Origin: an uncultured Acidimicrobiaceae bacterium
GTDB taxonomy: Bacteria; Actinomycetota; Acidimicrobiia; Acidimicrobiales; RAAP-2
Assembly (NCBI GenBank): GCA_963719485.1
Contig: OY970387.1
Coordinates: forward strand, 1,899,717 to 1,963,716
Reading direction: 5' to 3'
DNA length: 64,000 nt
The first letter of the stretch is position 1. Every line of letters begins with the position of its first letter. Position numbers and translations under genes: made by a program. Below are positions 1 to 64,000 of the stretch, in pieces. The notes beneath the pieces are model-generated. The model saw only the letters and a program-made list of their open reading frames with translations, had not been told where the DNA came from and did no database searches.

Positions 1-80
1 CGATTCGCGCTCTACCAGGGAGAATGTCGTTCCGCCCCCCGGGGCTACGCTGGCCCGGATCGCCAATTGCAGGAGGTGCC

Positions 81-374
81 ATGTCCCCGGACACCGAGGA
101 ACAAGCAGTCGAGGAAGGTGAGCCGGTCGAGCCCATCGGGCACGTGCGCGTGGTGTACCTCGGGCCGGTGGCCCCCCACTGGGAGGTGCAGTCGGACTAC
201 GGCCCGCCCGAGGTGATCGAGCAATTCCGTGAGCGCGTCCTGGCCCGTCTGGTGCTGCTCCCCCCGCACGACCCCCAGTTCCGACGCAACAGCGAGCGTG
301 TCGTCCGCGACGCCGAGCGCGAGCAGCTCGCGCTCGAGTGGGTCCTCGACTGGGGCGAGGAGGCCGAGGCCTGA
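81..374 (+). CDS. hypothetical acidic protein (97 aa)
   Basis: Part of ORF 24..374. The ATG at 81 is preceded by AGGAGG at 71-76. No family recognised. Confidence 0.55.
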   Translation: MSPDTEEQAVEEGEPVEPIGHVRVVYLGPVAPHWEVQSDYGPPEVIEQFRERVLARLVLLPPHDPQFRRNSERVVRDAEREQLALEWVLDWGEEAEA

Positions 375-537
375 TCCTGGGCGCCCCGGAGCGCCAGGCA
401 GGGCCCCGAACGCGGCCGTCAGCCGCACCCAACTTGCCCCCGACGAGCCACGTGGGCGAGACCCCCGTAGTGGAAGCATGGCGCCGTTGTTGTTGGCGTG
501 TTGCGGGCCAGGCGCCCGCCTTGAGGGGGAGGCAACG

Positions 538-921
538 ATGGGGGAAACAAGCACGATGGACGACGTCACAGTCGTCCGGGACATCCGGGGGCTGGTCGGT
601 GAGCTGACCGATGACGAGCTGGCGCTTGTGCGTACGCTCACGCCGTCCGACTTGACGCCGGCGGCCACGGTCGAGCACCTGACCGACCTCGTCGATCTGC
701 TGGCGACGATCCGCTCCGACGAGACCATGGCCGACTACGTCTATGCCATCGCGCCCAGCTGGGACGGCAGTATCGAGACTTTGCTGCTCGGCGGCCGGGT
801 CACCACCGCGTTCAACCGCCACGAGCTCGAGAGCTGTGGGGCCGCCGCGTTCGTGGCGTCCGAGCGTTGTGAGCCGGCGCGGCGTGCCCGCCCGCGCCGA
901 GTTGCCGTTTCGGTCGGCTGA
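538..921 (+). CDS. hypothetical protein (127 aa)
   Basis: 3' part of ORF 229..921. The ATG at 538 is preceded by GAGGGGGAGG. The upstream part of the ORF is Pro/Arg/Ser-rich and looks like a non-coding frame. Confidence 0.5.
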   Translation: MGETSTMDDVTVVRDIRGLVGELTDDELALVRTLTPSDLTPAATVEHLTDLVDLLATIRSDETMADYVYAIAPSWDGSIETLLLGGRVTTAFNRHELESCGAAAFVASERCEPARRARPRRVAVSVG

Positions 922-949
922 CCCGGCAGGACAAGCCGCCGACTTCTTT

Positions 950-984
950 CCCCAGACTCTAAACAGGTTTGTTTAGAGTCGGGG
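950..984. repeat. AT-rich perfect inverted repeat/hairpin: GACTCTAAACA-ggtt-TGTTTAGAGTC, flanked by CCCC/GGGG
   Basis: Read directly. Arms are at 955-965 and 970-980, in the gap between convergent genes. Confidence 0.7.
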
Positions 985-1054
985 GGAGAACGCCGGCGGA
1001 TTCAAGGGGTCTGCGCCGAGACCCGCCGTGCTCAGTCCGCACGCCGGGGACTGC

Positions 1055-2260
1055 TCAGTCCAGGAGCCCGATCCGGGCGAGCCACAGTCCGGGCGCGTCC
1101 ACCTCGGCCGGCGTCGGCAGATCGAGCTCGTCGGCCCACAGCCGGGTCAGCGCACTCTCGTCCGCCCGTTCCAGGACGCCCGTGACGAAGGCGCGCCCAC
1201 GATCGACCTCGTCCTGGCCGACGTTGAGCCCGAAAAGGCCGGCAAACGCCTGCTCGCCCTTGCCCTCCTCGATCCGGTAGCGGTACCAGGCTTCGCGCAG
1301 GGCAGACGGCGATGACGTCAACGTCTCGGCGATGCCTGCCGTGATGTGATCCACATACGCGCTGATGGCGGTCGTCTGGGCGGTCAGCGCACTCGAGATG
1401 CTGCGCTGCTCGGGGCTGATGAGGTCGGAGAGCAGCGCTTCAGGATCTCCCAGTGCCTCCTCGAGCGACGCCTGGTCTCCCAGCCCCTCGCCGAGGCGCT
1501 CGACGATGGAGCGCTGCGCCGCCGCGGCGTGGGCGGACGCGTCGCCCAGCAGCGTCATGAGCGAGGCGCGCACGCCGGGCCGGGTGAGGACCGCGTGCAT
1601 GGTCAGCTCGCGCAGGCAGACCCAGAGCTGGACCTCCTGCAGCGGGAGGCTCCAGTCCTCGGCGAAGCGGGCCACGTTGCCCGGCACGAGCAGCAGGGTC
1701 GTCGACTCGGGCCAGGGCAGCGGCAGCGCGTACTGGCCGAAGGCGCGGCGGGCCAGGTGCCCGGCGGCGGAGCCGAACTGCATGCCGAGGAAGACCGGGC
1801 CGAGTGTGAGCGCGAACTGGCCGAGCAACCCGCCGAGGCCGGCGGAGGAGTCGGGGTCGAGCTCGCTGAGGTCGAGCGACGACGGCACGGCCGCCGCCCC
1901 CTGCTGCTGTGCGTCGACCATCGACTTGAGGACGGGCCGGTACGCCTCGAGCACGCGGAAGCTCCATTGCCCGGGCCCGACCGTCTCGAAGGAGACCCCG
2001 CCGGCGCCCGATGCCGGCCCGATGCCGGTCGCCTCGACGACGTGCAGCTCGGCCACCCGGGCCAGTTCCTCGAAGGCGATCCGCACCAGTGGATCGGGGT
2101 TCTCGTCCTCGCCGTTGTCGGTGGCCACCCCGAACGCCAGGGTGCGGGCGGCCTCGAACCAGCTGTCACCGGCCCCCGGGCCCGACCCGATGACCTTCAT
2201 GAGGTCGCCGAGGAGACCCCCCATCGGGTTGTCGGGGTCGTTGGAACCGAACATGCTCAC
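1055..2260 (-). CDS. DUF2342 / zincin-like putative hydrolase family protein (no HExxH motif seen)
   Basis: 401-aa ORF. The N-terminal 'GGLLGDLMKVIG' and the overall pattern resemble the actinobacterial DUF2342 (TIGR03624-like) family. Confidence 0.75.
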   Translation of the reverse strand: MSMFGSNDPDNPMGGLLGDLMKVIGSGPGAGDSWFEAARTLAFGVATDNGEDENPDPLVRIAFEELARVAELHVVEATGIGPASGAGGVSFETVGPGQWSFRVLEAYRPVLKSMVDAQQQGAAAVPSSLDLSELDPDSSAGLGGLLGQFALTLGPVFLGMQFGSAAGHLARRAFGQYALPLPWPESTTLLLVPGNVARFAEDWSLPLQEVQLWVCLRELTMHAVLTRPGVRASLMTLLGDASAHAAAAQRSIVERLGEGLGDQASLEEALGDPEALLSDLISPEQRSISSALTAQTTAISAYVDHITAGIAETLTSSPSALREAWYRYRIEEGKGEQAFAGLFGLNVGQDEVDRGRAFVTGVLERADESALTRLWADELDLPTPAEVDAPGLWLARIGLLD

Positions 2261-2269
2261 CCTCGCATG

Positions 2270-3487
2270 CTATGAGGACCGGCCGAGGGTGATGTCCACG
2301 ACCCTGGGCCCGCCGGGCTGCTGCACCGAGACCGTGATGGGGGCACCGGGGGGCAGCACGTAGAGACGCGCCCGCAGCTCCGCCATGGAGCGGACCGGGG
2401 TGGCGTTCAGGGCGACGATGAGCTGCCCGGCCTGCAGGTGACCCGAGGCGGGCCCACCGGACTGCACCTGCTCCACCCGGGCACCGGCGTCGTCGGGCGC
2501 GTCGGTGCCCTCCACGCCCAACCAGCCGTGGACGACCCGGTTCTGGGATCGGAGGTCGTCGGCCACGCCCACGACGAGGTCGCTGGGGAGGAACGTGACG
2601 GGCGCAGTGCCGGACCCGGCGTCGACAAGGATCCCGACCACGGAGCCCTCGGTGTTGAGCAGCGGTTCGCCGGCGATGACCGATGGCGTCGCCGGTGACG
2701 AGGTGATCGACGGCATGGTGGAGGCCGGGCCACTGGCGATGGCCGCCCCGACGTCGGTCACCGCGCCCGCCGTGCAGTGCAGTGCCGACGACCCGCCTCC
2801 CGCCGGCACGAAGGTGAGGGCCAGATCGGGCGTGCCGCCGTCGAGGTTGGTGTCGTCCGCGAACGGCGCCACCGGAAGGTCCTCGGGGACGTTCACCAAC
2901 GCGATGTCGGACGTCTTGTCCACCGCGACCACCGAGGCGGCCTCGAGCTTGCCACCGGGGCCGACCATGACGATCCGCCGCAGGCCGCCGAGGAGGTCCG
3001 CGGTCGTCGCCACCAGACCCCCTTCGGCCACGGCGACCCCGATCAGCGGCACTGTGCCCTGGGCCGTGATCGCCCGCAGCTCGACGATGGAGTGCCCGGC
3101 CGCCAGGGCCACGGCCGGCACCGCGTTCTGCGGACCGGCCAGGGTGGTCAGGGGCTCATTGGCCGCCGTGTCCTGCGTGGCGCTCTCCAGCGGGTGCTCC
3201 GACGGTGGGGAGAGCAGGACGATGACCCAGGCCACCACCGCCATGACGGCGCCGACGCCGACCAGCACCATGACGGCGCTGCGGTACTGGTGGCCCGTCG
3301 GGCTGTTGAGAAGGATGGGAATGTCCCGATCGGGCCACGGACCAGCGATCTCACTGGGATGGCGCCACAGCCGGTCGTCGGGATCGATCCAGCCGCGTTG
3401 GGGTGAATCGGGGTTGTCCTGACCGCTTTCCCCGCCCTCGCCGGGGCCCGGCACGCCGTCTTCAGGTTCATCGGGCGTGTCACTCAC
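2270..3487 (-). CDS. membrane-anchored HtrA-like (S1C) protein with C-terminal PDZ domain; catalytic His and Ser apparently substituted
   Basis: ORF 2270..3598. It has a TM helix (AVMVLVGVGAVMAVVAWVIVLL), a trypsin-like core with DIALVNV, and a PDZ-like tail. The start is uncertain (GTG 3487; the upstream ATGs at 3559-3598 would overlap the mreB start). Confidence 0.75.
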   Translation of the reverse strand: MSDTPDEPEDGVPGPGEGGESGQDNPDSPQRGWIDPDDRLWRHPSEIAGPWPDRDIPILLNSPTGHQYRSAVMVLVGVGAVMAVVAWVIVLLSPPSEHPLESATQDTAANEPLTTLAGPQNAVPAVALAAGHSIVELRAITAQGTVPLIGVAVAEGGLVATTADLLGGLRRIVMVGPGGKLEAASVVAVDKTSDIALVNVPEDLPVAPFADDTNLDGGTPDLALTFVPAGGGSSALHCTAGAVTDVGAAIASGPASTMPSITSSPATPSVIAGEPLLNTEGSVVGILVDAGSGTAPVTFLPSDLVVGVADDLRSQNRVVHGWLGVEGTDAPDDAGARVEQVQSGGPASGHLQAGQLIVALNATPVRSMAELRARLYVLPPGAPITVSVQQPGGPRVVDITLGRSS

Positions 3488-3557
3488 TGGGGCGACGATA
3501 CCGAGAAAGTCCAGGAAAGTGCCGTCGGCCGACGGCCCGGCCGTACCATGAGGCCCC

Positions 3558-4559
3558 ATGTCGCGCGACCTTGCCATCGACCTCGGCACGGCGAACACGC
3601 TGGTCTACGCCAAGGGGAAGGGCCTGGTGCTGAACGAGCCGACCGTGGTCGCGCTCGATTCGCGCAGCCGCGAGGTGCTCGCCATCGGCACCGACGCCTG
3701 GCAGATGATCGGCCGCACGCCGGGCTACATCGTGGCCGAGCGACCGTTGCGCGGTGGCGCCATCACCGACTTCGAGGTGACCGAGCGGATGCTCAGCGTG
3801 CTGTTGCGCCGGGTCGGAGTCAGCCGGCTCAACCGGCCCAAGGTGCTGATCTGCGTCCCGTCCGCCATCACCGCGGTCGAGCGCCGGGCCGTGAAGGAGG
3901 CGGCACGCCGCGCCGGTGCATCGGCCAGCTTCCTGATCGAGCAGCCGATGGCCGCCGCCATCGGTGCCGGCCTGCCGATCCACGAGCCGGTGGGCAACAT
4001 GGTCGTCGACGTGGGCGGCGGCACGGCCGAGATGGCCGTGATCTCGCTCGGTGGTCTGGTGGCGGTGCAGGCGCTGCGCTGCGGGGGCTTCGACTTCGAC
4101 GCGTCGATCCAGAATTACGTGCGGCACCGTTATGGTGTGGCCGTCGGCGAGCGCACGGCCGAGGCGGTCAAGCTGGCCATCGGGTCGGCGTCACCCCATG
4201 ACGGCGAGCAACAGGCCGAGATCCGGGGGCGGGAGGTGGCGACAGGCCGGCCCAAGACGGTGATCCTCTCCCCGGTCGAGGTCCGTGGCGCGCTGGAGGA
4301 CAACGTGACCTCCATCGTGGCCGCCGCCGTCGAATGCCTGGGCGAGGCGCCACCCGAGCTGGCCCAGGACATCATGTTCGAGGGGGTGCACCTGACCGGC
4401 GGCGGCGCGCTCCTGCGCGGGATGACACAGCGCCTGGCCGACGCCACCGCCGTCCCGGTGCACCTGGTCGACGCGCCGCTCGAGTGCGTCGTCCAGGGAG
4501 CCGGCGTCTGCCTCGAGTCCTTCGACCGCCTGAAACGGCTCTTCACCGAAGAGGACTGA
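3558..4559 (+). CDS. mreB: rod shape-determining protein MreB
   Basis: 333 aa. The N-terminus 'DLAIDLGTANTLVY', 'MVVDVGGGTAEMAVISLGG' and the C-terminal 'GGGALLRGM' are textbook MreB actin-fold motifs. Confidence 0.95.
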   Translation: MSRDLAIDLGTANTLVYAKGKGLVLNEPTVVALDSRSREVLAIGTDAWQMIGRTPGYIVAERPLRGGAITDFEVTERMLSVLLRRVGVSRLNRPKVLICVPSAITAVERRAVKEAARRAGASASFLIEQPMAAAIGAGLPIHEPVGNMVVDVGGGTAEMAVISLGGLVAVQALRCGGFDFDASIQNYVRHRYGVAVGERTAEAVKLAIGSASPHDGEQQAEIRGREVATGRPKTVILSPVEVRGALEDNVTSIVAAAVECLGEAPPELAQDIMFEGVHLTGGGALLRGMTQRLADATAVPVHLVDAPLECVVQGAGVCLESFDRLKRLFTEED

Positions 4560-4565
4560 TCGGTC

Positions 4566-5222
4566 TTACTCGGGGCCGGCCGGCTCGTCGAGCAACTCGC
4601 CCGCCGCCTGGCGCACCTGCCAGTCGCGGTCCTCCGCCGCCGCCCGGAGTGCCGGGGTCACCCGCGGGTCGTCGAACCCGGCCAGCGCCACGGTGGCCCG
4701 GCGCCGCACCGTGGGCGAGTCGCCCAGCGCACCGAGCACGGCCGCCAGCCCGGCCGTGTCACCGATCGCGCCGAGCGCGGCCACCGCGGCCTCGCGGCAG
4801 CGGGCGTCGCCGTGCCCCGTCGCGGTGGCCGCCAGCAACGGGACCGCCGACCCGACGTGGCGCTCGGCGAGGAACCAGGCCGCGCCGACGACGACGAGCG
4901 GGTCGGGGTCGCGCAGCGCACCGGTCACGGCGCGGGGCAACGACGAGCGCGAGCCGGCGCCCCGCGCCGCCAGCGCCACCTCGACGGCGCGCCGCCGGAC
5001 AGCCGGGGCCCCGTCGGCGAGGGCCGCCTCCACGTCGGCGGCCGTCAGATCGCCCAGCCGGGCCAACGCGCCGAGCGCCGCCGCCTGCACGCCGGGGTCG
5101 GGATCGTGGAGCCCACGGCGGGCCGGGCCGGCGTCCCCCCGGTGCCCGGCCACGCTGACGCGCCGCCGCCGGAGCTCGGCGCGGCCGTCGCGGCCACCAT
5201 CCGTGGCAACATCGTCGCTCAC
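4566..5222 (-). CDS. HEAT-repeat protein
   Basis: 3' part of ORF 4566..5783. It carries repeated 'D.D..VR..A..ALG' HEAT/PBS-lyase-like units. The upstream part of the ORF is antisense to the Lon-like gene. The start is uncertain (GTG 5222 or GTG 5153). Confidence 0.7.
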   Translation of the reverse strand: MSDDVATDGGRDGRAELRRRRVSVAGHRGDAGPARRGLHDPDPGVQAAALGALARLGDLTAADVEAALADGAPAVRRRAVEVALAARGAGSRSSLPRAVTGALRDPDPLVVVGAAWFLAERHVGSAVPLLAATATGHGDARCREAAVAALGAIGDTAGLAAVLGALGDSPTVRRRATVALAGFDDPRVTPALRAAAEDRDWQVRQAAGELLDEPAGPE

Positions 5223-5231
5223 CTTCCGAGT

Positions 5232-6473
5232 ATGTCCGAACCTGACGCGACCGCCGACGGGGAAGCCGCGGCGAACCCCACCTCTCCCGACGCGGGCCCC
5301 CACGCGGGCGCGTTGGCGCCCCCGCCCCCGCTCCCGGCCGAGCCCCGGCGCCGACGGCGCCTGTGGCCCGGCGTGCTCGGCGTGCTCGTCGTCATCGTCC
5401 TCGGAACGGGGCTGATCGCGGCGCGCACCTCGGTCAACTACTTCGTCATCACGCCGGGGGACGCGTCGCCGGTCTCGCAGTACATCGAGGTGCCGGCCGC
5501 GGACAACCATCCCCTGACCGGCAAGATCCTGCTGACCGACGTGTTCGTCACCCAGCTGAACGCGCTCAACTACCTGCAGTACCGGTTCTTCGACTCCGAC
5601 AGCGAGGTGATCTCGGGGCCGGACCTGCTCGGCCCGTCGCCGAACGAGAGCCAGTACCTCACACAGGGCTACCTCCAGATGGCCCAGGCCCAGTCGTTCG
5701 CCACCGCGGCGGCACTGACCCACCTCGGCTACACGGTCAGCGCCACCAATGCCGGCGCGCTCGTCTTCGGGATCGAGCCCCATTCACCGGCCGCCTCCTC
5801 CCTGCACGTGGGGCAGGTGATCACCGCCGTCAACGGCACGCCCACCACGACCCAGTGCGCGCTCATTGACGCGCTGCACGGGCTGGCACCGGGCTCGGCC
5901 GCCGCGCTCTCGGTCGAGGAGTCCTCCATCAACGACGTCGGCGAGTTCGTGAGCGGTCCCGTCGTGACGAAGTCGGTGACGCTGGGCACACCGCCGAGGG
6001 GGTTGGTGGACACGGGCTGCGGCCCGCCGACCAAGCCGACGGCCTTCCTCGGCATCGATCCGATGACGCAGCAGGACTGGCAGTTCCCCGTCAAGGTCGT
6101 CGTGCACACGCAGAACATCGGCGGCCCGTCCGCCGGCCTTTCCATGACGCTGGGCATCATCGACAAGCTCAGCAGCGGACGCCTGACGGGGAACCGGATC
6201 GTGGCGGCGACCGGGACCATCGACCAGAACGGCAACGTCGGTGACGTGGGCGGCGTGGCGGAGAAGACCATCGCCGTGGAGCGGGCGGGGGCGACGGTCT
6301 TCTTCGTCCCGTCGGTGGAGTTGCAGGCGGCCGAGTCCAAGGCCACCCCGGGGCTCCACGTCTATGGCGTGAACAACCTGAACCAGGTGCTGCGCATCCT
6401 CAAGCAGCTGGGGGGCATCGTGCCGACCAATCCCGTGGCACCCAAACCTGTGTCGGCCCAGGCTTCGCCGTAG
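5232..6473 (+). CDS. PDZ domain-containing Lon-like (S16) serine protease, membrane-anchored
   Basis: The ATG at 5232 lies within ORF 4812..6473. It has a TM helix, a PDZ-like segment (VGQVITAVNG) and a Lon catalytic region with 'GGPSAGLSMTLGI' and a downstream 'AEK'. Confidence 0.85.
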   Translation: MSEPDATADGEAAANPTSPDAGPHAGALAPPPPLPAEPRRRRRLWPGVLGVLVVIVLGTGLIAARTSVNYFVITPGDASPVSQYIEVPAADNHPLTGKILLTDVFVTQLNALNYLQYRFFDSDSEVISGPDLLGPSPNESQYLTQGYLQMAQAQSFATAAALTHLGYTVSATNAGALVFGIEPHSPAASSLHVGQVITAVNGTPTTTQCALIDALHGLAPGSAAALSVEESSINDVGEFVSGPVVTKSVTLGTPPRGLVDTGCGPPTKPTAFLGIDPMTQQDWQFPVKVVVHTQNIGGPSAGLSMTLGIIDKLSSGRLTGNRIVAATGTIDQNGNVGDVGGVAEKTIAVERAGATVFFVPSVELQAAESKATPGLHVYGVNNLNQVLRILKQLGGIVPTNPVAPKPVSAQASP

Positions 6474-6482
6474 GCTCTGGCC

Positions 6483-8273
6483 ATGGCAGAAGGCCGCGCC
6501 CCCATTTCGTCCTCCAGGATCGCGACCGGCGACATCGCCCAGCACTCCTTCGCCATCGCCCGGCGGGGCTTCGACACCGACGAGGTGCGCTCCTACCTGC
6601 AGTCGGTGTCCCGCAGCCTCGAGGCACTCGAGGCGCGTGAGGAGGAGCTCCGGGCGGCGCTGGCCGAGGCCGAGCAGCGGGCGGCCCATCCGGTGGTGGA
6701 CGAGGCCACCCTGACGACATCACTGGGCCAGCACAGCGCGCAGATCCTGCGCCACGCCCATGAGGAGGCGGCGCGGATCGTGGCCCAGGCCCAGGAAGGG
6801 GCGGCCACCCTGTTGCGCGACACCCAGAGCCAGGTGGACGAGCTCCAGGCGCGGACCGAGGCGTCGTCCGCCGAGCGGGTCGTCGAGGTGGAACTGCTGG
6901 TGGCCAACGCCGAGCAGGAGGCCCGCATCGAGAGTGAGCGCATCGCCGCCGACGCCGTGGCGGAGGGTGAGGCGATCGTCACCCGCGCCAAGGACGAGGG
7001 GCGCGCCCTGCTCGACCAGGTGCAGGAGGCCCGACGCCGTGTCCTGTCCGACCTGGCGGCGCGGCGGCGCGCGCTCGGGATCCAGATCGAACAGCTGCGG
7101 GCCGCACGCGACGAGATGGCGGCCTCGGTGCACGGCGTGCGCGACCGGGTGGACGCCATTCTGAACGAACTGGACCGGACCGACGAGGAGGCGCGCGCGG
7201 CCGCGCAGGCCGTGGCGGACCAGTTCCGCCTCGGCACGGCAGAGGTGCCCCACGACCAGGACGAGGTCGACCAGGCAACCGGCGAGGTGCCACCGACAGG
7301 GCCGACGCCGGTCGTGCGCGGCGAGTCGGGCGGCGACGACGGTGACGACGAGTCCGGCGCCCCCGGTCCCAGCGTCGACGAGCTGTTCGCGCGCATCCGG
7401 GCGGGGTCAGGGGAGACGGAGACCGGGTCCGGGGACACCGGTTCCGGGGACGCCGGTTCCGCGGACGCCGGTTCTGGGGACGCCGGTTCCGGGGACACGG
7501 GGTCCGGGGACACGGGCCAGCCCGGTGCGGGGGCCGAGGCCACAACGGACGCGCCGAAGGCGGCTGCGGCGGCAGTCGGAGCGGCCGACGCGCCGGAACA
7601 AGAACCCGGAGCCGAAGCGGACGCCGAACCCGAGCCGGGTCCCGACGACCCGATCATCGCCCGTCGCGACGAGCTCCTGACGCCGGTGGCAGCCCGGCTG
7701 AGCCGGACGATCAAGCGCACGCTCGGCGACGACCAGAACCGGTTGCTCGATCGGTTGCGTCATGCACCGGGGCTCGGCGATGACGAGCTGATGGGCTCCG
7801 AGGACGAGCATCTGGCCGCCTTCGCCGGCGCGGCGCGCAGCCATCTGGACGAAGCGTTCGCCGCCGGCACCGTGTTCGTCGGAGCGGGTGCGGCGACCAT
7901 TCCCAGAGGCGACGCCGTCGAGCACGCGTCGGCCGGGTTGGCGCGGGCGGTCGTCACGACGCTGCGACGTCAGGTCGCGGAGGGGACGGGGGACCCGGTC
8001 GATCGCGTGGGTGCCGCCTTCCGCGAATGGCGGGGCGAGCGCGTGGAGCGCCTGGCCGGGGACCAGGCCACGTACGCGTTCTCCGCAGGCGTGACTGCGG
8101 CCAGTGTGGACGGCAAGGTGCGCTGGGTGGTCACGACCGCGAGCGGGTGCTCGGACTGTGAGGACAACGCGCTGGCCGGTGCCGTGCACGGCTCGGAGAC
8201 GTTCCCGACCGGCCACACCCACCCGCCGGCCCATTCGGGGTGCCGCTGCCTCATCGCGCCGGCGAGCGACTGA
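6483..8273 (+). CDS. DivIVA domain-containing protein with long coiled coil, GSGD(T/A) repeats and a Cys-rich C-terminal MuF-like domain
   Basis: 596 aa. The N-terminal 'FAIARRGFDTDEVRSYL' is a DivIVA motif. The C-terminus reads 'CSDCEDN...PPAHSGCRCLIAP'. Confidence 0.85.
   Translation: MAEGRAPISSSRIATGDIAQHSFAIARRGFDTDEVRSYLQSVSRSLEALEAREEELRAALAEAEQRAAHPVVDEATLTTSLGQHSAQILRHAHEEAARIVAQAQEGAATLLRDTQSQVDELQARTEASSAERVVEVELLVANAEQEARIESERIAADAVAEGEAIVTRAKDEGRALLDQVQEARRRVLSDLAARRRALGIQIEQLRAARDEMAASVHGVRDRVDAILNELDRTDEEARAAAQAVADQFRLGTAEVPHDQDEVDQATGEVPPTGPTPVVRGESGGDDGDDESGAPGPSVDELFARIRAGSGETETGSGDTGSGDAGSADAGSGDAGSGDTGSGDTGQPGAGAEATTDAPKAAAAAVGAADAPEQEPGAEADAEPEPGPDDPIIARRDELLTPVAARLSRTIKRTLGDDQNRLLDRLRHAPGLGDDELMGSEDEHLAAFAGAARSHLDEAFAAGTVFVGAGAATIPRGDAVEHASAGLARAVVTTLRRQVAEGTGDPVDRVGAAFREWRGERVERLAGDQATYAFSAGVTAASVDGKVRWVVTTASGCSDCEDNALAGAVHGSETFPTGHTHPPAHSGCRCLIAPASD
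7404..7514 (+). repeat. in-frame 15-bp tandem repeat: six GSGD(T/A) units plus one degenerate unit
   Basis: Read directly. ggt/ggg-tcc-ggg-gac-(acc/gcc/acg) units run from 7425 to 7514, preceded by a degenerate GSGETET unit. Confidence 0.9.
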
Positions 8274-8346
8274 CCAGGGCTTCTGACTGCAGCGTCGGCC
8301 GGAGCCTGGCCCTTGGGACGGGCGCGGCGGACGTTAGGCTCCCCAC

Positions 8347-11300
8347 GTGCGCATCCCAAGCGACCTCAATGCTGACCCCTCGCCGCGCCGCCGCCACCGG
8401 GCGCGGTGGTGGCTCATCGGCTTCGTCGTCGTCCTCATCATCCTGCTCGTGTCGCTGCGGTCGCTGGCCGGTCTCTACACCGACAGCCTGTGGTTCTCCT
8501 CGGTAGATCTGCACAACGTCTTCTCGACGCTCCTGGCGATCAAGCTCGGCCTCTTCGGCGTCTTCGGGGCAATCTTCTTCGCCGTCCTCTGGGTGAACCT
8601 CGTGGTCGTCGACCGCATCGCCGGTCGCGACATCGTGCTGGCCCAGGAGGACGAGCTGGTGCGCCGCTACCAGCAGTTCGTGCGGCCCTACGCGGGGCGC
8701 ATCTACGTGGGCCTCGCCTTCGTCCTGGCGTTGATCGGCGCGTCGGGGACGGTCGGGCAGTGGAACAACTGGATCCTCTTCCGCCACGGCGGGAGCTTTC
8801 ACGTGACCGACCCTCAATTCCAGAAGGACATCGGCTTCTACGTCTTCGACCTGCCGTTCATGACCTTCATCGTGGACTGGACCCTGGCCATCTTGATCGT
8901 GACCCTGGCGGTCACGGTGGTGTTCCACTACTTCAACGGGGGGATCCAGCCCCAACGTGGCCTGCCCCGGGTGCGGCCGCCCGTGAAGGCGCACATCTCG
9001 GTGCTGCTGGCCTTGATCGCGCTCGACAAGGCGGTCGGCTACATCTTCCAGCGCTGGTCGCTCGTCAACGCGCAGGACGGCTACGTCAACGGGGCGGGCT
9101 ACACCGACGTGCACGCCCGCCTGCCGGCCGAGCTGCTCCTCGCCGTGGTCTCGGTCTTCGCCGCGCTGATCCTGCTGTACAACATCCGGCAGAAGGGATG
9201 GACGCTTCCCGTGCTGGCGGTGGGCATCTGGGCCTTCGTGGCATTGGTCGTCGGCATCATCTACCCCGCGCTGCTGCAGGCCCTCAAGGTGACGCCGGCC
9301 CAGAGCTCGCTCGAGGCGCCGTACATCCACCGCAACATCACGGCCACCCGGGACGCCTACAACCTGAACAACGTGCAGCTGCATTCGTTCAAGGCCAGCA
9401 CGAGCATCAGCGCCAGCCAGACCGTGGTGGCCGCTCCCACCATCGCCAACATCCGGCAGTGGGACCCCGACCCGACGATCTCGCTGCAGACGTTCCAGCG
9501 ACTCCAGGGCATCAAGTCGTACTACTCGTTTCCCTCACTGGGTGTGGACCGCTACACGCTGAACGGGCAACGGACGCCCGTGCTGATCGGGGTGCGGGAC
9601 ATCTCGGCCGCCGGCGTGCCCTCCCCGTCGTGGGTCAACACGCACCTGCAGTACACCCACGGGAACGGGGCCGCCGTCGCACTGTCGGCTCAGACGAACT
9701 CCAACAACCCTGTCTTCGCGGTCCAGGACGTGCCGCCGACTTCTTCGAACGGGCTGCCCGACATCACCCAACCCAACGTCTACTTCGGCCTGGGTGAGAC
9801 CGGCTACGTCGTGGCCAACTCCAAACAGCTCGAGGTCGACTACCAGCCGCAGAACGGGCCGAATGTCGAGAGCCACTACCACGGGAGTGGTGGGGTCCAG
9901 CTGTCGTCGATCTTCACACGCGCCGCCTTCGCGCTGCGACTGGGCGACTTCAATCTCCTCATCTCGAGCCAGATCACGGACAAGTCGCGCATCATGTTCA
10001 TCCGCGACCCCGTCACCATGGCGCAGACGGCGGCGCCGTTCCTCACCTTCGACCACGACCCCTACGCGGTGATCACCAAGGATGGTCACATCGACTGGGT
10101 CGTCGACGGCTACACGACGACGGCCAACTACGCCTACTCGCAGAACGCGGACACCCAGCAGGTGGCGGTCGGCAGCAGCCTGCCCGGGAGCTACAACTAC
10201 GTGCGGAACTCGGTCAAGGTCGTGATCGACGCCTACTCGGGGAAGATGACGTTCTACGACGTCGATCCGAAGGACCCGATCCTGCAGGCGTACTCGGCCG
10301 CCTTCCCGAACATGTTCACCCCGGAAAAAGAGATGCCGGCGCAGCTGCAGGCGCACCTCCGCTATCCACCGGACATCTTCTCCATTCAATCGGCGATCTA
10401 CGGGCGGTACCACCTCGTCAACCCGGGCAACTTCTACGCCGCCAGCAACGCGTGGCAGCTCTCGCCGACCGCCGGCGCCGGGCCGCAGTCGCAGGCGCTC
10501 CTGGCCCAGAACACGTTCAACAACCAGGGCCAGCTCGTCTCGACAACCCCGGCCCGCATGGCACCCCAGTACCAGGTGTATTCGCTCCCCGGCACCGCTC
10601 CGAGCCAGCAGGTCTTCACCGCCTCGGACGGCTACGTCCCCGCGTCGCAGACGAATCTCTCGGGGTCCAACCAGAACTTCAACCTGACCGCGTGGATGGT
10701 GGGGCTGGCGGACCCGGGGCACTACGGCCAGCTCGACCTCTATGAGGTCCCGCAGGGGACGGCGGGCCCGGCCAACGCGGACGCCGAGATCTCGGCCAAC
10801 AAGACGGTGTCGTCGGACATCACGCTGCTCGATCAGCACGGCTCGGAGGTCCTGCTGGGAGAGACGCTCATGGTCCCGATCGCCAACTCCATGGTGTACC
10901 TGCGACCTCTCTATGCATCTCCGACGACGAACCCGCAGCCGCAGCTGCAGTACGTGGTAGGGGTCCTCGGCAAGACGGTGCAGATCGACACGTCGCTGTC
11001 GGCCGTGCTGTCCGATCTGCTGCAGACGACCGTCCTGCCGTCGGGATCGGGCGTGTCGTCGACGGGAACCGTCCCGGCGGCGGTCTCGGGCCTGCTGCAG
11101 CAGGCGCAGACCGACTACACCGGCGCTTTGGCCGCGCTCAAGGCGGGGAACCTCTCGCTGTTCCAGACCGACATCAACCTCATGCAGCAGGCGATCACCC
11201 AGGCCCAGGACGTGCTCGGGACACCGGTGCCGGGCACGTCAACGACCACGACCACGACGGTGCCGCCCGCCAAGGGTGCCAAGTCCAAGAAGCTCACTCA

Positions 11301-11427
11301 GGCGACGACCACGACCACGACGGCGCATGGCTCGACGTCCACGACCACCTCGGTGCCGACGAGCACCGAGCCCAAGGGCTCGACGACCACGTCGACGACG
11401 CTGGCATCGGCGGCAGCCAAGACCTGA
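8347..11427 (+). CDS. UPF0182 family multi-pass membrane protein
   Basis: 1026 aa with a GTG start. The N-terminal 'LYTDSLWFSSV' and the size and topology are typical of UPF0182 (Rv3193c-like). It has a Thr-rich C-terminal tail. Confidence 0.9.
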   Translation: MRIPSDLNADPSPRRRHRARWWLIGFVVVLIILLVSLRSLAGLYTDSLWFSSVDLHNVFSTLLAIKLGLFGVFGAIFFAVLWVNLVVVDRIAGRDIVLAQEDELVRRYQQFVRPYAGRIYVGLAFVLALIGASGTVGQWNNWILFRHGGSFHVTDPQFQKDIGFYVFDLPFMTFIVDWTLAILIVTLAVTVVFHYFNGGIQPQRGLPRVRPPVKAHISVLLALIALDKAVGYIFQRWSLVNAQDGYVNGAGYTDVHARLPAELLLAVVSVFAALILLYNIRQKGWTLPVLAVGIWAFVALVVGIIYPALLQALKVTPAQSSLEAPYIHRNITATRDAYNLNNVQLHSFKASTSISASQTVVAAPTIANIRQWDPDPTISLQTFQRLQGIKSYYSFPSLGVDRYTLNGQRTPVLIGVRDISAAGVPSPSWVNTHLQYTHGNGAAVALSAQTNSNNPVFAVQDVPPTSSNGLPDITQPNVYFGLGETGYVVANSKQLEVDYQPQNGPNVESHYHGSGGVQLSSIFTRAAFALRLGDFNLLISSQITDKSRIMFIRDPVTMAQTAAPFLTFDHDPYAVITKDGHIDWVVDGYTTTANYAYSQNADTQQVAVGSSLPGSYNYVRNSVKVVIDAYSGKMTFYDVDPKDPILQAYSAAFPNMFTPEKEMPAQLQAHLRYPPDIFSIQSAIYGRYHLVNPGNFYAASNAWQLSPTAGAGPQSQALLAQNTFNNQGQLVSTTPARMAPQYQVYSLPGTAPSQQVFTASDGYVPASQTNLSGSNQNFNLTAWMVGLADPGHYGQLDLYEVPQGTAGPANADAEISANKTVSSDITLLDQHGSEVLLGETLMVPIANSMVYLRPLYASPTTNPQPQLQYVVGVLGKTVQIDTSLSAVLSDLLQTTVLPSGSGVSSTGTVPAAVSGLLQQAQTDYTGALAALKAGNLSLFQTDINLMQQAITQAQDVLGTPVPGTSTTTTTTVPPAKGAKSKKLTQATTTTTTAHGSTSTTTSVPTSTEPKGSTTTSTTLASAAAKT

Positions 11428-11510
11428 GGTGGGACGCCGATTCCGGTTGCCAACGGGGCCGGAGGGTCCCATGATGGGTGCGACGAGGCGTGAGGAAAGG
11501 AGTCTCCGGG

Positions 11511-11900
11511 ATGGGACTGCTCGACAAGGTCAAGGCGCAGGCGACGGCGGCCACGGAGATGGCCAAGGACGCGGCCGCCAAGGGCCAGGCCAAATTAGAC
11601 GAGGCTCAGGCGAAGAAGGCGGCCGACGGCATGCTGCGGGACCTCGGCGCCGCCTACTACGCCACCAAGACGGGACGATCAACCCCGACGACCGACGCCG
11701 ACATCGAGCGACTGGTGGCGGCCCTCCAGGCGCACGAGTCCGAGCACGGCCAGATCACGCTCGCTCCCGAATCGGCCGCGGCCGCCCCGACGGCCACCGC
11801 GGCCGGCGACGGATCGGCGGCCCCTGCACCGCCCCCGCCCCCCAAGGCGGCCGACCCGTCCTCCCCGCCGCCTCCTCCGCCGACGGCGCAGACGCTGTAG
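11511..11900 (+). CDS. hypothetical protein with helical N-terminus and Pro-rich C-terminus (129 aa)
   Basis: The ATG at 11511 lies within ORF 11478..11900 and is preceded by AAAGGAG about 8 nt upstream. Confidence 0.55.
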   Translation: MGLLDKVKAQATAATEMAKDAAAKGQAKLDEAQAKKAADGMLRDLGAAYYATKTGRSTPTTDADIERLVAALQAHESEHGQITLAPESAAAAPTATAAGDGSAAPAPPPPPKAADPSSPPPPPPTAQTL

Positions 11901-11983
11901 GGGCCCGGCGCCGGCCTGGCCCCGTCCGTCGGAGGCGACGCCGTGGTGGGTGCCGTGCCATGCATGTAGGATGTCCCCTTCGC

Positions 11984-12057
<74 letters not shown>

Positions 12058-12082
12058 CTGAAAGCGCAGGTCAGGGCCACTC

Positions 12083-12286
12083 CTAGCGGGCGGCCCTTCT
12101 GCTGCTCCAGCTCCACCCCAAGTCGAGCACCCACTTGGCCAGCAGAAGGGCGGAAAGCGTACCGAGCTGCGCCTGTGCCAAGTTGAGAAACCTGTTGGAC
12201 TTGTAGACGAGAACCAACCCAACAGCCAGCAGCCCGATGGTCAGGCCATTCAGAACGCCCAGGACGAGAGTCCCACCACTTATCAT
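12083..12286 (-). pseudogene. truncated N-terminal fragment of a LivH-type branched-chain amino acid ABC permease
   Basis: The 67-aa ORF begins 'GVLNGLTIGLLAVGLVLVYKSNRFLNLAQAQLGTLSA', a typical LivH N-terminus. It stops after about 60 residues, whereas the full family is about 290 aa. Confidence 0.6.
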
Positions 12287-12567
12287 GGCTTGGCGCCAAT
12301 GGGCGGGTAGACGCCGTGGCGCTGGGGCGATGCGTCAGAACAGAACTGAGTGCTGGCCAACAACCTTGAACACGTCAGGCGACGTACCGCAGAGCTCGAC
12401 ACCCGACAATACGCGGCGGCGCGTGTCGCCAACGGACTTCGGGCCACTCCAGCATTGTGGTCAGTCGCGCGTCGACGATCCCTGCATCTCAATGGAATCG
12501 TCAACGACCCGGCCTTCGTTGGTGCCACTCTGCGCTTCCAATCGGACCCCTCCCCCAAGGGGTCCCT

Positions 12568-12585
12568 ACATAGTAGCAACTATGT
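12568..12585. promoter_or_regulatory. palindromic operator-like site 1: ACATAG-TAGCAA-CTATGT
   Basis: Read directly. It is one of 7 related palindromes and lies in degraded intergenic DNA, next to a GC hairpin at 12544-12565. Confidence 0.6.
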
Positions 12586-12819
12586 GAGGCGTATGCGAAC
12601 CCAATTTGGTCCATGGGAACCCGATTGACCACAGATGCTCAGCGAGCTGGTTGAGCAGGCTCTCCGGGTAGAAGCGCCGACGAGGGAGCAGGCTCCCGCC
12701 GTCCTGACGAGCTCCGATGACGACCTTTTGGAAGTGGTGTCGTCGGCCAGGCACACAGACCAATGGGCGGTCGCGCAGCGTCGAAGACGTCGAGCGGAGA
12801 GTCGTTGAGTCGGTTTGCC

Positions 12820-14103
12820 TCAGGCAGTGGCGCGATCCGCCATTGCGGCCATGTCAATCCCGGTTTGGGCGTGCTCGTACCGCCCCTTGTCAAAGGCCCG
12901 TATGGAGACGTCGTGATCGCCAGCCTCCGCGCGCAGAGCGGCAACGGTCGATCGTTCCTTGGCCCGGTGCGCGAAAGGGTCGAATGAGTACCAACGGCAG
13001 GCGTTCTCGTAGGTGATCATGGACAGCTCGCGATCAGGCACGGCGGCCGCTACCAGGGCTAATTCCTCAGGCGCCTTTGGCCAGGAGGAGTCGGAGTGTG
13101 GGTAGTCGCACTCCCAGGCAATGTTCTCGAGCCCTATCTGCTGCCGCAATTGGATGCCCACCGGGTCGGCGATGAAGCAGGTCAGGAAATGCTCACGGAA
13201 GACCTCACTGGGCAGCCGCGTTCCGAAGTCCTGGCCTGTCCAAAGATGGTGCATGTCGTAGGTGCGGTCCAGCCGATCGATGAAATAGGGGATCCAGCCT
13301 GTCCCACCCTCCGAAAGGGCGAAGCGGATGTCGGGGAAATTTTTGATCACCCGGGACCAGAGGAGGTCGGCCGCGGCCTGGCAGATGTTCATCGGCTGCA
13401 GGGTGATCATCACGTCGACCGGTGCGTCCGGTGCCGTCACGGCGAGTTTGCCGGACGAGCCCAGATGGATGGAAACCACCACGCCCTCGTCCACCACCGC
13501 CCGCCAGAGAGGGTCCCAATGGTCGGAGTGGAAGCTGGGGTAGCCGAGCGTGGCCGGGTTTTCAGTGAACGTGATCGAGTGGCATCCTTTCGCTGCCACT
13601 CGACGAACCTCCGTTGCGGCCAATTCGGGATCCCACAGCACGGGCAGCGCCATAGGAATGAAGCGACCAGGGTAGGACCCGCACCAGTCCTCGATATGCC
13701 AGTCGTTGTAGGCCTGAACCACCGCCAGCGCCAAGCCTTTGTCCTCGCAAGCGGCGAAGAGGCGGCCGCTAAACCCGGGAAAGGACGGGAAGTTCATGGA
13801 CCCCAGCACGCCACCTGCGTTCATGTCCTTGATGCGTTCGTGCACGTCGTAGCAACCCGGCCGCATTTCGTCGAACGCTGTCGGTTCGACCCCGTATTCC
13901 TCCTTGGGGCGGCCGGCCACGGCGTTCAGGCCGACGTTGGGTATCACGTTCCCGTTGAAGATCCAGACGTCCGAGCCCTCTGACATGCGTTCGATTCGAG
14001 GCGCAGCATCGACGAAACGGGTTGGCAACCGCCCGTCGAAGATCTCGGGCGGCTCGACCAAGTGGTCGTCGACACTCACCAGGATCAGGTCTTTGGCGTC
14101 CAT
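12820..14103 (-). CDS. amidohydrolase_2 (ACMSD/LigW-type) family protein
   Basis: 427 aa. It has 'VSVDDHLVEPPEIF...' and a C-terminal 'WECDYPHSDS'. GAGGAAGGAA RBS. Confidence 0.85.
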   Translation of the reverse strand: MDAKDLILVSVDDHLVEPPEIFDGRLPTRFVDAAPRIERMSEGSDVWIFNGNVIPNVGLNAVAGRPKEEYGVEPTAFDEMRPGCYDVHERIKDMNAGGVLGSMNFPSFPGFSGRLFAACEDKGLALAVVQAYNDWHIEDWCGSYPGRFIPMALPVLWDPELAATEVRRVAAKGCHSITFTENPATLGYPSFHSDHWDPLWRAVVDEGVVVSIHLGSSGKLAVTAPDAPVDVMITLQPMNICQAAADLLWSRVIKNFPDIRFALSEGGTGWIPYFIDRLDRTYDMHHLWTGQDFGTRLPSEVFREHFLTCFIADPVGIQLRQQIGLENIAWECDYPHSDSSWPKAPEELALVAAAVPDRELSMITYENACRWYSFDPFAHRAKERSTVAALRAEAGDHDVSIRAFDKGRYEHAQTGIDMAAMADRATA

Positions 14104-14200
14104 CGTTCCATTCCTTCCTCGGGCCGGTCGTCCCGATCTGCGCTGTATTTGAAGAGCTTGACTTCCGAGCCGCCTCGGCTCTGTCTTCGGTGGATGTGGC

Positions 14201-15868
14201 TCAACGACGCTCGTAAGTGATGCCTGAGGTTTCGACGTCCCAGGACGATGGCGTGGCGCCCTCGTCTCGGAGTTCGCGCTTGAGCACCCGGCCTACAGGG
14301 CTTCGGGGCAGAGCGTCTCTGAACTCGATATAGCGCGGCAGGGCGAAGTAGGGCAGTTGGTCGACGCACCAGCGGAAGAGTTCCTTCTCCGTGACGGTGG
14401 CCCCTTCCTTGCGGCTAGCGGTGATCTTCAGGTCGTCCTCGGTCAGCGGGCTGGGCACGGCGTGCACGGCCACGTCGGCAAGGTCTCCGTGTCTCATGAG
14501 AATCCGTTCCACTTCGAAGCTGGCGATGTTCTCGCCACGTCGACGCAAGTAGTCGGCCTTGCGGTCGACGAAGTAGAGGTAGCGGTCCTGGTCAATCTTG
14601 CCGATGTCGCCCGTGTGGTACCAGAGATTGCGCGTGGTGCGGACTGTCTCGTCAGGCCGACCCCAGTAGCCCTCGAACATGACCTGGGCCCGCTTTGGCC
14701 GAAGAACGATTTCGCCCTCGGTGCCCGGCGCCACCTCGTGATCCTCGTCGTCGAAGATGCGCACGTCGAAGTACTCGTCGTTGACGACCCCGGCCGCGTT
14801 GGGCCGGTTGTCTGCCCCCGGGGGTTGCCACGACACCAGGCTGGCCTCGGTGACGCCGTAGGCGCCGCTGAAAGTGTCCACCCCGAAACGAGACCGGATG
14901 ACCTGATCCACCTCGACCGGAAGAGGGGCCGCCCCCAGTAGGCGCAGTGAGGTGTTGGCCTGCGACGCTCCCGACTTGGGCATCTCGAGCCGGTCCACGT
15001 CGTGGGCCAGCAGGTAGGCCATGGTGCCGAGCGTCGAGGTGATGGTGGCCCCAACCCGATTCATCTCAGGCCAGAATTGCGACACCGAGAAACGTCGGTG
15101 GATGGCGCCGCGGCCCCCGAAAAGCAAGGTGCCCACGACGACGGTCGTAAGAGCGTTGAAGTGGTAGAGGGGGAGTGGCGTCCATACTACGTCCTGGGCG
15201 GTGCGGCGCCAGCAGATGCCGATCTGGTGGGCAAGCGCCCCGTGGTAGTTGTGGCTCAGCATGCAGCCCTTGGAAAGTCCGGTGGTACCTCCTGTGTAGA
15301 TAAAAGTGCCGAGGTCGGCAGGGGCGATGTCGACAGAGGGGGTCGGCAGGCCCTCGGCCAGCAAGTCGTCCCACCGCTGCACAACGGCTCCACCAACCGT
15401 CGTGGCATCGACGACACAGGCAGCGTTCTCGTCTTCGCCCTCTTCGTCCTCGACCAGGATCACGTGCTCCAGGTTGGGCACGTGATCGGCGATGGCAGCC
15501 ACTCGCGGAAAGAGGCTGGCCGCGACCACGAGGACGCGCGAACCCGAGTCCACCAGCTGGTGGGACAGGTAGTCGGCCTTGTAGGCCGTATTGATCGGAA
15601 CCGAGATCCGTCCCGCGCATACCGTGCCTGCCCAAGCCAGTAGGGCGGCCGGGGAATTCTCGACAAGCGTGGCAACCCGGTCGTGGCGTTCCGTTCCCAG
15701 CGCCAAGAGGGCGCCGCCAAACTGCCCGGCCGTCTCGGTAACCGCCCGCGCCGTCAGTTTGACACCGCCCACGTCGAGGTACTCGCCATCCGGATTGCTC
15801 TCCATCCGGCGGGCGAAGAGCTGTGGAATGGTGGACTGCTCGCCCCCGGCCCAGATGCTGTCACCCAC
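14201..15868 (-). CDS. AMP-dependent acyl-CoA synthetase/ligase
   Basis: It has 'FIYTGGTTGLSKGCMLSH' and 'WYHTGDIG..D.DRY..FVDRKAD'. GTG 15868 is preferred over the ORF start at 15976 because the operator palindrome at 15925-15942 would otherwise be coding. Confidence 0.85.
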   Translation of the reverse strand: MGDSIWAGGEQSTIPQLFARRMESNPDGEYLDVGGVKLTARAVTETAGQFGGALLALGTERHDRVATLVENSPAALLAWAGTVCAGRISVPINTAYKADYLSHQLVDSGSRVLVVAASLFPRVAAIADHVPNLEHVILVEDEEGEDENAACVVDATTVGGAVVQRWDDLLAEGLPTPSVDIAPADLGTFIYTGGTTGLSKGCMLSHNYHGALAHQIGICWRRTAQDVVWTPLPLYHFNALTTVVVGTLLFGGRGAIHRRFSVSQFWPEMNRVGATITSTLGTMAYLLAHDVDRLEMPKSGASQANTSLRLLGAAPLPVEVDQVIRSRFGVDTFSGAYGVTEASLVSWQPPGADNRPNAAGVVNDEYFDVRIFDDEDHEVAPGTEGEIVLRPKRAQVMFEGYWGRPDETVRTTRNLWYHTGDIGKIDQDRYLYFVDRKADYLRRRGENIASFEVERILMRHGDLADVAVHAVPSPLTEDDLKITASRKEGATVTEKELFRWCVDQLPYFALPRYIEFRDALPRSPVGRVLKRELRDEGATPSSWDVETSGITYERR

Positions 15869-15924
15869 TGCGGCGTCTCCCCTCGTCCTCGGTGCCGGCT
15901 TCCAAGGGCCGGATCTGGATTCCA

Positions 15925-15942
15925 ACATAGTAGATGCTATGT
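15925..15942. promoter_or_regulatory. palindromic operator-like site 2: ACATAG-TAGATG-CTATGT
   Basis: Read directly. It sits in the divergent gap between the ligase (minus strand) and the thioesterase (plus strand). Confidence 0.65.
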
Positions 15943-16041
15943 TGAGTATGACGAGAGTGTGAAGGGGTCGAGCCAACTCGTGGGGTCGGGATCACAGCTC
16001 AAGACCGGCTCGGCAGTGGAGGCTGACGCCATGACCAAGCA

Positions 16042-16500
16042 ATGCCAGCAATCGTGAAGGAACCGACCGGACTCACGCACTCACCCGAGGAGCTCCTGTC
16101 CCGGTACCACAAGACGATGGGTGGTCGGCCCGTCGCAGAGTTGGAGTTTGCTGAATACACGGAGGAACGACTCGTTCTACGCGCCGAGCTCGAACGCGGG
16201 CACACCCGTCCCGGTGGGATGGTTGCCGGCCCGATCCTCTTTACCTTGGCCGACACGGCGGCGTACTTCGTGACCATCTCGCGGTCGCCAAAACGCTCCG
16301 AGGCCTACACCAGCTCCATCTCGATGGAGTTCCTCCGGCCTTCACCGGTCGGAACCCTGTTTGTAGAGGCACGATCCCTTCGCTTCGGAAGGCGATCTTC
16401 TGTGGTCGACACGATCATTCGATTAGCAGACGGCCAGGAACCGGTTGCGCATGCCGTCGTGACCTACGCTCCGTCCTTCCCAAAAATCAACAGTGCGTGA
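16042..16500 (+). CDS. PaaI-family hotdog-fold thioesterase
   Basis: 152 aa with a 'PGGMVAGPILFTLADTAAY' motif. Confidence 0.8.
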   Translation: MPAIVKEPTGLTHSPEELLSRYHKTMGGRPVAELEFAEYTEERLVLRAELERGHTRPGGMVAGPILFTLADTAAYFVTISRSPKRSEAYTSSISMEFLRPSPVGTLFVEARSLRFGRRSSVVDTIIRLADGQEPVAHAVVTYAPSFPKINSA

Positions 16501-18082
16501 TCTAATCCTCAATCGGGATGCGCTCGGTGCCACCGAGGCATCCTTGCCGAACCTCGTCGACGCGAAGGCCCGCGAGAATCCGGAGGGGGTTCTCCTGGTT
16601 GACGACTGCAATCGTCAGATGACGTATGGAGAGTTTCAGGCCGAGTCGGAACGTGCGGCCCTACGGCTTGCAAACCTTGGGGTTGGTCCGAACTCGATTG
16701 TGTCGTGGATTCTCCCAACCGCTATGGAGTCCTTGGTCGTGATGGTCGCGCTGTCACGGCTTGGCGCGGTGCAGAATCCCATCATTCCGATGTATCGCGA
16801 GCGCGAGATCGGACACATTCTCGATGAGGCCCGTGTCGATGCGATCATCGTCCTTGAAAACTGGGCGGGCGTCGCCTACAAAGACATGGCAGAGGCCTTG
16901 TCGGGAGATCGCGGCGGAACTCCGGTGGTGTGGACGCTCGAAGAGGTGTTGGGAGAGTCTTTTGCTTCGCAATCGGCGACGTCGCACAGTGGAGCGGCGC
17001 AGAAGCCAGCAGAGTGGTTGTTCTATACGTCGGGGTCATCGGGTGTGCCGAAGGGTTGTCGCCACACCGACCGAACATTGTTCTCCTGTGCCGTAGGGAT
17101 GACGATGCACCTGGGAATGACCGCAGAGGACAGAAGTGGAATCGCGTTTCCCATCGCGCACATCGGGGGAGCAGTCAATCTGATGGCGGCTCTTGTGAGT
17201 GGAGCAACGCTGATCCTCATCGAGAGGTTCTCGAGAGAACAGACCACGGACGTTCTGGCCCGCGAGCAAGTCACCATGGCCGGGTCGGGTACCGCCTTTC
17301 ACCTCGCCTACTTGGAGGCGCAGGCCGCGCAGCCCAACGAGCCGATATTCCCGTCCCTCCGATGCTGTCCGGGCGGGGGTGCTCCCAAGCCGCCGGGCCT
17401 CCACGAGCGCGTCAAGCGCGAGCTCGGGGGCGTCGGCATACTTTCGGGATGGGGGCTGACCGAAGCGCCGGTGCTCACCATGGGGACGCCCGAAGACCCC
17501 GACGAGAAGCTGGCCGATACCGAAGGAAGGCCGCTGCCGGAGGTAGCGATTCGCGTGGTTGGTGCCGATGGCCGCGTGGTTGAAGCGGGAGAGCCTGGAG
17601 AGCTTCGAGTCCAGGCCCCTCAGCAGATGCTCGGGTATGTCGATCGAGCGCTTGACGCAGAGGTCTTCGATGAAGACGGATATGTCCGAACCGGAGATAT
17701 CGGAACGGTCGATTCCGACGGGTATGTGCGCATCACCGGACGGCTGAAAGACGTCGTCATCCGCAACGGAGAGAACGTCGCAACCGCCGAGGTGGAAGAT
17801 CTGCTCAGAGGGCATCCTGAGGTTGTCGATGTCGCCGTCTTGGGTCTGCCTGACCAACGAACCGGCGAGCGGGTCTGTGCCGTCGTCGAACTCAATCCCG
17901 ACACTCCGGCATTGACCGTTGCGTTGGTGGGTACCTATCTCCAGCAAGCGGGACTTCGGCGCATCGCGTGGCCAGAGCAGGTCGAGATGGTCGCATCGCT
18001 CCCACGAAACGTGGCTGGAAAAGTCGACAAAGCGGCTCTTCGGAGTGCCTTTTTGGCGAGCGACGCTGGACCCGTGGACTAA
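16493..18082 (+). CDS. AMP-dependent acyl-CoA synthetase/ligase
   Basis: 529 aa with 'FYTSGSSGVPKGCRHT', 'YVRTGDIG' and 'GRLKDVVIRNGENV'. The GTG start overlaps the upstream stop. Confidence 0.9.
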   Translation: MRDLILNRDALGATEASLPNLVDAKARENPEGVLLVDDCNRQMTYGEFQAESERAALRLANLGVGPNSIVSWILPTAMESLVVMVALSRLGAVQNPIIPMYREREIGHILDEARVDAIIVLENWAGVAYKDMAEALSGDRGGTPVVWTLEEVLGESFASQSATSHSGAAQKPAEWLFYTSGSSGVPKGCRHTDRTLFSCAVGMTMHLGMTAEDRSGIAFPIAHIGGAVNLMAALVSGATLILIERFSREQTTDVLAREQVTMAGSGTAFHLAYLEAQAAQPNEPIFPSLRCCPGGGAPKPPGLHERVKRELGGVGILSGWGLTEAPVLTMGTPEDPDEKLADTEGRPLPEVAIRVVGADGRVVEAGEPGELRVQAPQQMLGYVDRALDAEVFDEDGYVRTGDIGTVDSDGYVRITGRLKDVVIRNGENVATAEVEDLLRGHPEVVDVAVLGLPDQRTGERVCAVVELNPDTPALTVALVGTYLQQAGLRRIAWPEQVEMVASLPRNVAGKVDKAALRSAFLASDAGPVD

Positions 18083-18732
18083 TCCTTCGTGCGATCCTTT
18101 CCGGCGGCAATGCCTTGCAGGACCAACGCGATTCGCAGATCCAGGCTCTCGCGAAGGGTGCGATCACCATCGCCGGCCGCCCATCGCTGCAGCGCGTCGA
18201 CAACCATGCCTGCCATGACCTCTCCAACGTCCGCCGGCACAATGTCGGGTCGGATCCTTCCCTGCTGTTGACCGTCGCCGACAATACGGCTGAGCACGTC
18301 GTCAAAGAGGATCTGATCGCGGCCGAGCTCGCGCGCTGCGACGCTGTTGAGCGCCACCTGACGCATGATCGTGACGGCAAGGCTGCGTGGTGTGTGCTCC
18401 ATGCGGGACACCAGCCCCTCGACAAACGCCTCAATCTCGTCATCGAATGAGCCACGACGCACGGCTTCATCGACGTCGGAGTTGACCCCAACTGCTGTAG
18501 CCAGGGCGAACTCGACCAGCAACCGCTCCTTCGATTCGAAGTGAAGGTAATAGGTCGATCGTCCGATCCTTGCCGCGTTGCAGAGGTCCTCTACGGTGGT
18601 CTCGTTGTACCCCTTTTCCGCCCAGACGTTCGCCGCGGCGCGGATGATCGCTCGACGGGTGTTGAGCGACCGTTCCTGACGGAGCAGGGTGCGACGGTAG
18701 GGATTCGCTACCGTAGGTTGCCCGTCAACCAC
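18079..18732 (-). CDS. TetR/AcrR family transcriptional regulator
   Basis: 217 aa with the N-terminal HTH 'TTVEDLCNAARIGRSTYYLHFESKE'. Confidence 0.9.
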   Translation of the reverse strand: MVDGQPTVANPYRRTLLRQERSLNTRRAIIRAAANVWAEKGYNETTVEDLCNAARIGRSTYYLHFESKERLLVEFALATAVGVNSDVDEAVRRGSFDDEIEAFVEGLVSRMEHTPRSLAVTIMRQVALNSVAARELGRDQILFDDVLSRIVGDGQQQGRIRPDIVPADVGEVMAGMVVDALQRWAAGDGDRTLRESLDLRIALVLQGIAAGKDRTKD

Positions 18733-18804
18733 AGGCTCGTGGCTCAGGTGCGTCGCGTCGTCGTTCGGGGGGAATGGCGGCGGAGTGGTGGCCGCGGACT
18801 GAGG

Positions 18805-19659
18805 TCACGATGGTGCGCGACGAAAGACGTAGCTTGCCGCAGTTGTCGCACGGTCGTCGTTTCCTTCATCGTGGACCGTAAGTTGAACGCCGATGCGACC
18901 CGACCCGTCCGAGCCGGTCAGGACCGAACCTTGACACCGGAAGGGACCGACCTTCCCTCGAGCGAGGAACATGACGTGCACGCTATCCACTTGGAGTGCT
19001 GCGTCGCCCGCATACGCCGTTGCCAGTTCGACCGCCGCCGTCTCGAGAAGGATGTGTTGTGGCCCCAGGTGCAGGGCAGCATCTGGGGACGCCAGCTCTT
19101 CCCGAAGCTCGGGAAGCACCCAATGCCCGTCGTTGCGCCGGGTTGCTCCGAAGACTTCCCAGAGTGGAGGCAGCTCTGGCGAGTCTTCAATGTGCATGAC
19201 CGGGTCATCTTCGAAGCGTTGTAAGCCCGGAGGCACTTCTCCGATGGAGGCCCCCTGAGCATCGACGAGCGCAATGACCCGATCGTGGTTTTCGGCATCC
19301 ACGATGGACGCTCGGCTGAAACCCATCCGCTGACCGCGCTTCAAGCTGACCGCTCCGATCACGTCGACCCTCTTGACGTCGCGGGCGTCATCGATGATCT
19401 GCAGCGAGTGGATCACGGGATTCGGGACGTTTTCGAGGTCCGAACCGGTCGCACCACCGGGGCAGATGATGGCGAGGGGAGCAGCCATGACCCCACCGGC
19501 GGGGTTTCGCATGTCATGACGAAGCGTCACGGCGCCGTCCTCGACGACGTTCATGGAGGAGAACCGGCGGCCGATGTAGCGGTAGCTGAGGAGAGCGCCC
19601 CACCGTTTGCGGAGCTCGTCCCAGTAGTCAGCGTCGGGGACTTCTCGAATGTCCTGCAT
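18805..19659 (-). CDS. hypothetical protein, possible tandem hotdog-fold (thioesterase-like)
   Basis: The ATG (MQDIREV) lies within ORF 18805..19824. It has 'NPAGGVMAAPLAIICPGG' and a second hotdog-like half. The function call is tentative. Confidence 0.6.
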   Translation of the reverse strand: MQDIREVPDADYWDELRKRWGALLSYRYIGRRFSSMNVVEDGAVTLRHDMRNPAGGVMAAPLAIICPGGATGSDLENVPNPVIHSLQIIDDARDVKRVDVIGAVSLKRGQRMGFSRASIVDAENHDRVIALVDAQGASIGEVPPGLQRFEDDPVMHIEDSPELPPLWEVFGATRRNDGHWVLPELREELASPDAALHLGPQHILLETAAVELATAYAGDAALQVDSVHVMFLARGKVGPFRCQGSVLTGSDGSGRIGVQLTVHDEGNDDRATTAASYVFRRAPS

Positions 19660-19808
19660 CTGCCCAGGATACAAGGAATCTGGACGACTGACCAGATTTC
19701 TCTGGACAATCGTCCATAGAAGCGGATAGTCTGACCTCGAGAGTTCCCACCCCTGGTGGAAAGACGAAAGGGACGACGGATGACCTACGTCAAGGGCGTG
19801 ACTGGGTA

Positions 19809-21005
19809 GTGGGTCGCCTCGCATTTCCTGTTTTCGACGCCGACAACCACCTCTACGAGACGCGAGAGGCCCTCACGAAGTACCTGCCGGAGGCGCGAGC
19901 CGGCGCTATCGACTTCGTCGACGTGCACGGGCGCACCAAGATCACCGTCAACGGGCAGATCAGCAACTACATCCCGAATCCGACCTTCGATCGAGTCGGA
20001 CGACCCGGTGCGATGGCCAGCTACTTCAGGGACGGCAATCCGGAAGGAAAGTCATACCGGGAGATCGTCGGGCACGGGATTGATTGCCCAGACGCGTTTC
20101 GCAATGCATCGGCACGACTCGAGTTGATGGATGAGCAGGGCATCGATTTCGCGATGATGTACCCAACGCTGGCCAGCCTGATCGAAGAACGGATGCGAGA
20201 CGACCCGGATCTTTGCGCAGACGCCGTCCACGCCCTGAACCGATGGATGACCGAAGCGTGGCCGTACGTCTTCGAGGGGCGGATTTTCGCGACCCCGGTC
20301 ATCGCAACGGGTCTCGTCGATCGTGCACTCAGGGAACTGGACTACGTGGTGGAGCATGGAGCTCGAGCCGTACTCGTTCGACCGGCGCCAGCCTGGGGTT
20401 ATCGCGGTCCTCGTTCGTTTGCGCTCCCAGAATTCGATCCTCTGTGGAAAAGGGTCGAGGAGGCGGGACTCGTTGTCGTTCTTCACGCCTCCGACAGCGG
20501 CTATGTCCGTTACACCAACGAGTGGGATGGTCAAACCGGAGAAGCCCTCGCGTTCGGCGACGCCAGTCTGTTCTCAATGGTGGTCGAAGGTGACTACCGA
20601 GCGATTCGGGATGCAGCAACGTCGGTCATCTGTCACGGGATGCTCGAGAGATTTCCGAAGCTCCGACTGCTGATGGTCGAGAATGGCGGCGGCTGGGTGC
20701 CACACCTTCTCGAAACGCTTGACCACGGCTATCAGCGAGCTCCCCATCGTTACGCCGAACACCCAGCGGAGACGTTCAAGGGGCACTTCTGGATGCATCC
20801 CTTCCACGAAGAGGATCCCCGGATGCTCGTGAACCTCCTCGGCGCGGACCGCGTTGTGTTCGGGTCCGATTTTCCGCACATCGAAGGACTGGCCGATCCG
20901 GTGTCGTGGGTGAAGGAATTGGATGGATTGCCAGAGGACCAGGTGCAGCTCGTCATGGGGGGGAACATGCTGAATCTGTTCGGTATCGAGACCGCAGGTG
21001 TCTGA
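19809..21005 (+). CDS. amidohydrolase_2 family protein
   Basis: 398 aa with a GTG start. It has 'VFDADNHLYE' and a C-terminal 'VVFGSDFPHIEG'. Confidence 0.88.
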   Translation: MGRLAFPVFDADNHLYETREALTKYLPEARAGAIDFVDVHGRTKITVNGQISNYIPNPTFDRVGRPGAMASYFRDGNPEGKSYREIVGHGIDCPDAFRNASARLELMDEQGIDFAMMYPTLASLIEERMRDDPDLCADAVHALNRWMTEAWPYVFEGRIFATPVIATGLVDRALRELDYVVEHGARAVLVRPAPAWGYRGPRSFALPEFDPLWKRVEEAGLVVVLHASDSGYVRYTNEWDGQTGEALAFGDASLFSMVVEGDYRAIRDAATSVICHGMLERFPKLRLLMVENGGGWVPHLLETLDHGYQRAPHRYAEHPAETFKGHFWMHPFHEEDPRMLVNLLGADRVVFGSDFPHIEGLADPVSWVKELDGLPEDQVQLVMGGNMLNLFGIETAGV

Positions 21006-21029
21006 GCAGAAACTCCGCAAAGGTCTCCC

Positions 21030-22502
21030 GTGACCGACAACCTCGGCACACTCCTGACGGACCATCCGTTCGAGGATGACCGTGACCTCCTGTGCACGTT
21101 GGATGCGGTGCAGTCGGCCGGCGAGGCTCGGGCGGCTGCGCGCGAGACGGCGGACGCCCTTCGCGCATCCGGTGTCGTACCGGGCCAGGGCGTCGCGGTC
21201 AAGCTTCCGAGTAGTCCAGAACTGGTGACGACGATGGCAGGCATCTGGCTGGCGGGGGCGGTATTCGTTCCGCTCAACGACCGATCGCCGGATGCGGAGA
21301 TCACCCACATCATTCGAACCATCCGGCCTAAGGCGGTTGTCGACGAGACGGGAATCCATCCCCTCGAGGATCCGCTGTCCCACGACGCTGAGGTCGCGTT
21401 CGTGACGTGGACGTCTGGCACCACGGGCCCGCCGAAGGCGATCCTGCAGACCCACAGCGGATACCTGGAGCTTCTTGACCGAGTGCTCCAACCGTTGCGC
21501 GAATCGGGCAGTGCGGCTGGAGGCGGGGCGAAACCAACGGGGAAAGTGCGAGAGCCCAGTCCCAATCTGGTGCCGGTCTCGATCGCACTCAACGCGGGTA
21601 TCTACAACGTCTGCTTCGGGTTGCGGGCCGGCGCCGCCCTCGTCCTCATGCCCCGCTTTTCGACCAGGGACTTTGCCACTCTGATCAGTCGCTATCAGAT
21701 CCGTTCGACGGTGTTGCCACCGGCGGCGATGGTGATGCTGGCCACAGACCCCGAGGTCACGGACCTCACCCCCCTTCACTACGTCCGAAGTATCACGGCT
21801 CCGCTTTCTCCACCTGCGGCCCGCCGCTTCATGGAACGCTTTGGCACGACCGTCCTGAATAGCTACGGACAGGCGGAAGTCGGTGAGGTCATCGGCTGGA
21901 CGGCGGCGGATGCCAGAGAGCATCCAGACAAGTTGGGTGCGGCGGGCCGTCCACTCCCGGGGGTCGACATCCGCGTGGTCGATCAGGGTAACCGGGACGT
22001 CGAGACGAACGGAGTGGGAGAGCTCCTGGTTCGCCCCCCTCGTATGGCCGCGGGCTACGCGGGTGGCGAATCCCTCTCTGACCGGGTGGACTCGCAAGGG
22101 TTTGTCCGAACGGGAGACCACGCCCGACTCGATCCGGAGGGATTCGTGTGGATAGAGGGACGTAGCTCGGACCTCATCAATCGAGGCGGGAACAAGGTCT
22201 TTCCGGACCAAGTCGAGGAAGTTCTGCGCCTCGTTCCGGGTGTTGTGGATGTGGCGGTGGTCGGACGATCGGACGAACGACTGGGCCAGGTCCCGGTGGC
22301 CGTCGTGGTGGGAGATGCCAGTGCCGACGCGCTTGAGCGCGCGTGCCGGGCGGAGTTGGCACCCTACAAAGTACCTGTTGCGTTCGAACGGGCCACATCG
22401 TTGCCTCGCAGTGAGGTCGGCAAGATCCTGCGCAAGGACGTGGCGGCAACCCTGACACCAGGGTCCAGTGGTCTGGCCTCCGAATCAGAAGGGAACGACT
22501 GA
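21030..22502 (+). CDS. AMP-dependent acyl-CoA synthetase/ligase
   Basis: 490 aa with 'VTWTSGTTGPPKAILQTH', 'FVRTGDHA' and 'GRSSDLINRGGNKV'. Confidence 0.9.
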   Translation: MTDNLGTLLTDHPFEDDRDLLCTLDAVQSAGEARAAARETADALRASGVVPGQGVAVKLPSSPELVTTMAGIWLAGAVFVPLNDRSPDAEITHIIRTIRPKAVVDETGIHPLEDPLSHDAEVAFVTWTSGTTGPPKAILQTHSGYLELLDRVLQPLRESGSAAGGGAKPTGKVREPSPNLVPVSIALNAGIYNVCFGLRAGAALVLMPRFSTRDFATLISRYQIRSTVLPPAAMVMLATDPEVTDLTPLHYVRSITAPLSPPAARRFMERFGTTVLNSYGQAEVGEVIGWTAADAREHPDKLGAAGRPLPGVDIRVVDQGNRDVETNGVGELLVRPPRMAAGYAGGESLSDRVDSQGFVRTGDHARLDPEGFVWIEGRSSDLINRGGNKVFPDQVEEVLRLVPGVVDVAVVGRSDERLGQVPVAVVVGDASADALERACRAELAPYKVPVAFERATSLPRSEVGKILRKDVAATLTPGSSGLASESEGND

Positions 22503-23752
22503 TGAGCGAAGGGGCAATCACCGGAGAGGGGATTGAGCGACTGCGCGCTCGGATCGGCATTCCCGAGCCCCATACGGTGACGAGACCGCGTTACGCAAGA
22601 CCGAACGTCGATGCGTTTCGGCACGTTGCCGAGGCCTATGGCGATGACAATCCCCTCTGGTCCGATGAGGACTACGCCGCCGGGACCGTCTGGGGCGGGA
22701 TCGTCGCACCTCCGCCCCTCGTCGGTGGTGACTCCCTGATCGGGTTCGATGAGGTCACACGGGTTCCGGAGGAGCATCGCGAGCTCATGAAGGGTGATCC
22801 TCTGCGCGGAGTGCACGCCTTTTACTCTGCAAGCGCACGCGAGTGGTGGGCCCCACTGCGTCCCGATCGGTGTATCAGCCGCCGAAATGCGCTGGTGGGC
22901 GTCCTCGACAAGCCCAGCGAGTTCGCCGGCCGCGCTGTCCACGAGTGGATGGCACAGGTCTTTCGCGAAGACGATGGTCCGGCACTTTCGGCGCAATATC
23001 GACTGATGATCCGCACGGAACGAACCAAGGCTCGGGAGCGGAAGAAGAACGATGCGCTCGATCTGAAGCCCTACACCGAGAAGGAAATCGAGGCGATCGA
23101 CTCGCAGTACGCCGTTGAAGGCCCCCGAGGGGGCGAATCGCGGTGGTGGGAGGAGGTCAAGGTCGGTGACCGCGTAGGCCCGATGGTCAAGGGCCCGATG
23201 ACCGTCACGGACATGGTGTGCTGGCACGCAGGCGTCGGGATGGGGCTGTATGACGTGAAGCCCCTGCGTCTGGGTTACAAGAATCGAATGCGCATTCCTC
23301 GCTTTTATCAGCGTGACGACCTCAACGTGCCGGACGTCATGCAGCGAGTCCACTGGGATCCTGAATTCGCGCGTCGTGCCGGCAACCCGACCACCTTCGA
23401 CTACGGGCGAATGCGCGAGACGTGGCTAATCCATCTCTGCACCGACTGGATGGGAGACGACGCCTGGTTGTGGAAGCTCGATTGCGAGTTCCGGAAGTTC
23501 AATTTCGTCGGAGACACGCAATGGCTTTCGGGCATCGTCACCAATCACTATCTGACAGAAGCGAACCAGACGGCCGTTGACATCGATCTGTCGGCAGTGA
23601 ACCAGAGAGGTGAAGTCACGACACCCGGTCACGCCACGATCTTGTTGCCGAGCCGACAGTTTGGGGCCGTCGAGCTTCCCCGCCCCCCGGGTCCGAGCGA
23701 CGACCTGGAAGACGTCTTGACCGCTATCAGTGAGAGGTACGTGTCGCAATGA
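22502..23752 (+). CDS. MaoC-like (R)-hydratase/dehydratase, double hotdog type
   Basis: 416 aa. The N-terminal 'FRHVAEAYGDDNPLWSDEDYA' is typical of the FAS1/MaoC dehydratase N-domain. Its ATG overlaps the upstream TGA. Confidence 0.8.
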   Translation: MSEGAITGEGIERLRARIGIPEPHTVTRPRYARPNVDAFRHVAEAYGDDNPLWSDEDYAAGTVWGGIVAPPPLVGGDSLIGFDEVTRVPEEHRELMKGDPLRGVHAFYSASAREWWAPLRPDRCISRRNALVGVLDKPSEFAGRAVHEWMAQVFREDDGPALSAQYRLMIRTERTKARERKKNDALDLKPYTEKEIEAIDSQYAVEGPRGGESRWWEEVKVGDRVGPMVKGPMTVTDMVCWHAGVGMGLYDVKPLRLGYKNRMRIPRFYQRDDLNVPDVMQRVHWDPEFARRAGNPTTFDYGRMRETWLIHLCTDWMGDDAWLWKLDCEFRKFNFVGDTQWLSGIVTNHYLTEANQTAVDIDLSAVNQRGEVTTPGHATILLPSRQFGAVELPRPPGPSDDLEDVLTAISERYVSQ

Positions 23753-24573
23753 ACATGGCCGATGGAGAAGAGGCTTATCGGTCGATCGAGGGGCTCTACA
23801 TCGAGCGTCGAGGTCCGGTCCTGGAATTCGTGATCGATCGTCAGAAGAAGCGCAATGCGCTTACCGATCCCATAGTGGCGTCCATGATCGGGGCGCTTTC
23901 GGCCGCCGGACCTGATGAGTCCATCCGCGTGATCGTGATCCGGGGTGCCGGCGATCACTTCTGCGCCGGCTTTGACATCGTGGGTCGCAACGCAGGTGAT
24001 CGGCGTCCCAGAGTCGGCAGCATCCAGCGCCGCCTTCCCACAGAAGCGCACCGATTGATCGAGTTGCTGCTGACCGTCCAAACGCCGGTCGTCTGCCGCG
24101 TCCAGGGGTGGGCGGCCGGCATAGGTCTTCATCTCGCTCTTGCCGCCGACTTCTCCGTCGTCGACGAAATGGCGAACTTTTGGGAACCCTATGCCCAGCG
24201 TGGCTTCACGCCGGATACGGGTGGGAGCTGGCTGCTGCCGCGTCGCATCGGTGAGGTGCGCGCCAGGAGGATGCTCCTGCTTGGAGAGCGGGTCTCGGGC
24301 GCAGAAGCTGCAACATGGGGGATGGTGGATCGGGCCGTGCCAGCGGAGCGCCTGGACGACGAAGTGCAGGCCTTGGTCGATCAGCTGGCCGCAGGTCCCA
24401 CGGTGACACTCGGCCTCACCAAATGGATGTTGGAGGCCAGCTCGACAGCGACCGTTCCCGAGCAACTCCAAAACGAGGCATTGGCCATGGAGCTGTCCTC
24501 ACGAAGCGAAGACTTTCGCGAGGGCCTGGCCGCGTTCGTGGAGAAGCGATCTCCGACATTCGCCGGAAGATGA
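23749..24573 (+). CDS. enoyl-CoA hydratase/isomerase (crotonase) family protein
   Basis: 274 aa with 'VIVIRGAGDHFCAGFDI' and 'REGLAAFVEKRSPTF'. Confidence 0.9.
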   Translation: MNMADGEEAYRSIEGLYIERRGPVLEFVIDRQKKRNALTDPIVASMIGALSAAGPDESIRVIVIRGAGDHFCAGFDIVGRNAGDRRPRVGSIQRRLPTEAHRLIELLLTVQTPVVCRVQGWAAGIGLHLALAADFSVVDEMANFWEPYAQRGFTPDTGGSWLLPRRIGEVRARRMLLLGERVSGAEAATWGMVDRAVPAERLDDEVQALVDQLAAGPTVTLGLTKWMLEASSTATVPEQLQNEALAMELSSRSEDFREGLAAFVEKRSPTFAGR

Positions 24574-25874
24574 GCGGGGCCGACACAAGCGCTGCGGATG
24601 GCCATGTACAAGTCGACGGCTCCATGGCCGCGGACGAAGTACGGCGGATCGTGCGGGCGTGGTTGGACACTCACATGCCTTCGACCTGGCTCGAGGCGGG
24701 CCGACGCGGTGGGCCGATCGAGGTCCGCACCGTGCGTTCGCGGGCGGAGTACGAAGCGTGGTACCCCGTGTTCGGCTTGTCTGGTCTCGTGGTCCCGACC
24801 TGGCCTGTCGAGTATGGCGGTCTGGATCTCGTACCCGATATCGCCCGGGCCATTGACCAAGAGCTCAGGCCCTTCAACCTTGGTCGACTGAACCCACTGG
24901 GGCTGAATCTGGCCGCGCCGGCCCTGTTTGCCCACGGCACGGAGGAGCAGCGACTCCGCTATCTGCCGCCGATCGTGCGCAATGAGGAGCGCTGGTGCCA
25001 ACTCTTCAGTGAGCCCGGATCCGGCTCCGATCTGGCCTCCTTGTCGACCCGCGCTGAACGGGACGGAGAAGAGTGGGTCGTCACCGGGCAGAAGGTGTGG
25101 ACGACGTGGGCACACCGCTCCACGCATGCCGTTCTCCTGGCCCGCACCAACCCTGACGTCCCAAAACGGGAGGGGATCACGTATTTCCTGATCGATCTCC
25201 GCCAGCAGGGCGTCGATGTCCGGCCGCTCCGCCATATGGGTGGGGAGATCGACTTCAACGAGGTGTTCCTGGACGGCGCCCGCATTCCCGATGCACAGCG
25301 CGTTGGTGCGGTTGGCAACGGCTGGAAGGTGGCCAACGCCACCCTCTCGGGTGAGCGTCAGATGGTCTCTGGAGCTGGGTCGGGCGGCGTTGACCGCATT
25401 GGTGGATCGGGCGCCGATGCCCTGGTCCGCCTGGCGAAGCGCATCACTGCCGATGGCCACCCCGGCGGCTGGGACGATCAGGTCCGACGACAGTCCGTGA
25501 TCCACCTCTGGTGCGAGGAACAGATTCGTGGCTGGACCAATCAGCGCGTTCGGGCGCAACTGCAAGCCGGCCGCTCGCCCGGGCCCGAGAGCTCCATTGG
25601 CAAGGTCCACCAGGGCGAGCTCAATCAGCGGATCCAACTTCTGGCGGTGGACATGCTGGGTGCCGCTGCGACCGCATGGCCTAGTTGCGGGGAATCGTGG
25701 GCCGAGTCTCTTCCGTACGAGGTCAGAGGCATGTTTCGCAGCCGGGCCAACACTATCGAGGGAGGCACCACCGAGGTCAACAAGAACATCCTGGGTGAGC
25801 GAGTCCTCGGACTGCCTCGCGAGACCGATCCCTGGTCGAAGACACCCTGGCGAGACATCCCCCGCAGCGGATGA
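24570..25874 (+). CDS. acyl-CoA dehydrogenase
   Basis: The ATG at 24570 (ATGA overlap) lies within ORF 24315..25874. It has 'WCQLFSEPGSGSDLASL', 'GQKVWTTWAH' and 'IEGGTTEVNKNILGERVLGLP'. Confidence 0.9.
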   Translation: MSGADTSAADGHVQVDGSMAADEVRRIVRAWLDTHMPSTWLEAGRRGGPIEVRTVRSRAEYEAWYPVFGLSGLVVPTWPVEYGGLDLVPDIARAIDQELRPFNLGRLNPLGLNLAAPALFAHGTEEQRLRYLPPIVRNEERWCQLFSEPGSGSDLASLSTRAERDGEEWVVTGQKVWTTWAHRSTHAVLLARTNPDVPKREGITYFLIDLRQQGVDVRPLRHMGGEIDFNEVFLDGARIPDAQRVGAVGNGWKVANATLSGERQMVSGAGSGGVDRIGGSGADALVRLAKRITADGHPGGWDDQVRRQSVIHLWCEEQIRGWTNQRVRAQLQAGRSPGPESSIGKVHQGELNQRIQLLAVDMLGAAATAWPSCGESWAESLPYEVRGMFRSRANTIEGGTTEVNKNILGERVLGLPRETDPWSKTPWRDIPRSG

Positions 25875-26722
25875 GCTACGAATCGCTCTTGGTCGAGCGT
25901 CGCGGCGCAGTCGGCTGGTTGATCTTCAACCGGCCCAGTGCGGGCAACGCCATGGACGCGCAAATGCTGGACGATCTCGAGGCCGCGTGGCTCGAACTCG
26001 ACCGTGATCCTTCCGTTCGCGTCATTGTGAACACCGGCGAGGGCAGGGCATTCCAGACCGGTCTTGATGTGGTCCAACTGGCTCGCCAACCCGAAGCGCT
26101 CCGCAAGCAATCCTGTCGGACGCGTCGGTCCGAACTCAAGATGACGGCGTGGCACAACCAGGTGTGGAAGCCCGTGGTCTGTGCGGTGAACGGGACCTGC
26201 GCCGGCGGCGGCCTGCACTTCGTGGCCGATGCCGACGTCGTGCTCGCGGCGTCCGACGCCACCTTCCTCGATCCTCACGTGTCCGTCGGGCAGGTGACAG
26301 CCTTCGAGGCGATCGGCCTGGCCCGGAAAATGCCGTTTGAGGCCGTTATGCGCATGGCTCTGTTGGGGCGCCACGAGCGGCTGAGTGCCCAACGGGCTCA
26401 TTCCCTGGGGATGGTCAGCCAGGTCGTTGACCCACCCGAGGAGCTGCGCGAGAGGGCCCAGGGTCTGGCTGAGCTGATAGCGGAAGGATCGCCTGCGGCC
26501 ATGGCGGCGACCAAGCGTGCCCTCTGGGGCGCCCTCGAGGCCGGGCTGACCGACGCTTGTAAGGCCGGAGCCAAAGAGCTGGTCTCCATGTGGGGACACC
26601 CGGACCAGGAGGAGGGCCCAAGGGCTTTCGCCGAGAAACGGAGCCCCAAGTGGCAACCGCTCGAGTCCCGGCTCACATCACCTGCAGGCCTCAAACCAAC
26701 CACAGGAAAGATGGAGGCGTGA
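25871..26722 (+). CDS. crotonase-fold protein (enoyl-CoA hydratase family), paralog A
   Basis: 283 aa with 'GEGRAFQTGLDV' and 'CAGGGLHFVADADVVLAA'. ATGA overlap with the upstream gene. Confidence 0.88.
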   Translation: MSYESLLVERRGAVGWLIFNRPSAGNAMDAQMLDDLEAAWLELDRDPSVRVIVNTGEGRAFQTGLDVVQLARQPEALRKQSCRTRRSELKMTAWHNQVWKPVVCAVNGTCAGGGLHFVADADVVLAASDATFLDPHVSVGQVTAFEAIGLARKMPFEAVMRMALLGRHERLSAQRAHSLGMVSQVVDPPEELRERAQGLAELIAEGSPAAMAATKRALWGALEAGLTDACKAGAKELVSMWGHPDQEEGPRAFAEKRSPKWQPLESRLTSPAGLKPTTGKMEA

Positions 26723-27543
26723 TGTCATATCCGACGCTCGACACGCTGCTGCTGGAGCGACGAGGTCCGGTTGGTTGGTTGATCAACAACCGGCCCGACC
26801 GATTGAACGCGATGAACTCGCACATGCGTGATGAGTTCGAGCTCGCATGGAAGGCGCTCGACGCTGACTCCGAGGTGAGAGTCATCGTCCACACGGGCGA
26901 GGGTCGGGCGTTCCAGACGGGTGTTGACGTCATGGAGATCGCCGAGGACGGAATCGGATTCGAGCGCTACCGCGAGTCCACCGAGAAGTTCGACTACCGG
27001 TTCACGGCGTGGCACAACCATGTCTGGAAGCCCGTCATCACGGCGGTGAACGGCATCTGTGCGGGCGGCGGGTTTCACTGGGTGGCTGAGGCCGACATCG
27101 TCATCGCCGCCTCGGACGCACAGTTCTTTGACCCACACGTCTCCGTCGGCCAAGTCGTTGCCATGGAGGCAATCGGCTTGACTCGAAAGATTCCATTCGA
27201 GGCAGTCATGCGGATGGCCCTCGTCGGACGACACGAACGACTCACGGCTGAGCGGGCGTTCGGCCTCGGAATGATCAGTCAAATTGTCGATCCGCCGGCA
27301 GACCTCCGCGACGTGGCACAGACATTGGCTGAGAAGATCGCCCAGAACTCACCCGCAGCCATGGCGGCAACGAAACGCGCCCTCTGGGGAGCCCTCGAGG
27401 CGGGGCTGACCGACGCCTGCAAGGCCGGGGCCAAAGAGCTGGTCTCCATGTGGGGTCATCCCGACCAGGAAGAGGGACCGCGTGCATTTGCCGAGAAACG
27501 GCCCCCGAACTGGCAGCCCATCGCCCCGAGTGTCGACGCCTGA
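26722..27543 (+). CDS. crotonase-fold protein (enoyl-CoA hydratase family), paralog B
   Basis: The ATG at 26722 lies within ORF 26590..27543. It is a tandem paralog of the preceding gene. Confidence 0.88.
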   Translation: MSYPTLDTLLLERRGPVGWLINNRPDRLNAMNSHMRDEFELAWKALDADSEVRVIVHTGEGRAFQTGVDVMEIAEDGIGFERYRESTEKFDYRFTAWHNHVWKPVITAVNGICAGGGFHWVAEADIVIAASDAQFFDPHVSVGQVVAMEAIGLTRKIPFEAVMRMALVGRHERLTAERAFGLGMISQIVDPPADLRDVAQTLAEKIAQNSPAAMAATKRALWGALEAGLTDACKAGAKELVSMWGHPDQEEGPRAFAEKRPPNWQPIAPSVDA

Positions 27544-27720
27544 AACGTTGATCGTGTCCACCAGGCGAGAAGGAGCCCGAGGGATCCTGCGCATTGAGAC
27601 GCTCGCTCCGTGCGATTGCTCCAAGACGAGCATCGGGCCAGCGACCAGGGAAGCAGAGCCTTGCCGTCGCTCCAAGGTGTGGCGTTTCTGGTGCATTGCT
27701 AGAGCGTCAGGAACACGCGC

Positions 27721-29274
27721 GTGAACGCGCCGTTGACTATTCCGGCGGCGCTCGCCCGGGCTGCCTCCGAGTTTGGCGCTGAAGAGGCGGTAGTCGACGG
27801 CGATACTCGCTGGACTTTCGAGGAGCTCTACGAGGAATCACAAATGGTGGCGTCTGCTCTGCTGGCACGCGGGGTGGCACCGGGCGACCGCGTCGCCTTG
27901 TGGTCACCCAACAGCGCCCGGTGGATTGCTGCGAGTTTCGGCGTATATCTGGCGGGTGCCGTCCTCGTCCCGGTCAACACCCGGTTCAAGGGTCTGGAGG
28001 CTGCACACGTCCTGGGTCGGTCGGGCGTCCGCCTCTTGCTGGCCAGCACCGACAGTGTCGGAGTCGATCTGATCGAACTGCTGGGTGACATCGACGAGTT
28101 GCCAGCGCTTCAAGAGGTCGTGGTCACCGAAGGGCCCACGAGGTCACGAACGGTGTCATGGTCCGAGTTCGCCGCCGCTGGCTCCACACCCCGCCCCAAT
28201 GAATTTCCACCCGTTCTTCCCGAAGACATGTCGGACATCATCTTCACCTCGGGGACGACGGGAGCGCCCAAGGGTGCCATGCTCCACCACGGCGCAAGCG
28301 TTCGCACCTACGAAGCATGGAGCGACGCAGTCGGCCTCATGCGTGGGGATCGCTATCTCTGTGTCTACCCCTTTTTCCACACTGCGGGCCTGAAGTCGGC
28401 CATCCTGGCCTGCGTCTTGCAAGGCGCAACACTGCTCCCTCACCCAGTCTTTGATGGCGGAGTCGTGATGAAACGCGTGGTCGAAGAGCGGATCACCGTT
28501 CTCCCTGGGCCCCCCACGGTCTTCCAGTCCATCTTGGAACACCCGGACCGTTCCTTATACGACTTGTCCACGCTTCGCCTCTCTGTCACCGGCGCAGCGA
28601 CGGTGCCGGTCGAGGTCATCCGTCGCATGCGAGCCGACCTTCACATCGGCACAGTCGTGACCGGGTATGGCCTCACGGAAACGACGGGAACGGTCAGCAT
28701 GTGCCGCTACGACGATCCGCCTGAGGTCATCGCCGAGACCGTGGGAAAGCCTCTTTCAGGCGTGGCGGTGCGCATCGTGGACGATGAGGGATCCCCGCTC
28801 GCAGCTGGTCAGGCCGGAGAGATCCTGGTCAAGGGTTACAACGTCATGTCCGGGTATTTCGATGACCCGTTTGGAACGGACGCCGCCTTCGACGGCGATG
28901 GCTACTTCCGCACGGGCGATATCGGCTTCATCGGGGATGACGGCAATATCAGGATCACCGACCGTAAGAAAGACATGTTCATCGTGGGCGGTTTCAATGC
29001 CTATCCGGCTGAAATCGAAGGAATTCTCCTCACCCATCCCGCCGTCGCCCAAGTTGCTGTCGTGGGCGTGCCGGACTCCCGGTTGGGCGAAGTGGGTCGG
29101 GCCTATGTGGTCCTCCGATCGGGAACCGCGGTGGACCGGGCCTCAATCATTTCTTGGTGTCGAGGGCTGATGGCCAACTTCAAGGTTCCTCGCGAGATCC
29201 GGTTCGTCGACGAACTCCCGCTGACGGCGAGCGGAAAAGTACAGCGATTCCGCCTCCGGCCTGAGACGCAATGA
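27721..29274 (+). CDS. AMP-dependent acyl-CoA synthetase/ligase (FadD-like)
   Basis: 517 aa with a GTG start. It has 'IIFTSGTTGAPKGAMLHH', 'YFRTGDIG' and 'DRKKDMFIVGGFNAYPAEIE'. Confidence 0.9.
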   Translation: MNAPLTIPAALARAASEFGAEEAVVDGDTRWTFEELYEESQMVASALLARGVAPGDRVALWSPNSARWIAASFGVYLAGAVLVPVNTRFKGLEAAHVLGRSGVRLLLASTDSVGVDLIELLGDIDELPALQEVVVTEGPTRSRTVSWSEFAAAGSTPRPNEFPPVLPEDMSDIIFTSGTTGAPKGAMLHHGASVRTYEAWSDAVGLMRGDRYLCVYPFFHTAGLKSAILACVLQGATLLPHPVFDGGVVMKRVVEERITVLPGPPTVFQSILEHPDRSLYDLSTLRLSVTGAATVPVEVIRRMRADLHIGTVVTGYGLTETTGTVSMCRYDDPPEVIAETVGKPLSGVAVRIVDDEGSPLAAGQAGEILVKGYNVMSGYFDDPFGTDAAFDGDGYFRTGDIGFIGDDGNIRITDRKKDMFIVGGFNAYPAEIEGILLTHPAVAQVAVVGVPDSRLGEVGRAYVVLRSGTAVDRASIISWCRGLMANFKVPREIRFVDELPLTASGKVQRFRLRPETQ

Positions 29275-29378
29275 AAGTCAACGAGACCCCGATCTGGTGG
29301 CGTGGCCAAGCACACCCTGACGACTGCCCTGACAGTTACGACGCAGTGCCCAGTGACCCCGTGACATCAAACGATCGA

Positions 29379-29394
29379 AGCGATGCGTATCGCT
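29379..29394. promoter_or_regulatory. inverted repeat AGCGAT-gcgt-ATCGCT upstream of a crotonase gene
   Basis: Read directly. It lies about 22 nt upstream of the ATG at 29416 and overlaps the RBS region. Confidence 0.3.
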
Positions 29395-29415
29395 CGGAAG
29401 GAAAGGAGTAGACGG

Positions 29416-30240
29416 ATGGAGACCACATTCATCGAGTACGCGGTCGAAGACCGGATCGCCACCATCACGCTGAATCGAGCCGAGGCGGCGAACGCCCAGA
29501 CGCTGCCAATGCTTGACGATCTGGATGAGGCATGGTGCCGAGCCGCGGGCGACGATGACGTTCGCGTCGTCATCCTGCAAGCGAATGGGAAGCACTTCTC
29601 GGCTGGGCATGACATGAAGGGGGTCAGCGCAGCAGGAGACGAGCCACCGACGTGGACGTTAGCTGGGGTCTACGAGACGGAGGCACGTCGATTTCTGGAG
29701 TACTCGCTGCGCTGGCGGAACATTCCCAAGCCATCGATCGCAGCGGTCCACGGAGTGTGCATCGCCGGCGGTCTCCTCCTGGCGTGGCCGTGCGACCTCA
29801 TTGTTGCAGCGGACAACGCCAAGTTCTCCGACCCAGTAGTGAACATGGGTATTGGCGGGGTCGAGTATCACGGCCACACCTGGGAGTGGGGCGCACGCAA
29901 GGCGAAGGAGATGCTCTTTACAGGTCGGCCCATGACGGCGGAGGAAGCGGAACGCCTCGGTATGGTGAATCGGGTGGTCCCTCTCAAGGATCTTCGCGTT
30001 GAGACGCGAGCCCTCGCGATGGAGATTGCAACAAAGCATCCGTTCGCACTACGCCAGGCGAAGCGTGCGGTGAATCAGACGCTGGACGTCATGGGCTTCT
30101 ACGCTGCCATACAGTCGGTCTTCGACATCCATCAGACTGGGCACGGCCATGCGTTGAGCGTCTCGGGCCTGCCGATGCTCATGTTGTTGGACGACATGAA
30201 GGCGGAAGTCGCCAGGTCGGCGAGCGCCGACGGATCTTAG
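29416..30240 (+). CDS. crotonase-fold protein (enoyl-CoA hydratase family)
   Basis: The ATG (METTFIEY) lies within ORF 29383..30240 and follows GGAAGGAAAGGAG. It has 'ANGKHFSAGHDM' and 'CIAGGLLLAWPCDLIVAA'. Confidence 0.88.
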   Translation: METTFIEYAVEDRIATITLNRAEAANAQTLPMLDDLDEAWCRAAGDDDVRVVILQANGKHFSAGHDMKGVSAAGDEPPTWTLAGVYETEARRFLEYSLRWRNIPKPSIAAVHGVCIAGGLLLAWPCDLIVAADNAKFSDPVVNMGIGGVEYHGHTWEWGARKAKEMLFTGRPMTAEEAERLGMVNRVVPLKDLRVETRALAMEIATKHPFALRQAKRAVNQTLDVMGFYAAIQSVFDIHQTGHGHALSVSGLPMLMLLDDMKAEVARSASADGS

Positions 30241-30241
30241 G

Positions 30242-30260
30242 TCTCAGTTCCTGACTGAGA
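30242..30260 (+). terminator. possible weak terminator hairpin TCTCAGT-tcctg-ACTGAGA
   Basis: Read directly. It starts 2 nt after the stop at 30240 and has no U-tract. Confidence 0.25.
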
Positions 30261-30473
30261 ACACGGAACCTGGGGACGATCGAAGCCGAGGGCGCGTCCG
30301 CATCAACAGCCGTCTCAAAGGCGTGGCCCATCCGGAACGGTGGGAACATCACCCGCACGGTCGCCGACAAGATCGAAAAGGCCCAGCTGAAGAGCAAATT
30401 CTCGGCTGGTTCGACCCCGAATGCGTCGGTGCGGCCGGCAGAGGGGGCAAGCGAGTGACCTCGCGGCGTAGCA

Positions 30474-30491
30474 ACATAGCAGCTGCTATGT
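30474..30491. promoter_or_regulatory. palindromic operator-like site 3: ACATAG-CAGCTG-CTATGT (perfect 20-mer AACATAGCAGCTGCTATGTT)
   Basis: Read directly. It lies 34 nt upstream of the ATG at 30525. Confidence 0.7.
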
Positions 30492-30524
30492 TCGTTCCAT
30501 CAGAGGCTGAAGGAGTGGAGTCAC

Positions 30525-32939
30525 ATGGCTGGAGCATTCGCAGATCTGCGCGTTCTCGATCTGTCCTGGGGGACCGCCGGGCCCATGACCACGATGTTCC
30601 TTGCTGACAACGGGGCAGACGTCATACGGATCGAGCCACCCCATGGCGATCCATTCGCGCAGCAGACCGGATACCGGGTCTGGAATCGGGGCAAGCGCAG
30701 TGCGTGCCTCGATCTGTGGAGCAGCGAAGGGAGAAAGCACTTCGACGAGCTCGTTCTGACATCAGATGTCGTAGTCGACAGTTTCTCGTGGGGGACGATG
30801 ACGCGGCTCGGTATCGACCATGATGCCCTCAGCGGTCTCAATCCCGGGATCATCACCTGTTCGATCACTGGCTACGGCGAGCACCCCATGCACCGTGACC
30901 GCCCCGGCTACGACGGGCTCGTCGCAGCCAGGACCGGCCTTCTCTACGACCAAAGGGGTCGACGCGGGACAGCCATGGAGTTCATCAATGGCCGCCCTGG
31001 GCCGTACCCCGAATTCGACCTCCCCGAGGGTCTCGTCCGTGGCGCTGCTCGAGAAGGCCCCATTTTCCCGCGGACCCCGTTTCCAAGTGTCGGCGCGACG
31101 TATTTCGCCACGCTCGGTATCGCCGCCGCGTTGCGCGCACGACAGGTCACCGGGCAGGGGCAGCGGGTGACCACGTCTTTGCTGCAGGGCGCTCTAGCCG
31201 CGACGTGCATGAATTGGCAACGAGTCGAGGATCCCGATGCGCCGCTGTATTGGATGTGGCCCGTCGACGCGAGGTCGATCGAGGGCCTCTTCGAATGTGC
31301 GGACGGCAAATGGGTCCATCATTGGACACTCCGCCCTCGGTGGGTCCTGGCGGCCGCCGAGGGGGACACGCTCTCTGCGGTCGGGCTCGATACGTCGTAC
31401 CGGGACGATCCTGATCGAGTCTCCATGGAGTCGGACGGGCTCTTGGCGGGCATCTTCCTCTACCCGCAGTTGGAGGAAGCCTTCAAGAAGTTTCCCTCGG
31501 ACCAGTGGGTCAGCGCGGGGGAGGAGGCAGGCCTTGGGATGACGACGGTCAGACCGCCAGGCGAGGCGCTGGCCGATGAATCCTTCCTCGCCGATGGGTG
31601 TGTGGTCGAGGTCGACGATCCCGAGCTCGGATTGATTCGCCATGCCGGACCGTTGTTGGAGTTCTCTGCGACGCCCGGTGGCGTGGCTGGCCCGGCGCCC
31701 CGCTCAGGTCAACACACCGAGGAGGTGATGGCCGAGGACCTCTCCACTTCAGCTGGTCGCGGCCCAACATTCGGATCACAGGAGTCGCTCGCACATCCCT
31801 TGGCCGGAGTCCGGGTCCTCGACCTCGGGCTCGGGGTTGCGGGCCCATTTACAGGGCGTGCTCTCGCCGACTTAGGGGCCGATGTCATCAAAGTCAATGC
31901 CCTGTACGACAAGTACTGGAACGGCACGCACATGGGTCTCGGCGTGAACCGAGGGAAGCGCAGCATCTCGCTCAACCTCAAGAATCCGGACGGCAGGGAA
32001 GTGCTGGAGAAGCTGCTGCAGACCGCTGACGTGATCACGCTGAACTGGAGGCCGGGAGCAGCCGGCAGGCTGGGTCTCGACTACGAAACACTGCGCCAGC
32101 GGTATCCACGACTGATCCATTGCAATACTCGGGGCTACGAGAAGGGTCCGAGATCTGATCTGCCTGGCACCGACCAGAACGCCGCGGCTATGACGGGTAC
32201 GGAGTGGGAGGACGGGGCATGCAGCGCCGGCAACCCTCCACTCTGGAGCCGGTCGAACATGGGGGACACTGGTAACGCCCTCTTGGCGGCCATCGCCATC
32301 ACGACCGCCCTGTACCACCGGGACCGGACCGGGGAAGGCCAGGCGGTGAGCACGTCCATCGTCAACGCCGCTCTTCTGCAGACGTCTTATGCGTGGATCC
32401 ATTCGGACGGCACCGCTCCCGACTGGGGGCACGTGGATGGCAATCAATTCGGGCTCTCCCCCTACTACCGCCTCTACAAATGCGCGCTCGGCGGATGGGT
32501 CTTCCTGGCCGCCCTCACGAGTCAGACGCAGGCGCAGCTTCGGGCGCTGCTTCCGGGCGAACCTTCGGGAGACGATCCAGAGTCGGTCGCTGGTTGGCTC
32601 GGGTCGTACTTCGAGAGCGCGGTGGCGTCGGAAGCCTTCGCTGCCCTTGACGACGGAGGTGTGCCGATTGAAGTGGTTGACGAGACCTTCTGCCGGAACC
32701 TTTTCGACGATCCCGACGCCCGGCGACTGGACCTCGTCAGCGAGACCCGTTCGAGCAGCGTGGGTCGGTTCGAAGACCCCGGCCTACTCGTCAACATCAG
32801 CCCGTCTGAGCCGGTCGTCCAGCGCGGCCCATGCGCCTGCGGGGAGCACACGGTGGAAATCATGCGTGAATTGGGCTACTCGACCGTCCAGATCGAGGCC
32901 ATGGTGAAGGGCCGTGCTGTCTTGGATGGTGCGCTGTGA
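30525..32939 (+). CDS. fused tandem family-III (CaiB/BaiF) CoA-transferase, two complete domains
   Basis: 804 aa. Domain 1 has 'LRVLDLSWGTAGPMTTMFLADNGADVIRIEPP'. Domain 2 has 'VRVLDLGLGVAGPFTGRALADLGADVIKV'. Confidence 0.88.
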   Translation: MAGAFADLRVLDLSWGTAGPMTTMFLADNGADVIRIEPPHGDPFAQQTGYRVWNRGKRSACLDLWSSEGRKHFDELVLTSDVVVDSFSWGTMTRLGIDHDALSGLNPGIITCSITGYGEHPMHRDRPGYDGLVAARTGLLYDQRGRRGTAMEFINGRPGPYPEFDLPEGLVRGAAREGPIFPRTPFPSVGATYFATLGIAAALRARQVTGQGQRVTTSLLQGALAATCMNWQRVEDPDAPLYWMWPVDARSIEGLFECADGKWVHHWTLRPRWVLAAAEGDTLSAVGLDTSYRDDPDRVSMESDGLLAGIFLYPQLEEAFKKFPSDQWVSAGEEAGLGMTTVRPPGEALADESFLADGCVVEVDDPELGLIRHAGPLLEFSATPGGVAGPAPRSGQHTEEVMAEDLSTSAGRGPTFGSQESLAHPLAGVRVLDLGLGVAGPFTGRALADLGADVIKVNALYDKYWNGTHMGLGVNRGKRSISLNLKNPDGREVLEKLLQTADVITLNWRPGAAGRLGLDYETLRQRYPRLIHCNTRGYEKGPRSDLPGTDQNAAAMTGTEWEDGACSAGNPPLWSRSNMGDTGNALLAAIAITTALYHRDRTGEGQAVSTSIVNAALLQTSYAWIHSDGTAPDWGHVDGNQFGLSPYYRLYKCALGGWVFLAALTSQTQAQLRALLPGEPSGDDPESVAGWLGSYFESAVASEAFAALDDGGVPIEVVDETFCRNLFDDPDARRLDLVSETRSSSVGRFEDPGLLVNISPSEPVVQRGPCACGEHTVEIMRELGYSTVQIEAMVKGRAVLDGAL

Positions 32940-33362
32940 CCGAGACGGGCGAGGTCACCCGCCCCGCCCCACTCCTCAATGATGACAACCACTTCTATTG
33001 GGACGCCGCACGCGAGGGTCGGCTCGTCACGCAGAGATGCCTGAACTGTGGCCGGTTGCGACACCCTCCGCGCCCGATGTGTCCGGCATGTCACTCGCTC
33101 GAGTTCGAAGATCATCGACTTGTCAGGAGATGGCGTGGTTTACAGCTATTCCATCCTTCATCATCCGCAGAACCCGGCATTCGAGTACCCAGTGCTCGCC
33201 GCGCTTATCGATCTGGATGAGGGTGTCCGGGTGCTGTCGAACCTGGTTGAGGTCGACCCGTGCGACATCGCTATTGGCATGGCGGTGACCGTCGAGTTTC
33301 GTCCGACGCGCCACGATGGCGCGGTGCCCGTCTTCAAACCCAAGGCGAAGGCAAATGAATAG
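32936..33362 (+). pseudogene. DUF35 Zn-ribbon/OB-fold protein (thiolase partner) with an apparent frameshift near 33104-33112
   Basis: The N-terminal half ('FYWDAAREGRLVTQRCLNCGRLRHPPRPMCPACHS') is in the frame of ORF 32936..33220. The OB-fold half ('IDLSGDGVVYSYSILH...') is in the frame of ORF 33048..33362. Confidence 0.7.
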
Positions 33363-34521
33363 TCGACTGCGAGACGCCACGGCGATCGTCGGCCTGGGAC
33401 AGACGGAATTCTCGAAGGCAGCCGGTCGCAGCGAGACGCAGCTGGCCGCCGAGGCAATCGTGGCGGCGCTCGCCGATGCGGGACTTACCACTGCCGATGT
33501 GGACGGGCTGGTCAGCTACACCATTGATCCCGTTGAGGAAACTGAGCTCGTGCGCACGCTGGGGATACCGGAGATCACTTTCTCCAGCCGAGTCCCGTAC
33601 GGGGGTGGCGGATCCCAGGGCGTTCTCCTCCACGCTGCAGCGGCCGTAGCGGCGGGGGTCGCCGACGTGGTCGTTGTCTACCGGGCCATTAAGGCGAGAT
33701 CGGGCGAGCGCTTCGGCCGGGCGGCCGTGGGTGGCAGGGGGACGTCAGCGCATTCCGGCTCAACAGCCATGCAATGGGCCACCCCGTACGGCGTCCTCAC
33801 GCCGGCCTCGTGGATGTCGCTTAATTCCGTCCGCTACATGCACACCTTCGGCGTCACAAGCGCGGACTTTGGCCGTGCCGTTGTGCAATTCAGGGACTAC
33901 GCCGCGACGAATCCGAATGCTCACTTTTACCAGAAGCCGATCACGTTGGAAGAGCACCAGGCCTCGCGTTGGATCGCCGAACCAGCTATTCGACTCTTCG
34001 ATTGCTGCCAGGAAACCGATGGATCCATGGCGCTGGTGATCACCTCCGCCGATCGTGCGTCGGGGACTGACCGGCCTGTGATGATCAGCGCGGTCGCGAA
34101 CGCGGCTCTCTTCGAGGAGGAGATCGCCAGCAACCACTACACGAAGGACATTGCGGTCATGGAGGGGTGTGTGACCATGGCGAACAAACTGTTCGAGGGG
34201 TACGGATTCAACAGATCCGACATTGATGTCGCGATGATCTATGACGCGTTCTCTCCGATGTTTCTAATGCAACTCGAGGGTCTCGGATTCTGCGGCCCGG
34301 GCGAAGCGAAGGACTTCATCGCCGAGGGCAACCTAGGGCCCAGTGGCAGTCTTCCCTGCAACACGAACGGCGGCTTGATAGGCGAGGGCTACATCCATGG
34401 GTTGAACCTCACTGCCGAAGCTGTGCGGCAACTCCGCGGCACCTCACCGAATCAACTGATCGATCCGGAGATTGCGCTCGTCTGTGCCAGTCGAACCGGT
34501 CTGATTCTCAGACGACCCTGA
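33355..34521 (+). CDS. SCP2/SCPx-type thiolase-like protein (lipid-transfer-protein family thiolase/aldolase)
   Basis: The ATG at 33355 lies within ORF 33316..34521. It has 'AIVGLGQTEFSK' and 'NTNGGLIGEGYIHGLN'. It overlaps the end of the DUF35 gene. Confidence 0.85.
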   Translation: MNSRLRDATAIVGLGQTEFSKAAGRSETQLAAEAIVAALADAGLTTADVDGLVSYTIDPVEETELVRTLGIPEITFSSRVPYGGGGSQGVLLHAAAAVAAGVADVVVVYRAIKARSGERFGRAAVGGRGTSAHSGSTAMQWATPYGVLTPASWMSLNSVRYMHTFGVTSADFGRAVVQFRDYAATNPNAHFYQKPITLEEHQASRWIAEPAIRLFDCCQETDGSMALVITSADRASGTDRPVMISAVANAALFEEEIASNHYTKDIAVMEGCVTMANKLFEGYGFNRSDIDVAMIYDAFSPMFLMQLEGLGFCGPGEAKDFIAEGNLGPSGSLPCNTNGGLIGEGYIHGLNLTAEAVRQLRGTSPNQLIDPEIALVCASRTGLILRRP

Positions 34522-34525
34522 GCAG

Positions 34526-35194
34526 ATGGTTCGATCAGCGCCAGTCACGGCAAGAGACCGCGAGGCAAACACAGCGGGGAAGCGTCTGCAGGACCTCCTG
34601 GCGCCCCATCGGTGTGCCGTGCTTGTCCAGGAGCTCCAGGAGGGGGTGGTCGGTCCGAACTCTCGACTCAGCGCACTGGCCGACGTGGTGCGTGAATCTT
34701 CCCTCCTCCTTCACGCGGCGAGGGTACTTGGGAGCGCCCGTCGCGCTGGGGTCCCTATCATCCACTGCACGGCCGAGCACCTACCCCAAGGTCTGGGGCG
34801 CAATACCAATGCCCGACTGTTTGTCGCGGCACAAAGGCTTGGCATGGACAACGAGCCTGGTTCCGACTCAGTTAGGCCGGTCAGCCAACTCGGCCCGTTC
34901 TATACCGACATCGTGTTGCCTCGGTACCATGGTCTGAGTCCGCTGACCGGCTCCTCGCTGAATTCAGTGCTCCGCAACAGCGGCGTGCACGCCCTCGTCG
35001 TCATGGGTGTCTCCTTGAACGTCGCGATACCGAACCTTGTGTTCGACGCAGTGAATCGGTCGTATCAGGTCATCCTGGTTTCAGATGCCGTCGCGGGAGT
35101 CCCTCGGGAGTACGGGGCCCAGGTGATCGAGCACACGCTGTCACTCGTGTGCACGATCGCGTCGAGCGAGGAGATCGTGAATGCCTGGGTTTGA
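34526..35194 (+). CDS. isochorismatase-like hydrolase family protein (catalytic triad apparently substituted)
   Basis: 222 aa. 'HALVVMGVSLNVAIPNLVFDAVNRSYQVILVSDA' matches the family fold signature, but Ala stands where the nucleophile Cys normally is. Confidence 0.75.
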   Translation: MVRSAPVTARDREANTAGKRLQDLLAPHRCAVLVQELQEGVVGPNSRLSALADVVRESSLLLHAARVLGSARRAGVPIIHCTAEHLPQGLGRNTNARLFVAAQRLGMDNEPGSDSVRPVSQLGPFYTDIVLPRYHGLSPLTGSSLNSVLRNSGVHALVVMGVSLNVAIPNLVFDAVNRSYQVILVSDAVAGVPREYGAQVIEHTLSLVCTIASSEEIVNAWV

Positions 35195-35291
35195 AACGCC
35201 GCGGACACCGTGATGAGCACGCCCACGTGAACCCCGGCCCTCCCCTGGTTGTTGAATCTCGCGCTCCGGGCGGCAATCGTGACCCCTCTTC

Positions 35292-36179
35292 GTGGACGGG
35301 TCGCTGATGGCCGCCGACCTGTCGGCCCTGGTGGATGACCTCGTGGCCGAGTCGGCCGTACTCGACGCCGTGCTCGACGGGCTCCGCCCCGGACAATGGT
35401 CAGAGGCCACCCCGTCCGCCGGCTGGAGCGTGGGCGACCAGGTCAGCCACCTCGCGTACTTCGACGGCACGACGCTGCAGTCCCAGACTGCTCCAGAGCA
35501 GTTCCGTGTGGACGCAGCGGCACTCAGGGCTCGTGGCGACGACTTCTCGGATCAAGTCGCGGCCGAGCATCGAGGTATGCCGGGCTCGGATCTGCGCGCC
35601 TGGTTCCGGTCTGCCCGCGCCGAACTAGTAGATGCCTACCGCACACTCGACCCCAAGCGCCGACTGCCTTGGTATGGGCCGGACATGACGCCTGCCTCGT
35701 CTGTCACGGCCCGGCTGATGGAGACCTGGGCTCACGGCCATGACATCGTCGAAGCACTCGGTGTCGAGGTTGTCCCGACGGGCCGCTTGCGTCATGTCGC
35801 CGACCTGGGCATTCGTGCGATGCATTACAGCTACGCCGTGAATGGACTGCCGCGACCCACCGAGACCATCTCGGTCGAGCTCGCCGCGCCGGACGGGGCC
35901 GCCTGGCGGTGGGGTTCGGCGGAAGCCGCCAACTGCGTCCGCGGCGATGCGTTGGATTTCTGCCGCGTCGTCACGCAGCGAAGGCACGCCGATGACACAG
36001 GTCTGGTCGTGATGGGTCCGACCGCACAGCAGTGGATCTCCATCGCACAGGCGTTCGCTGGTCCGGCGGGCCCTGGCCGGGGCCGACTGCGAAGCGCCGG
36101 TGCTTCTGCGGGCGTGTACGCATCGTCCAGCCCGGGGCCGCGGAGGGGCCGGAACGACGCCGCCCCGCCCGGACGGTGA
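35292..36179 (+). CDS. TIGR03084-family / mycothiol-dependent maleylpyruvate isomerase-like (DinB-type) protein
   Basis: It has 'LVDDLVAESAVLDAVLDGLRPGQWSEATPSAGWSVGDQVSHLAYFD'. The start is either GTG 35292 or ATG 35307. The C-terminal about 30 aa look low-complexity. Confidence 0.8.
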   Translation: MDGSLMAADLSALVDDLVAESAVLDAVLDGLRPGQWSEATPSAGWSVGDQVSHLAYFDGTTLQSQTAPEQFRVDAAALRARGDDFSDQVAAEHRGMPGSDLRAWFRSARAELVDAYRTLDPKRRLPWYGPDMTPASSVTARLMETWAHGHDIVEALGVEVVPTGRLRHVADLGIRAMHYSYAVNGLPRPTETISVELAAPDGAAWRWGSAEAANCVRGDALDFCRVVTQRRHADDTGLVVMGPTAQQWISIAQAFAGPAGPGRGRLRSAGASAGVYASSSPGPRRGRNDAAPPGR

Positions 36180-36268
36180 CCATGTTCCGCGCGCGCGGTC
36201 ACCTCGGCGGCCGCCGGGCGAGGGGCTGAGCTCCGAAATAGAGGCCTCCCGTTCGGTCCTTGGGTGTG

Positions 36269-36286
36269 CCATAGTAGTAACTATGG
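36269..36286. promoter_or_regulatory. palindromic operator-like site 4: CCATAG-TAGTAA-CTATGG
   Basis: Read directly. It lies 218 nt upstream of the ABC substrate-binding gene. Confidence 0.6.
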
Positions 36287-36425
36287 AAGGCGGCAAGAGC
36301 GGTGCAAACTGGCGGTCCGTCCGTCCTTTGGAGCGGGTAGCGGGGACACGGCCAGGGGGCGACCCCCCCTACGGCCTCTAGGTCCATAGGCTGGTCACCA
36401 AAGGGTATTGGGAAGACGCCAATGG

Positions 36426-36440
36426 CCTGTGATTCACAGG
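36426..36440. promoter_or_regulatory. second, distinct palindrome CCTGTGA-t-TCACAGG
   Basis: Read directly. It lies 64 nt upstream of the ATG at 36504. Confidence 0.4.
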
Positions 36441-36503
36441 TCAGTCGGCGAGCGTGCGTTGGCATGCATCGAGCCTCAGCTCGAAGAACAGGGGAGGGAT
36501 GCA

Positions 36504-37844
36504 ATGGGTTTCAGAGGTTCTCGCTGGCTCTCGGGCCTGGCGGTCACGACCATAATGGTGTCGCTGTTGGGGCTCGCCGGCGGAGGACCCGCTCAAGCGG
36601 CTGATCGAACCACGCTCTCGAGCAATGGCTCGTGGCCCGGTGTCGGAACTATCTGCGAGAAAGGACCGGGTGGCTCTTCCACTGTGCGGGGCGTCTCCGA
36701 CAAGGCCATCGATCTCGCAACATTCGCCGATCCAGGCAACACGGTGCAGCCCGGTCTGAACGTCCAGTTCTTCCAGATGGCCGGAGCGTTCGCCAAATGG
36801 TGCAACGCCGCCGGAGGAATCAACGGCCGTCAGATAGTCGTGCACGACAGGGATGCGGCACTCTTCAATGCGGCACAGGTCACGAACCAGGCGTGCCAAC
36901 AGGACTTCATGTCGGTCGGCGGCGGTCTGGCGATTGACGAGTCCGCCGTCCCTGTCCGTGTTGGTTGCGGCCTCGGCCAGATCACGGACTTCACCGTGTC
37001 CAATCAAGCCGTCGCTGCAGCCCTGCAGGTCAACCCGGCGGGGAACAACAATTCGAAGGTCGAAGCCGGTTGGTACGGAGCATTGGCGAAGAAGTACCCG
37101 GCTGCGATCAAGGCCTTCGGCTCCGGCGGGCAGAACACGCCCAGCATCCTTGAGCCCACGGAGAAGTGGAGGGACGCCGCGATCCAGCAGGGCTACAAGT
37201 TGAAGGACTTTCAGGAGCCTCCTCTCACCGTGACTGACTGGACGCCCTATGTCGAAGAGGCGCAGAACAAGGGCGTGCAGGCACTCGAGCCGTCTGATGA
37301 TGCCGCCCTCGCTCCGTACCTGCAGGCAATGAACACGGCGGGCTACGACCCGGCCTTCATCTTCTTGACCACGCAGTTCTACGACAAGGCGACGATCCAG
37401 GCTGCGTCCGGCGTGAAACTCCCTCCGACGTACACCGATACGCAGACGTTTCCCTTCGAGTTGGCGTCACAGAGCCCGGGCCTTCAGCAGATGGAGGCGA
37501 TCATGAAAAAGTACGCCAAGGGAGACCCAGTCGATCAGGACGATGAATTTGCCACGAGCTCCTGGGTCCTCTTTGCCAAGTCCGCCTCGGCGTGCGGTGC
37601 CGCTCTCACGGTCTCATGCGTGTTGGACCATGCAGCCGCTGAGAAGAATTGGACTGGCGGCGGCGTGATGGCGCCTACTCCTCGGCTCGCCATGTCCAAT
37701 CAGAACCCGACACCGAGCGATTGCTACGTACTCATGCAGGTCGAGCCGGGGAAGTTCGCCTATGACAAGTCCGACACGAAGCCGAACAACGGTGTCTGGC
37801 ACTGCGACCCGAAGACAATCTTTCCAGTGTCGGTCAACGGCTAA
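36504..37844 (+). CDS. ABC transporter substrate-binding protein (LivJ/Peripla_BP_6 type) with signal peptide
   Basis: The ATG at 36504 follows GGGGAGGG. A signal-like 'LAVTTIMVSLLGLAGGGPAQA' is present. Confidence 0.82.
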   Translation: MGFRGSRWLSGLAVTTIMVSLLGLAGGGPAQAADRTTLSSNGSWPGVGTICEKGPGGSSTVRGVSDKAIDLATFADPGNTVQPGLNVQFFQMAGAFAKWCNAAGGINGRQIVVHDRDAALFNAAQVTNQACQQDFMSVGGGLAIDESAVPVRVGCGLGQITDFTVSNQAVAAALQVNPAGNNNSKVEAGWYGALAKKYPAAIKAFGSGGQNTPSILEPTEKWRDAAIQQGYKLKDFQEPPLTVTDWTPYVEEAQNKGVQALEPSDDAALAPYLQAMNTAGYDPAFIFLTTQFYDKATIQAASGVKLPPTYTDTQTFPFELASQSPGLQQMEAIMKKYAKGDPVDQDDEFATSSWVLFAKSASACGAALTVSCVLDHAAAEKNWTGGGVMAPTPRLAMSNQNPTPSDCYVLMQVEPGKFAYDKSDTKPNNGVWHCDPKTIFPVSVNG

Positions 37845-37876
37845 GCGAGGCCAGAAGGGGTCACTCGGGTAACTCG

Positions 37877-40057
37877 ATGCACGAGTTCATCGTCTTCACG
37901 ATCGCGGGACTGGCGACAGCTGGCATCTACGCGATCACAGCGAGCGGACTCACCCTCACATATACGACGACGGGCATCTTCAACTGGTCGCACGGGGCCA
38001 TCGGCATGTTGGCTGCCTTCGCCTATTGGCAAATGCACGTGGGCTGGGGTTGGCCGGCGATCCCATCGTTCCTGGTCTGCCTGGGCGTTCTCGCTCCCGT
38101 CCTCGGCATTGTCCTTGAGGCTGGAGTCATGCGCCGCTTGGATGGCACGTCAGAGGCGACGAAGCTCGTCGTAACCCTCGCCTTGGCGTTGTCGATGGTC
38201 GGTATCGCCCAGTGGATCTGGAGCCCCCTGACCTACCGGGCGCTGCCGCCGCTCTTTGCGGGCGAGACACTCGTGCTCGGCCCAATTCGCATCTCCTACA
38301 ACGACTTGGCGATCTTGATCGTCGCCTTGGTGGTCGCACTCGGGCTCCGTGTGTTGCTCTACAAGACCCGGCTCGGCGTCACAATGCGGGCCGCGGTCGA
38401 CGATCGCTCGCTGACGACGCTCAACGGCGCGAGCAATGTAAAGAGTGCCCGCTCAGCCTGGATCGTCGGCTGCGTGCTGGCGGCTCTCGCCGGCATCCTC
38501 GTCGCACCGACGTTGACGCTTTCCGCCACCGCCCTCACGCTCCTCATCGTGGACGCCTACGCCGCTTCTGTGATCGGCCGGCTGAAGAGCATCCCGATGA
38601 CGTTTGTCGGTGCCCTCGTCTTAGGGCTCGCAGTGAGTTACACCGTTGCCTATCTCCCGCAGAACCCGTACATCCAGGGATTCGAGGGTGCCGTTCCGGC
38701 CGTGGTCCTCTTCGCCGCCTTGCTGTTGTTGCCCCAGTCGCGACTCCGGGGCCACCGGCTCCTGCGTAGCCGCGAGCTCGCGCTGATGCCGACGTGGAAG
38801 GGCACAGCTGTCTTCGGTGTCTGCGTGATTGTGGGTGCGATCATGATTGCCACCGTCGTCTCGCAATCGGATCTGTACAGTCTCAACCGGGTCTGGGGCA
38901 TTGCCATCATCGGCCTCTCGCTCGTGCCTGTTGTCGGGTTTGCGGGGCGTCTCTCGCTCTGCCAGATGACCTTCGCTGGCATTGGCGCAGTCGTCGTCGG
39001 CCACCTCGGCGCGAACGGCAATCCGCTAGCGCTCCTCGCGGCGGCAGGGGTCTGCGCGATCGCAGGCGTCCTTGTCGCCCTTCCCGCCCTCCGGCTGTCC
39101 GGGATTTACTTCGCGTTGTCGACTGCAGCGTTTGCCGTCGCCATGGACGCGTGGATCTTCCCACTCCCCGCCTTCAATCTCTTCGGCAACCAGTTCGCCC
39201 CCTTCGGCACAGGCTCGCTGAGCTTCGCCCCGTTCCGAATGGGCAGCCTTGTCCTGTCGAACAAGGAACTCCAATTCGTGGTGGGGTCCGCCGCCTTCGT
39301 GGTTCTCGCCGGAGTGGTGGTCCTGGTCCGAAGATCGGAGTTCGGACATCGGCTCCTGGCCTTCAAGGACAGCCCAGCGGCGTGCGCCACGCTCGGAATG
39401 AACGCACGCGCCTCCACACTCGCCGTCTTCGCCATTTCCGCTGGGATCGCAGGGATCGGAGGTGGCCTCTACGGGCAGTCCCTGGGCAGCGCAGCTCCCG
39501 ACGTCTACGTGTTCTTCTCTGGGCTCTCCATCCTTCTTGTGATGGTCGTGGTGGGCATCGGCTCGCCGGGTTCTGGCGTCATGGCTGGGCTGTTCCTCGG
39601 GGGGCCGACGCTGGCGAACTTCTTTCCGTCTCTGACTCAGTTGAGCCCGGTGCTCGTCGGTGGCGCCGGCGTGAGCGTGGGCACGACGCCCAACGGCCTG
39701 ATACCGTCCGGACTCCGGCCGCTCTGGAGCTCAGTCCTTCGACGCAAAGCCCTCCTCGTTGCAATCATCGGCACGGTGCTCCTGGTCTGGGTGCTGCGGC
39801 TCGCAGGATTGCTCAGCAACTGGGCCATGGCTGGTGCATTGATCGCCGTCGTTGTGCTGGCCTCCTCCATCCCTTACGCGCTTGACCGTCGACGCGGTGA
39901 CGCACCGAGTGCCTTCGGCTTGCCCGCGCTCCATCCAGGTGCTCCCGAGGACGAGGATGCCTCACTCGAGTCTCCGATGACGGCAACCGCTAGCGCTCCA
40001 GCACGGCTGAACAGCGCCGTCTCCTCGGCCGTAGGGCCCCGGTTCCATGGGACTTGA
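37877..40057 (+). CDS. fused LivH-LivM branched-chain-amino-acid-type ABC permease
   Basis: 726 aa. The N-terminal half is LivH-like ('GLTLTYTTTGIFNWSHGAIGMLAAF'). The second half is LivM-like ('GFAGRLSLCQMTFAGIGA'). Confidence 0.85.
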   Translation: MHEFIVFTIAGLATAGIYAITASGLTLTYTTTGIFNWSHGAIGMLAAFAYWQMHVGWGWPAIPSFLVCLGVLAPVLGIVLEAGVMRRLDGTSEATKLVVTLALALSMVGIAQWIWSPLTYRALPPLFAGETLVLGPIRISYNDLAILIVALVVALGLRVLLYKTRLGVTMRAAVDDRSLTTLNGASNVKSARSAWIVGCVLAALAGILVAPTLTLSATALTLLIVDAYAASVIGRLKSIPMTFVGALVLGLAVSYTVAYLPQNPYIQGFEGAVPAVVLFAALLLLPQSRLRGHRLLRSRELALMPTWKGTAVFGVCVIVGAIMIATVVSQSDLYSLNRVWGIAIIGLSLVPVVGFAGRLSLCQMTFAGIGAVVVGHLGANGNPLALLAAAGVCAIAGVLVALPALRLSGIYFALSTAAFAVAMDAWIFPLPAFNLFGNQFAPFGTGSLSFAPFRMGSLVLSNKELQFVVGSAAFVVLAGVVVLVRRSEFGHRLLAFKDSPAACATLGMNARASTLAVFAISAGIAGIGGGLYGQSLGSAAPDVYVFFSGLSILLVMVVVGIGSPGSGVMAGLFLGGPTLANFFPSLTQLSPVLVGGAGVSVGTTPNGLIPSGLRPLWSSVLRRKALLVAIIGTVLLVWVLRLAGLLSNWAMAGALIAVVVLASSIPYALDRRRGDAPSAFGLPALHPGAPEDEDASLESPMTATASAPARLNSAVSSAVGPRFHGT

Positions 40058-40802
40058 CGTCACAGATGTCAGTGTCAGCTTCGGTGGAGTCGCCGCCCTG
40101 ACGAACGTCTCACTTGCTGCCCCGAAGGGTCTTATCACGGGCTTGATCGGACCCAACGGCGCCGGAAAGACGACTCTTTTCGACGTCATCACTGGCATGC
40201 GCAAACCGAGCCAGGGCACGTTGCTGCTCGATCATCGCGATCTTCGCGGGCTATCCCCACACCGTCGGTCCCGCCTTGGTCTTGGAAGGACGTTTCAGCG
40301 CCTCGAGCTGTTCGGAACACTGACTGTGCGAGAGAACATCAACGTTGCGGCGTCCATCGGTCGGCGCCATCGGGCCCGCCGCGTGGCGACGGAACCGTCC
40401 GAGCCCCTCGGAGCTTTGGCCGAAAGGCTGATCAAGGCGGTACATCTCGAGGCCGTCGCCGACCGGCGTGCCGACACCGTGTCCACCGGCACGGGCCGAC
40501 TCGTCGAGCTCGCCCGCGCCCTCGCCGTCAAGCCGAGCGTGCTCCTGCTCGATGAACCGGCATCAGGGCAGAATGCCGAAGAAACCGAAGAGTTCGCCGG
40601 GGTACTGCGGCACCTGGCCGCGGACGGTCTTTCGGTTCTGCTTGTGGAACACGACATGGAGCTGGTCATGGGGGTCTGCGACAGCGTCTACGTGTTGGTC
40701 CAGGGGGCAATCTTGCGATCCGGCACCCCCGCCCAGGTCCAGAGCGACCCCGCCGTAGCGGCCGCGTATCTCGGGAGCTTGGCTGGAGCCGGCAATGCCT
40801 GA
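40047..40802 (+). CDS. ABC transporter ATP-binding protein (LivG-like)
   Basis: 251 aa with Walker A 'GPNGAGKTT', the signature 'STGTGRL' and Walker B 'LLLDEP'. Confidence 0.9.
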   Translation: MGLDVTDVSVSFGGVAALTNVSLAAPKGLITGLIGPNGAGKTTLFDVITGMRKPSQGTLLLDHRDLRGLSPHRRSRLGLGRTFQRLELFGTLTVRENINVAASIGRRHRARRVATEPSEPLGALAERLIKAVHLEAVADRRADTVSTGTGRLVELARALAVKPSVLLLDEPASGQNAEETEEFAGVLRHLAADGLSVLLVEHDMELVMGVCDSVYVLVQGAILRSGTPAQVQSDPAVAAAYLGSLAGAGNA

Positions 40803-41550
40803 GATGTCTGGAGCACTCCTGGCTGCTCGTGGTGTCCGAGCGTGCTACGAGGGAGTGGAGGTGCTCCACGGAATTGATCTGCAAATTGACCGGGGTTCGG
40901 TGACGGCGATCCTGGGTCCCAACGGCGCGGGCAAGTCGACGCTCCTGGCCGTCATCGCCGGCCTGCACGAGTGCTCCGCGGGTGAGGTCTTCTTCGATGG
41001 CACGCCGGTAAGCGTGGCCCACGCCGACTCCCTGGCACGCTCTGGGCTTTGCCTCATCCCGGAGGGGAGGGGAGTCTTCGCCAACCTGACTGTGCAGGAG
41101 AACCTATGGATGATGACGCACAATGGCTCAAGCCGACGCGCCATCGAAGAGCGGGCCTTCGCACGCTTTCCGCAGCTCGTGGGCCGACGAGGTCAGGTGG
41201 CCGGCACGCTGTCCGGAGGTGAGCAACAGATGCTCGCCATGGCTCGGGCTGTGGCCACCGAGCCGAGGCTGCTCCTCCTTGATGAGCTGTCCATGGGCCT
41301 GGCTCCCATCGTCGTGGAGGAGCTCTACGCCGTTGTTCGGAACCTCGCCGCGGATGGCGTCACGGTCGTCGTCGTCGAGCAATTTGCGGAGTTCGCGCTG
41401 AGCGTCGCCACGTGGGCTGTCGTGATGACGGGCGGAAGGGCTGTGCATTCCGGGAAGGCCACGGAGGTGGCCGGTTCCCTGCACGACATGTACCTGGGGA
41501 CGAATTCGACCAATGGAAAAGCATCGTCACGAAGCAAGGAGGAGCGATGA
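40795..41550 (+). CDS. ABC transporter ATP-binding protein (LivF-like)
   Basis: 251 aa with 'GPNGAGKST', 'LSGGEQQML' and 'LLLDELS'. Confidence 0.9.
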   Translation: MPEMSGALLAARGVRACYEGVEVLHGIDLQIDRGSVTAILGPNGAGKSTLLAVIAGLHECSAGEVFFDGTPVSVAHADSLARSGLCLIPEGRGVFANLTVQENLWMMTHNGSSRRAIEERAFARFPQLVGRRGQVAGTLSGGEQQMLAMARAVATEPRLLLLDELSMGLAPIVVEELYAVVRNLAADGVTVVVVEQFAEFALSVATWAVVMTGGRAVHSGKATEVAGSLHDMYLGTNSTNGKASSRSKEER

Positions 41551-42677
41551 CACTTCTGGACGCCCGTGAGGGTCCGACGAGCGATGAGCGCTTGATCTCA
41601 GCTGACAGCCATGTCGCCATCACCCACAAGCAGGTGAGAGCACATCTTGCCCGAGCCTTCCACTCCGACTATGACGACGCCGTTGCCGCCTTCACCCAAC
41701 GGATGGAGCGCGGCACGGCGGCTGCCAATCAGGCGGGCGTGACAATCAAACGGAGCGACAACGACGAACATATTGGGGCGAATGCCGTGTTCAAAAGGCC
41801 TGGTTATGGAGATCCACGTCAACGGCTGACAGACATGGACCTCGACGGTGTCGACGTGGAGGTGCTGTACTCGGAGGTCAGCGCCTTTCGATATATCCCG
41901 GACCTGAAGACTGGCGCCGGCGAGGCCACGCGTGCCTTCAATGACGCCTTGGACGAATTCGCCTCGACGGATCGTGAACGACTTTGCGTGTCGTACCAGA
42001 TACCGATCCACGACACCGACTTCGCCGTGGCCGAAGTGCAGCGCACCGCGGCTCGAGGCGGGAAGTCGCTCCAGCTTCCGGTGTTCCCGCCCGAGTTCGG
42101 GCTCCCTGACTACTACGACGAGCGGTACGACCGCCTCTTTTCGGCCATTGAGGAGACCGGTCTGCCGGTGTGCTGCCACATCGGCCTCAACACGAGTCTG
42201 GACGACCTCAGCCGACGGGATCCGACTCCTCAGAAGGGAGTGATGGTTGCGATGACGCCGCTCACGACGGGGGAGGCGTTCGGCATGTGGATCCTGACCG
42301 GGGTGCTGGCCCGGCACCCCCGGCTCAAGCTGGTGTTCGTCGAACCAGGATTGGCCTGGGTTGCTTGGTGGCTGCACGTGGTCGATGACATGGCGCTTCG
42401 ACAGGGCTACGAGTTCCCGGGATTAAGCGAACTTCCCAGTTTCTACTTCCATCAGAACGTGCATCTGACGTTCATCGAGGAGGACTTCTCGCTCGAGCTC
42501 CTGCGCGACCGGATCGGCGTTGAGAACATCATGTGGTCCTCTGATTACCCCCACCCGGTCACCTCCTGGCCTCATTCACGTCAGGTGGTTGAGAAGCAGT
42601 TCCACTCGATTCCGCCGGACGAGCGCGAGCTCATCCTCTCCGGGAACGCCAGGCGTGTCTGGAACCTGTCGGACTAG
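41547..42677 (+). CDS. amidohydrolase_2 family protein
   Basis: The ATG at 41547 (ATGA overlap) lies within ORF 41412..42677. It has 'ISADSHV' and 'IMWSSDYPHP'. It is a paralog of 46773..47834. Confidence 0.88.
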   Translation: MTLLDAREGPTSDERLISADSHVAITHKQVRAHLARAFHSDYDDAVAAFTQRMERGTAAANQAGVTIKRSDNDEHIGANAVFKRPGYGDPRQRLTDMDLDGVDVEVLYSEVSAFRYIPDLKTGAGEATRAFNDALDEFASTDRERLCVSYQIPIHDTDFAVAEVQRTAARGGKSLQLPVFPPEFGLPDYYDERYDRLFSAIEETGLPVCCHIGLNTSLDDLSRRDPTPQKGVMVAMTPLTTGEAFGMWILTGVLARHPRLKLVFVEPGLAWVAWWLHVVDDMALRQGYEFPGLSELPSFYFHQNVHLTFIEEDFSLELLRDRIGVENIMWSSDYPHPVTSWPHSRQVVEKQFHSIPPDERELILSGNARRVWNLSD

Positions 42678-42695
42678 GCGAATGGGAGACCTGGC

Positions 42696-43433
42696 ATGAT
42701 TGCTCGAACGCAGGTACTGCTGCCGGAGAGACCCCGAGGAGGGCGGAGACATGGGCGTGCGAATGGGGCGAAAGGCATGAGCCCGCGCGCCACCCCGACG
42801 ACACCTCGTACGCGCTCCCGCTCCCAGCCCGAATATCTCGACAAGGCGACCCTTGTGCGGACCGCGGCCGAAGTCGCCGATCGCGTCGGCTGGTCGGAGC
42901 TCACACTTTCCGAGGTGGCCCGGGAAGTCGATCGGCACGTCACTTCCCTCTACGCCCACGTCGACGGTCTCGATGATCTCCGGCGGGAAGTCACACTGCT
43001 GGCCCTGGACGAAATGATTGACGCGGTCTGGCGGGCGACTCTCGGGCGCGTGCGAGAGGATGCGCTGCGTGAGATTGCGCGGGCCCTGCGCCAGTACTGC
43101 GAGGACCATCCGGCACGAGCTGCCGCCGTCATCCTGACGAAGCACGCTTTGGATCCCGAGCAGGTCAGCAAGGCCGAGCGACTGGCAGAGCCCGTTCAGG
43201 CCACCTTGCGGAGCTTCGGTCTCAGCGAGAATCAAGTGTTCCACGCGCACCGCGCCTTCGCTGCCTCGGTGTGGGGCTTCACTCAAGGCGAGAACGGAGA
43301 GCTCTTTCCAGAGGGACGGGTCGACGAGTCGTTCGAGCAGATCCTCGAGATGTTCTTCCTGGCACTGAACAGTGGCACATGGCCGAGCGAACGACGCAAA
43401 CGGCCCGCGACTCGTTCGGTGAAGCGTCGTTGA
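42696..43433 (+). CDS. TetR family transcriptional regulator
   Basis: It has an HTH 'LTLSEVAREVDRHVTSLYAHV'. The start is uncertain (42696 or ATG 42777). Confidence 0.8.
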   Translation: MIARTQVLLPERPRGGRRHGRANGAKGMSPRATPTTPRTRSRSQPEYLDKATLVRTAAEVADRVGWSELTLSEVAREVDRHVTSLYAHVDGLDDLRREVTLLALDEMIDAVWRATLGRVREDALREIARALRQYCEDHPARAAAVILTKHALDPEQVSKAERLAEPVQATLRSFGLSENQVFHAHRAFAASVWGFTQGENGELFPEGRVDESFEQILEMFFLALNSGTWPSERRKRPATRSVKRR

Positions 43434-43486
43434 CCGCCCTGCCGGGGAGTGCAGAACCGGCACCTCGCACTCCATCTGAGGCCCAG

Positions 43487-44452
43487 ATGATCGACGTAAG
43501 ACGGTCGGAAGTCAGTGTGGACGTGAGCGCTGTCGCGCCCGCAGGGTGCAGGCGGATTGCTGCCGATGTCTTCGTACCCCAGAGTCTCCGTACGATGCCC
43601 TTGCTGTGGGTGTGCGTCCCGGGCGGTGGCATCAATCGTCGGTACTTCGACCTCGAGGTCGCGGGCCAGCACAGTGCATTCAGCATGGCCCGCCATCTCG
43701 CGTCACGCGGCGACCTCGTCGTGACGGTCGACCCTCCGGGTGTCGGAGGGAGCGATGTGCCCGATGACGGGTACGCCCTCACTCCCCGCGTGGTCGCCGA
43801 CGTCCTAGCGGGAGCCATCCACACGCTCCGAGCGGATCTCGGAACCGACGGCATTGCAGCTGCGGGGCTGCCCACTGTCGTTCCCAGGGCCACGGTCGGA
43901 CTCGGTCACTCGGCCGGGGCGCTTCTCGTCGCCTTCCAGCAGGCGCACCACAAGTCTTATGATGTCATCGCTCTGCTCGGGTTTTCCGCGTCGGGACTGC
44001 CGGGCGTCCTGAACGAAGAAGAGCTCCGCTATGCGGGCTGCCCTGAACGGTTCTCGGAAGATCTGAAGACGCTCACCAGGGCGCGATTCGGCGATCCGCT
44101 CCCCGAGTGGTCGAGCAGCAGCGCAGGTGAGCTGGAGCGCAATTCTGTTGCCACTGAGGTCGACGTGGCGCTGGCAGCGGCGAGCTCACGACTGTTGGCG
44201 CTCGTCGGGATGACGGCCATCGTGCCCGGGTCGGTGCAACCAGAGCTTGACCAGCTCCGTGGCCCCCTCTTTGCTGCCCTCGGCGACCATGATCTCGGCG
44301 GCACATTGGACGTCCTGCCGGGGCAGCTTCCCGCCTGCGGTGATCTCACGTTGTTCCTTCTCGAGGGCGCCGGTCACAACCACAACGTGGCGGTCAATCG
44401 CCGCATCCTCTGGGAACGCGTTGGCCGATGGGCAACATCCGTCACTTCCTGA
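43487..44452 (+). CDS. alpha/beta hydrolase (Ser nucleophile, GHSAG)
   Basis: Part of ORF 43271..44452. ATG 43487 is chosen because it clears the TetR stop; ATG 43379 is also possible. Confidence 0.7.
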   Translation: MIDVRRSEVSVDVSAVAPAGCRRIAADVFVPQSLRTMPLLWVCVPGGGINRRYFDLEVAGQHSAFSMARHLASRGDLVVTVDPPGVGGSDVPDDGYALTPRVVADVLAGAIHTLRADLGTDGIAAAGLPTVVPRATVGLGHSAGALLVAFQQAHHKSYDVIALLGFSASGLPGVLNEEELRYAGCPERFSEDLKTLTRARFGDPLPEWSSSSAGELERNSVATEVDVALAAASSRLLALVGMTAIVPGSVQPELDQLRGPLFAALGDHDLGGTLDVLPGQLPACGDLTLFLLEGAGHNHNVAVNRRILWERVGRWATSVTS

Positions 44453-44508
44453 CAAGTGTTTGGCTTGCGTGGTCGATCACTACCCAGCATGACGTTGCGG
44501 CCTCAGCT

Positions 44509-44526
44509 CCATAGTGACTACTATGG
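44509..44526. promoter_or_regulatory. palindromic operator-like site 5: CCATAG-TGACTA-CTATGG
   Basis: Read directly. It lies 93 nt upstream of the P450 ATG. An extra ACTATGG half-site is at 44538-44544. Confidence 0.65.
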
Positions 44527-44618
44527 AGCGCGGTATCGACTATGGCTGGTGGCTGCGGTCGGGAAGGAATCGGTCACTCCGAGGATCCGGACCCGGTCCA
44601 CCGTGGAGGACAGCAGTG

Positions 44619-45809
44619 ATGCATTCGACCCTGGTGTACGACCCGTCCTCTTACGAGCTCCAGGAGAATCCCTTCCCCACCTACCGAAGGATGCAGGACG
44701 AGGCTCCTCTTTACCGGAACCCGGAAATGGACTTTTGGGCGCTCACCCGATTCGACGACGTCGTTGCCGGCCTGGCGGACTGGTCCAGTCTCAGTTCAGC
44801 CCGCGGCACCTTGATCGAACAGATCCAGAGTGGTGGCGCACCCCCGGACATGATGATCTTCAATGATCCGCCACGGCACGAACAGCTTCGGCGCCTGATC
44901 GGGCGCGCCTTCACCCCACGCCGCGTGGCGCAGCTCGACGGCACTGTCCGGACCATGTGCAACGCGTGGCTTGACCAGATGCACGACGCGGGCGGGGGAG
45001 AGGTGGTCGCGGAACTGGCCGGAAGGCTCCCGATGGCGGTGATCGCCGCGCTGCTGGGCGCACCAGCCGAGGACAACCCCCGTCTCAAGGACCTGTCGGA
45101 CAGGCTGCTCCACCGTGAGGACGGTTCAATGGCCATGCCGGAGGACGGCATCGCGGCAGGGGCGGAATTATGGGTCTACTTCAGCGAGCTGATTGCCCGT
45201 CGCCGCGTCCATCCCGCAGACGACCTCGTCTCGGCTCTGATCCAGGCCGAGGTACCGACCGCGGATGGCGAGTTGCAGCGCCTCACGGAGGAAGAAATGG
45301 TCAACTTCTGCCTCCTGCTCGGTGTCGCGGGCAATGAGACGACGGCCAAGCTGATCGCCACGGGGGTCGTGACGCTCAACGATTTTCCGGATGAGCGGGC
45401 CCGGCTGGCGGCTGATCCCAGCTTGTGGCCGAAGGCGGTTGAGGAACTCCTTCGATTCGATCCGCCTTCGCACTATCAGGGCAGGGTCACGACCGCGCCG
45501 ATCGAGCGTCACGGCGACGAGATACCTGAAGGTTCGATCGTGCTCCTGATCAACGGGGCGGCCAACCGGGACCCGCGTGCGTTCCCCGATCCGGACCGCT
45601 ACATCGCCGATCGGCCAATTGAACGTCACCTTGCCTTCGGTCACAGCATTCACTTCTGTCTGGGAGCACCTCTCGCCCGGCTCGAGACGAGGATTGCGTT
45701 GGAGGAGTTCATCAAGCGGTTCCCGCTCTACGAGGTCGACCGAGATGGAATCGAACGATTTCACTCGACCAACGTGCGCGGCCTCTCCAAGGTGCCATTC
45801 GCCCCATAG
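44619..45809 (+). CDS. cytochrome P450
   Basis: It has 'FNDPPRHEQLRRL', 'AGNETT' and the heme loop 'FGHSIHFCLGAPLA'. The ATG (MHSTLVYDP) lies within ORF 44514..45809. Confidence 0.92.
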   Translation: MHSTLVYDPSSYELQENPFPTYRRMQDEAPLYRNPEMDFWALTRFDDVVAGLADWSSLSSARGTLIEQIQSGGAPPDMMIFNDPPRHEQLRRLIGRAFTPRRVAQLDGTVRTMCNAWLDQMHDAGGGEVVAELAGRLPMAVIAALLGAPAEDNPRLKDLSDRLLHREDGSMAMPEDGIAAGAELWVYFSELIARRRVHPADDLVSALIQAEVPTADGELQRLTEEEMVNFCLLLGVAGNETTAKLIATGVVTLNDFPDERARLAADPSLWPKAVEELLRFDPPSHYQGRVTTAPIERHGDEIPEGSIVLLINGAANRDPRAFPDPDRYIADRPIERHLAFGHSIHFCLGAPLARLETRIALEEFIKRFPLYEVDRDGIERFHSTNVRGLSKVPFAP

Positions 45810-45946
45810 CGGGGCACTTCCGGGAGCTGCTCGCGTGGAGACCCTTAGCCTCCCAAGGGTTGGCATTCTGCCCTCCCCGTGAGCAGTTCCCGTGGTGTCA
45901 CGCAGGCCGGACGCCGCAGTTCGCCGCGGCTTCCGGCTTCTCAGCC

Positions 45947-46738
45947 CTACGTCGACTGCCCCCGAGCGTGGGCGAGCGCCGTGGCGTTGTCGGACTGCGC
46001 GGGGGCGGGTGACCTCAGCTCGATCCTCGGCATACCGATCGACGGTGCCTCAATGAGGCTGGCGAAAGTTGCGATCAGCACATCACACACTTCCTCGGTG
46101 TTCATGAAGGCAGAGGCATTTCTTCCAGACGATGTCCAGACCGAGAAGGCTTCGACGATGTCGTCGGCCGCAAAGTGTTGTCCGGATTCGGTCGGGACGG
46201 TGGCGCCCAACGAAATCGTCGTGAATCGGATCCACGGGTGCTCCTCGCGCCATTGCTGCATCATGTGCTCAAGAGCTGCCTTGCTTGCACCGTAGGCTCC
46301 CAGGTGGCTCCGCGGTGCATGGACGGCTTCGGAGGACACCACGGCAACCACTGCCGCGGGGGAGAGGTGTTCGAGCAGGGCCACGATTGTTCGGTGGATG
46401 CCGACCACGTTGGTCGAAAGCGCATCGTCCCAGTCCTGGTGGGTCGTGACCGCGAGCCGTCGCAGTGGCGCCATTCCGGCCGACACGAGCAGGAGGTCCA
46501 CAGGAGACGCGACGGCGGCGACTTCTCTGGCGAGGTGCCGACATCCTTCGACGTCACGGAGGTCGGTCTCAACGGAATGGCCGCCTCCAGCCTGCTTCAC
46601 CAATTGCGCCAGCGCTGCACCCCGCCGAGCCGCCACCACAACCCGTGCACCCGCACGGATGGCTCGCTCGGCCACGCCCTTGCCGATTCCCGAGGAAGCT
46701 CCGACAACGACGAGTGACCGCGCGGCGAGAGAGGGCAT
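45947..46738 (-). CDS. SDR family oxidoreductase
   Basis: 263 aa with 'VVVGASSGIGKG' and 'YGASKAAL'. Confidence 0.9.
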   Translation of the reverse strand: MPSLAARSLVVVGASSGIGKGVAERAIRAGARVVVAARRGAALAQLVKQAGGGHSVETDLRDVEGCRHLAREVAAVASPVDLLLVSAGMAPLRRLAVTTHQDWDDALSTNVVGIHRTIVALLEHLSPAAVVAVVSSEAVHAPRSHLGAYGASKAALEHMMQQWREEHPWIRFTTISLGATVPTESGQHFAADDIVEAFSVWTSSGRNASAFMNTEEVCDVLIATFASLIEAPSIGMPRIELRSPAPAQSDNATALAHARGQST

Positions 46739-46772
46739 GCCGTAGGGCCTACCCCTCTATACCCCGCGCACG

Positions 46773-47834
46773 CTACAGGCCATAGACGCGGGAAGCGTTG
46801 CCAGCCACCATCAGATCTCGCTCGTCGGCGGGGATACCCTCGAAGTTCTTCTCGACGACGATCTGCGAGTTCGGCCACGAGGTCGCAGGGTGCGGAAAGT
46901 CAGTGGACCACATAATCCGGTCGACGCCGAGCTCATGCCGATGCTCGAGGCCCCGCGCATCGTCGACAAACGTCATGTACATCTGGCGATGGAAGTAGCT
47001 ACTTGGCTTATCGTCCAGCTCAGGGAAGTCATAGGGGCCCTCAGCCATATGGTCCAACACGTGCAGGTAGTGCGGAATCCAGCCCAAGCTCGGTTCGACC
47101 AGGACGATCTTGAGGTCGGGAAAGCGGGCGAGGACGCCCGGCAGGATCCAGAAGGCGATGGTCTCGGCGAGCCGCATGGCCGGTTGCGAAGTGAAGATCG
47201 CCTTCTGCCGCGTGGGATCGCGACGGAAGAGGTCCCAGAGGGACGCCACGAGCCCTAGGTGTTGGCTGACCGACATTTCCGACGCTGAAATCGCTGACCA
47301 GACGGGGTCATACCGGGCATCGTGGTACTCGGGCAGCCCGACCTCGCTGGGGAAGGTCGGAATGTGGATTGCCTTCGCCCCTTCGGCTGCCAGCCCCTCG
47401 ATCTGCTTGACGGCGAACTCGATGTCCATGAGGGGCACTTGATAGGCCGGCACCAGGCGCGCCGGGTCAGCAGAGGCAAAGTCGAGCATGAAACGATTGA
47501 ACGCTTCGGACGCCTCCTTCCAGCCGTCCTTCATATGGGGGTAGTGCCGGAAGGCACTGACCTCGCTGTAGAGGATTTCGGCGTCCACCCCATCACGGTC
47601 CATGGCCTTCAACCGCTGTACTGGGTCGTAGTACCCGGGGTCTGTGAATGCCTCGTGGCTGAACCCCGCCACCATGACCGAGCGGTCCACGCCCCCCATC
47701 TCCCTCTGTTGCTGTTCCTCTTCAGCTGCGATCGCACCATCCCAGTCGGCCTGGTATTTCGTTGGAATGAGCTCTCTGAGTTGTTCGGGCGTCACCTTGA
47801 CGTGAGAGTCAACGGAGATCAGTCGGGTCGTCAT
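46773..47834 (-). CDS. amidohydrolase_2 family protein
   Basis: The ATG at 47834 follows GAGGGAGGG. It has 'ISVDSHV' and 'IMWSTDFPHP'. Confidence 0.88.
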   Translation of the reverse strand: MTTRLISVDSHVKVTPEQLRELIPTKYQADWDGAIAAEEEQQQREMGGVDRSVMVAGFSHEAFTDPGYYDPVQRLKAMDRDGVDAEILYSEVSAFRHYPHMKDGWKEASEAFNRFMLDFASADPARLVPAYQVPLMDIEFAVKQIEGLAAEGAKAIHIPTFPSEVGLPEYHDARYDPVWSAISASEMSVSQHLGLVASLWDLFRRDPTRQKAIFTSQPAMRLAETIAFWILPGVLARFPDLKIVLVEPSLGWIPHYLHVLDHMAEGPYDFPELDDKPSSYFHRQMYMTFVDDARGLEHRHELGVDRIMWSTDFPHPATSWPNSQIVVEKNFEGIPADERDLMVAGNASRVYGL

Positions 47835-47898
47835 ATGCCCTCCCTCGGACGGGGCCTCGTGGTTGGCCGGGACATGCCCAAGCACCTCGAGTCCACTA

Positions 47899-47916
47899 AC
47901 ATAGTAGCTACAATGT
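47899..47916. promoter_or_regulatory. palindromic operator-like site 6: ACATAG-TAGCTA-CAATGT (plus extra half-site ACATAG at 47925-47930)
   Basis: Read directly. It sits in the divergent gap between the amidohydrolase (minus strand) and TetR (plus strand). Confidence 0.65.
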
Positions 47917-47968
47917 TGAACGTAACATAGGCCCCTCAGGCCGACAAGGGACACCTAGAGTTGCCAGC

Positions 47969-48655
47969 GTGACTATCAAGCCAGAGCGGACTAGGGCAGA
48001 CCGGGCACAGCGCCGCGAGCAGACCGCAGCTAGTGGAGACACCGATACTCGTGATCGGGTCATCAAGGCGGCCGTCGAATGCATCATTGAACTGGGCTTT
48101 TACCGGGGGTCCAGCACCAATGAGATCGCTCGGAAAGCTGGGGTCACCTGGGGAGTAATCCAGTGGTATTTCGGCAATCGAGAAGGGCTGATGCTTGCCG
48201 TCCTCGAGGACGGGGCGAACCACATGGTCGAGACCGTCAAGGACGCCCACATAGAAGGGCAGACCGTTCTAGAGCGGATGTCACAGCTGATCGACCTGTT
48301 CTTGGAGCACTACGGCAGGCCTGCTTACTTGGCCAGCCTTCAGGTCATGCTCAATATGGACCACGACCCCAAAACCAGTGCCGGCGTTCGCAACACTATG
48401 GCGGAGGTTGCGGAGCGGTCTTACACCCCGGTGCGGCGGCTGTTGCGGGAAGCCCTTGGGCCCGCCGCCAACAAACCTGACCTCATGACCACCATCTTTC
48501 TGGTGATACGCGGTTTTGCCTTCAGTCAGCAGCTCTTGGACTCCATGGCCTACGACACGGTGGCGCCGAAGCAGGATCGCGGCCAGCGTCACCGACGACT
48601 GCTCGCTCAGATCCTGGCTCCCTATGTCGAGATTGCTTCGGCGGTCGATCGCTGA
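47969..48655 (+). CDS. TetR family transcriptional regulator (candidate cognate regulator of the palindrome regulon)
   Basis: 228 aa with a GTG start and HTH 'SSTNEIARKAGVTWGVIQWYFGNREG'. It is flanked by palindrome sites 6 and 7. Confidence 0.88.
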   Translation: MTIKPERTRADRAQRREQTAASGDTDTRDRVIKAAVECIIELGFYRGSSTNEIARKAGVTWGVIQWYFGNREGLMLAVLEDGANHMVETVKDAHIEGQTVLERMSQLIDLFLEHYGRPAYLASLQVMLNMDHDPKTSAGVRNTMAEVAERSYTPVRRLLREALGPAANKPDLMTTIFLVIRGFAFSQQLLDSMAYDTVAPKQDRGQRHRRLLAQILAPYVEIASAVDR

Positions 48656-48703
48656 GGCCGTGGTGGCCGAACCACACAAACTCTGGAGAGCCCAGAACTG
48701 CAG

Positions 48704-48721
48704 ATATAGTAAGTACTATGT
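48704..48721. promoter_or_regulatory. palindromic operator-like site 7: ATATAG-TAAGTA-CTATGT
   Basis: Read directly. It lies about 74 nt upstream of the ATG at 48795. Confidence 0.55.
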
Positions 48722-48794
48722 CGTGTGGGTTTGTGGCTCAACATCAACTGGAGATCGCTGAGACGGAGAGGACTGTTTGGAACGAGGTCACACC

Positions 48795-49103
48795 ATGGAA
48801 CTGACTGCCGGCGTCAGGTTGCGGAGCGCAGTGTGTCCAACCGAGATCATCGTGCTGAAGGCTCCCTCGAGCGAGGTCGATCTGCGGTGTGGAGGGGTCA
48901 CCATCGTGGACACGGATGCCGCCCTGCAGGCCGATGCGGTTCCACAAGAAGGGTTCTCCGAGGGGACGCAACTGGGTAAGCGGTACAAACACAGCGAGTC
49001 TGGTCTCGAGTTGCTCTGCACGAAAGCGGGAGAGGGCTCGCTCTCCGTTGGCAAGGTCTTATTGACCACGGAGCAGGCGAAGACCCTCCCCGCGTCGGAC
49101 TGA
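48795..49103 (+). CDS. small hypothetical protein (102 aa)
   Basis: The ATG (MELTAGVRL) lies within ORF 48777..49103 and follows GAGGT. No family named. Confidence 0.55.
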   Translation: MELTAGVRLRSAVCPTEIIVLKAPSSEVDLRCGGVTIVDTDAALQADAVPQEGFSEGTQLGKRYKHSESGLELLCTKAGEGSLSVGKVLLTTEQAKTLPASD

Positions 49104-49249
49104 GAACGATGCAAGCGTGCACGCAGAGGAACGCCTGAGCATCGGGTTGAACGGCGAGCTGAACGCGCCCTCGAACTCACAACGACCACGTAAGTTACTT
49201 ACGGTCAGATGTCCTGTTCGAGGTGCAGCGGCGATACCGCCAGTTCAGG

Positions 49250-49687
49250 TCAACTTGTAACCGTCTCTCCTTGGGCCAACAAGCGAAGAGCCTGTGACTC
49301 ATCCTCAAACAGAATTTTGATGTCGAGAAGGGCGTCATTCTCGTCGAATGTCACCACGTAGACTTGGTGGCCACGATACCGAATGCGGTGGCTTTGAACC
49401 TGTACGTACTGAATCCCCGCGACGTGGCTCTCGCCCTCTAACCAGTCGACCCACTTTAGGATGTCATAGGTCCCATTCAAGAATCGGTGCAGTCTGCAAA
49501 TGTGGGCCTTAACTTCGTCGGGTCCGCGGAACACCCCAGAGAGGGCACTACGCCCTGGGACGGTATAGGTGACCTTTGAGGATAGAAGGTGTTCCGTCGG
49601 GTCAAGGGTGTTGGTTGCGAAACTGATGAAGAAGCGTTGTGTGTTTGCGAGTCTTCTTGAGGAGGGCTCACGTTCACCCATTGTCAA
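49250..49687 (-). CDS. NTF2-like (SnoaL-like) fold protein
   Basis: 145 aa with a pattern typical of SnoaL/NTF2-like proteins. The start is TTG 49687 or ATG 49681, after GAGGAG. Confidence 0.6.
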   Translation of the reverse strand: MTMGEREPSSRRLANTQRFFISFATNTLDPTEHLLSSKVTYTVPGRSALSGVFRGPDEVKAHICRLHRFLNGTYDILKWVDWLEGESHVAGIQYVQVQSHRIRYRGHQVYVVTFDENDALLDIKILFEDESQALRLLAQGETVTS

Positions 49688-49899
49688 TGGTCACTCCTCT
49701 CGCCCCTGGCAAAAAGCGCGTACAAGCATCCCCTGAACCACCCACTGCAGACCCACTCAAAGCACGGGCCCAGCCGAGATGCCTGTCGGTACTCTCGAGA
49801 GCACGGAGATCGCGATGTCCGATAGCAGTCACTGAAATCGGCTGCTCAGTGTGATCCTGTAGATCTGATTGGGGGTAACGACCATTGCGGCGGGATATC

Positions 49900-50523
49900 T
49901 CAGAACCCGATCGACCGGCGGATTACGACGACGTGAATCCGACCGGGCGTCTCTTGGTGGATTTCCAATACCTTTCCGACTGAGCTGTTCTGTCCATAGG
50001 CAGCGTACGCGCGAGCATCCTCAAGTATGAGGCTGTGTTTGTAGATCCGCTCGTGGGCTGCCGCGAGGGTGGGGACGAACTTCTGAGCGCCAATGACAAA
50101 GATGACGTGTGCCGCACCCCAGGCATACGAGGCGAGTTGGCTTCCCGAAGCCGAGGCAATTACTAGAACGCCGCCTCTCGTGACTGCGTGAACGCTCCCG
50201 AGGGCGTAATCGGGTTGGCCGCCGATTGCTTTCATTTCCTGGGCTTGGGTGGCGAAGTCCAGCGCGAACATCTTCGTTCGTGCGGAGTCGAAGTCCCCTC
50301 CGTTGTTGATGGCATTTGCGATGCCAGTCTCATCCAGCGTCACTGACGTGTTGGTCATTACGGAGCTGCCCTTCGGGATCGTCGCGAGAACAATCTCTCG
50401 AGCTCCATCGAGGTCCCCAACAACTTGAACGCTAAACCCGTGTTCTTCAAGGGCAACGACTGTCGCCTCGAGCGTTTCGTCGTCGGGTAGAGCTGTGTAG
50501 AGGTCAGAGGTACTCAATGCCAT
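49900..50523 (-). CDS. LUD-domain (LutC/YkgG-like) protein
   Basis: 207 aa. 'ALGSVHAVTRGGVLVIASASGSQL' and 'VIFVIGAQKFVPTL' resemble the LUD domain. AAGGAG RBS. Confidence 0.7.
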   Translation of the reverse strand: MALSTSDLYTALPDDETLEATVVALEEHGFSVQVVGDLDGAREIVLATIPKGSSVMTNTSVTLDETGIANAINNGGDFDSARTKMFALDFATQAQEMKAIGGQPDYALGSVHAVTRGGVLVIASASGSQLASYAWGAAHVIFVIGAQKFVPTLAAAHERIYKHSLILEDARAYAAYGQNSSVGKVLEIHQETPGRIHVVVIRRSIGF

Positions 50524-51091
50524 GTCTCCTTTTCTTTGGCCCAGGGCCGACCGTCAAGGCGGCGACTCCACCTCTGGATGCGGACCGCAGTCGGACGTAC
50601 CGGCGGTGCGGACGATCTGGTTACCCCGTGCTCGGCGCTCGAACGGACTCCGTGACTGACTTCACCTGAGTGTCAGCTGTGCCACACGTCATCACCACAA
50701 GTGTCTGTCGGTCCAGATGCATTTCGCATCTGCCGACTGGCCAGTGGACGCAGGCTGCTGGCCGGCGAATCACGAGATGTATCTCGCGTCCGAAATCATG
50801 ATCACCGGCCCTCGGCTCATCTCGACGGTTGGAAGCGTGCCGGAACCCCAAGTTGCAGCCCTCGTCCGATACGAGATCCCAGGCCCCACCGTCGCCGGGA
50901 GTCGAGGGTCAGATAGAGACCTGACAACGACTAGCCACCAGGCAGATGCGATGACTATCGCCCGTCCAGAGAATTACGAGAGAACTCTAGGGCGTCGGTC
51001 CACTCGATGACTCCGATCGATGAGACCAACCAGGCGACGCCTGAAGGCACAACACGGTCGACAATCAGAGTCGGAGCAAATTGGGAACTAC

Positions 51092-51988
51092 ATGAGAGCC
51101 ACGGAGGATTTCACGGTTAGGGCATCTGGGTCCGTCGTTGAGAGCGGCGGTCAGCTGACAGCGAAGAATCGAACTGTTCAGATCGACGCGGATACTTTTG
51201 TCTATCGTCGATTCGGCAGTACGCAACATGCGCCCGCCTTGCTTTGCCTGCAACACTTTCGGGGGAACCTCGACTTTTGGGATCCGGCTCTCGTCAATCG
51301 CATCGCCCAGGATCGCGAAGTCATCCTGCTGGCGAATCGGGGAGTCGGTGCGTCGACGGGAGTCGTTCCGGACAACGTGCCCGACATGACACGTGATGTG
51401 ATCTCCTTCGTCCGTGCGCTCGGTCTGGAGCAGGTCGACGTCCTTGGGTTCTCGCTCGGTGGTCACATTGCGCAGGAATTGGCCCTCATGAATCCGCGGC
51501 TTGTGCGTCGGCTCGTGCTCGCGGGCACGGGTCCTCAGGGCGGTCCGGGGCTGCACCGCTGGAGTGACGACGTATACGCCCACGCGTGCGCGGACGAGAT
51601 CACTCCTGAGCACGCCCTTAAGGTCTTCTTCTCGGGTTCGGAAGAAAGCCGCGCCAAGGGCATGGCTTACCTCGGCCGAACGCAGATCCGCCAAGAAGAT
51701 AGGGATGCGCCGACCGATTTGGCGACTCGAGACGCCCAACTCGCCGCCCTCACCGCGTGGGGAATCCCCGACACCTCGAAGTTGAATCGGTTGGCCGGTA
51801 TCACCCATCCCACGTTCGTCGCCATCGGCGACCACGACACAATGATGCCCACGAGGAACAGTCGGATCCTTGCCGATCAACTTCCGAATGCGCACCTGAG
51901 AATCTACCCGGACGCCAATCACGGCTTCTTGAATCAATATCCGGAACTGTTCGGTGACCACGTGCGGACGTTCCTCAATGCACTCTGA
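51092..51988 (+). CDS. alpha/beta hydrolase (GFSLGG nucleophile elbow)
   Basis: The ATG (MRATEDF) lies within ORF 51020..51988. The C-terminal 'PDANHGFLNQYPELF' is present. Confidence 0.8.
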   Translation: MRATEDFTVRASGSVVESGGQLTAKNRTVQIDADTFVYRRFGSTQHAPALLCLQHFRGNLDFWDPALVNRIAQDREVILLANRGVGASTGVVPDNVPDMTRDVISFVRALGLEQVDVLGFSLGGHIAQELALMNPRLVRRLVLAGTGPQGGPGLHRWSDDVYAHACADEITPEHALKVFFSGSEESRAKGMAYLGRTQIRQEDRDAPTDLATRDAQLAALTAWGIPDTSKLNRLAGITHPTFVAIGDHDTMMPTRNSRILADQLPNAHLRIYPDANHGFLNQYPELFGDHVRTFLNAL

Positions 51989-51995
51989 AGGGCAA

Positions 51996-52838
51996 ATGCT
52001 TGCCGGCACATTCAACATCGGAGGCGATCTCCCGGTACAGCGACTGGGCTACGGGTCGATGCAACTCACCGGTCCGGGCATCTGGGGGGAGCCGAGGGAC
52101 CACGACGGAGCAATCACAGTGCTTCGCAGGGCCGTCGAGCTTGGAGTGACGCTAATCGACACAGCGGATTCTTATGGACCTGGAGTCGCCGAGCGCCTCA
52201 TACGAGAGGCACTTCATCCGTACCCTGATGATCTTGTCGTGGCCACGAAAGCGGGAATGACACGACCCGGTCCAGGGCGGTGGGACTCCGACGGGCGGCC
52301 GGAACATCTGAAGGGACAGGTCGAAAAGAGTCTGCGCCTGCTGGGCGTCGAGCGCATAAAGCTTTTCCAGCTGCACCGCGTTGATCCGGCAGTCCCTCTG
52401 GCCGAGCAAGTCGGGGCCTTGGTCGAACTCCAGCGGGTAGGCAAGATTGGAGACATCGGCCTCTCGGAGGTCTCGGTGTCCACCATCGAGAAGGCCCGAG
52501 CAATCACGCCAATCGCCACCGTCCAGAACCAATACAACATCTCTCAGAGGAAATCGGAAGACGTGTTGCAGTTCTGCGAACGCGAAGGTATCGGATTCAT
52601 TCCCTGGTTTCCGATGGCAACTGGCCGGCTGGCCGAGCCAGGTGGAGCATTGGACGGAGTGGCCTCCGAATGTAGAGCAACGCCGGCACAGGTGGCGCTC
52701 GCCTGGCTACTTCAGCACTCGCCCATCTTGTTGCCGATACCGGGTACTTCGAGGGTGGCTCATCTCGAGGAGAACATGGCAGCAGCGACCGTCGCTCTTA
52801 CTCCTGAACAAGTAGCACGGCTAGACGCCGCAATCTGA
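51996..52838 (+). CDS. aldo/keto reductase
   Basis: The ATG (MLAGTF) lies within ORF 51954..52838. It has 'IDTADSYGPG', 'LVVATKAG' and 'IPGTSRVAHLEEN'. Confidence 0.9.
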   Translation: MLAGTFNIGGDLPVQRLGYGSMQLTGPGIWGEPRDHDGAITVLRRAVELGVTLIDTADSYGPGVAERLIREALHPYPDDLVVATKAGMTRPGPGRWDSDGRPEHLKGQVEKSLRLLGVERIKLFQLHRVDPAVPLAEQVGALVELQRVGKIGDIGLSEVSVSTIEKARAITPIATVQNQYNISQRKSEDVLQFCEREGIGFIPWFPMATGRLAEPGGALDGVASECRATPAQVALAWLLQHSPILLPIPGTSRVAHLEENMAAATVALTPEQVARLDAAI

Positions 52839-52870
52839 ATACATCTGACCCTGGGAAGAGAGGAAGACAA

Positions 52871-53590
52871 GTGACCGACCTACTTGAGACTGTTCTTGAT
52901 GCGCATGGTGGCCTTGACCGCTGGAAGGAGCTGGACAGTGTCTCGGCTCGCCTGACGCAAGGGGGAGTGTTGTGGGGGGTGAAAGGCCAAGACGGCGTAC
53001 TCAACGACGTGTTCGCCAGGGCCAGCCTGCATCAAGAGAGGGAATCACATCACCCATTCGGTGCGCCCAACCTTCGAAGCTCGTTCACGCCACAGCGCGT
53101 CGCCATCGAGAACACAAATGGCGATGTCGTCGAGGCGATGGACCAGCCGCGGGCGTCCTTTGCGGGTCACACGCTTGAGACGCCGTGGTCGCGTCTACAA
53201 CTCGCGTATTTTGTTGGTACGGCAATGTGGACGTATTTGACTCAGCCCTTCACTTTTGCTCTGCCGGGGTTCGAGACTTCCGAACTTGAGCCGTGGCACG
53301 AGGGTAACGAGGTGTGGCGACGGCTGCACGTCATCTGGCCGAGCTACCTCGCCACCCACAGCACTGAGCAGACGCTCTACTTCGGTGACGACGGCCTGAT
53401 ACGTCGCCACGATTACGACGTCGAGATTCAGGGCGGCTCCGGAGGAGCTCACTTCATTTCGGATTACACAGAAGTTGCTGGGATCAAGGTGCCGACCCGC
53501 CACAGAATCTTTCCACGAGGTCCGGAGAGTCAAGCGATTCCTGATCCGCTTTTGATATCCATAGATCTAAGCGAGATCAGCTTTTCCTGA
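52871..53590 (+). CDS. conserved hypothetical protein (239 aa)
   Basis: Clean ORF with a GTG start after GAGAGGAAG. No family named. Confidence 0.6.
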   Translation: MTDLLETVLDAHGGLDRWKELDSVSARLTQGGVLWGVKGQDGVLNDVFARASLHQERESHHPFGAPNLRSSFTPQRVAIENTNGDVVEAMDQPRASFAGHTLETPWSRLQLAYFVGTAMWTYLTQPFTFALPGFETSELEPWHEGNEVWRRLHVIWPSYLATHSTEQTLYFGDDGLIRRHDYDVEIQGGSGGAHFISDYTEVAGIKVPTRHRIFPRGPESQAIPDPLLISIDLSEISFS

Positions 53591-53679
53591 GCGGTGATAT
53601 CGCCGGTCGGGCTCCGGCCGCAGTCGTGAACGAAGTTGAGAGCGCAGCGGCGCCCGGCGGCGTCCAAGGGGGATGATCT

Positions 53680-54534
53680 GTGATGACGCAGCCCGCAATA
53701 CCGCGAATGCAGTTTCGACCGATCGACGGATTGTCGATCCGATTCGCGGAAAGCGATGCAGGGGGCCAAGACGCCCTCTTGCTGAATCCATGGCCTGAGA
53801 GCTTGCTGGCCTTCGAGCCGACCTGGGCACGGCTGGCAACGCGTGCTCATTTGGTAGCAATTGATTTGCCCGGCTTCGGTCATTCCGATCGAAGCAGCGC
53901 GCTCATGTCGCCGAAGGCGATGGGTGAGTTTGTCATCCGTGTCGCGGACGCGTTCGGACTTGAGAATCCCCACGTGGTCGGGCCGGACATCGGCACTGCT
54001 GCGTCACTCTTCGCGGCCGCCTTGCATCCGAACAGGCTTCGGAGCATCGTCGTTGGGAGCGGGGGCGCTGCAGTTCCGCTCCAGCTTGGGAGCTTGCTGA
54101 GAGATTGGGTCGAAGCACCGGACTTGGACGCCTACCGCAATGCCGACTCCCGGCAGATCGTCGCCGAGTCATTGGGCGGTATCGAGAGATACGAGGTTCC
54201 CGGATTCGTCCGCGAGGACTACCTCTCCGCATACGACGGGGACCGTTTTGTCGAGTCGATGCACTACGTGCGTACCTACCCGACGGAACTTCCTATCCTT
54301 CGAGACTTGCTGCCGCACATACACACTCCGGTGCAGATCATCGCTGGCTTGCGAGATCCTGCTGTGCCGGCTGTCAACGCCGAATTTCTGCACGAGAGGC
54401 TGCCGAGTAGCAAGCTCGATTTCGTCGACGCAGGACACTTCGCGTGGGAGGAGGCGGCGGATGACTACGCGGCACTCGTCATCAGTTGGTGGGACGAGGG
54501 CTACACAACTGCTGGATCCGCAGCGGCGCGGTAA
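53680..54534 (+). CDS. alpha/beta-fold hydrolase with Asp at the nucleophile elbow (GPDIGT); epoxide hydrolase/dehalogenase-like
   Basis: 284 aa with 'VAIDLPGFGHSD', 'HVVGPDIGTAASL' and 'VDAGHFAWEE'. Confidence 0.8.
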   Translation: MMTQPAIPRMQFRPIDGLSIRFAESDAGGQDALLLNPWPESLLAFEPTWARLATRAHLVAIDLPGFGHSDRSSALMSPKAMGEFVIRVADAFGLENPHVVGPDIGTAASLFAAALHPNRLRSIVVGSGGAAVPLQLGSLLRDWVEAPDLDAYRNADSRQIVAESLGGIERYEVPGFVREDYLSAYDGDRFVESMHYVRTYPTELPILRDLLPHIHTPVQIIAGLRDPAVPAVNAEFLHERLPSSKLDFVDAGHFAWEEAADDYAALVISWWDEGYTTAGSAAAR

Positions 54535-54802
54535 GCCGAAGCGCCCGGAACCGCGAGAGGGCTCCGCCGGCAGGTCGGGCCTGCAACGAGTAAGTCCTCC
54601 GCGCGCGCGAACGATCGTGCCGTCACCCTTGAACTGTGTGAGTCGCTGGAGCATTGCCCAGGAGGACGACTTCTGAGGGTGACCCGACTCAGGCCGGAAG
54701 CCATCTGGCCGCGCATATAGAAGGCTCGGTCTCGAGTGCGCAGTGCTTGGTCGTCGGAATGCCACGCTGCCCGACCCAGGATCGTCAGTTGGGGCGCAAC
54801 AG

Positions 54803-55717
54803 TTAGAGAATCTGCGGCACATTGTGGTGGTCTCGGCGCCATCGGCCTGGGGGCTGGCCATGGTGCCGTCGAAACGCCGCGGCGAAAGCGTACGACGAGG
54901 TGTACCCGGTGAGGTCGGCTATCTGAGCGAGGCTCACATCACTGCAACGCAGGTGGTCTCGGGCGATGGTCATGCGCCAGTCGGTGAGGTATTGCATCGG
55001 CGCTTGACCAAGAGCCGCTCGGAATGCTCGCGCGAATGCGGCCCGGGAGAGACCGCTCAAGGCAGCAAGCTCTGGAACGGTCCACGGGCGGGCCGCCTCG
55101 CTGTGGATTGCCCGGAGAGCGGGATCTAGGCGCGCATCTGTCGAGGCTTGATACCAGCGTGGAGCTTGGGGACTCTGACGCAACGAGGAGCGCAGGGCCT
55201 GGACCAGCACGACGTCGAGGAGTCGGTCGAGGACCGTCTGCTGACCGGGTGCCGAACTCGCCAATTCTCGGGACAGTAAGCCGACGGCATCGTGAAGGGG
55301 ATCGTCATCGGCTCTTGGCAGATGGAGTATCGGGGGAAGCGCATCGACCAGCTGCTTTCCGACATCGCCGGCGAACTGGTAAGCGCCGCAGAGAAACACG
55401 GTCGCGTCCTGGTCGCTGGCCCGCTCATCGTCCAATCGCCGAGCTCGGAATTCCTCATCGGTCAAACACACCGAAGCAGGGCTGTCAGCCACGCGGTGGT
55501 CGGGACCACCACGGACGAGCGCCACATCGCCGGGCAGAAGCTTGCAGGCAGCCCGTGGGTCGTCGAGCCAGAGCCAGGCGTGGCCCTGGACGACTGCATG
55601 GACGGCGAGTTGGATGGTGCCGGGCAGGCGGAGCCCCCAAGGAGGTCGTATGACCGACCGGGCGAAGACGCCGCCGGCGGCTCGGGCACGTATCAGGTGC
55701 TCCTGGAGCACATCCAT
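54803..55717 (-). CDS. AraC family transcriptional regulator (cupin_6 + HTH)
   Basis: The ATG (MDVLQEHLIRARA) lies within ORF 54803..55822. The C-terminal AraC HTH 'LAQIADLTGYTSSYAFAAAFRRHHG' is present. Confidence 0.85.
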   Translation of the reverse strand: MDVLQEHLIRARAAGGVFARSVIRPPWGLRLPGTIQLAVHAVVQGHAWLWLDDPRAACKLLPGDVALVRGGPDHRVADSPASVCLTDEEFRARRLDDERASDQDATVFLCGAYQFAGDVGKQLVDALPPILHLPRADDDPLHDAVGLLSRELASSAPGQQTVLDRLLDVVLVQALRSSLRQSPQAPRWYQASTDARLDPALRAIHSEAARPWTVPELAALSGLSRAAFARAFRAALGQAPMQYLTDWRMTIARDHLRCSDVSLAQIADLTGYTSSYAFAAAFRRHHGQPPGRWRRDHHNVPQIL

Positions 55718-55922
55718 TTTGAGAGTATCGCGCATGAATCGGAGTGCCAGACACATTGATGCGCTCTCTGCTGCGAGCAAGCCTTGTGGGATGGTCGAGA
55801 CGAGCATGGGACCTTTTTGCACCCCTGGACAGACGAAACCGGGGGAAGGATCGCCAGTGGAATTCGTCCCGCGGGCTCCAACCGCGCCAGCTAAGACGAC
55901 TGGCGCTTAAGGTCGCTCCGCG

Positions 55923-58763
55923 ATGGTTGGGAGCCGCTCTCTGCGCCTACGACGTGGGACTGGCCTCCTGGGCCGGGGCGAAGAATGCGATGTCCTCGAT
56001 GGGTTGGTGGAGGGGGTATGCCGAGGCGAGAGTCGAGTCTTGGTTGTACGCGGGGAGCCGGGTATCGGCAAGACAGCCCTGCTGAAGTACCTCGTGCAGC
56101 GGGCCTCGAAGTGCCAGGTGAGCCAGGCCGTGGGAGTCCAGTCGGAGATGGAATTGGCATTCGCAGGGTTGCATCAGCTGCTAATGCCTCTGCTAGGTCG
56201 CATTGAGGACCTGCCGGCGTCTCAGCGTGACGCTCTCTCGACCGCGTTTGGGATCGGTCCGGGATCCGCGCCAGATCGCTTTCTGGTGTCACTCGCCGTC
56301 CTGAGCCTGCTGTCGGACGCGGCCGAGGTGCAGCCGTTGGTCTGTGTAGTGGATGACGAACAGTGGCTCGACCGCGCGTCGGTCGAAGTGCTCGAATTTG
56401 TAGCTCGTCGTCTTGGCGCAGAATCAGTCGGCTTGGTCTTTGCGGTTCGTGAGTCGAGCAATGAGTTGGCGGGACTGCCGAAACTAACTATTGGAGGCCT
56501 ACGTGAGGTCGACGCGAACGCATTGTTGGACTCAGTTCTCACTGGGCCAATGGATGTGAGAGTGCGTCACCGCATCGTCGCCGAAGCGCATGGCAACCCC
56601 CTGGCGCTGCTTGAGCTGCCGCGTTGCTTGACGCCTGCAGAGCTTCTCGGTGGTTTCGGGCTCCGCGCTGCTGCGCCGCTCGCCGGAAGACTAGAAGCAG
56701 CGTTTGAGCGACGGGTCGATTCTTTGCCCCCCGAATCACGACTTCTGCTGCTCATTGCAGCGGCCGAACCGGCGGGCGACCCGGTTCTGGTGTGGCGGGC
56801 CGCTGATCTGCTCGGAATCCCAAGTTGGGCCGCGACTCCAGTGGCCGAAGCTGGTCTGCTCGAATTCGGGTCGCACGTGCTCTTTCGCCACCCCATCGTG
56901 CGTACGGTCGCCTATTGGTCCGGGGTACTTCGGGAAAGACAGAGAGTGCACCAGGCACTCGCAGATGCAATCGACCCGGAGCTCTACCCAGAGTCGCGCG
57001 CCTGGCACCGGGCACAGGCCGCATCCGGACTCGACGAGGATGTGGCCTTGGAACTGGAGAGTGCCGCGGGGCGAGCCCGTGCACGAGGGGGTTCGGCTGC
57101 AGCGGCAGCGCTTCTTGAGCGTTCCGCCATGCTGACATTCGACCAAACCCGCAGAGCCGAGCGCCTGTTGGCGGCCGCAAGAGCGACACGTGACGCTGGA
57201 GCACTCGAGGATGCGCTCAGTCTGCTCGCCCCCGTGGAGACTGGCCCACCTGATTCCCTCAGGATTGCAGAGGTAGAGCATCTTCGAGGTCAGATTGCAC
57301 TGATGCAGCGACGGGGGGAAGACGCAGGTCGCCTGTTGCTGTCCGCAGCGGGACGTCTTACTCCGATTGACGCAGGATTGGCGCGCCAGACGCACTTGGA
57401 ATCGCTCAGGGCCTCGATCTGGCAGGGTAACTCGCTGGAGGCAGCGAAGGCTGCCCGCGTCGCCCCAGCAGGACCACATGCGCAGCGCGACATCGATGTC
57501 CTGCTCGATGGCTTGTCGATCAGGTTGACGAAGGGACATGCAGCAGCAGCGCCTGTGCTAGCTGGAGCGGTCGAGGCCTTCTTAGGTCGTGACGCCGGCA
57601 TCGATGAAGAAAGTCGCTGGCTCTGGATCGACGGTGCCAGCATCAGTGCCGACATTGCCCTCGATCTGTGGGATGCAGAGTCCTCGGAAAGGTTGGCCCG
57701 TCGCATGGAGCAGTATGTCCGCGAGGGCAGTTCACCCATGCGTCTGCAATTCGTTCTCGCGATCGTCGCCAACGCTGACCTTCTTGCTGGGAAATTGGAT
57801 GAGGCGGCGATGATCGTCGACGAACATCACGTGATCGCCGAGGTAACCCGGACTGCACCGGTGGCGTACGTCGAAATGATGCTCGCTGCGTGGCGAGGCG
57901 ACAAGGAGGTGGCGTCGAATCTGATCGGGATCAGCCTCCAACATGCCGAAAGGGGGAGCCTAGGCAGACTCACCACTCTTGCGAAGTATTCCACTGCGGT
58001 GCTCTACAACGGCCTTGGACAGTATGACGCCGCATGCGAAGCGGCCACCAAGGTGTTCGAGAATGACGAGTTGGGCATGGGACCGCTTGTGGTCCCGGAA
58101 TTGGTCGAGGCGGCTTCCAGGATTGGCGCCACAGCACTCGTCCGATCCACTCACGACTGGGTACGCGAACGAGCACGAGAGTCGCCCTCTGATTGGGCGC
58201 TTGGTACCGAAGCCGGCGTTCGCGCGCTCTTGAGCGATGGCGAGGAAGCCGACAACCTATTTCGGGAGTCGATCAAGCGACTCGAGCGGACCTGCGTCCG
58301 CCCACAGGTAGCTCGCGCCCATCTGAGGTACGGCGAATGGCTGCGTCGAGAGCGTCGCCGAGTGGACGCACGGGTGCATTTGCGGCGTGCTCACGAGATG
58401 CTGGGTTCCATGGGCGTCGAGGCGTTTGCCGAGCGGGCCCGTCGTGAACTTCTAGCGACAGGTCAAACTGTCCAGAAGCGGTCTGTTCAGACGAGTAGCG
58501 AGTTGACTCCGCAAGAGGCTCAGATCGTGTCGCTGGCTCGACTGGGTTTATCGAATCCTGAGATCGGCACTCGACTCTTCATCAGTCCTCGCACGGTCCA
58601 GTACCACCTACACAAGGTCTTTCTGAAGCTTGACATCAGCGCTCGGGAGCAGCTCGACAGCATCTTGCCCGGTGACGACAACGCCGCCGTTTCGGCGCGA
58701 CCTCCAACTCGCCACAGTGTTCAACAGGCGACTCGGCAGCCATGGGCCGACCCGCATAGGTGA
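55923..58763 (+). CDS. LAL-type (large ATP-binding LuxR family) transcriptional regulator
   Basis: 946 aa with Walker A 'GEPGIGKTALL', TPR-like central helices and the C-terminal LuxR HTH 'LTPQEAQIVSLARLGLSNPEIGTRLFISPRTVQYHLHKVF'. Confidence 0.9.
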   Translation: MVGSRSLRLRRGTGLLGRGEECDVLDGLVEGVCRGESRVLVVRGEPGIGKTALLKYLVQRASKCQVSQAVGVQSEMELAFAGLHQLLMPLLGRIEDLPASQRDALSTAFGIGPGSAPDRFLVSLAVLSLLSDAAEVQPLVCVVDDEQWLDRASVEVLEFVARRLGAESVGLVFAVRESSNELAGLPKLTIGGLREVDANALLDSVLTGPMDVRVRHRIVAEAHGNPLALLELPRCLTPAELLGGFGLRAAAPLAGRLEAAFERRVDSLPPESRLLLLIAAAEPAGDPVLVWRAADLLGIPSWAATPVAEAGLLEFGSHVLFRHPIVRTVAYWSGVLRERQRVHQALADAIDPELYPESRAWHRAQAASGLDEDVALELESAAGRARARGGSAAAAALLERSAMLTFDQTRRAERLLAAARATRDAGALEDALSLLAPVETGPPDSLRIAEVEHLRGQIALMQRRGEDAGRLLLSAAGRLTPIDAGLARQTHLESLRASIWQGNSLEAAKAARVAPAGPHAQRDIDVLLDGLSIRLTKGHAAAAPVLAGAVEAFLGRDAGIDEESRWLWIDGASISADIALDLWDAESSERLARRMEQYVREGSSPMRLQFVLAIVANADLLAGKLDEAAMIVDEHHVIAEVTRTAPVAYVEMMLAAWRGDKEVASNLIGISLQHAERGSLGRLTTLAKYSTAVLYNGLGQYDAACEAATKVFENDELGMGPLVVPELVEAASRIGATALVRSTHDWVRERARESPSDWALGTEAGVRALLSDGEEADNLFRESIKRLERTCVRPQVARAHLRYGEWLRRERRRVDARVHLRRAHEMLGSMGVEAFAERARRELLATGQTVQKRSVQTSSELTPQEAQIVSLARLGLSNPEIGTRLFISPRTVQYHLHKVFLKLDISAREQLDSILPGDDNAAVSARPPTRHSVQQATRQPWADPHR

Positions 58764-59094
58764 AAGCATTGAGTGGAGGTGGCACCGAGGTCCCCCGCCC
58801 CCTCGACACCTGTCCCCAGAGCGCAGAGCGCTCGAGCCCCTGATACTCGGGTCGAATCCATGACCCGTTCGTGGTCGACCGATTTGTTCGAGCGGCTCAT
58901 CGACGATGTCCGATTCGGTCCCGCCGCAGAAGTCCATAAAGCGTTCCCTCTCTGCCACGAGGTCGACGGTGAGAACACACTGGTCTTCGTTTGGCGCGCG
59001 CGGAGCGAAGCGGCTTGCGAAGACTGGCCAGTAGGTAGATGCGAACCGCCCCGAGTCCCCAAGAAAATGGAAGGAGGCCAAAGGGAGCTGTTGC

Positions 59095-59943
59095 GTGGGT
59101 GTGTCCAACAATTCAACGATCGAGCCGCACTTCCGGACAATCGATGGGCTCTCGATCCGCTTTGCAGAGAGCCAGAGTCGGGGTGACGACGCACTGCTGT
59201 TATGCCCGTGGCCGGAGAGTCTCTTTGCCTTCGACCAGATGTGGGGGCGACTCGCAGAACAAGCGCACCTGGTGGCGATCGATCTCCCAGGTTTTGGTCA
59301 CTCGGAGCGCAGGAATGCCCTTTTGTCTCCCAAGGCGATGGGCGAGTTCATTGCACGGGCGGCTGACGCATTTGAGCTCGAGGAGCCGCACGTGGTGGGA
59401 CCTGACATTGGCACGGGGGCATTGCTTTTAGGCGCAGCTCTCCAGCCGGAGCGCTGGCGCAGCCTGGTTGTGGGAGGTGGGGCGGCGGCGTACCCACTGC
59501 AGCTGGGTCCTCCGCTGACGGAGTGGGTCGGAGCACCAGACGTCGAAGAGCTGAAAAAGGTTGACCCCCGCCAACTGGTAGCGGGCGCACTCAGTGCGAT
59601 GGAGCACTACGAGATCCCTCCGGACATCCGAGAGGACTACCTCTCAGCTTACGAGGGGGACCGCTTCGTGGAGTCCATGCGCTTCATACGCGCGTACCCG
59701 ACTGATCTTGCCCTCCTCCGCGACCTCCTCCCACAGGTGAGAACGCCAGTGCAGATCATCGCCGGCGGAAGCGACTCTGCCGTGCCAAGGAGCAATGCCG
59801 AGTTTCTCCATGAGCGCATCCAGAACAGCAAGTTGGACTTCATCGATGCTGGGCACTTCGTTTGGGAAGACGCGGCCGACGAGTACGCATCCCTCGTTGC
59901 CAGCTGGTGGGACGGGGGCTTCAGCACCTTCAGTTCTGCTTAA
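59095..59943 (+). CDS. alpha/beta-fold hydrolase with Asp at the nucleophile elbow (paralog of 53680..54534)
   Basis: 282 aa with 'VAIDLPGFGHSE', 'HVVGPDIGTGALL' and 'IDAGHFVWED'. GTG start. Confidence 0.8.
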   Translation: MGVSNNSTIEPHFRTIDGLSIRFAESQSRGDDALLLCPWPESLFAFDQMWGRLAEQAHLVAIDLPGFGHSERRNALLSPKAMGEFIARAADAFELEEPHVVGPDIGTGALLLGAALQPERWRSLVVGGGAAAYPLQLGPPLTEWVGAPDVEELKKVDPRQLVAGALSAMEHYEIPPDIREDYLSAYEGDRFVESMRFIRAYPTDLALLRDLLPQVRTPVQIIAGGSDSAVPRSNAEFLHERIQNSKLDFIDAGHFVWEDAADEYASLVASWWDGGFSTFSSA

Positions 59944-59978
59944 TCGCCCGGACCGGGCTCTTAGAGAAGGAGAGAAAC

Positions 59979-60254
59979 ATGGCAGTCGCTGTCGTTATCG
60001 ACGTTCCCAATGGCAACCAGCAGTTCTACGACCAGGTCCTCCCAACGTTGTTTCCGGATGGAACGATCCCGGATGGGTGGGTCATACACATCGCCGGTCC
60101 GACCGACGCCGGGTGGCGGATCGTGAATGTGGTCCCGTCCCAAGAGGCGTTCGAAGCCTTTGCCGCTGAGAAGCTTGGCCCGACACTCCAGCAAGTTGAA
60201 GGCGTGAAGCCGACGATGACGTTCTTCCCTGTCTACAAGATCATCGAAGCGTGA
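59979..60254 (+). CDS. small hypothetical protein (91 aa)
   Basis: The ATG at 59979 follows GAAGGAGAG, within ORF 59862..60254. Confidence 0.55.
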   Translation: MAVAVVIDVPNGNQQFYDQVLPTLFPDGTIPDGWVIHIAGPTDAGWRIVNVVPSQEAFEAFAAEKLGPTLQQVEGVKPTMTFFPVYKIIEA

Positions 60255-60325
60255 ACGTTCCCCTCTCCTCGTCGAGAAGGGCCGTCATTCCTCCACTATT
60301 GAGTCCGAATCGCTAAGGAGATGGC

Positions 60326-61177
60326 ATGGTCATTCGCTTGTCAGTAGACGTCCTAAACAGTGGCTATAAGCCGATCCCCGGGGGCCCGGGGTGGGACCCG
60401 AATCAGCAGGCCACATGGCCGGCGCGGACGGCGACGTTGATCGCGGGCAACCGTGATGCAATTCTGGTTGACGCATTCCTCACTAAGTCCGAGGGCTTGG
60501 AGTTGGCCGACTGGGTGAAGGAGTCCGGGAAGAGTCCATCCTTGGTATTCATTACGCACGGCCACGGAGACCATTTTTTCGGAGCCGGTCCAACACTGGC
60601 TGCCTTCCCTGATGCGCAGCTCGCATCGATGCCCGAGGTGGTGGAAGAGGCGGCGGCTCAGGTGGTCCCAGAAGGTGTGGCTGTGTGGAATTCTTGGTTC
60701 GCGGGGCAGTTCGACGAGAATGCCACCGTACCTTCTGCCCTGCGGTCCGCTGATCTCGAGATCGATGGACGCGAGGTCCGGGTGAGCCTTGCCGGACAGG
60801 GCGACGGCGTGCTTGGGGCCGTTCTCCATGTGCCGGATATCGAACTGGTGTGTTCTGGCGATATTTTGTACAACAACATCCACATGTGGTTGTGGAATTC
60901 CACGCCCGAGAGCCGTTCGGCCTGGCTCGCTTCCATGGACGCAGTGGCCTTACTCAAGCCGAAAACGATCATCACGGGACACAAGGATCCCGCCGCACCC
61001 GACGATGATGCACGGCGGATCCTGGATCAGTCCCGTAGGTACATCGAAGATTTTGAGAAGGCGCTGGCCAATGCAAGCTCCGCGCCAGAGGTGATCAGTT
61101 CCATGATGGAGAAGTACGCGTCGTACGGCAACCCGTACACATTGTTCGCCGCGGCCTGGTCCCAGTTCGGTTCATAG
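60326..61177 (+). CDS. MBL-fold metallo-hydrolase
   Basis: 283 aa with 'FITHGHGDHFFG'. AAGGAG RBS. Confidence 0.88.
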   Translation: MVIRLSVDVLNSGYKPIPGGPGWDPNQQATWPARTATLIAGNRDAILVDAFLTKSEGLELADWVKESGKSPSLVFITHGHGDHFFGAGPTLAAFPDAQLASMPEVVEEAAAQVVPEGVAVWNSWFAGQFDENATVPSALRSADLEIDGREVRVSLAGQGDGVLGAVLHVPDIELVCSGDILYNNIHMWLWNSTPESRSAWLASMDAVALLKPKTIITGHKDPAAPDDDARRILDQSRRYIEDFEKALANASSAPEVISSMMEKYASYGNPYTLFAAAWSQFGS

Positions 61178-61276
61178 AGATCAACAAGACGAAGTGCGGC
61201 TTGCGATTCACTGGAGTCGACGCAGTCTCGCTGAATTGCCGGTCAACGTCTCTAGACTTCAGCTAGTTGTTGGCGG

Positions 61277-61864
61277 TCAACCTGGTTTCGTTCTGTGGCC
61301 GCTATTGCGAGGCGAGTGCGAGCGGCGACGCGATACGGGAAGCTCGGCGTCAACCTGGTCAGCAAGGTCACACGGGCTTTCGACAGGGTCGAGCGCGTCG
61401 AGTCGAGTGGCGAGCAACCGAACCTGGGCGCGGAATGATTCGCAAGCCGCCGTTTCGAGGGGTGCGAGGAGCTGGGCTTCAGCAGCTCGGAGGCGCTCAT
61501 CGAGCTCCCTGAGAACGTCAGAACCGTGTCGGGTGGCGACAATTCTGCGCGCTCGCCGATCGGCCGGGTCAGGACGGCGTTCGATCATGTTCGCCGCCTC
61601 GAGGTCGTCGAGGAGGTAGGTCATGACGGTGCGATCGATGCCGAGGTGCTGGGCGAGTGCGAGCTGGCTCCCAACAGCGCCTTGGGCGGCCGCAGAAAGC
61701 ACCTGGTAGCCCCGTGGCCCGCCGGGAAGGCCGGCAACGGCGCCGTGAGCGGCTGCGACATAGGCACGAAACACGGTGCCCAGGCCCCAACCGAGGTCGT
61801 CTGCCAAGGCGTCGCCGCAACCACCGACGTCCCCGATTTCGCCTCTACCAGGGGCCTCATCCAC
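61277..61864 (-). CDS. MarR family transcriptional regulator
   Basis: It has the winged-helix region 'QLALAQHLGIDRTVMTYLLDDLEAANMIERRPDPADRRARRI'. The start is uncertain (GTG 61864; the ORF-track start at 61918 is a TTG). Confidence 0.8.
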   Translation of the reverse strand: MDEAPGRGEIGDVGGCGDALADDLGWGLGTVFRAYVAAAHGAVAGLPGGPRGYQVLSAAAQGAVGSQLALAQHLGIDRTVMTYLLDDLEAANMIERRPDPADRRARRIVATRHGSDVLRELDERLRAAEAQLLAPLETAACESFRAQVRLLATRLDALDPVESPCDLADQVDAELPVSRRRSHSPRNSGHRTKPG

Positions 61865-61903
61865 CTCTACATCATACGCCCCCAAGGTCGGAAGCGTTGC
61901 AAT

Positions 61904-61948
61904 ACAGATACTCTTCAAATATGATGATCTGTCTTACATAGTATCTGT
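61904..61948. promoter_or_regulatory. 9-bp inverted repeat ACAGATACT ... AGTATCTGT in the MarR/oxidoreductase divergent region
   Basis: Read directly. Arms are at 61904-61912 and 61940-61948. Confidence 0.45.
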
Positions 61949-61970
61949 CCGAGATGACACGAGGAGCGAT

Positions 61971-63014
61971 GTGGAGAACGACGTGACAAGAAAACGGACA
62001 GGAAACCCGACGGTTGTCGTGGTCGGTGGCGGCTATGGGGGCATCGCGGTGGCCAAGGCGCTGGACGAGACGCACGACGTCGTGCTCGTCGAGCCGAAGG
62101 ACGCCTTCATGCACAACATCGCCGCCCTCAGAGCGCTGGTGGATCCGTCTTGGATCCCGAAGATCTTTCTCCCCTACACAGGGCTGCTCACGAATGGCCG
62201 AGTCGTCCGCGACCGTGCTGTTGTGGTCGACCCCCATCGGGTGGTGACGGCGTCGGGAGAGGAAATCTGGGCTGACTACATCGTGGTGGCCACCGGGTCG
62301 AGGTATCCCTTCCCGGCCAAAACGGACCTCGAAGACGCCCACCATGCACAGGAGCAGATTCGCCGAACGCACGACGCGCTCACGCAGGCCGGCCGGGTAC
62401 TCCTGGTAGGTGCTGGCCCAGTCGGCATCGAACTCGCCGGAGAGATCCGCCACGCGTGGCCAGAGAAGTCGATCGTCCTGCTCGACACCTCCGACGAGAT
62501 TCTCGGTGGTCCATACAACCCCGAACTCAAGGCCGAACTCCGACGACAGCTGGTCGAGGTCCGCGTCGAGCTGATCCTGGGCAGCCCACTGCGCCAGCCA
62601 CCGCCGACTGATCCTGGGCAACTGGAGACCTTCACGGTGACCACGGAAGCTGGGACGGAGGTCACTGTCGACATCTGGTTCCGCTGCTACGGCGTCGTGC
62701 CCAACAGCGACTATCTCGGAGACGACCTGGCAGTGGCTCGCCACTCGGACGGGTTTCTCGAGGTCGGTCCCACTCTCCAAGTCACAGGACAGACAACGGT
62801 GTTCGCCGTCGGGGACGTCTCCACCGCCGACGCCAAAATGGCGGGCTTCGCCGCGCGCCAAGCCACCACCGTGGCGGAGAACATCGCAGCCCTCAGTCGA
62901 GCAGGATCCCTCAACAACTACGAGTCCATGGGTGTCGCTATCGCCGTGCCAATCGGACCCAGGGGCGGCGCGGGTCAATTCCCGGAGAGGACGAAATCGT
63001 GGGGAGCGAGATAA
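61971..63014 (+). CDS. NAD(P)/FAD-dependent oxidoreductase (FSP1/AIF-like, type-II NADH dehydrogenase fold); C-terminus apparently frameshifted
   Basis: The GTG at 61971 follows GAGGAG, within ORF 61776..63014. It has 'VVVVGGGYGGIAVAKAL' and 'VLLVGAGPVGIELAGE'. The conserved-looking tail continues in another frame to 63094. Confidence 0.8.
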   Translation: MENDVTRKRTGNPTVVVVGGGYGGIAVAKALDETHDVVLVEPKDAFMHNIAALRALVDPSWIPKIFLPYTGLLTNGRVVRDRAVVVDPHRVVTASGEEIWADYIVVATGSRYPFPAKTDLEDAHHAQEQIRRTHDALTQAGRVLLVGAGPVGIELAGEIRHAWPEKSIVLLDTSDEILGGPYNPELKAELRRQLVEVRVELILGSPLRQPPPTDPGQLETFTVTTEAGTEVTVDIWFRCYGVVPNSDYLGDDLAVARHSDGFLEVGPTLQVTGQTTVFAVGDVSTADAKMAGFAARQATTVAENIAALSRAGSLNNYESMGVAIAVPIGPRGGAGQFPERTKSWGAR

Positions 63015-63155
63015 TCGCCGAGGTCAAAGGCCGAGACCTGATGGTCGACCGCTTTAGCGAACTCTTCGGACTTGCTGCCTCCACGACGTCGTGACCGACC
63101 AGACGCAATCAGATCCTTTCACTGGGCCTGGCTCACACCGAAGAGAGGTAACGCA

Positions 63156-64000
63156 ATGACCATCCAAAGCATTGAATTCGGCTTGGATTCCTTCGCTCCG
63201 ATTAGCGTCGACGAGTCTGGTCGAGAAATCAGCGGCGACCTAGTTATTCGCAACACTGTCGAGGAGGCGGTTCTCGCCGACTCCGTCGGGATCGATTCCT
63301 TCAATATCGCTGAGCATTACCGACGGGACATGATGGATTCCGCTGGGCACGTGATCCTTGCTGCGATCGCGGGTCGTACCGAGCGCATCCGGCTCGGAAC
63401 TTCCGTGACTGTATTGAGTACACAGGATCCTGTTCGGGTTTACACCCAGTTCGCCACCCTCGACGCAGTTTCGGACGGCCACGCGCAACTCATCGTCGGT
63501 CGCGGTTCGCTAACGGAGTCGTTCCCGCTCTTCGGCTTCGATCTCAGCGACTACGAGGAGCTCTTCGAAGAGAATCTCGATCTCCTCATGCGTCTCTTCC
63601 GCGACCAACCCGTTACCTGGTCAGGCAAGTTCCGCTCTCCTCTCACGGATCAGTATCTCAGCCCGCCTCTTCCAGAAGGGCATTTACCTACCTGGGTCGG
63701 AGTTGGCGGCAGTCCGCAGTCGGTGATCCGGGCTGCTCGTTTCGGACTACCGCTCATGCTCGCTGTTATTGGCGGCCCTCCAATTCGCTTTGCACCATTG
63801 GTCGAGCTCTACACCCGCGCACTGGAGAAGTACGGATATCCCCAGCTTGGAATCGGCATGCATTCTCACGGTTTCATCGCCAGGACCGACCAGGAGGCCG
63901 TGGATATCCAGTACCCGCATTGGGCTCACATCTTCGAGACCGCAGCAACGGAACGAGGATGGGCCCATCCGACGATGGAGCGATTTCAGACTGAGATCGC
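63156..64000 (+). CDS. LLM-class (luciferase-like) flavin-dependent oxidoreductase, 3'-truncated by the window end
   Basis: Own translation from the ATG at 63156: MTIQSIEFGLDSFAPI...SFNIAEHYRRDMMDSAG...RLGTSVTVLSTQDPVRVYTQFATLD...IVGRGS. It is open to the window end and absent from the ORF track. Confidence 0.8.
   Translation, partial: MTIQSIEFGLDSFAPISVDESGREISGDLVIRNTVEEAVLADSVGIDSFNIAEHYRRDMMDSAGHVILAAIAGRTERIRLGTSVTVLSTQDPVRVYTQFATLDAVSDGHAQLIVGRGSLTESFPLFGFDLSDYEELFEENLDLLMRLFRDQPVTWSGKFRSPLTDQYLSPPLPEGHLPTWVGVGGSPQSVIRAARFGLPLMLAVIGGPPIRFAPLVELYTRALEKYGYPQLGIGMHSHGFIARTDQEAVDIQYPHWAHIFETAATERGWAHPTMERFQTEI

Follow-up and report, generated by a model that had tools for sequence, protein, structure and literature searches.

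Seven palindromes as putative operators of a TetR-family repressor in a catabolic gene cluster of an uncultured soil Acidimicrobiaceae bacterium

A gene cluster for the breakdown of an organic acid, located on a 64,000-nucleotide stretch of DNA (the window) from an uncultured soil member of the Acidimicrobiaceae (Acidimicrobiia lineage), carries seven copies of an 18-bp palindrome. Judging from sequence comparisons, these are probably (at a probability of roughly 0.8) operators for dimers of a TetR-family protein encoded between two of them (TetR3, 47969..48655, + strand), which would occlude the promoters of at least seven transcription units until an inducer is present. Motif scans covered the window and 808 kb of related loci, and the comparison set (41 related genomes and 80 metagenome contigs, giving 121 related loci) was picked by homology to TetR3 (47969-48655). 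We found no published description of the motif in the literature.

All seven palindromes listed in an earlier note on this DNA are present at the positions and with the sequences it gave. The window contains five exact matches to the core CATAG-N6-CTATG, compared with 0.01 expected from dinucleotide shuffles. The chance estimate of 1 in 10^6 offered in the note was approximate but of the right magnitude. When one mismatch at most was allowed, eight matches were found against 0.36 expected; the additional match, at 23871, falls within the coding sequence of an enoyl-CoA hydratase and scores <10 bits by weight matrix. A weight matrix derived from the seven window sites and palindromised returned precisely those sites (24.9-31.0 bits) and no window matches scoring between 10 and 24 bits; block-shuffled controls gave 1-6 matches at ≥10 bits. 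Across the 808 kb of related loci, scores were bimodal, with 81 sites at 18-31 bits (sites of ≥18 bits are termed strong) and 33 at 8-15 bits. The half-site proved longer than stated in the note, namely ACATAGTA(G/A), with a full consensus of ACATAGTAg|nTaCTATGk (the 18-bp operator consensus is also written ACATAGTAG|CTACTATGT). Six motif positions are invariant across 88 sites.

Over-long ORF starts were corrected before site-to-gene distances were measured, and the placement reported earlier, with six sites upstream of gene starts and site 1 orphaned, survives this correction; two distances shift slightly (site 3 from 34 to 33 nt, site 5 from 93 to 89-92 nt). Site 2 (15925..15942; ACATAGTAGATGCTATGT) is a putative operator common to two divergent promoters, lying 56 nt from the GTG of a FadD-like gene (15868, - strand) and 99 nt from the ATG of a thioesterase gene (16042). 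The leftward operon (12820..15868, -) encodes the FadD-like acyl-CoA ligase (14201-15868, -) and an Amidohydro_2 protein (12820-14103, -; both from Pfam). The latter is homologous to DitZ over its full length (PDB 8uyr, E 6e-113, residues 2-408) and has the D-x-H and DYPHSD motifs that mark amidohydrolase-related dinuclear oxygenases (PMC13154177). The rightward operon (16042..18082, +) consists of a 4HBT thioesterase (16042-16500, +) and another acyl-CoA ligase (16493-18082, +), also assigned with Pfam.

Site 3 (30474..30491; ACATAGCAGCTGCTATGT) is the putative operator of a fused CoA-transferase gene, whose ATG at 30525 follows after 33 nt. This gene opens the core operon (30525..36179, +; Pfam and NCBIfam), which encodes the fused family-III CoA-transferase, a ChsH2-type OB-fold protein (33048-33362), a thiolase-like lipid-transfer protein, an isochorismatase-like protein and an MDMPI/DinB-like protein, in a gene order repeated in most of the 41 genome loci. 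Site 4 (36269..36286; CCATAGTAGTAACTATGG), the putative operator of a LIV-type ABC importer operon (36504..44452, +; Pfam), is 217 nt upstream of the likely start codon of the binding-protein gene (ATG at 36504), compared with ~38 nt for its orthologue in related locus L011, which implies ~175 nt of extra DNA in the window. Its operon encodes the binding protein, LivHM, LivG, LivF, an Amidohydro_2 protein (C) that has its own site in other genomes, TetR2, and a 393-aa alpha/beta-hydrolase-like protein. Site 5 (44509..44526; CCATAGTGACTACTATGG), a palindrome lengthened 3 bp by its flanks, is a putative operator within the promoter of a cytochrome P450 gene (44616..45809, +; Pfam), 89-92 nt before the start at 44616/44619. 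The best solved relatives of this P450 are a CYP125 ancestor and a vitamin D3 hydroxylase (PDB, E 1e-70).

Site 6 (47899..47916; ACATAGTAGCTACAATGT) is likewise a putative operator common to divergent promoters, 64 nt from the ATG of an Amidohydro_2 gene (D) (47834, -) and 52 nt from the GTG of TetR3 (47969). The Amidohydro_2 (D) start, which is preceded by AGGGAGGG and kept in orthologues, opens a leftward operon (45947..47834, -) made up of this PtmU3/DitZ-like gene (46773-47834, -; Pfam, PDB) and a short-chain dehydrogenase (45947-46738, -; Pfam). The TetR3 leader has an extra half-site (47925..47933, +; TAACATAGG) 8 nt beyond site 6, and most orthologous TetR3 leaders keep it. Site 7 (48704..48721; ATATAGTAAGTACTATGT), a putative operator between TetR3 and a called 108-aa ORF (48777..49103, +), is situated 48 nt past the TetR3 stop codon and 55-73 nt before the ORF, which has no Pfam match and has a 56%-identical orthologue downstream of a site in L034. 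Site 1 (12568..12585; ACATAGTAGCAACTATGT, 31.0 bits), putatively an orphan operator, adjoins no intact gene; it is 282 nt upstream of a truncated 67-aa LivH-like ORF (12286..12083, -) beside a tRNA-Met gene (11984-12058). No sites were found in the 19.8-30.2 kb operon of the window, hence the regulon does not span the whole island: the proposal of a multi-operon regulon is supported, its extension over the entire island is not.

The palindrome recurs in the set of 41 genomes and 80 metagenome contigs, in scrambled flanks. All 81 strong sites stand beside the starts of genes that belong to one small set of families, and at most 11 of them fall within ORFs, which are naively called and over-extended; weak background matches are mostly in coding DNA (23 of 33, at a coding fraction of 0.70). 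The families include P450, Amidohydro_2 and ABC binding-protein genes, and positions are closely kept. For example, the CoA-transferase site is near-invariant and 31-40 nt from the ATG in ~30 orthologous loci, in which the 60 nt upstream are unconserved, and the TetR3 site is near-invariant 52-53 nt before the start (-70/-71) in 26 of the 41 genome loci, with a TetR3-proximal site at -70/-71 also in many metagenome loci. Equivalents of site 7 occur directly after the TetR gene in L024, L028 and L034, and at +627 to +721 from the TetR start in L044, L066, L067, L070, L072, L074, L094 and L103.

Being multiple, intergenic and palindromic, with site 1 in degraded DNA by a tRNA gene, the copies might be taken for a short repeat of the MITE or REP type, mobile or dispersed, in intergenic DNA. 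This is almost certainly not their nature, however, given that the unit is just 18 bp, that the 40-nt flanks on each side are no more alike than random positions (0.296 versus 0.297), and that orthologous sites hold fixed start-codon distances despite fully diverged flanks. Promoter bias, phylogenetic footprinting and non-repeat flanks thus bear out the earlier reading of the palindromes as operators of a regulon rather than a dispersed repeat.

TetR3, which the note had put forward as the repressor, has a PF00440 HTH (38.1 bits versus a cut-off of 24), and its AlphaFold model (nine helices, mean pLDDT 81.6) agrees with the generic TetR fold; no Pfam family matched its C-terminal part. Among 36 orthologues (60-84% identity) in which the recognition helix A57-G-V-T-W-G-V-I-Q65 was compared, A57, G58 and W61-Q65 are invariant, and V59 and T60 are ≥90% conserved. 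A paralogue in L026, 35% identical to TetR3 and also behind a site, has the same helix, whereas those of the window's other two TetR proteins, TetR1 and TetR2, are unrelated. No regulator family besides that of TetR3 is common to the loci (10 kb, 41 genomes; TetR2 is linked in 3/41 and TetR1 in 0/41), and this sole conserved linkage, together with the invariant recognition helix, supports TetR3 as the repressor. TetR3 is downstream of a site in every genome locus; in the 15 of 41 loci that have no site directly before it, TetR3 is co-directional and last in the operon with the CoA-transferase site. The metagenome contigs serve as an independent replicate: of 46 with ≥56%-identical TetR3 relatives, 34 carry a ≥18-bit site, mostly at -70 to -150 or directly after the gene, and the other 12, which are often short, have none. 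Among relatives of 40-47% identity, several retain ATAGTA..TACTAT sites.

Because loci and contigs were selected through TetR3, the co-occurrence of site and TetR3 is partly by construction, and the operator could be bound by another factor encoded elsewhere, such as a TetR3-like paralogue or a member of another family, with TetR3 merely a target. Paralogues with an identical recognition helix do exist (e.g., the one in L026), so cross-talk is possible. Nonetheless, we consider such a factor improbable, as no second regulator family is conserved (within 10 kb, 41 genomes), the site is tied to the TetR3 gene or its operon across 56-89%-identical relatives, similar sites stand beside relatives of 35-47% identity, and the motif core and the TetR3 recognition helix are both invariant.

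Conserved -10-like hexamers fall within the operator, which suggests repression by promoter occlusion. At CoA-transferase sites, an asymmetric invariant T19 completes TATGGT/TATGTT, and at the TetR3 site a conserved T14-to-A change (the CAATG "mismatch") yields TACAAT, with TACTAT on the reverse strand. A -35-like TTGCGG lies 8 nt upstream of site 5, 18 nt from the TACTAT inside its right half; at P450 sites, TTGC(G/A)(G/A) ~7-8 nt upstream is repeated in L001, L003, L023 and L034, and the spacing from the -35-like TTGCGG to TACTAT is 17-18 nt. An E. coli-type promoter scan gave one site-overlapping hit (TTCACA-18-TAGCAT, - strand, with its -10 inside site 2) and no excess of promoter-like hits over chance overall. 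The embedded TAnnnT hexamers (TACTAT, TACAAT, TATGGT) and the asymmetric conserved bases, which suit a -10 function, could also be expected if the motif were mainly a promoter element (an extended -10 or an alternative sigma target) rather than a repressor site. It is very unlikely that this is so: at the unidirectional CoA-transferase promoter the left half, ACATAG, is invariant like the right half and would fall in the spacer, dyad symmetry commonly marks the target of a protein that binds DNA as a dimer and is unexpected for a sigma-factor site, sequence inspection found no TAnnnT hexamer on the gene's strand at site 4, and site 1 has no gene at all.

The dyad symmetry could alternatively reflect an RNA or single-stranded DNA hairpin, such as a terminator, attenuator or mRNA-stability element between operons. 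Every site is foldable (7-10-bp stem, -3.5 to -14.7 kcal/mol), and in 7 of 126 sites, compared with ~0.7 expected, the dyad continues for ≥4 bp more through complementary sequences that differ between sites. Within the 18-mer, however, there is virtually no covariation, with six positions fixed in all 88 sites, and the changes that do occur affect one side alone and disrupt pairing (14 of 62 unique sites, for instance, have A.A at positions 5/14, a mismatch kept at the TetR3 site); furthermore, no Rfam family matched. If the -10 lies inside the motif, the motif would also be mostly untranscribed from its own promoter, and a hairpin function appears extremely unlikely.

Returning to the palindromes as TetR3 operators, we infer binding, repression rather than activation, and an inducer. 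A TetR3 dimer would bind each 18-bp palindrome, every operator overlapping or abutting the -10 element of a promoter, and at sites 2 and 6 one operator probably spans the -10 boxes of both back-to-back promoters. Site 4, far from its gene and lacking a TAnnnT hexamer on that strand, fits this scheme less well. With no inducer present, TetR3 would block the promoters and so keep at least seven transcription units repressed, encoding two acyl-CoA ligases, the thioesterase, the fused family-III CoA-transferase with the thiolase-like/OB-fold pair, the LIV-type ABC importer, the P450, three Amidohydro_2-type proteins related to diiron oxygenases, and TetR3 itself. A pathway substrate or CoA-thioester intermediate may then bind the C-terminal domain, whereupon TetR3 would be released.

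The proposed system, in which a local TetR repressor controls its own gene through a palindromic operator, is of a classical kind. As in TetR/tetO-type systems, the N-terminal HTH is of PF00440, the fold is all-helical, and a palindromic operator lies in the divergent regulator/target promoter (here an 18-bp dyad over -10-like hexamers), a layout that implies autoregulation. However, the operator sequence is unrelated, and instead of a single efflux gene, the window's multiple operators would serve seven or more transcription units spread over 36 kb. KstR and KstR2, of cholesterol catabolism in Mycobacterium/Rhodococcus, are similarly actinobacterial TetR proteins with many CoA-dependent catabolic operons, and their pathway has in common with the window a CYP125-like P450, acyl-CoA ligase, enoyl-CoA hydratase and thiolase-like/ChsH2-OB genes. 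Yet the window motif fits neither the KstR consensus (TnnAACnnGTTnnA) nor that of KstR2 (AnCAAGnnCTTGnT) as quoted in the earlier note, TetR3 obtains 26 bits on the NCBIfam KstR equivalog (cut-off 280), and the window's host belongs to Acidimicrobiia and has a regulon that includes Amidohydro_2/ARO-type genes. The AmtR box of Corynebacterium glutamicum, in which AmtR controls nitrogen metabolism, is CTAT-N6-ATAG, also a TetR-family operator with ATAG/CTAT tetramers six bases apart. Its half-sites are everted, whereas the window motif is ATAG-N6-CTAT and needs a preceding C and a following G, and no protein relationship between TetR3 and AmtR was seen beyond the HTH. By these consensuses the motif is not a KstR, KstR2 or AmtR operator. 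The acyl-CoA-responsive TetR regulators Bacillus FadR/YsiA and Thermus FadR, which repress CoA-dependent degradation genes as proposed for TetR3, are among its best solved-structure and NCBIfam matches in the HTH region, although the match is N-terminal only (46 bits on NCBIfam FadR, cut-off 200) and the window operator differs.

The dit (abietane diterpenoid) clusters of Pseudomonas, Paraburkholderia and Rhodococcus resemble the window in DitZ (full-length window homologue, E 6e-113), and further dit-like window genes encode PtmU3/DitZ-like proteins, P450s, a CoA ligase and beta-oxidation-like functions. In contrast, the regulator of the dit cluster is IclR-type and that of the window TetR-type, and ring-hydroxylating dioxygenase genes were not seen among the window genes scanned. 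The comparisons indicate that the window probably holds a gene switch that is sound yet of an ordinary type, and the full-length DitZ homologue among its putative targets hints that the pathway under its control may be one of terpenoid-acid catabolism.

All seven palindromes described in the earlier note were found in the window at the coordinates and with the sequences it gave (starting at 12568, 15925, 30474, 36269, 44509, 47899, and 48704; sites 1 to 7), and its expectation of well under one chance occurrence was borne out, with five exact copies of the core CATAG-N6-CTATG against 0.01 expected in dinucleotide-preserving shuffles. With one mismatch allowed in the core, the window held eight matches against 0.36 expected; the one at 23871 was rejected as a site, as it lies in coding DNA, within an enoyl-CoA hydratase gene, and scores <10 bits on a weight matrix that was derived from the seven sites and palindromised. 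This matrix returned those seven alone, at 24.9–31.0 bits, with nothing in the window between 10 and 24 bits, and block shuffles of the window gave merely one to six matches of ≥10 bits. The palindrome is real and occurs far beyond chance. Its original definition held for the core and fell short for the half-site, which is longer: over 88 sites (62 unique), the consensus reads A-C-A-T-A-G-T-A-(G/A) in the left half and n-T-(A/G)-C-T-A-T-G-(G/T) in the right, an 18-bp dyad in which A3, A5, G6, C13, A15, and T16 are invariant. Literature string searches found no description of this motif and returned unrelated primer-like matches only.

After over-extended ORF starts were corrected by orthologue alignments and ribosome-binding sites, all seven sites are intergenic, as had been proposed. 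Site 2 lies 56 nt from the start of a divergent ligase gene and 99 nt from that of a thioesterase gene, and site 6 lies 64 nt from the start of a divergent Amidohydro_2 gene (46773-47834) and 52 nt from that of TetR3 (47969-48655), the proposed repressor. Sites 3 and 5 do precede the fused double family-III CoA-transferase (30525-32939) and the P450, with distances revised from 34 to 33 nt before the ATG and from 93 to 89–92 nt, respectively. Site 7 follows the TetR3 stop by 48 nt and is 55–73 nt ahead of a 108-aa ORF (48777-49103), which has no Pfam match above the curated cut-off. The binding-protein ATG is 217 nt downstream of site 4, and this interval (36287-36503) contains ~175 nt of extra DNA, in which CATAG occurs once more, at 36385; the orthologous site of a related locus (L011) is ~38 nt from the ATG. 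Site 1 is indeed orphaned, without an intact neighbour and 282 nt upstream of a 67-aa fragment (12083-12286) that resembles the N-terminus of a LivH permease. The fragment comes right after a tRNA-Met gene (11984-12058) at a GC transition, where GC declines from ~70%, the value up to 12 kb in the window, to ~62%, with 58%–65% farther on. The 11984-12286 region is possibly the boundary of an island or the scar of a rearrangement. Megablast of 30–50 kb against plasmid records returned no match. The palindrome is absent from 16493-30240, a block that begins with the second CoA ligase, ends with the fourth enoyl-CoA hydratase, and includes a second regulator, TetR1, at 18079-18732. In several related genomes (e.g., L002, L005, and L013) the thioesterase and CoA-transferase genes are adjacent, with this block absent between them. 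The block resembles an inserted module that carries a regulator of its own.

A search of one genome per species with TetR3 yielded 41 related loci (67%–89% identity), all from metagenome-assembled genomes of uncultured Acidimicrobiaceae/Acidimicrobiales, for the most part recovered in a single soil survey in Denmark (isolates named MFD). Their recurring core consists of the CoA-transferase and a thiolase-like gene, followed variably by genes for an isochorismatase, an MDMPI protein, the Amidohydro_2 protein at 41412-42677, a 393-aa protein (43271-44452), and the P450; TetR3 ends the array, and the Amidohydro_2 gene at 46773-47834 is on the opposite strand in some loci. The 393-aa protein had no Pfam match above the curated cut-off and a chance-level match alone in a PDB search. 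Across 808 kb of related loci, matrix scores were bimodal, with 33 matches at 8–15 bits and 81 at 18–31 bits, and all 81 of these strong sites (≥18 bits) adjoin the starts of the same gene families. In about 30 cases among the 41 loci, a site lies 31–40 nt upstream of the CoA-transferase ATG, and the remaining strong sites, apart from those before TetR3, precede the P450, the Amidohydro_2 gene at 41412-42677, the binding protein, and the small ORF. The preference for promoters over coding DNA that the earlier note proposed to test for was found, as at most 11 of the 81 strong sites fell in naively called, over-extended ORFs, compared with 23 of the 33 weak ones (coding fraction 0.70). Phylogenetic footprinting agreed: in anchored alignments the 18-mer is nearly invariant, and the 60 nt upstream are wholly unconserved. 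The possibility raised earlier that the motif belongs to a dispersed repeat (MITE/REP) was rejected, given that the flanks of the seven sites are no more alike than random positions (identity of 0.296 vs 0.297) and that, from genome to genome, the sites keep fixed distances from start codons. Two loci carry tandem site pairs with start positions 18–19 bp apart (L024, 5913-5949; L026, 2505-2540), which suggests that two dimers are able to bind side by side at some promoters.

These comparisons also bear on the regulator. TetR3 is the sole regulator family common to the 41 loci; of two further TetR-like families, one is present in 8 loci and the other in 5. TetR1 (linked in 0/41 loci) and TetR2 (42696-43433; linked in 3/41) were rejected as the binding protein, each having an unrelated recognition helix. 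A palindromic operator of ~15–30 bp in the regulator's own promoter or operon is characteristic of the TetR family, and such a placement was found here, with a site 52–53 nt upstream of the TetR3 start in 26 of the 41 genomes. In the other 15 loci, TetR3 is co-directional and last in an operon headed by the CoA-transferase site, so that it is always downstream of a site. The metagenome data replicate this pattern: an independent contig scan, in which the query alignment included a distant paralogue, added 80 loci, and relatives of at least 56% identity had a site of ≥18 bits at 34 of 46 loci, mostly at −70 to −150 or just past the gene, as for site 7. Among relatives of 40%–47% identity, ATAGTA..TACTAT-type sites were kept at 9 of 34 loci. 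Among 36 orthologues of 60%–84% identity, the recognition helix (A57-G-V-T-W-G-V-I-Q65) is fully or almost fully conserved, and the same helix is found in an L026 paralogue only 35% identical to TetR3; the gene for this paralogue comes after a paralogous Amidohydro_2 gene that has a site ahead of it. The earlier reading, a multi-operon regulon with TetR3 as the candidate repressor, is supported by footprinting and by regulator linkage across about 120 loci, and binding of the palindrome by another factor is disfavoured by the same linkage. Locus L026 has a second, paralogous cluster at 12457-18177 with CoA-transferase (43% identity), thiolase-like (70%), Amidohydro_2 (53%), and TetR3-like (35%–40%) genes, and the same palindrome at 16413, between divergent genes.

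TetR3 has an N-terminal TetR-type helix-turn-helix domain (PF00440, 38.1 bits vs a curated cut-off of 24, residues 32-78), and its C-terminal domain had no specific Pfam family match. AlphaFold predicts nine helices for it (mean pLDDT 81.6, pTM 0.75), in line with the all-alpha, two-domain architecture of the family, and the best 50 Foldseek matches listed from the PDB were all TetR-family proteins or TetR-type regulators (TM 0.44–0.65); the predicted fold is a generic TetR fold. Neither solved structures nor NCBIfam offered a close characterised relative. The form conserved among orthologues has 228 aa and starts MTIKPERT, and the public gene call for TetR3 (P0097, on the 4.69-Mb NCBI/ENA contig) has 154 aa only, starts past the helix-turn-helix, and has no Pfam domain recorded.

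A palindrome between genes could also act as RNA. The sites can fold at −3.5 to −14.7 kcal/mol, and a minority have extended dyads; however, variation within them is one-sided and breaks pairing (at positions 5/14, for example, A.A is conserved), only 2 of 62 unique sites have both bases of a pair changed, and Rfam matches nothing but tRNA in the window. With no covariation, an RNA hairpin was rejected as a general explanation. The extended dyads comprise 7 of 126 strong sites, against about 0.7 sites expected, within perfect palindromes reaching 4–7 bp past the 18-mer (e.g., L001 7281-7312, L003 7388-7419, L065 ~948, L028 ~9930, L023 ~3343, and L007 ~4655); site 5 is extended by 3 bp (44506-44529). 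Their arms differ yet stay complementary (TTCGTA/TACGAA vs TTCGTG/CACGAA), which could reflect a hairpin function or palindrome-perfecting mutation.

Three asymmetries in the otherwise symmetric motif point to −10 elements within the operator. At CoA-transferase sites, the dyad is always followed by T, giving TATGGT or TATGTT, often with TG ahead, and the corresponding base on the other side varies. The TetR3 site has a conserved "mismatch" of T14 to A that gives TACAAT, and its reverse strand has TACTAT directed towards the divergent Amidohydro_2 gene. Ahead of the P450, a conserved TTGC(G/A)G precedes the TACTAT of the right half-site by 17–18 nt. These features might suggest that the palindrome is purely a promoter element, but its left half is as invariant as its right at unidirectional promoters. 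Scans with E. coli-type promoter and terminator models were uninformative for a high-GC actinobacterium, with 3 and 0 promoter-like matches, at or below shuffle level; one match has its −10 inside site 2. Given the −10-like asymmetries, the most likely mechanism is promoter occlusion, in which a TetR3 dimer would cover promoters at its operators, a pathway metabolite would relieve this occlusion, and TetR3 would negatively autoregulate; we infer the binding as well as its regulatory sign and its inducer. In the TetR3 leader (47917-47971), conservation reaches beyond the operator and includes an extra half-site (TAACATAGG), a 5-bp hairpin with both-sided changes at 2 pairs among 17 sequences, a Shine-Dalgarno-like AAGGGG 17 nt ahead of the GTG, and a possible three-codon upstream ORF (TTG CCA GCG TGA) whose stop overlaps the GTG start.

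The layout is that of a classical local TetR repressor, whose dyad operator sits in a divergent promoter under autoregulation, and it is extended to a putative catabolic regulon of several operons, as for KstR and KstR2. The KstR operator consensus is TnnAACnnGTTnnA and that of KstR2 is AnCAAGnnCTTGnT; as the earlier note held, quoting these consensus sequences, the motif core CATAGTA..TACTATG fits neither. TetR3 scores 26 bits on the NCBIfam KstR equivalog against a cut-off of 280, and is not orthologous by that test, and 46.2 bits on the Bacillus-type FadR model (NF053878) against a cut-off of 200, in the N-terminal region only. The AmtR box is CTAT-N6-ATAG, in which the half-sites are oppositely oriented relative to the palindrome here. 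In an uncultured lineage, the system adds a TetR subfamily and an operator sequence that are both new to a kind of regulation that is already well known and involves no new principle.

Genes in the window were identified by Pfam, NCBIfam, and PDB sequence searches. They encode four acyl-CoA ligases, four enoyl-CoA hydratases, one acyl-CoA dehydrogenase, one 4HBT thioesterase, a ChsH2-type OB-fold protein (33048-33362) accompanied by a thiolase-like lipid-transfer protein, an isochorismatase-like and an MDMPI/DinB-like protein, a LIV-type ABC importer, a short-chain dehydrogenase, three TetR regulators, four Amidohydro_2 proteins, and a P450 with a CYP125 ancestor and a vitamin D3 hydroxylase as its closest solved relatives. 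In the operon that runs leftward from site 2, the Amidohydro_2 protein at 12820-14103 matches DitZ (PDB 8uyr) over its full length (E 6e-113). DitZ is described as a diiron diterpenoid hydroxylase that was assayed with dehydroabietic acid present, and its group, the amidohydrolase-related dinuclear oxygenases (ARO; DitZ/PtmU3), is defined by an N-terminal D-x-H and a C-terminal D-x-P-H-x-D/E (PMC13154177). Both motifs occur in the proteins at 12820-14103 (DDH, DYPHSD) and 19809-21005 (DNH, DFPHIE); those at 41412-42677 and 46773-47834 have D-S-H, with DYPHPV and DFPHPA, respectively, lacking the final acidic residue. By sequence, the four paralogues appear to be kin to the diiron oxygenases DitZ and PtmU3 rather than hydrolases or decarboxylases.

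Together, the DitZ homologue, the CYP125-like P450, the CoA ligases, and the thiolase/ChsH2-OB pair suggest catabolism of a terpenoid-type carboxylic acid, which we regard as a lead and not a finding. It is possible, at perhaps three chances in ten, that the TetR3 family and its ATAGTA..TACTAT operator mark a conserved CoA-dependent pathway, as yet undescribed, of uncultured Acidimicrobiaceae that are widespread in soil, a pathway that degrades terpenoid-type (resin-acid- or steroid-like) acids via several DitZ/PtmU3-type diiron oxygenases, a CYP125-like P450, the fused family-III CoA-transferase, and a thiolase/ChsH2-OB aldolase-like pair. If so, the operator would be a ready handle for delimiting pathway genes in metagenomes, and TetR3 could act as a biosensor for the pathway substrate. 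The outcome is a predicted regulator-operator pair and a computationally delimited regulon in an uncultured, apparently common soil actinobacterial lineage. This regulon unites genes that include likely members of the recently recognised ARO group, one a close DitZ homologue, and because it groups such genes, the operator may be used to find the remaining pathway genes and to guide the choice of substrates in biochemical work. The main value of the result is as a handle on an uncharacterised catabolic pathway.
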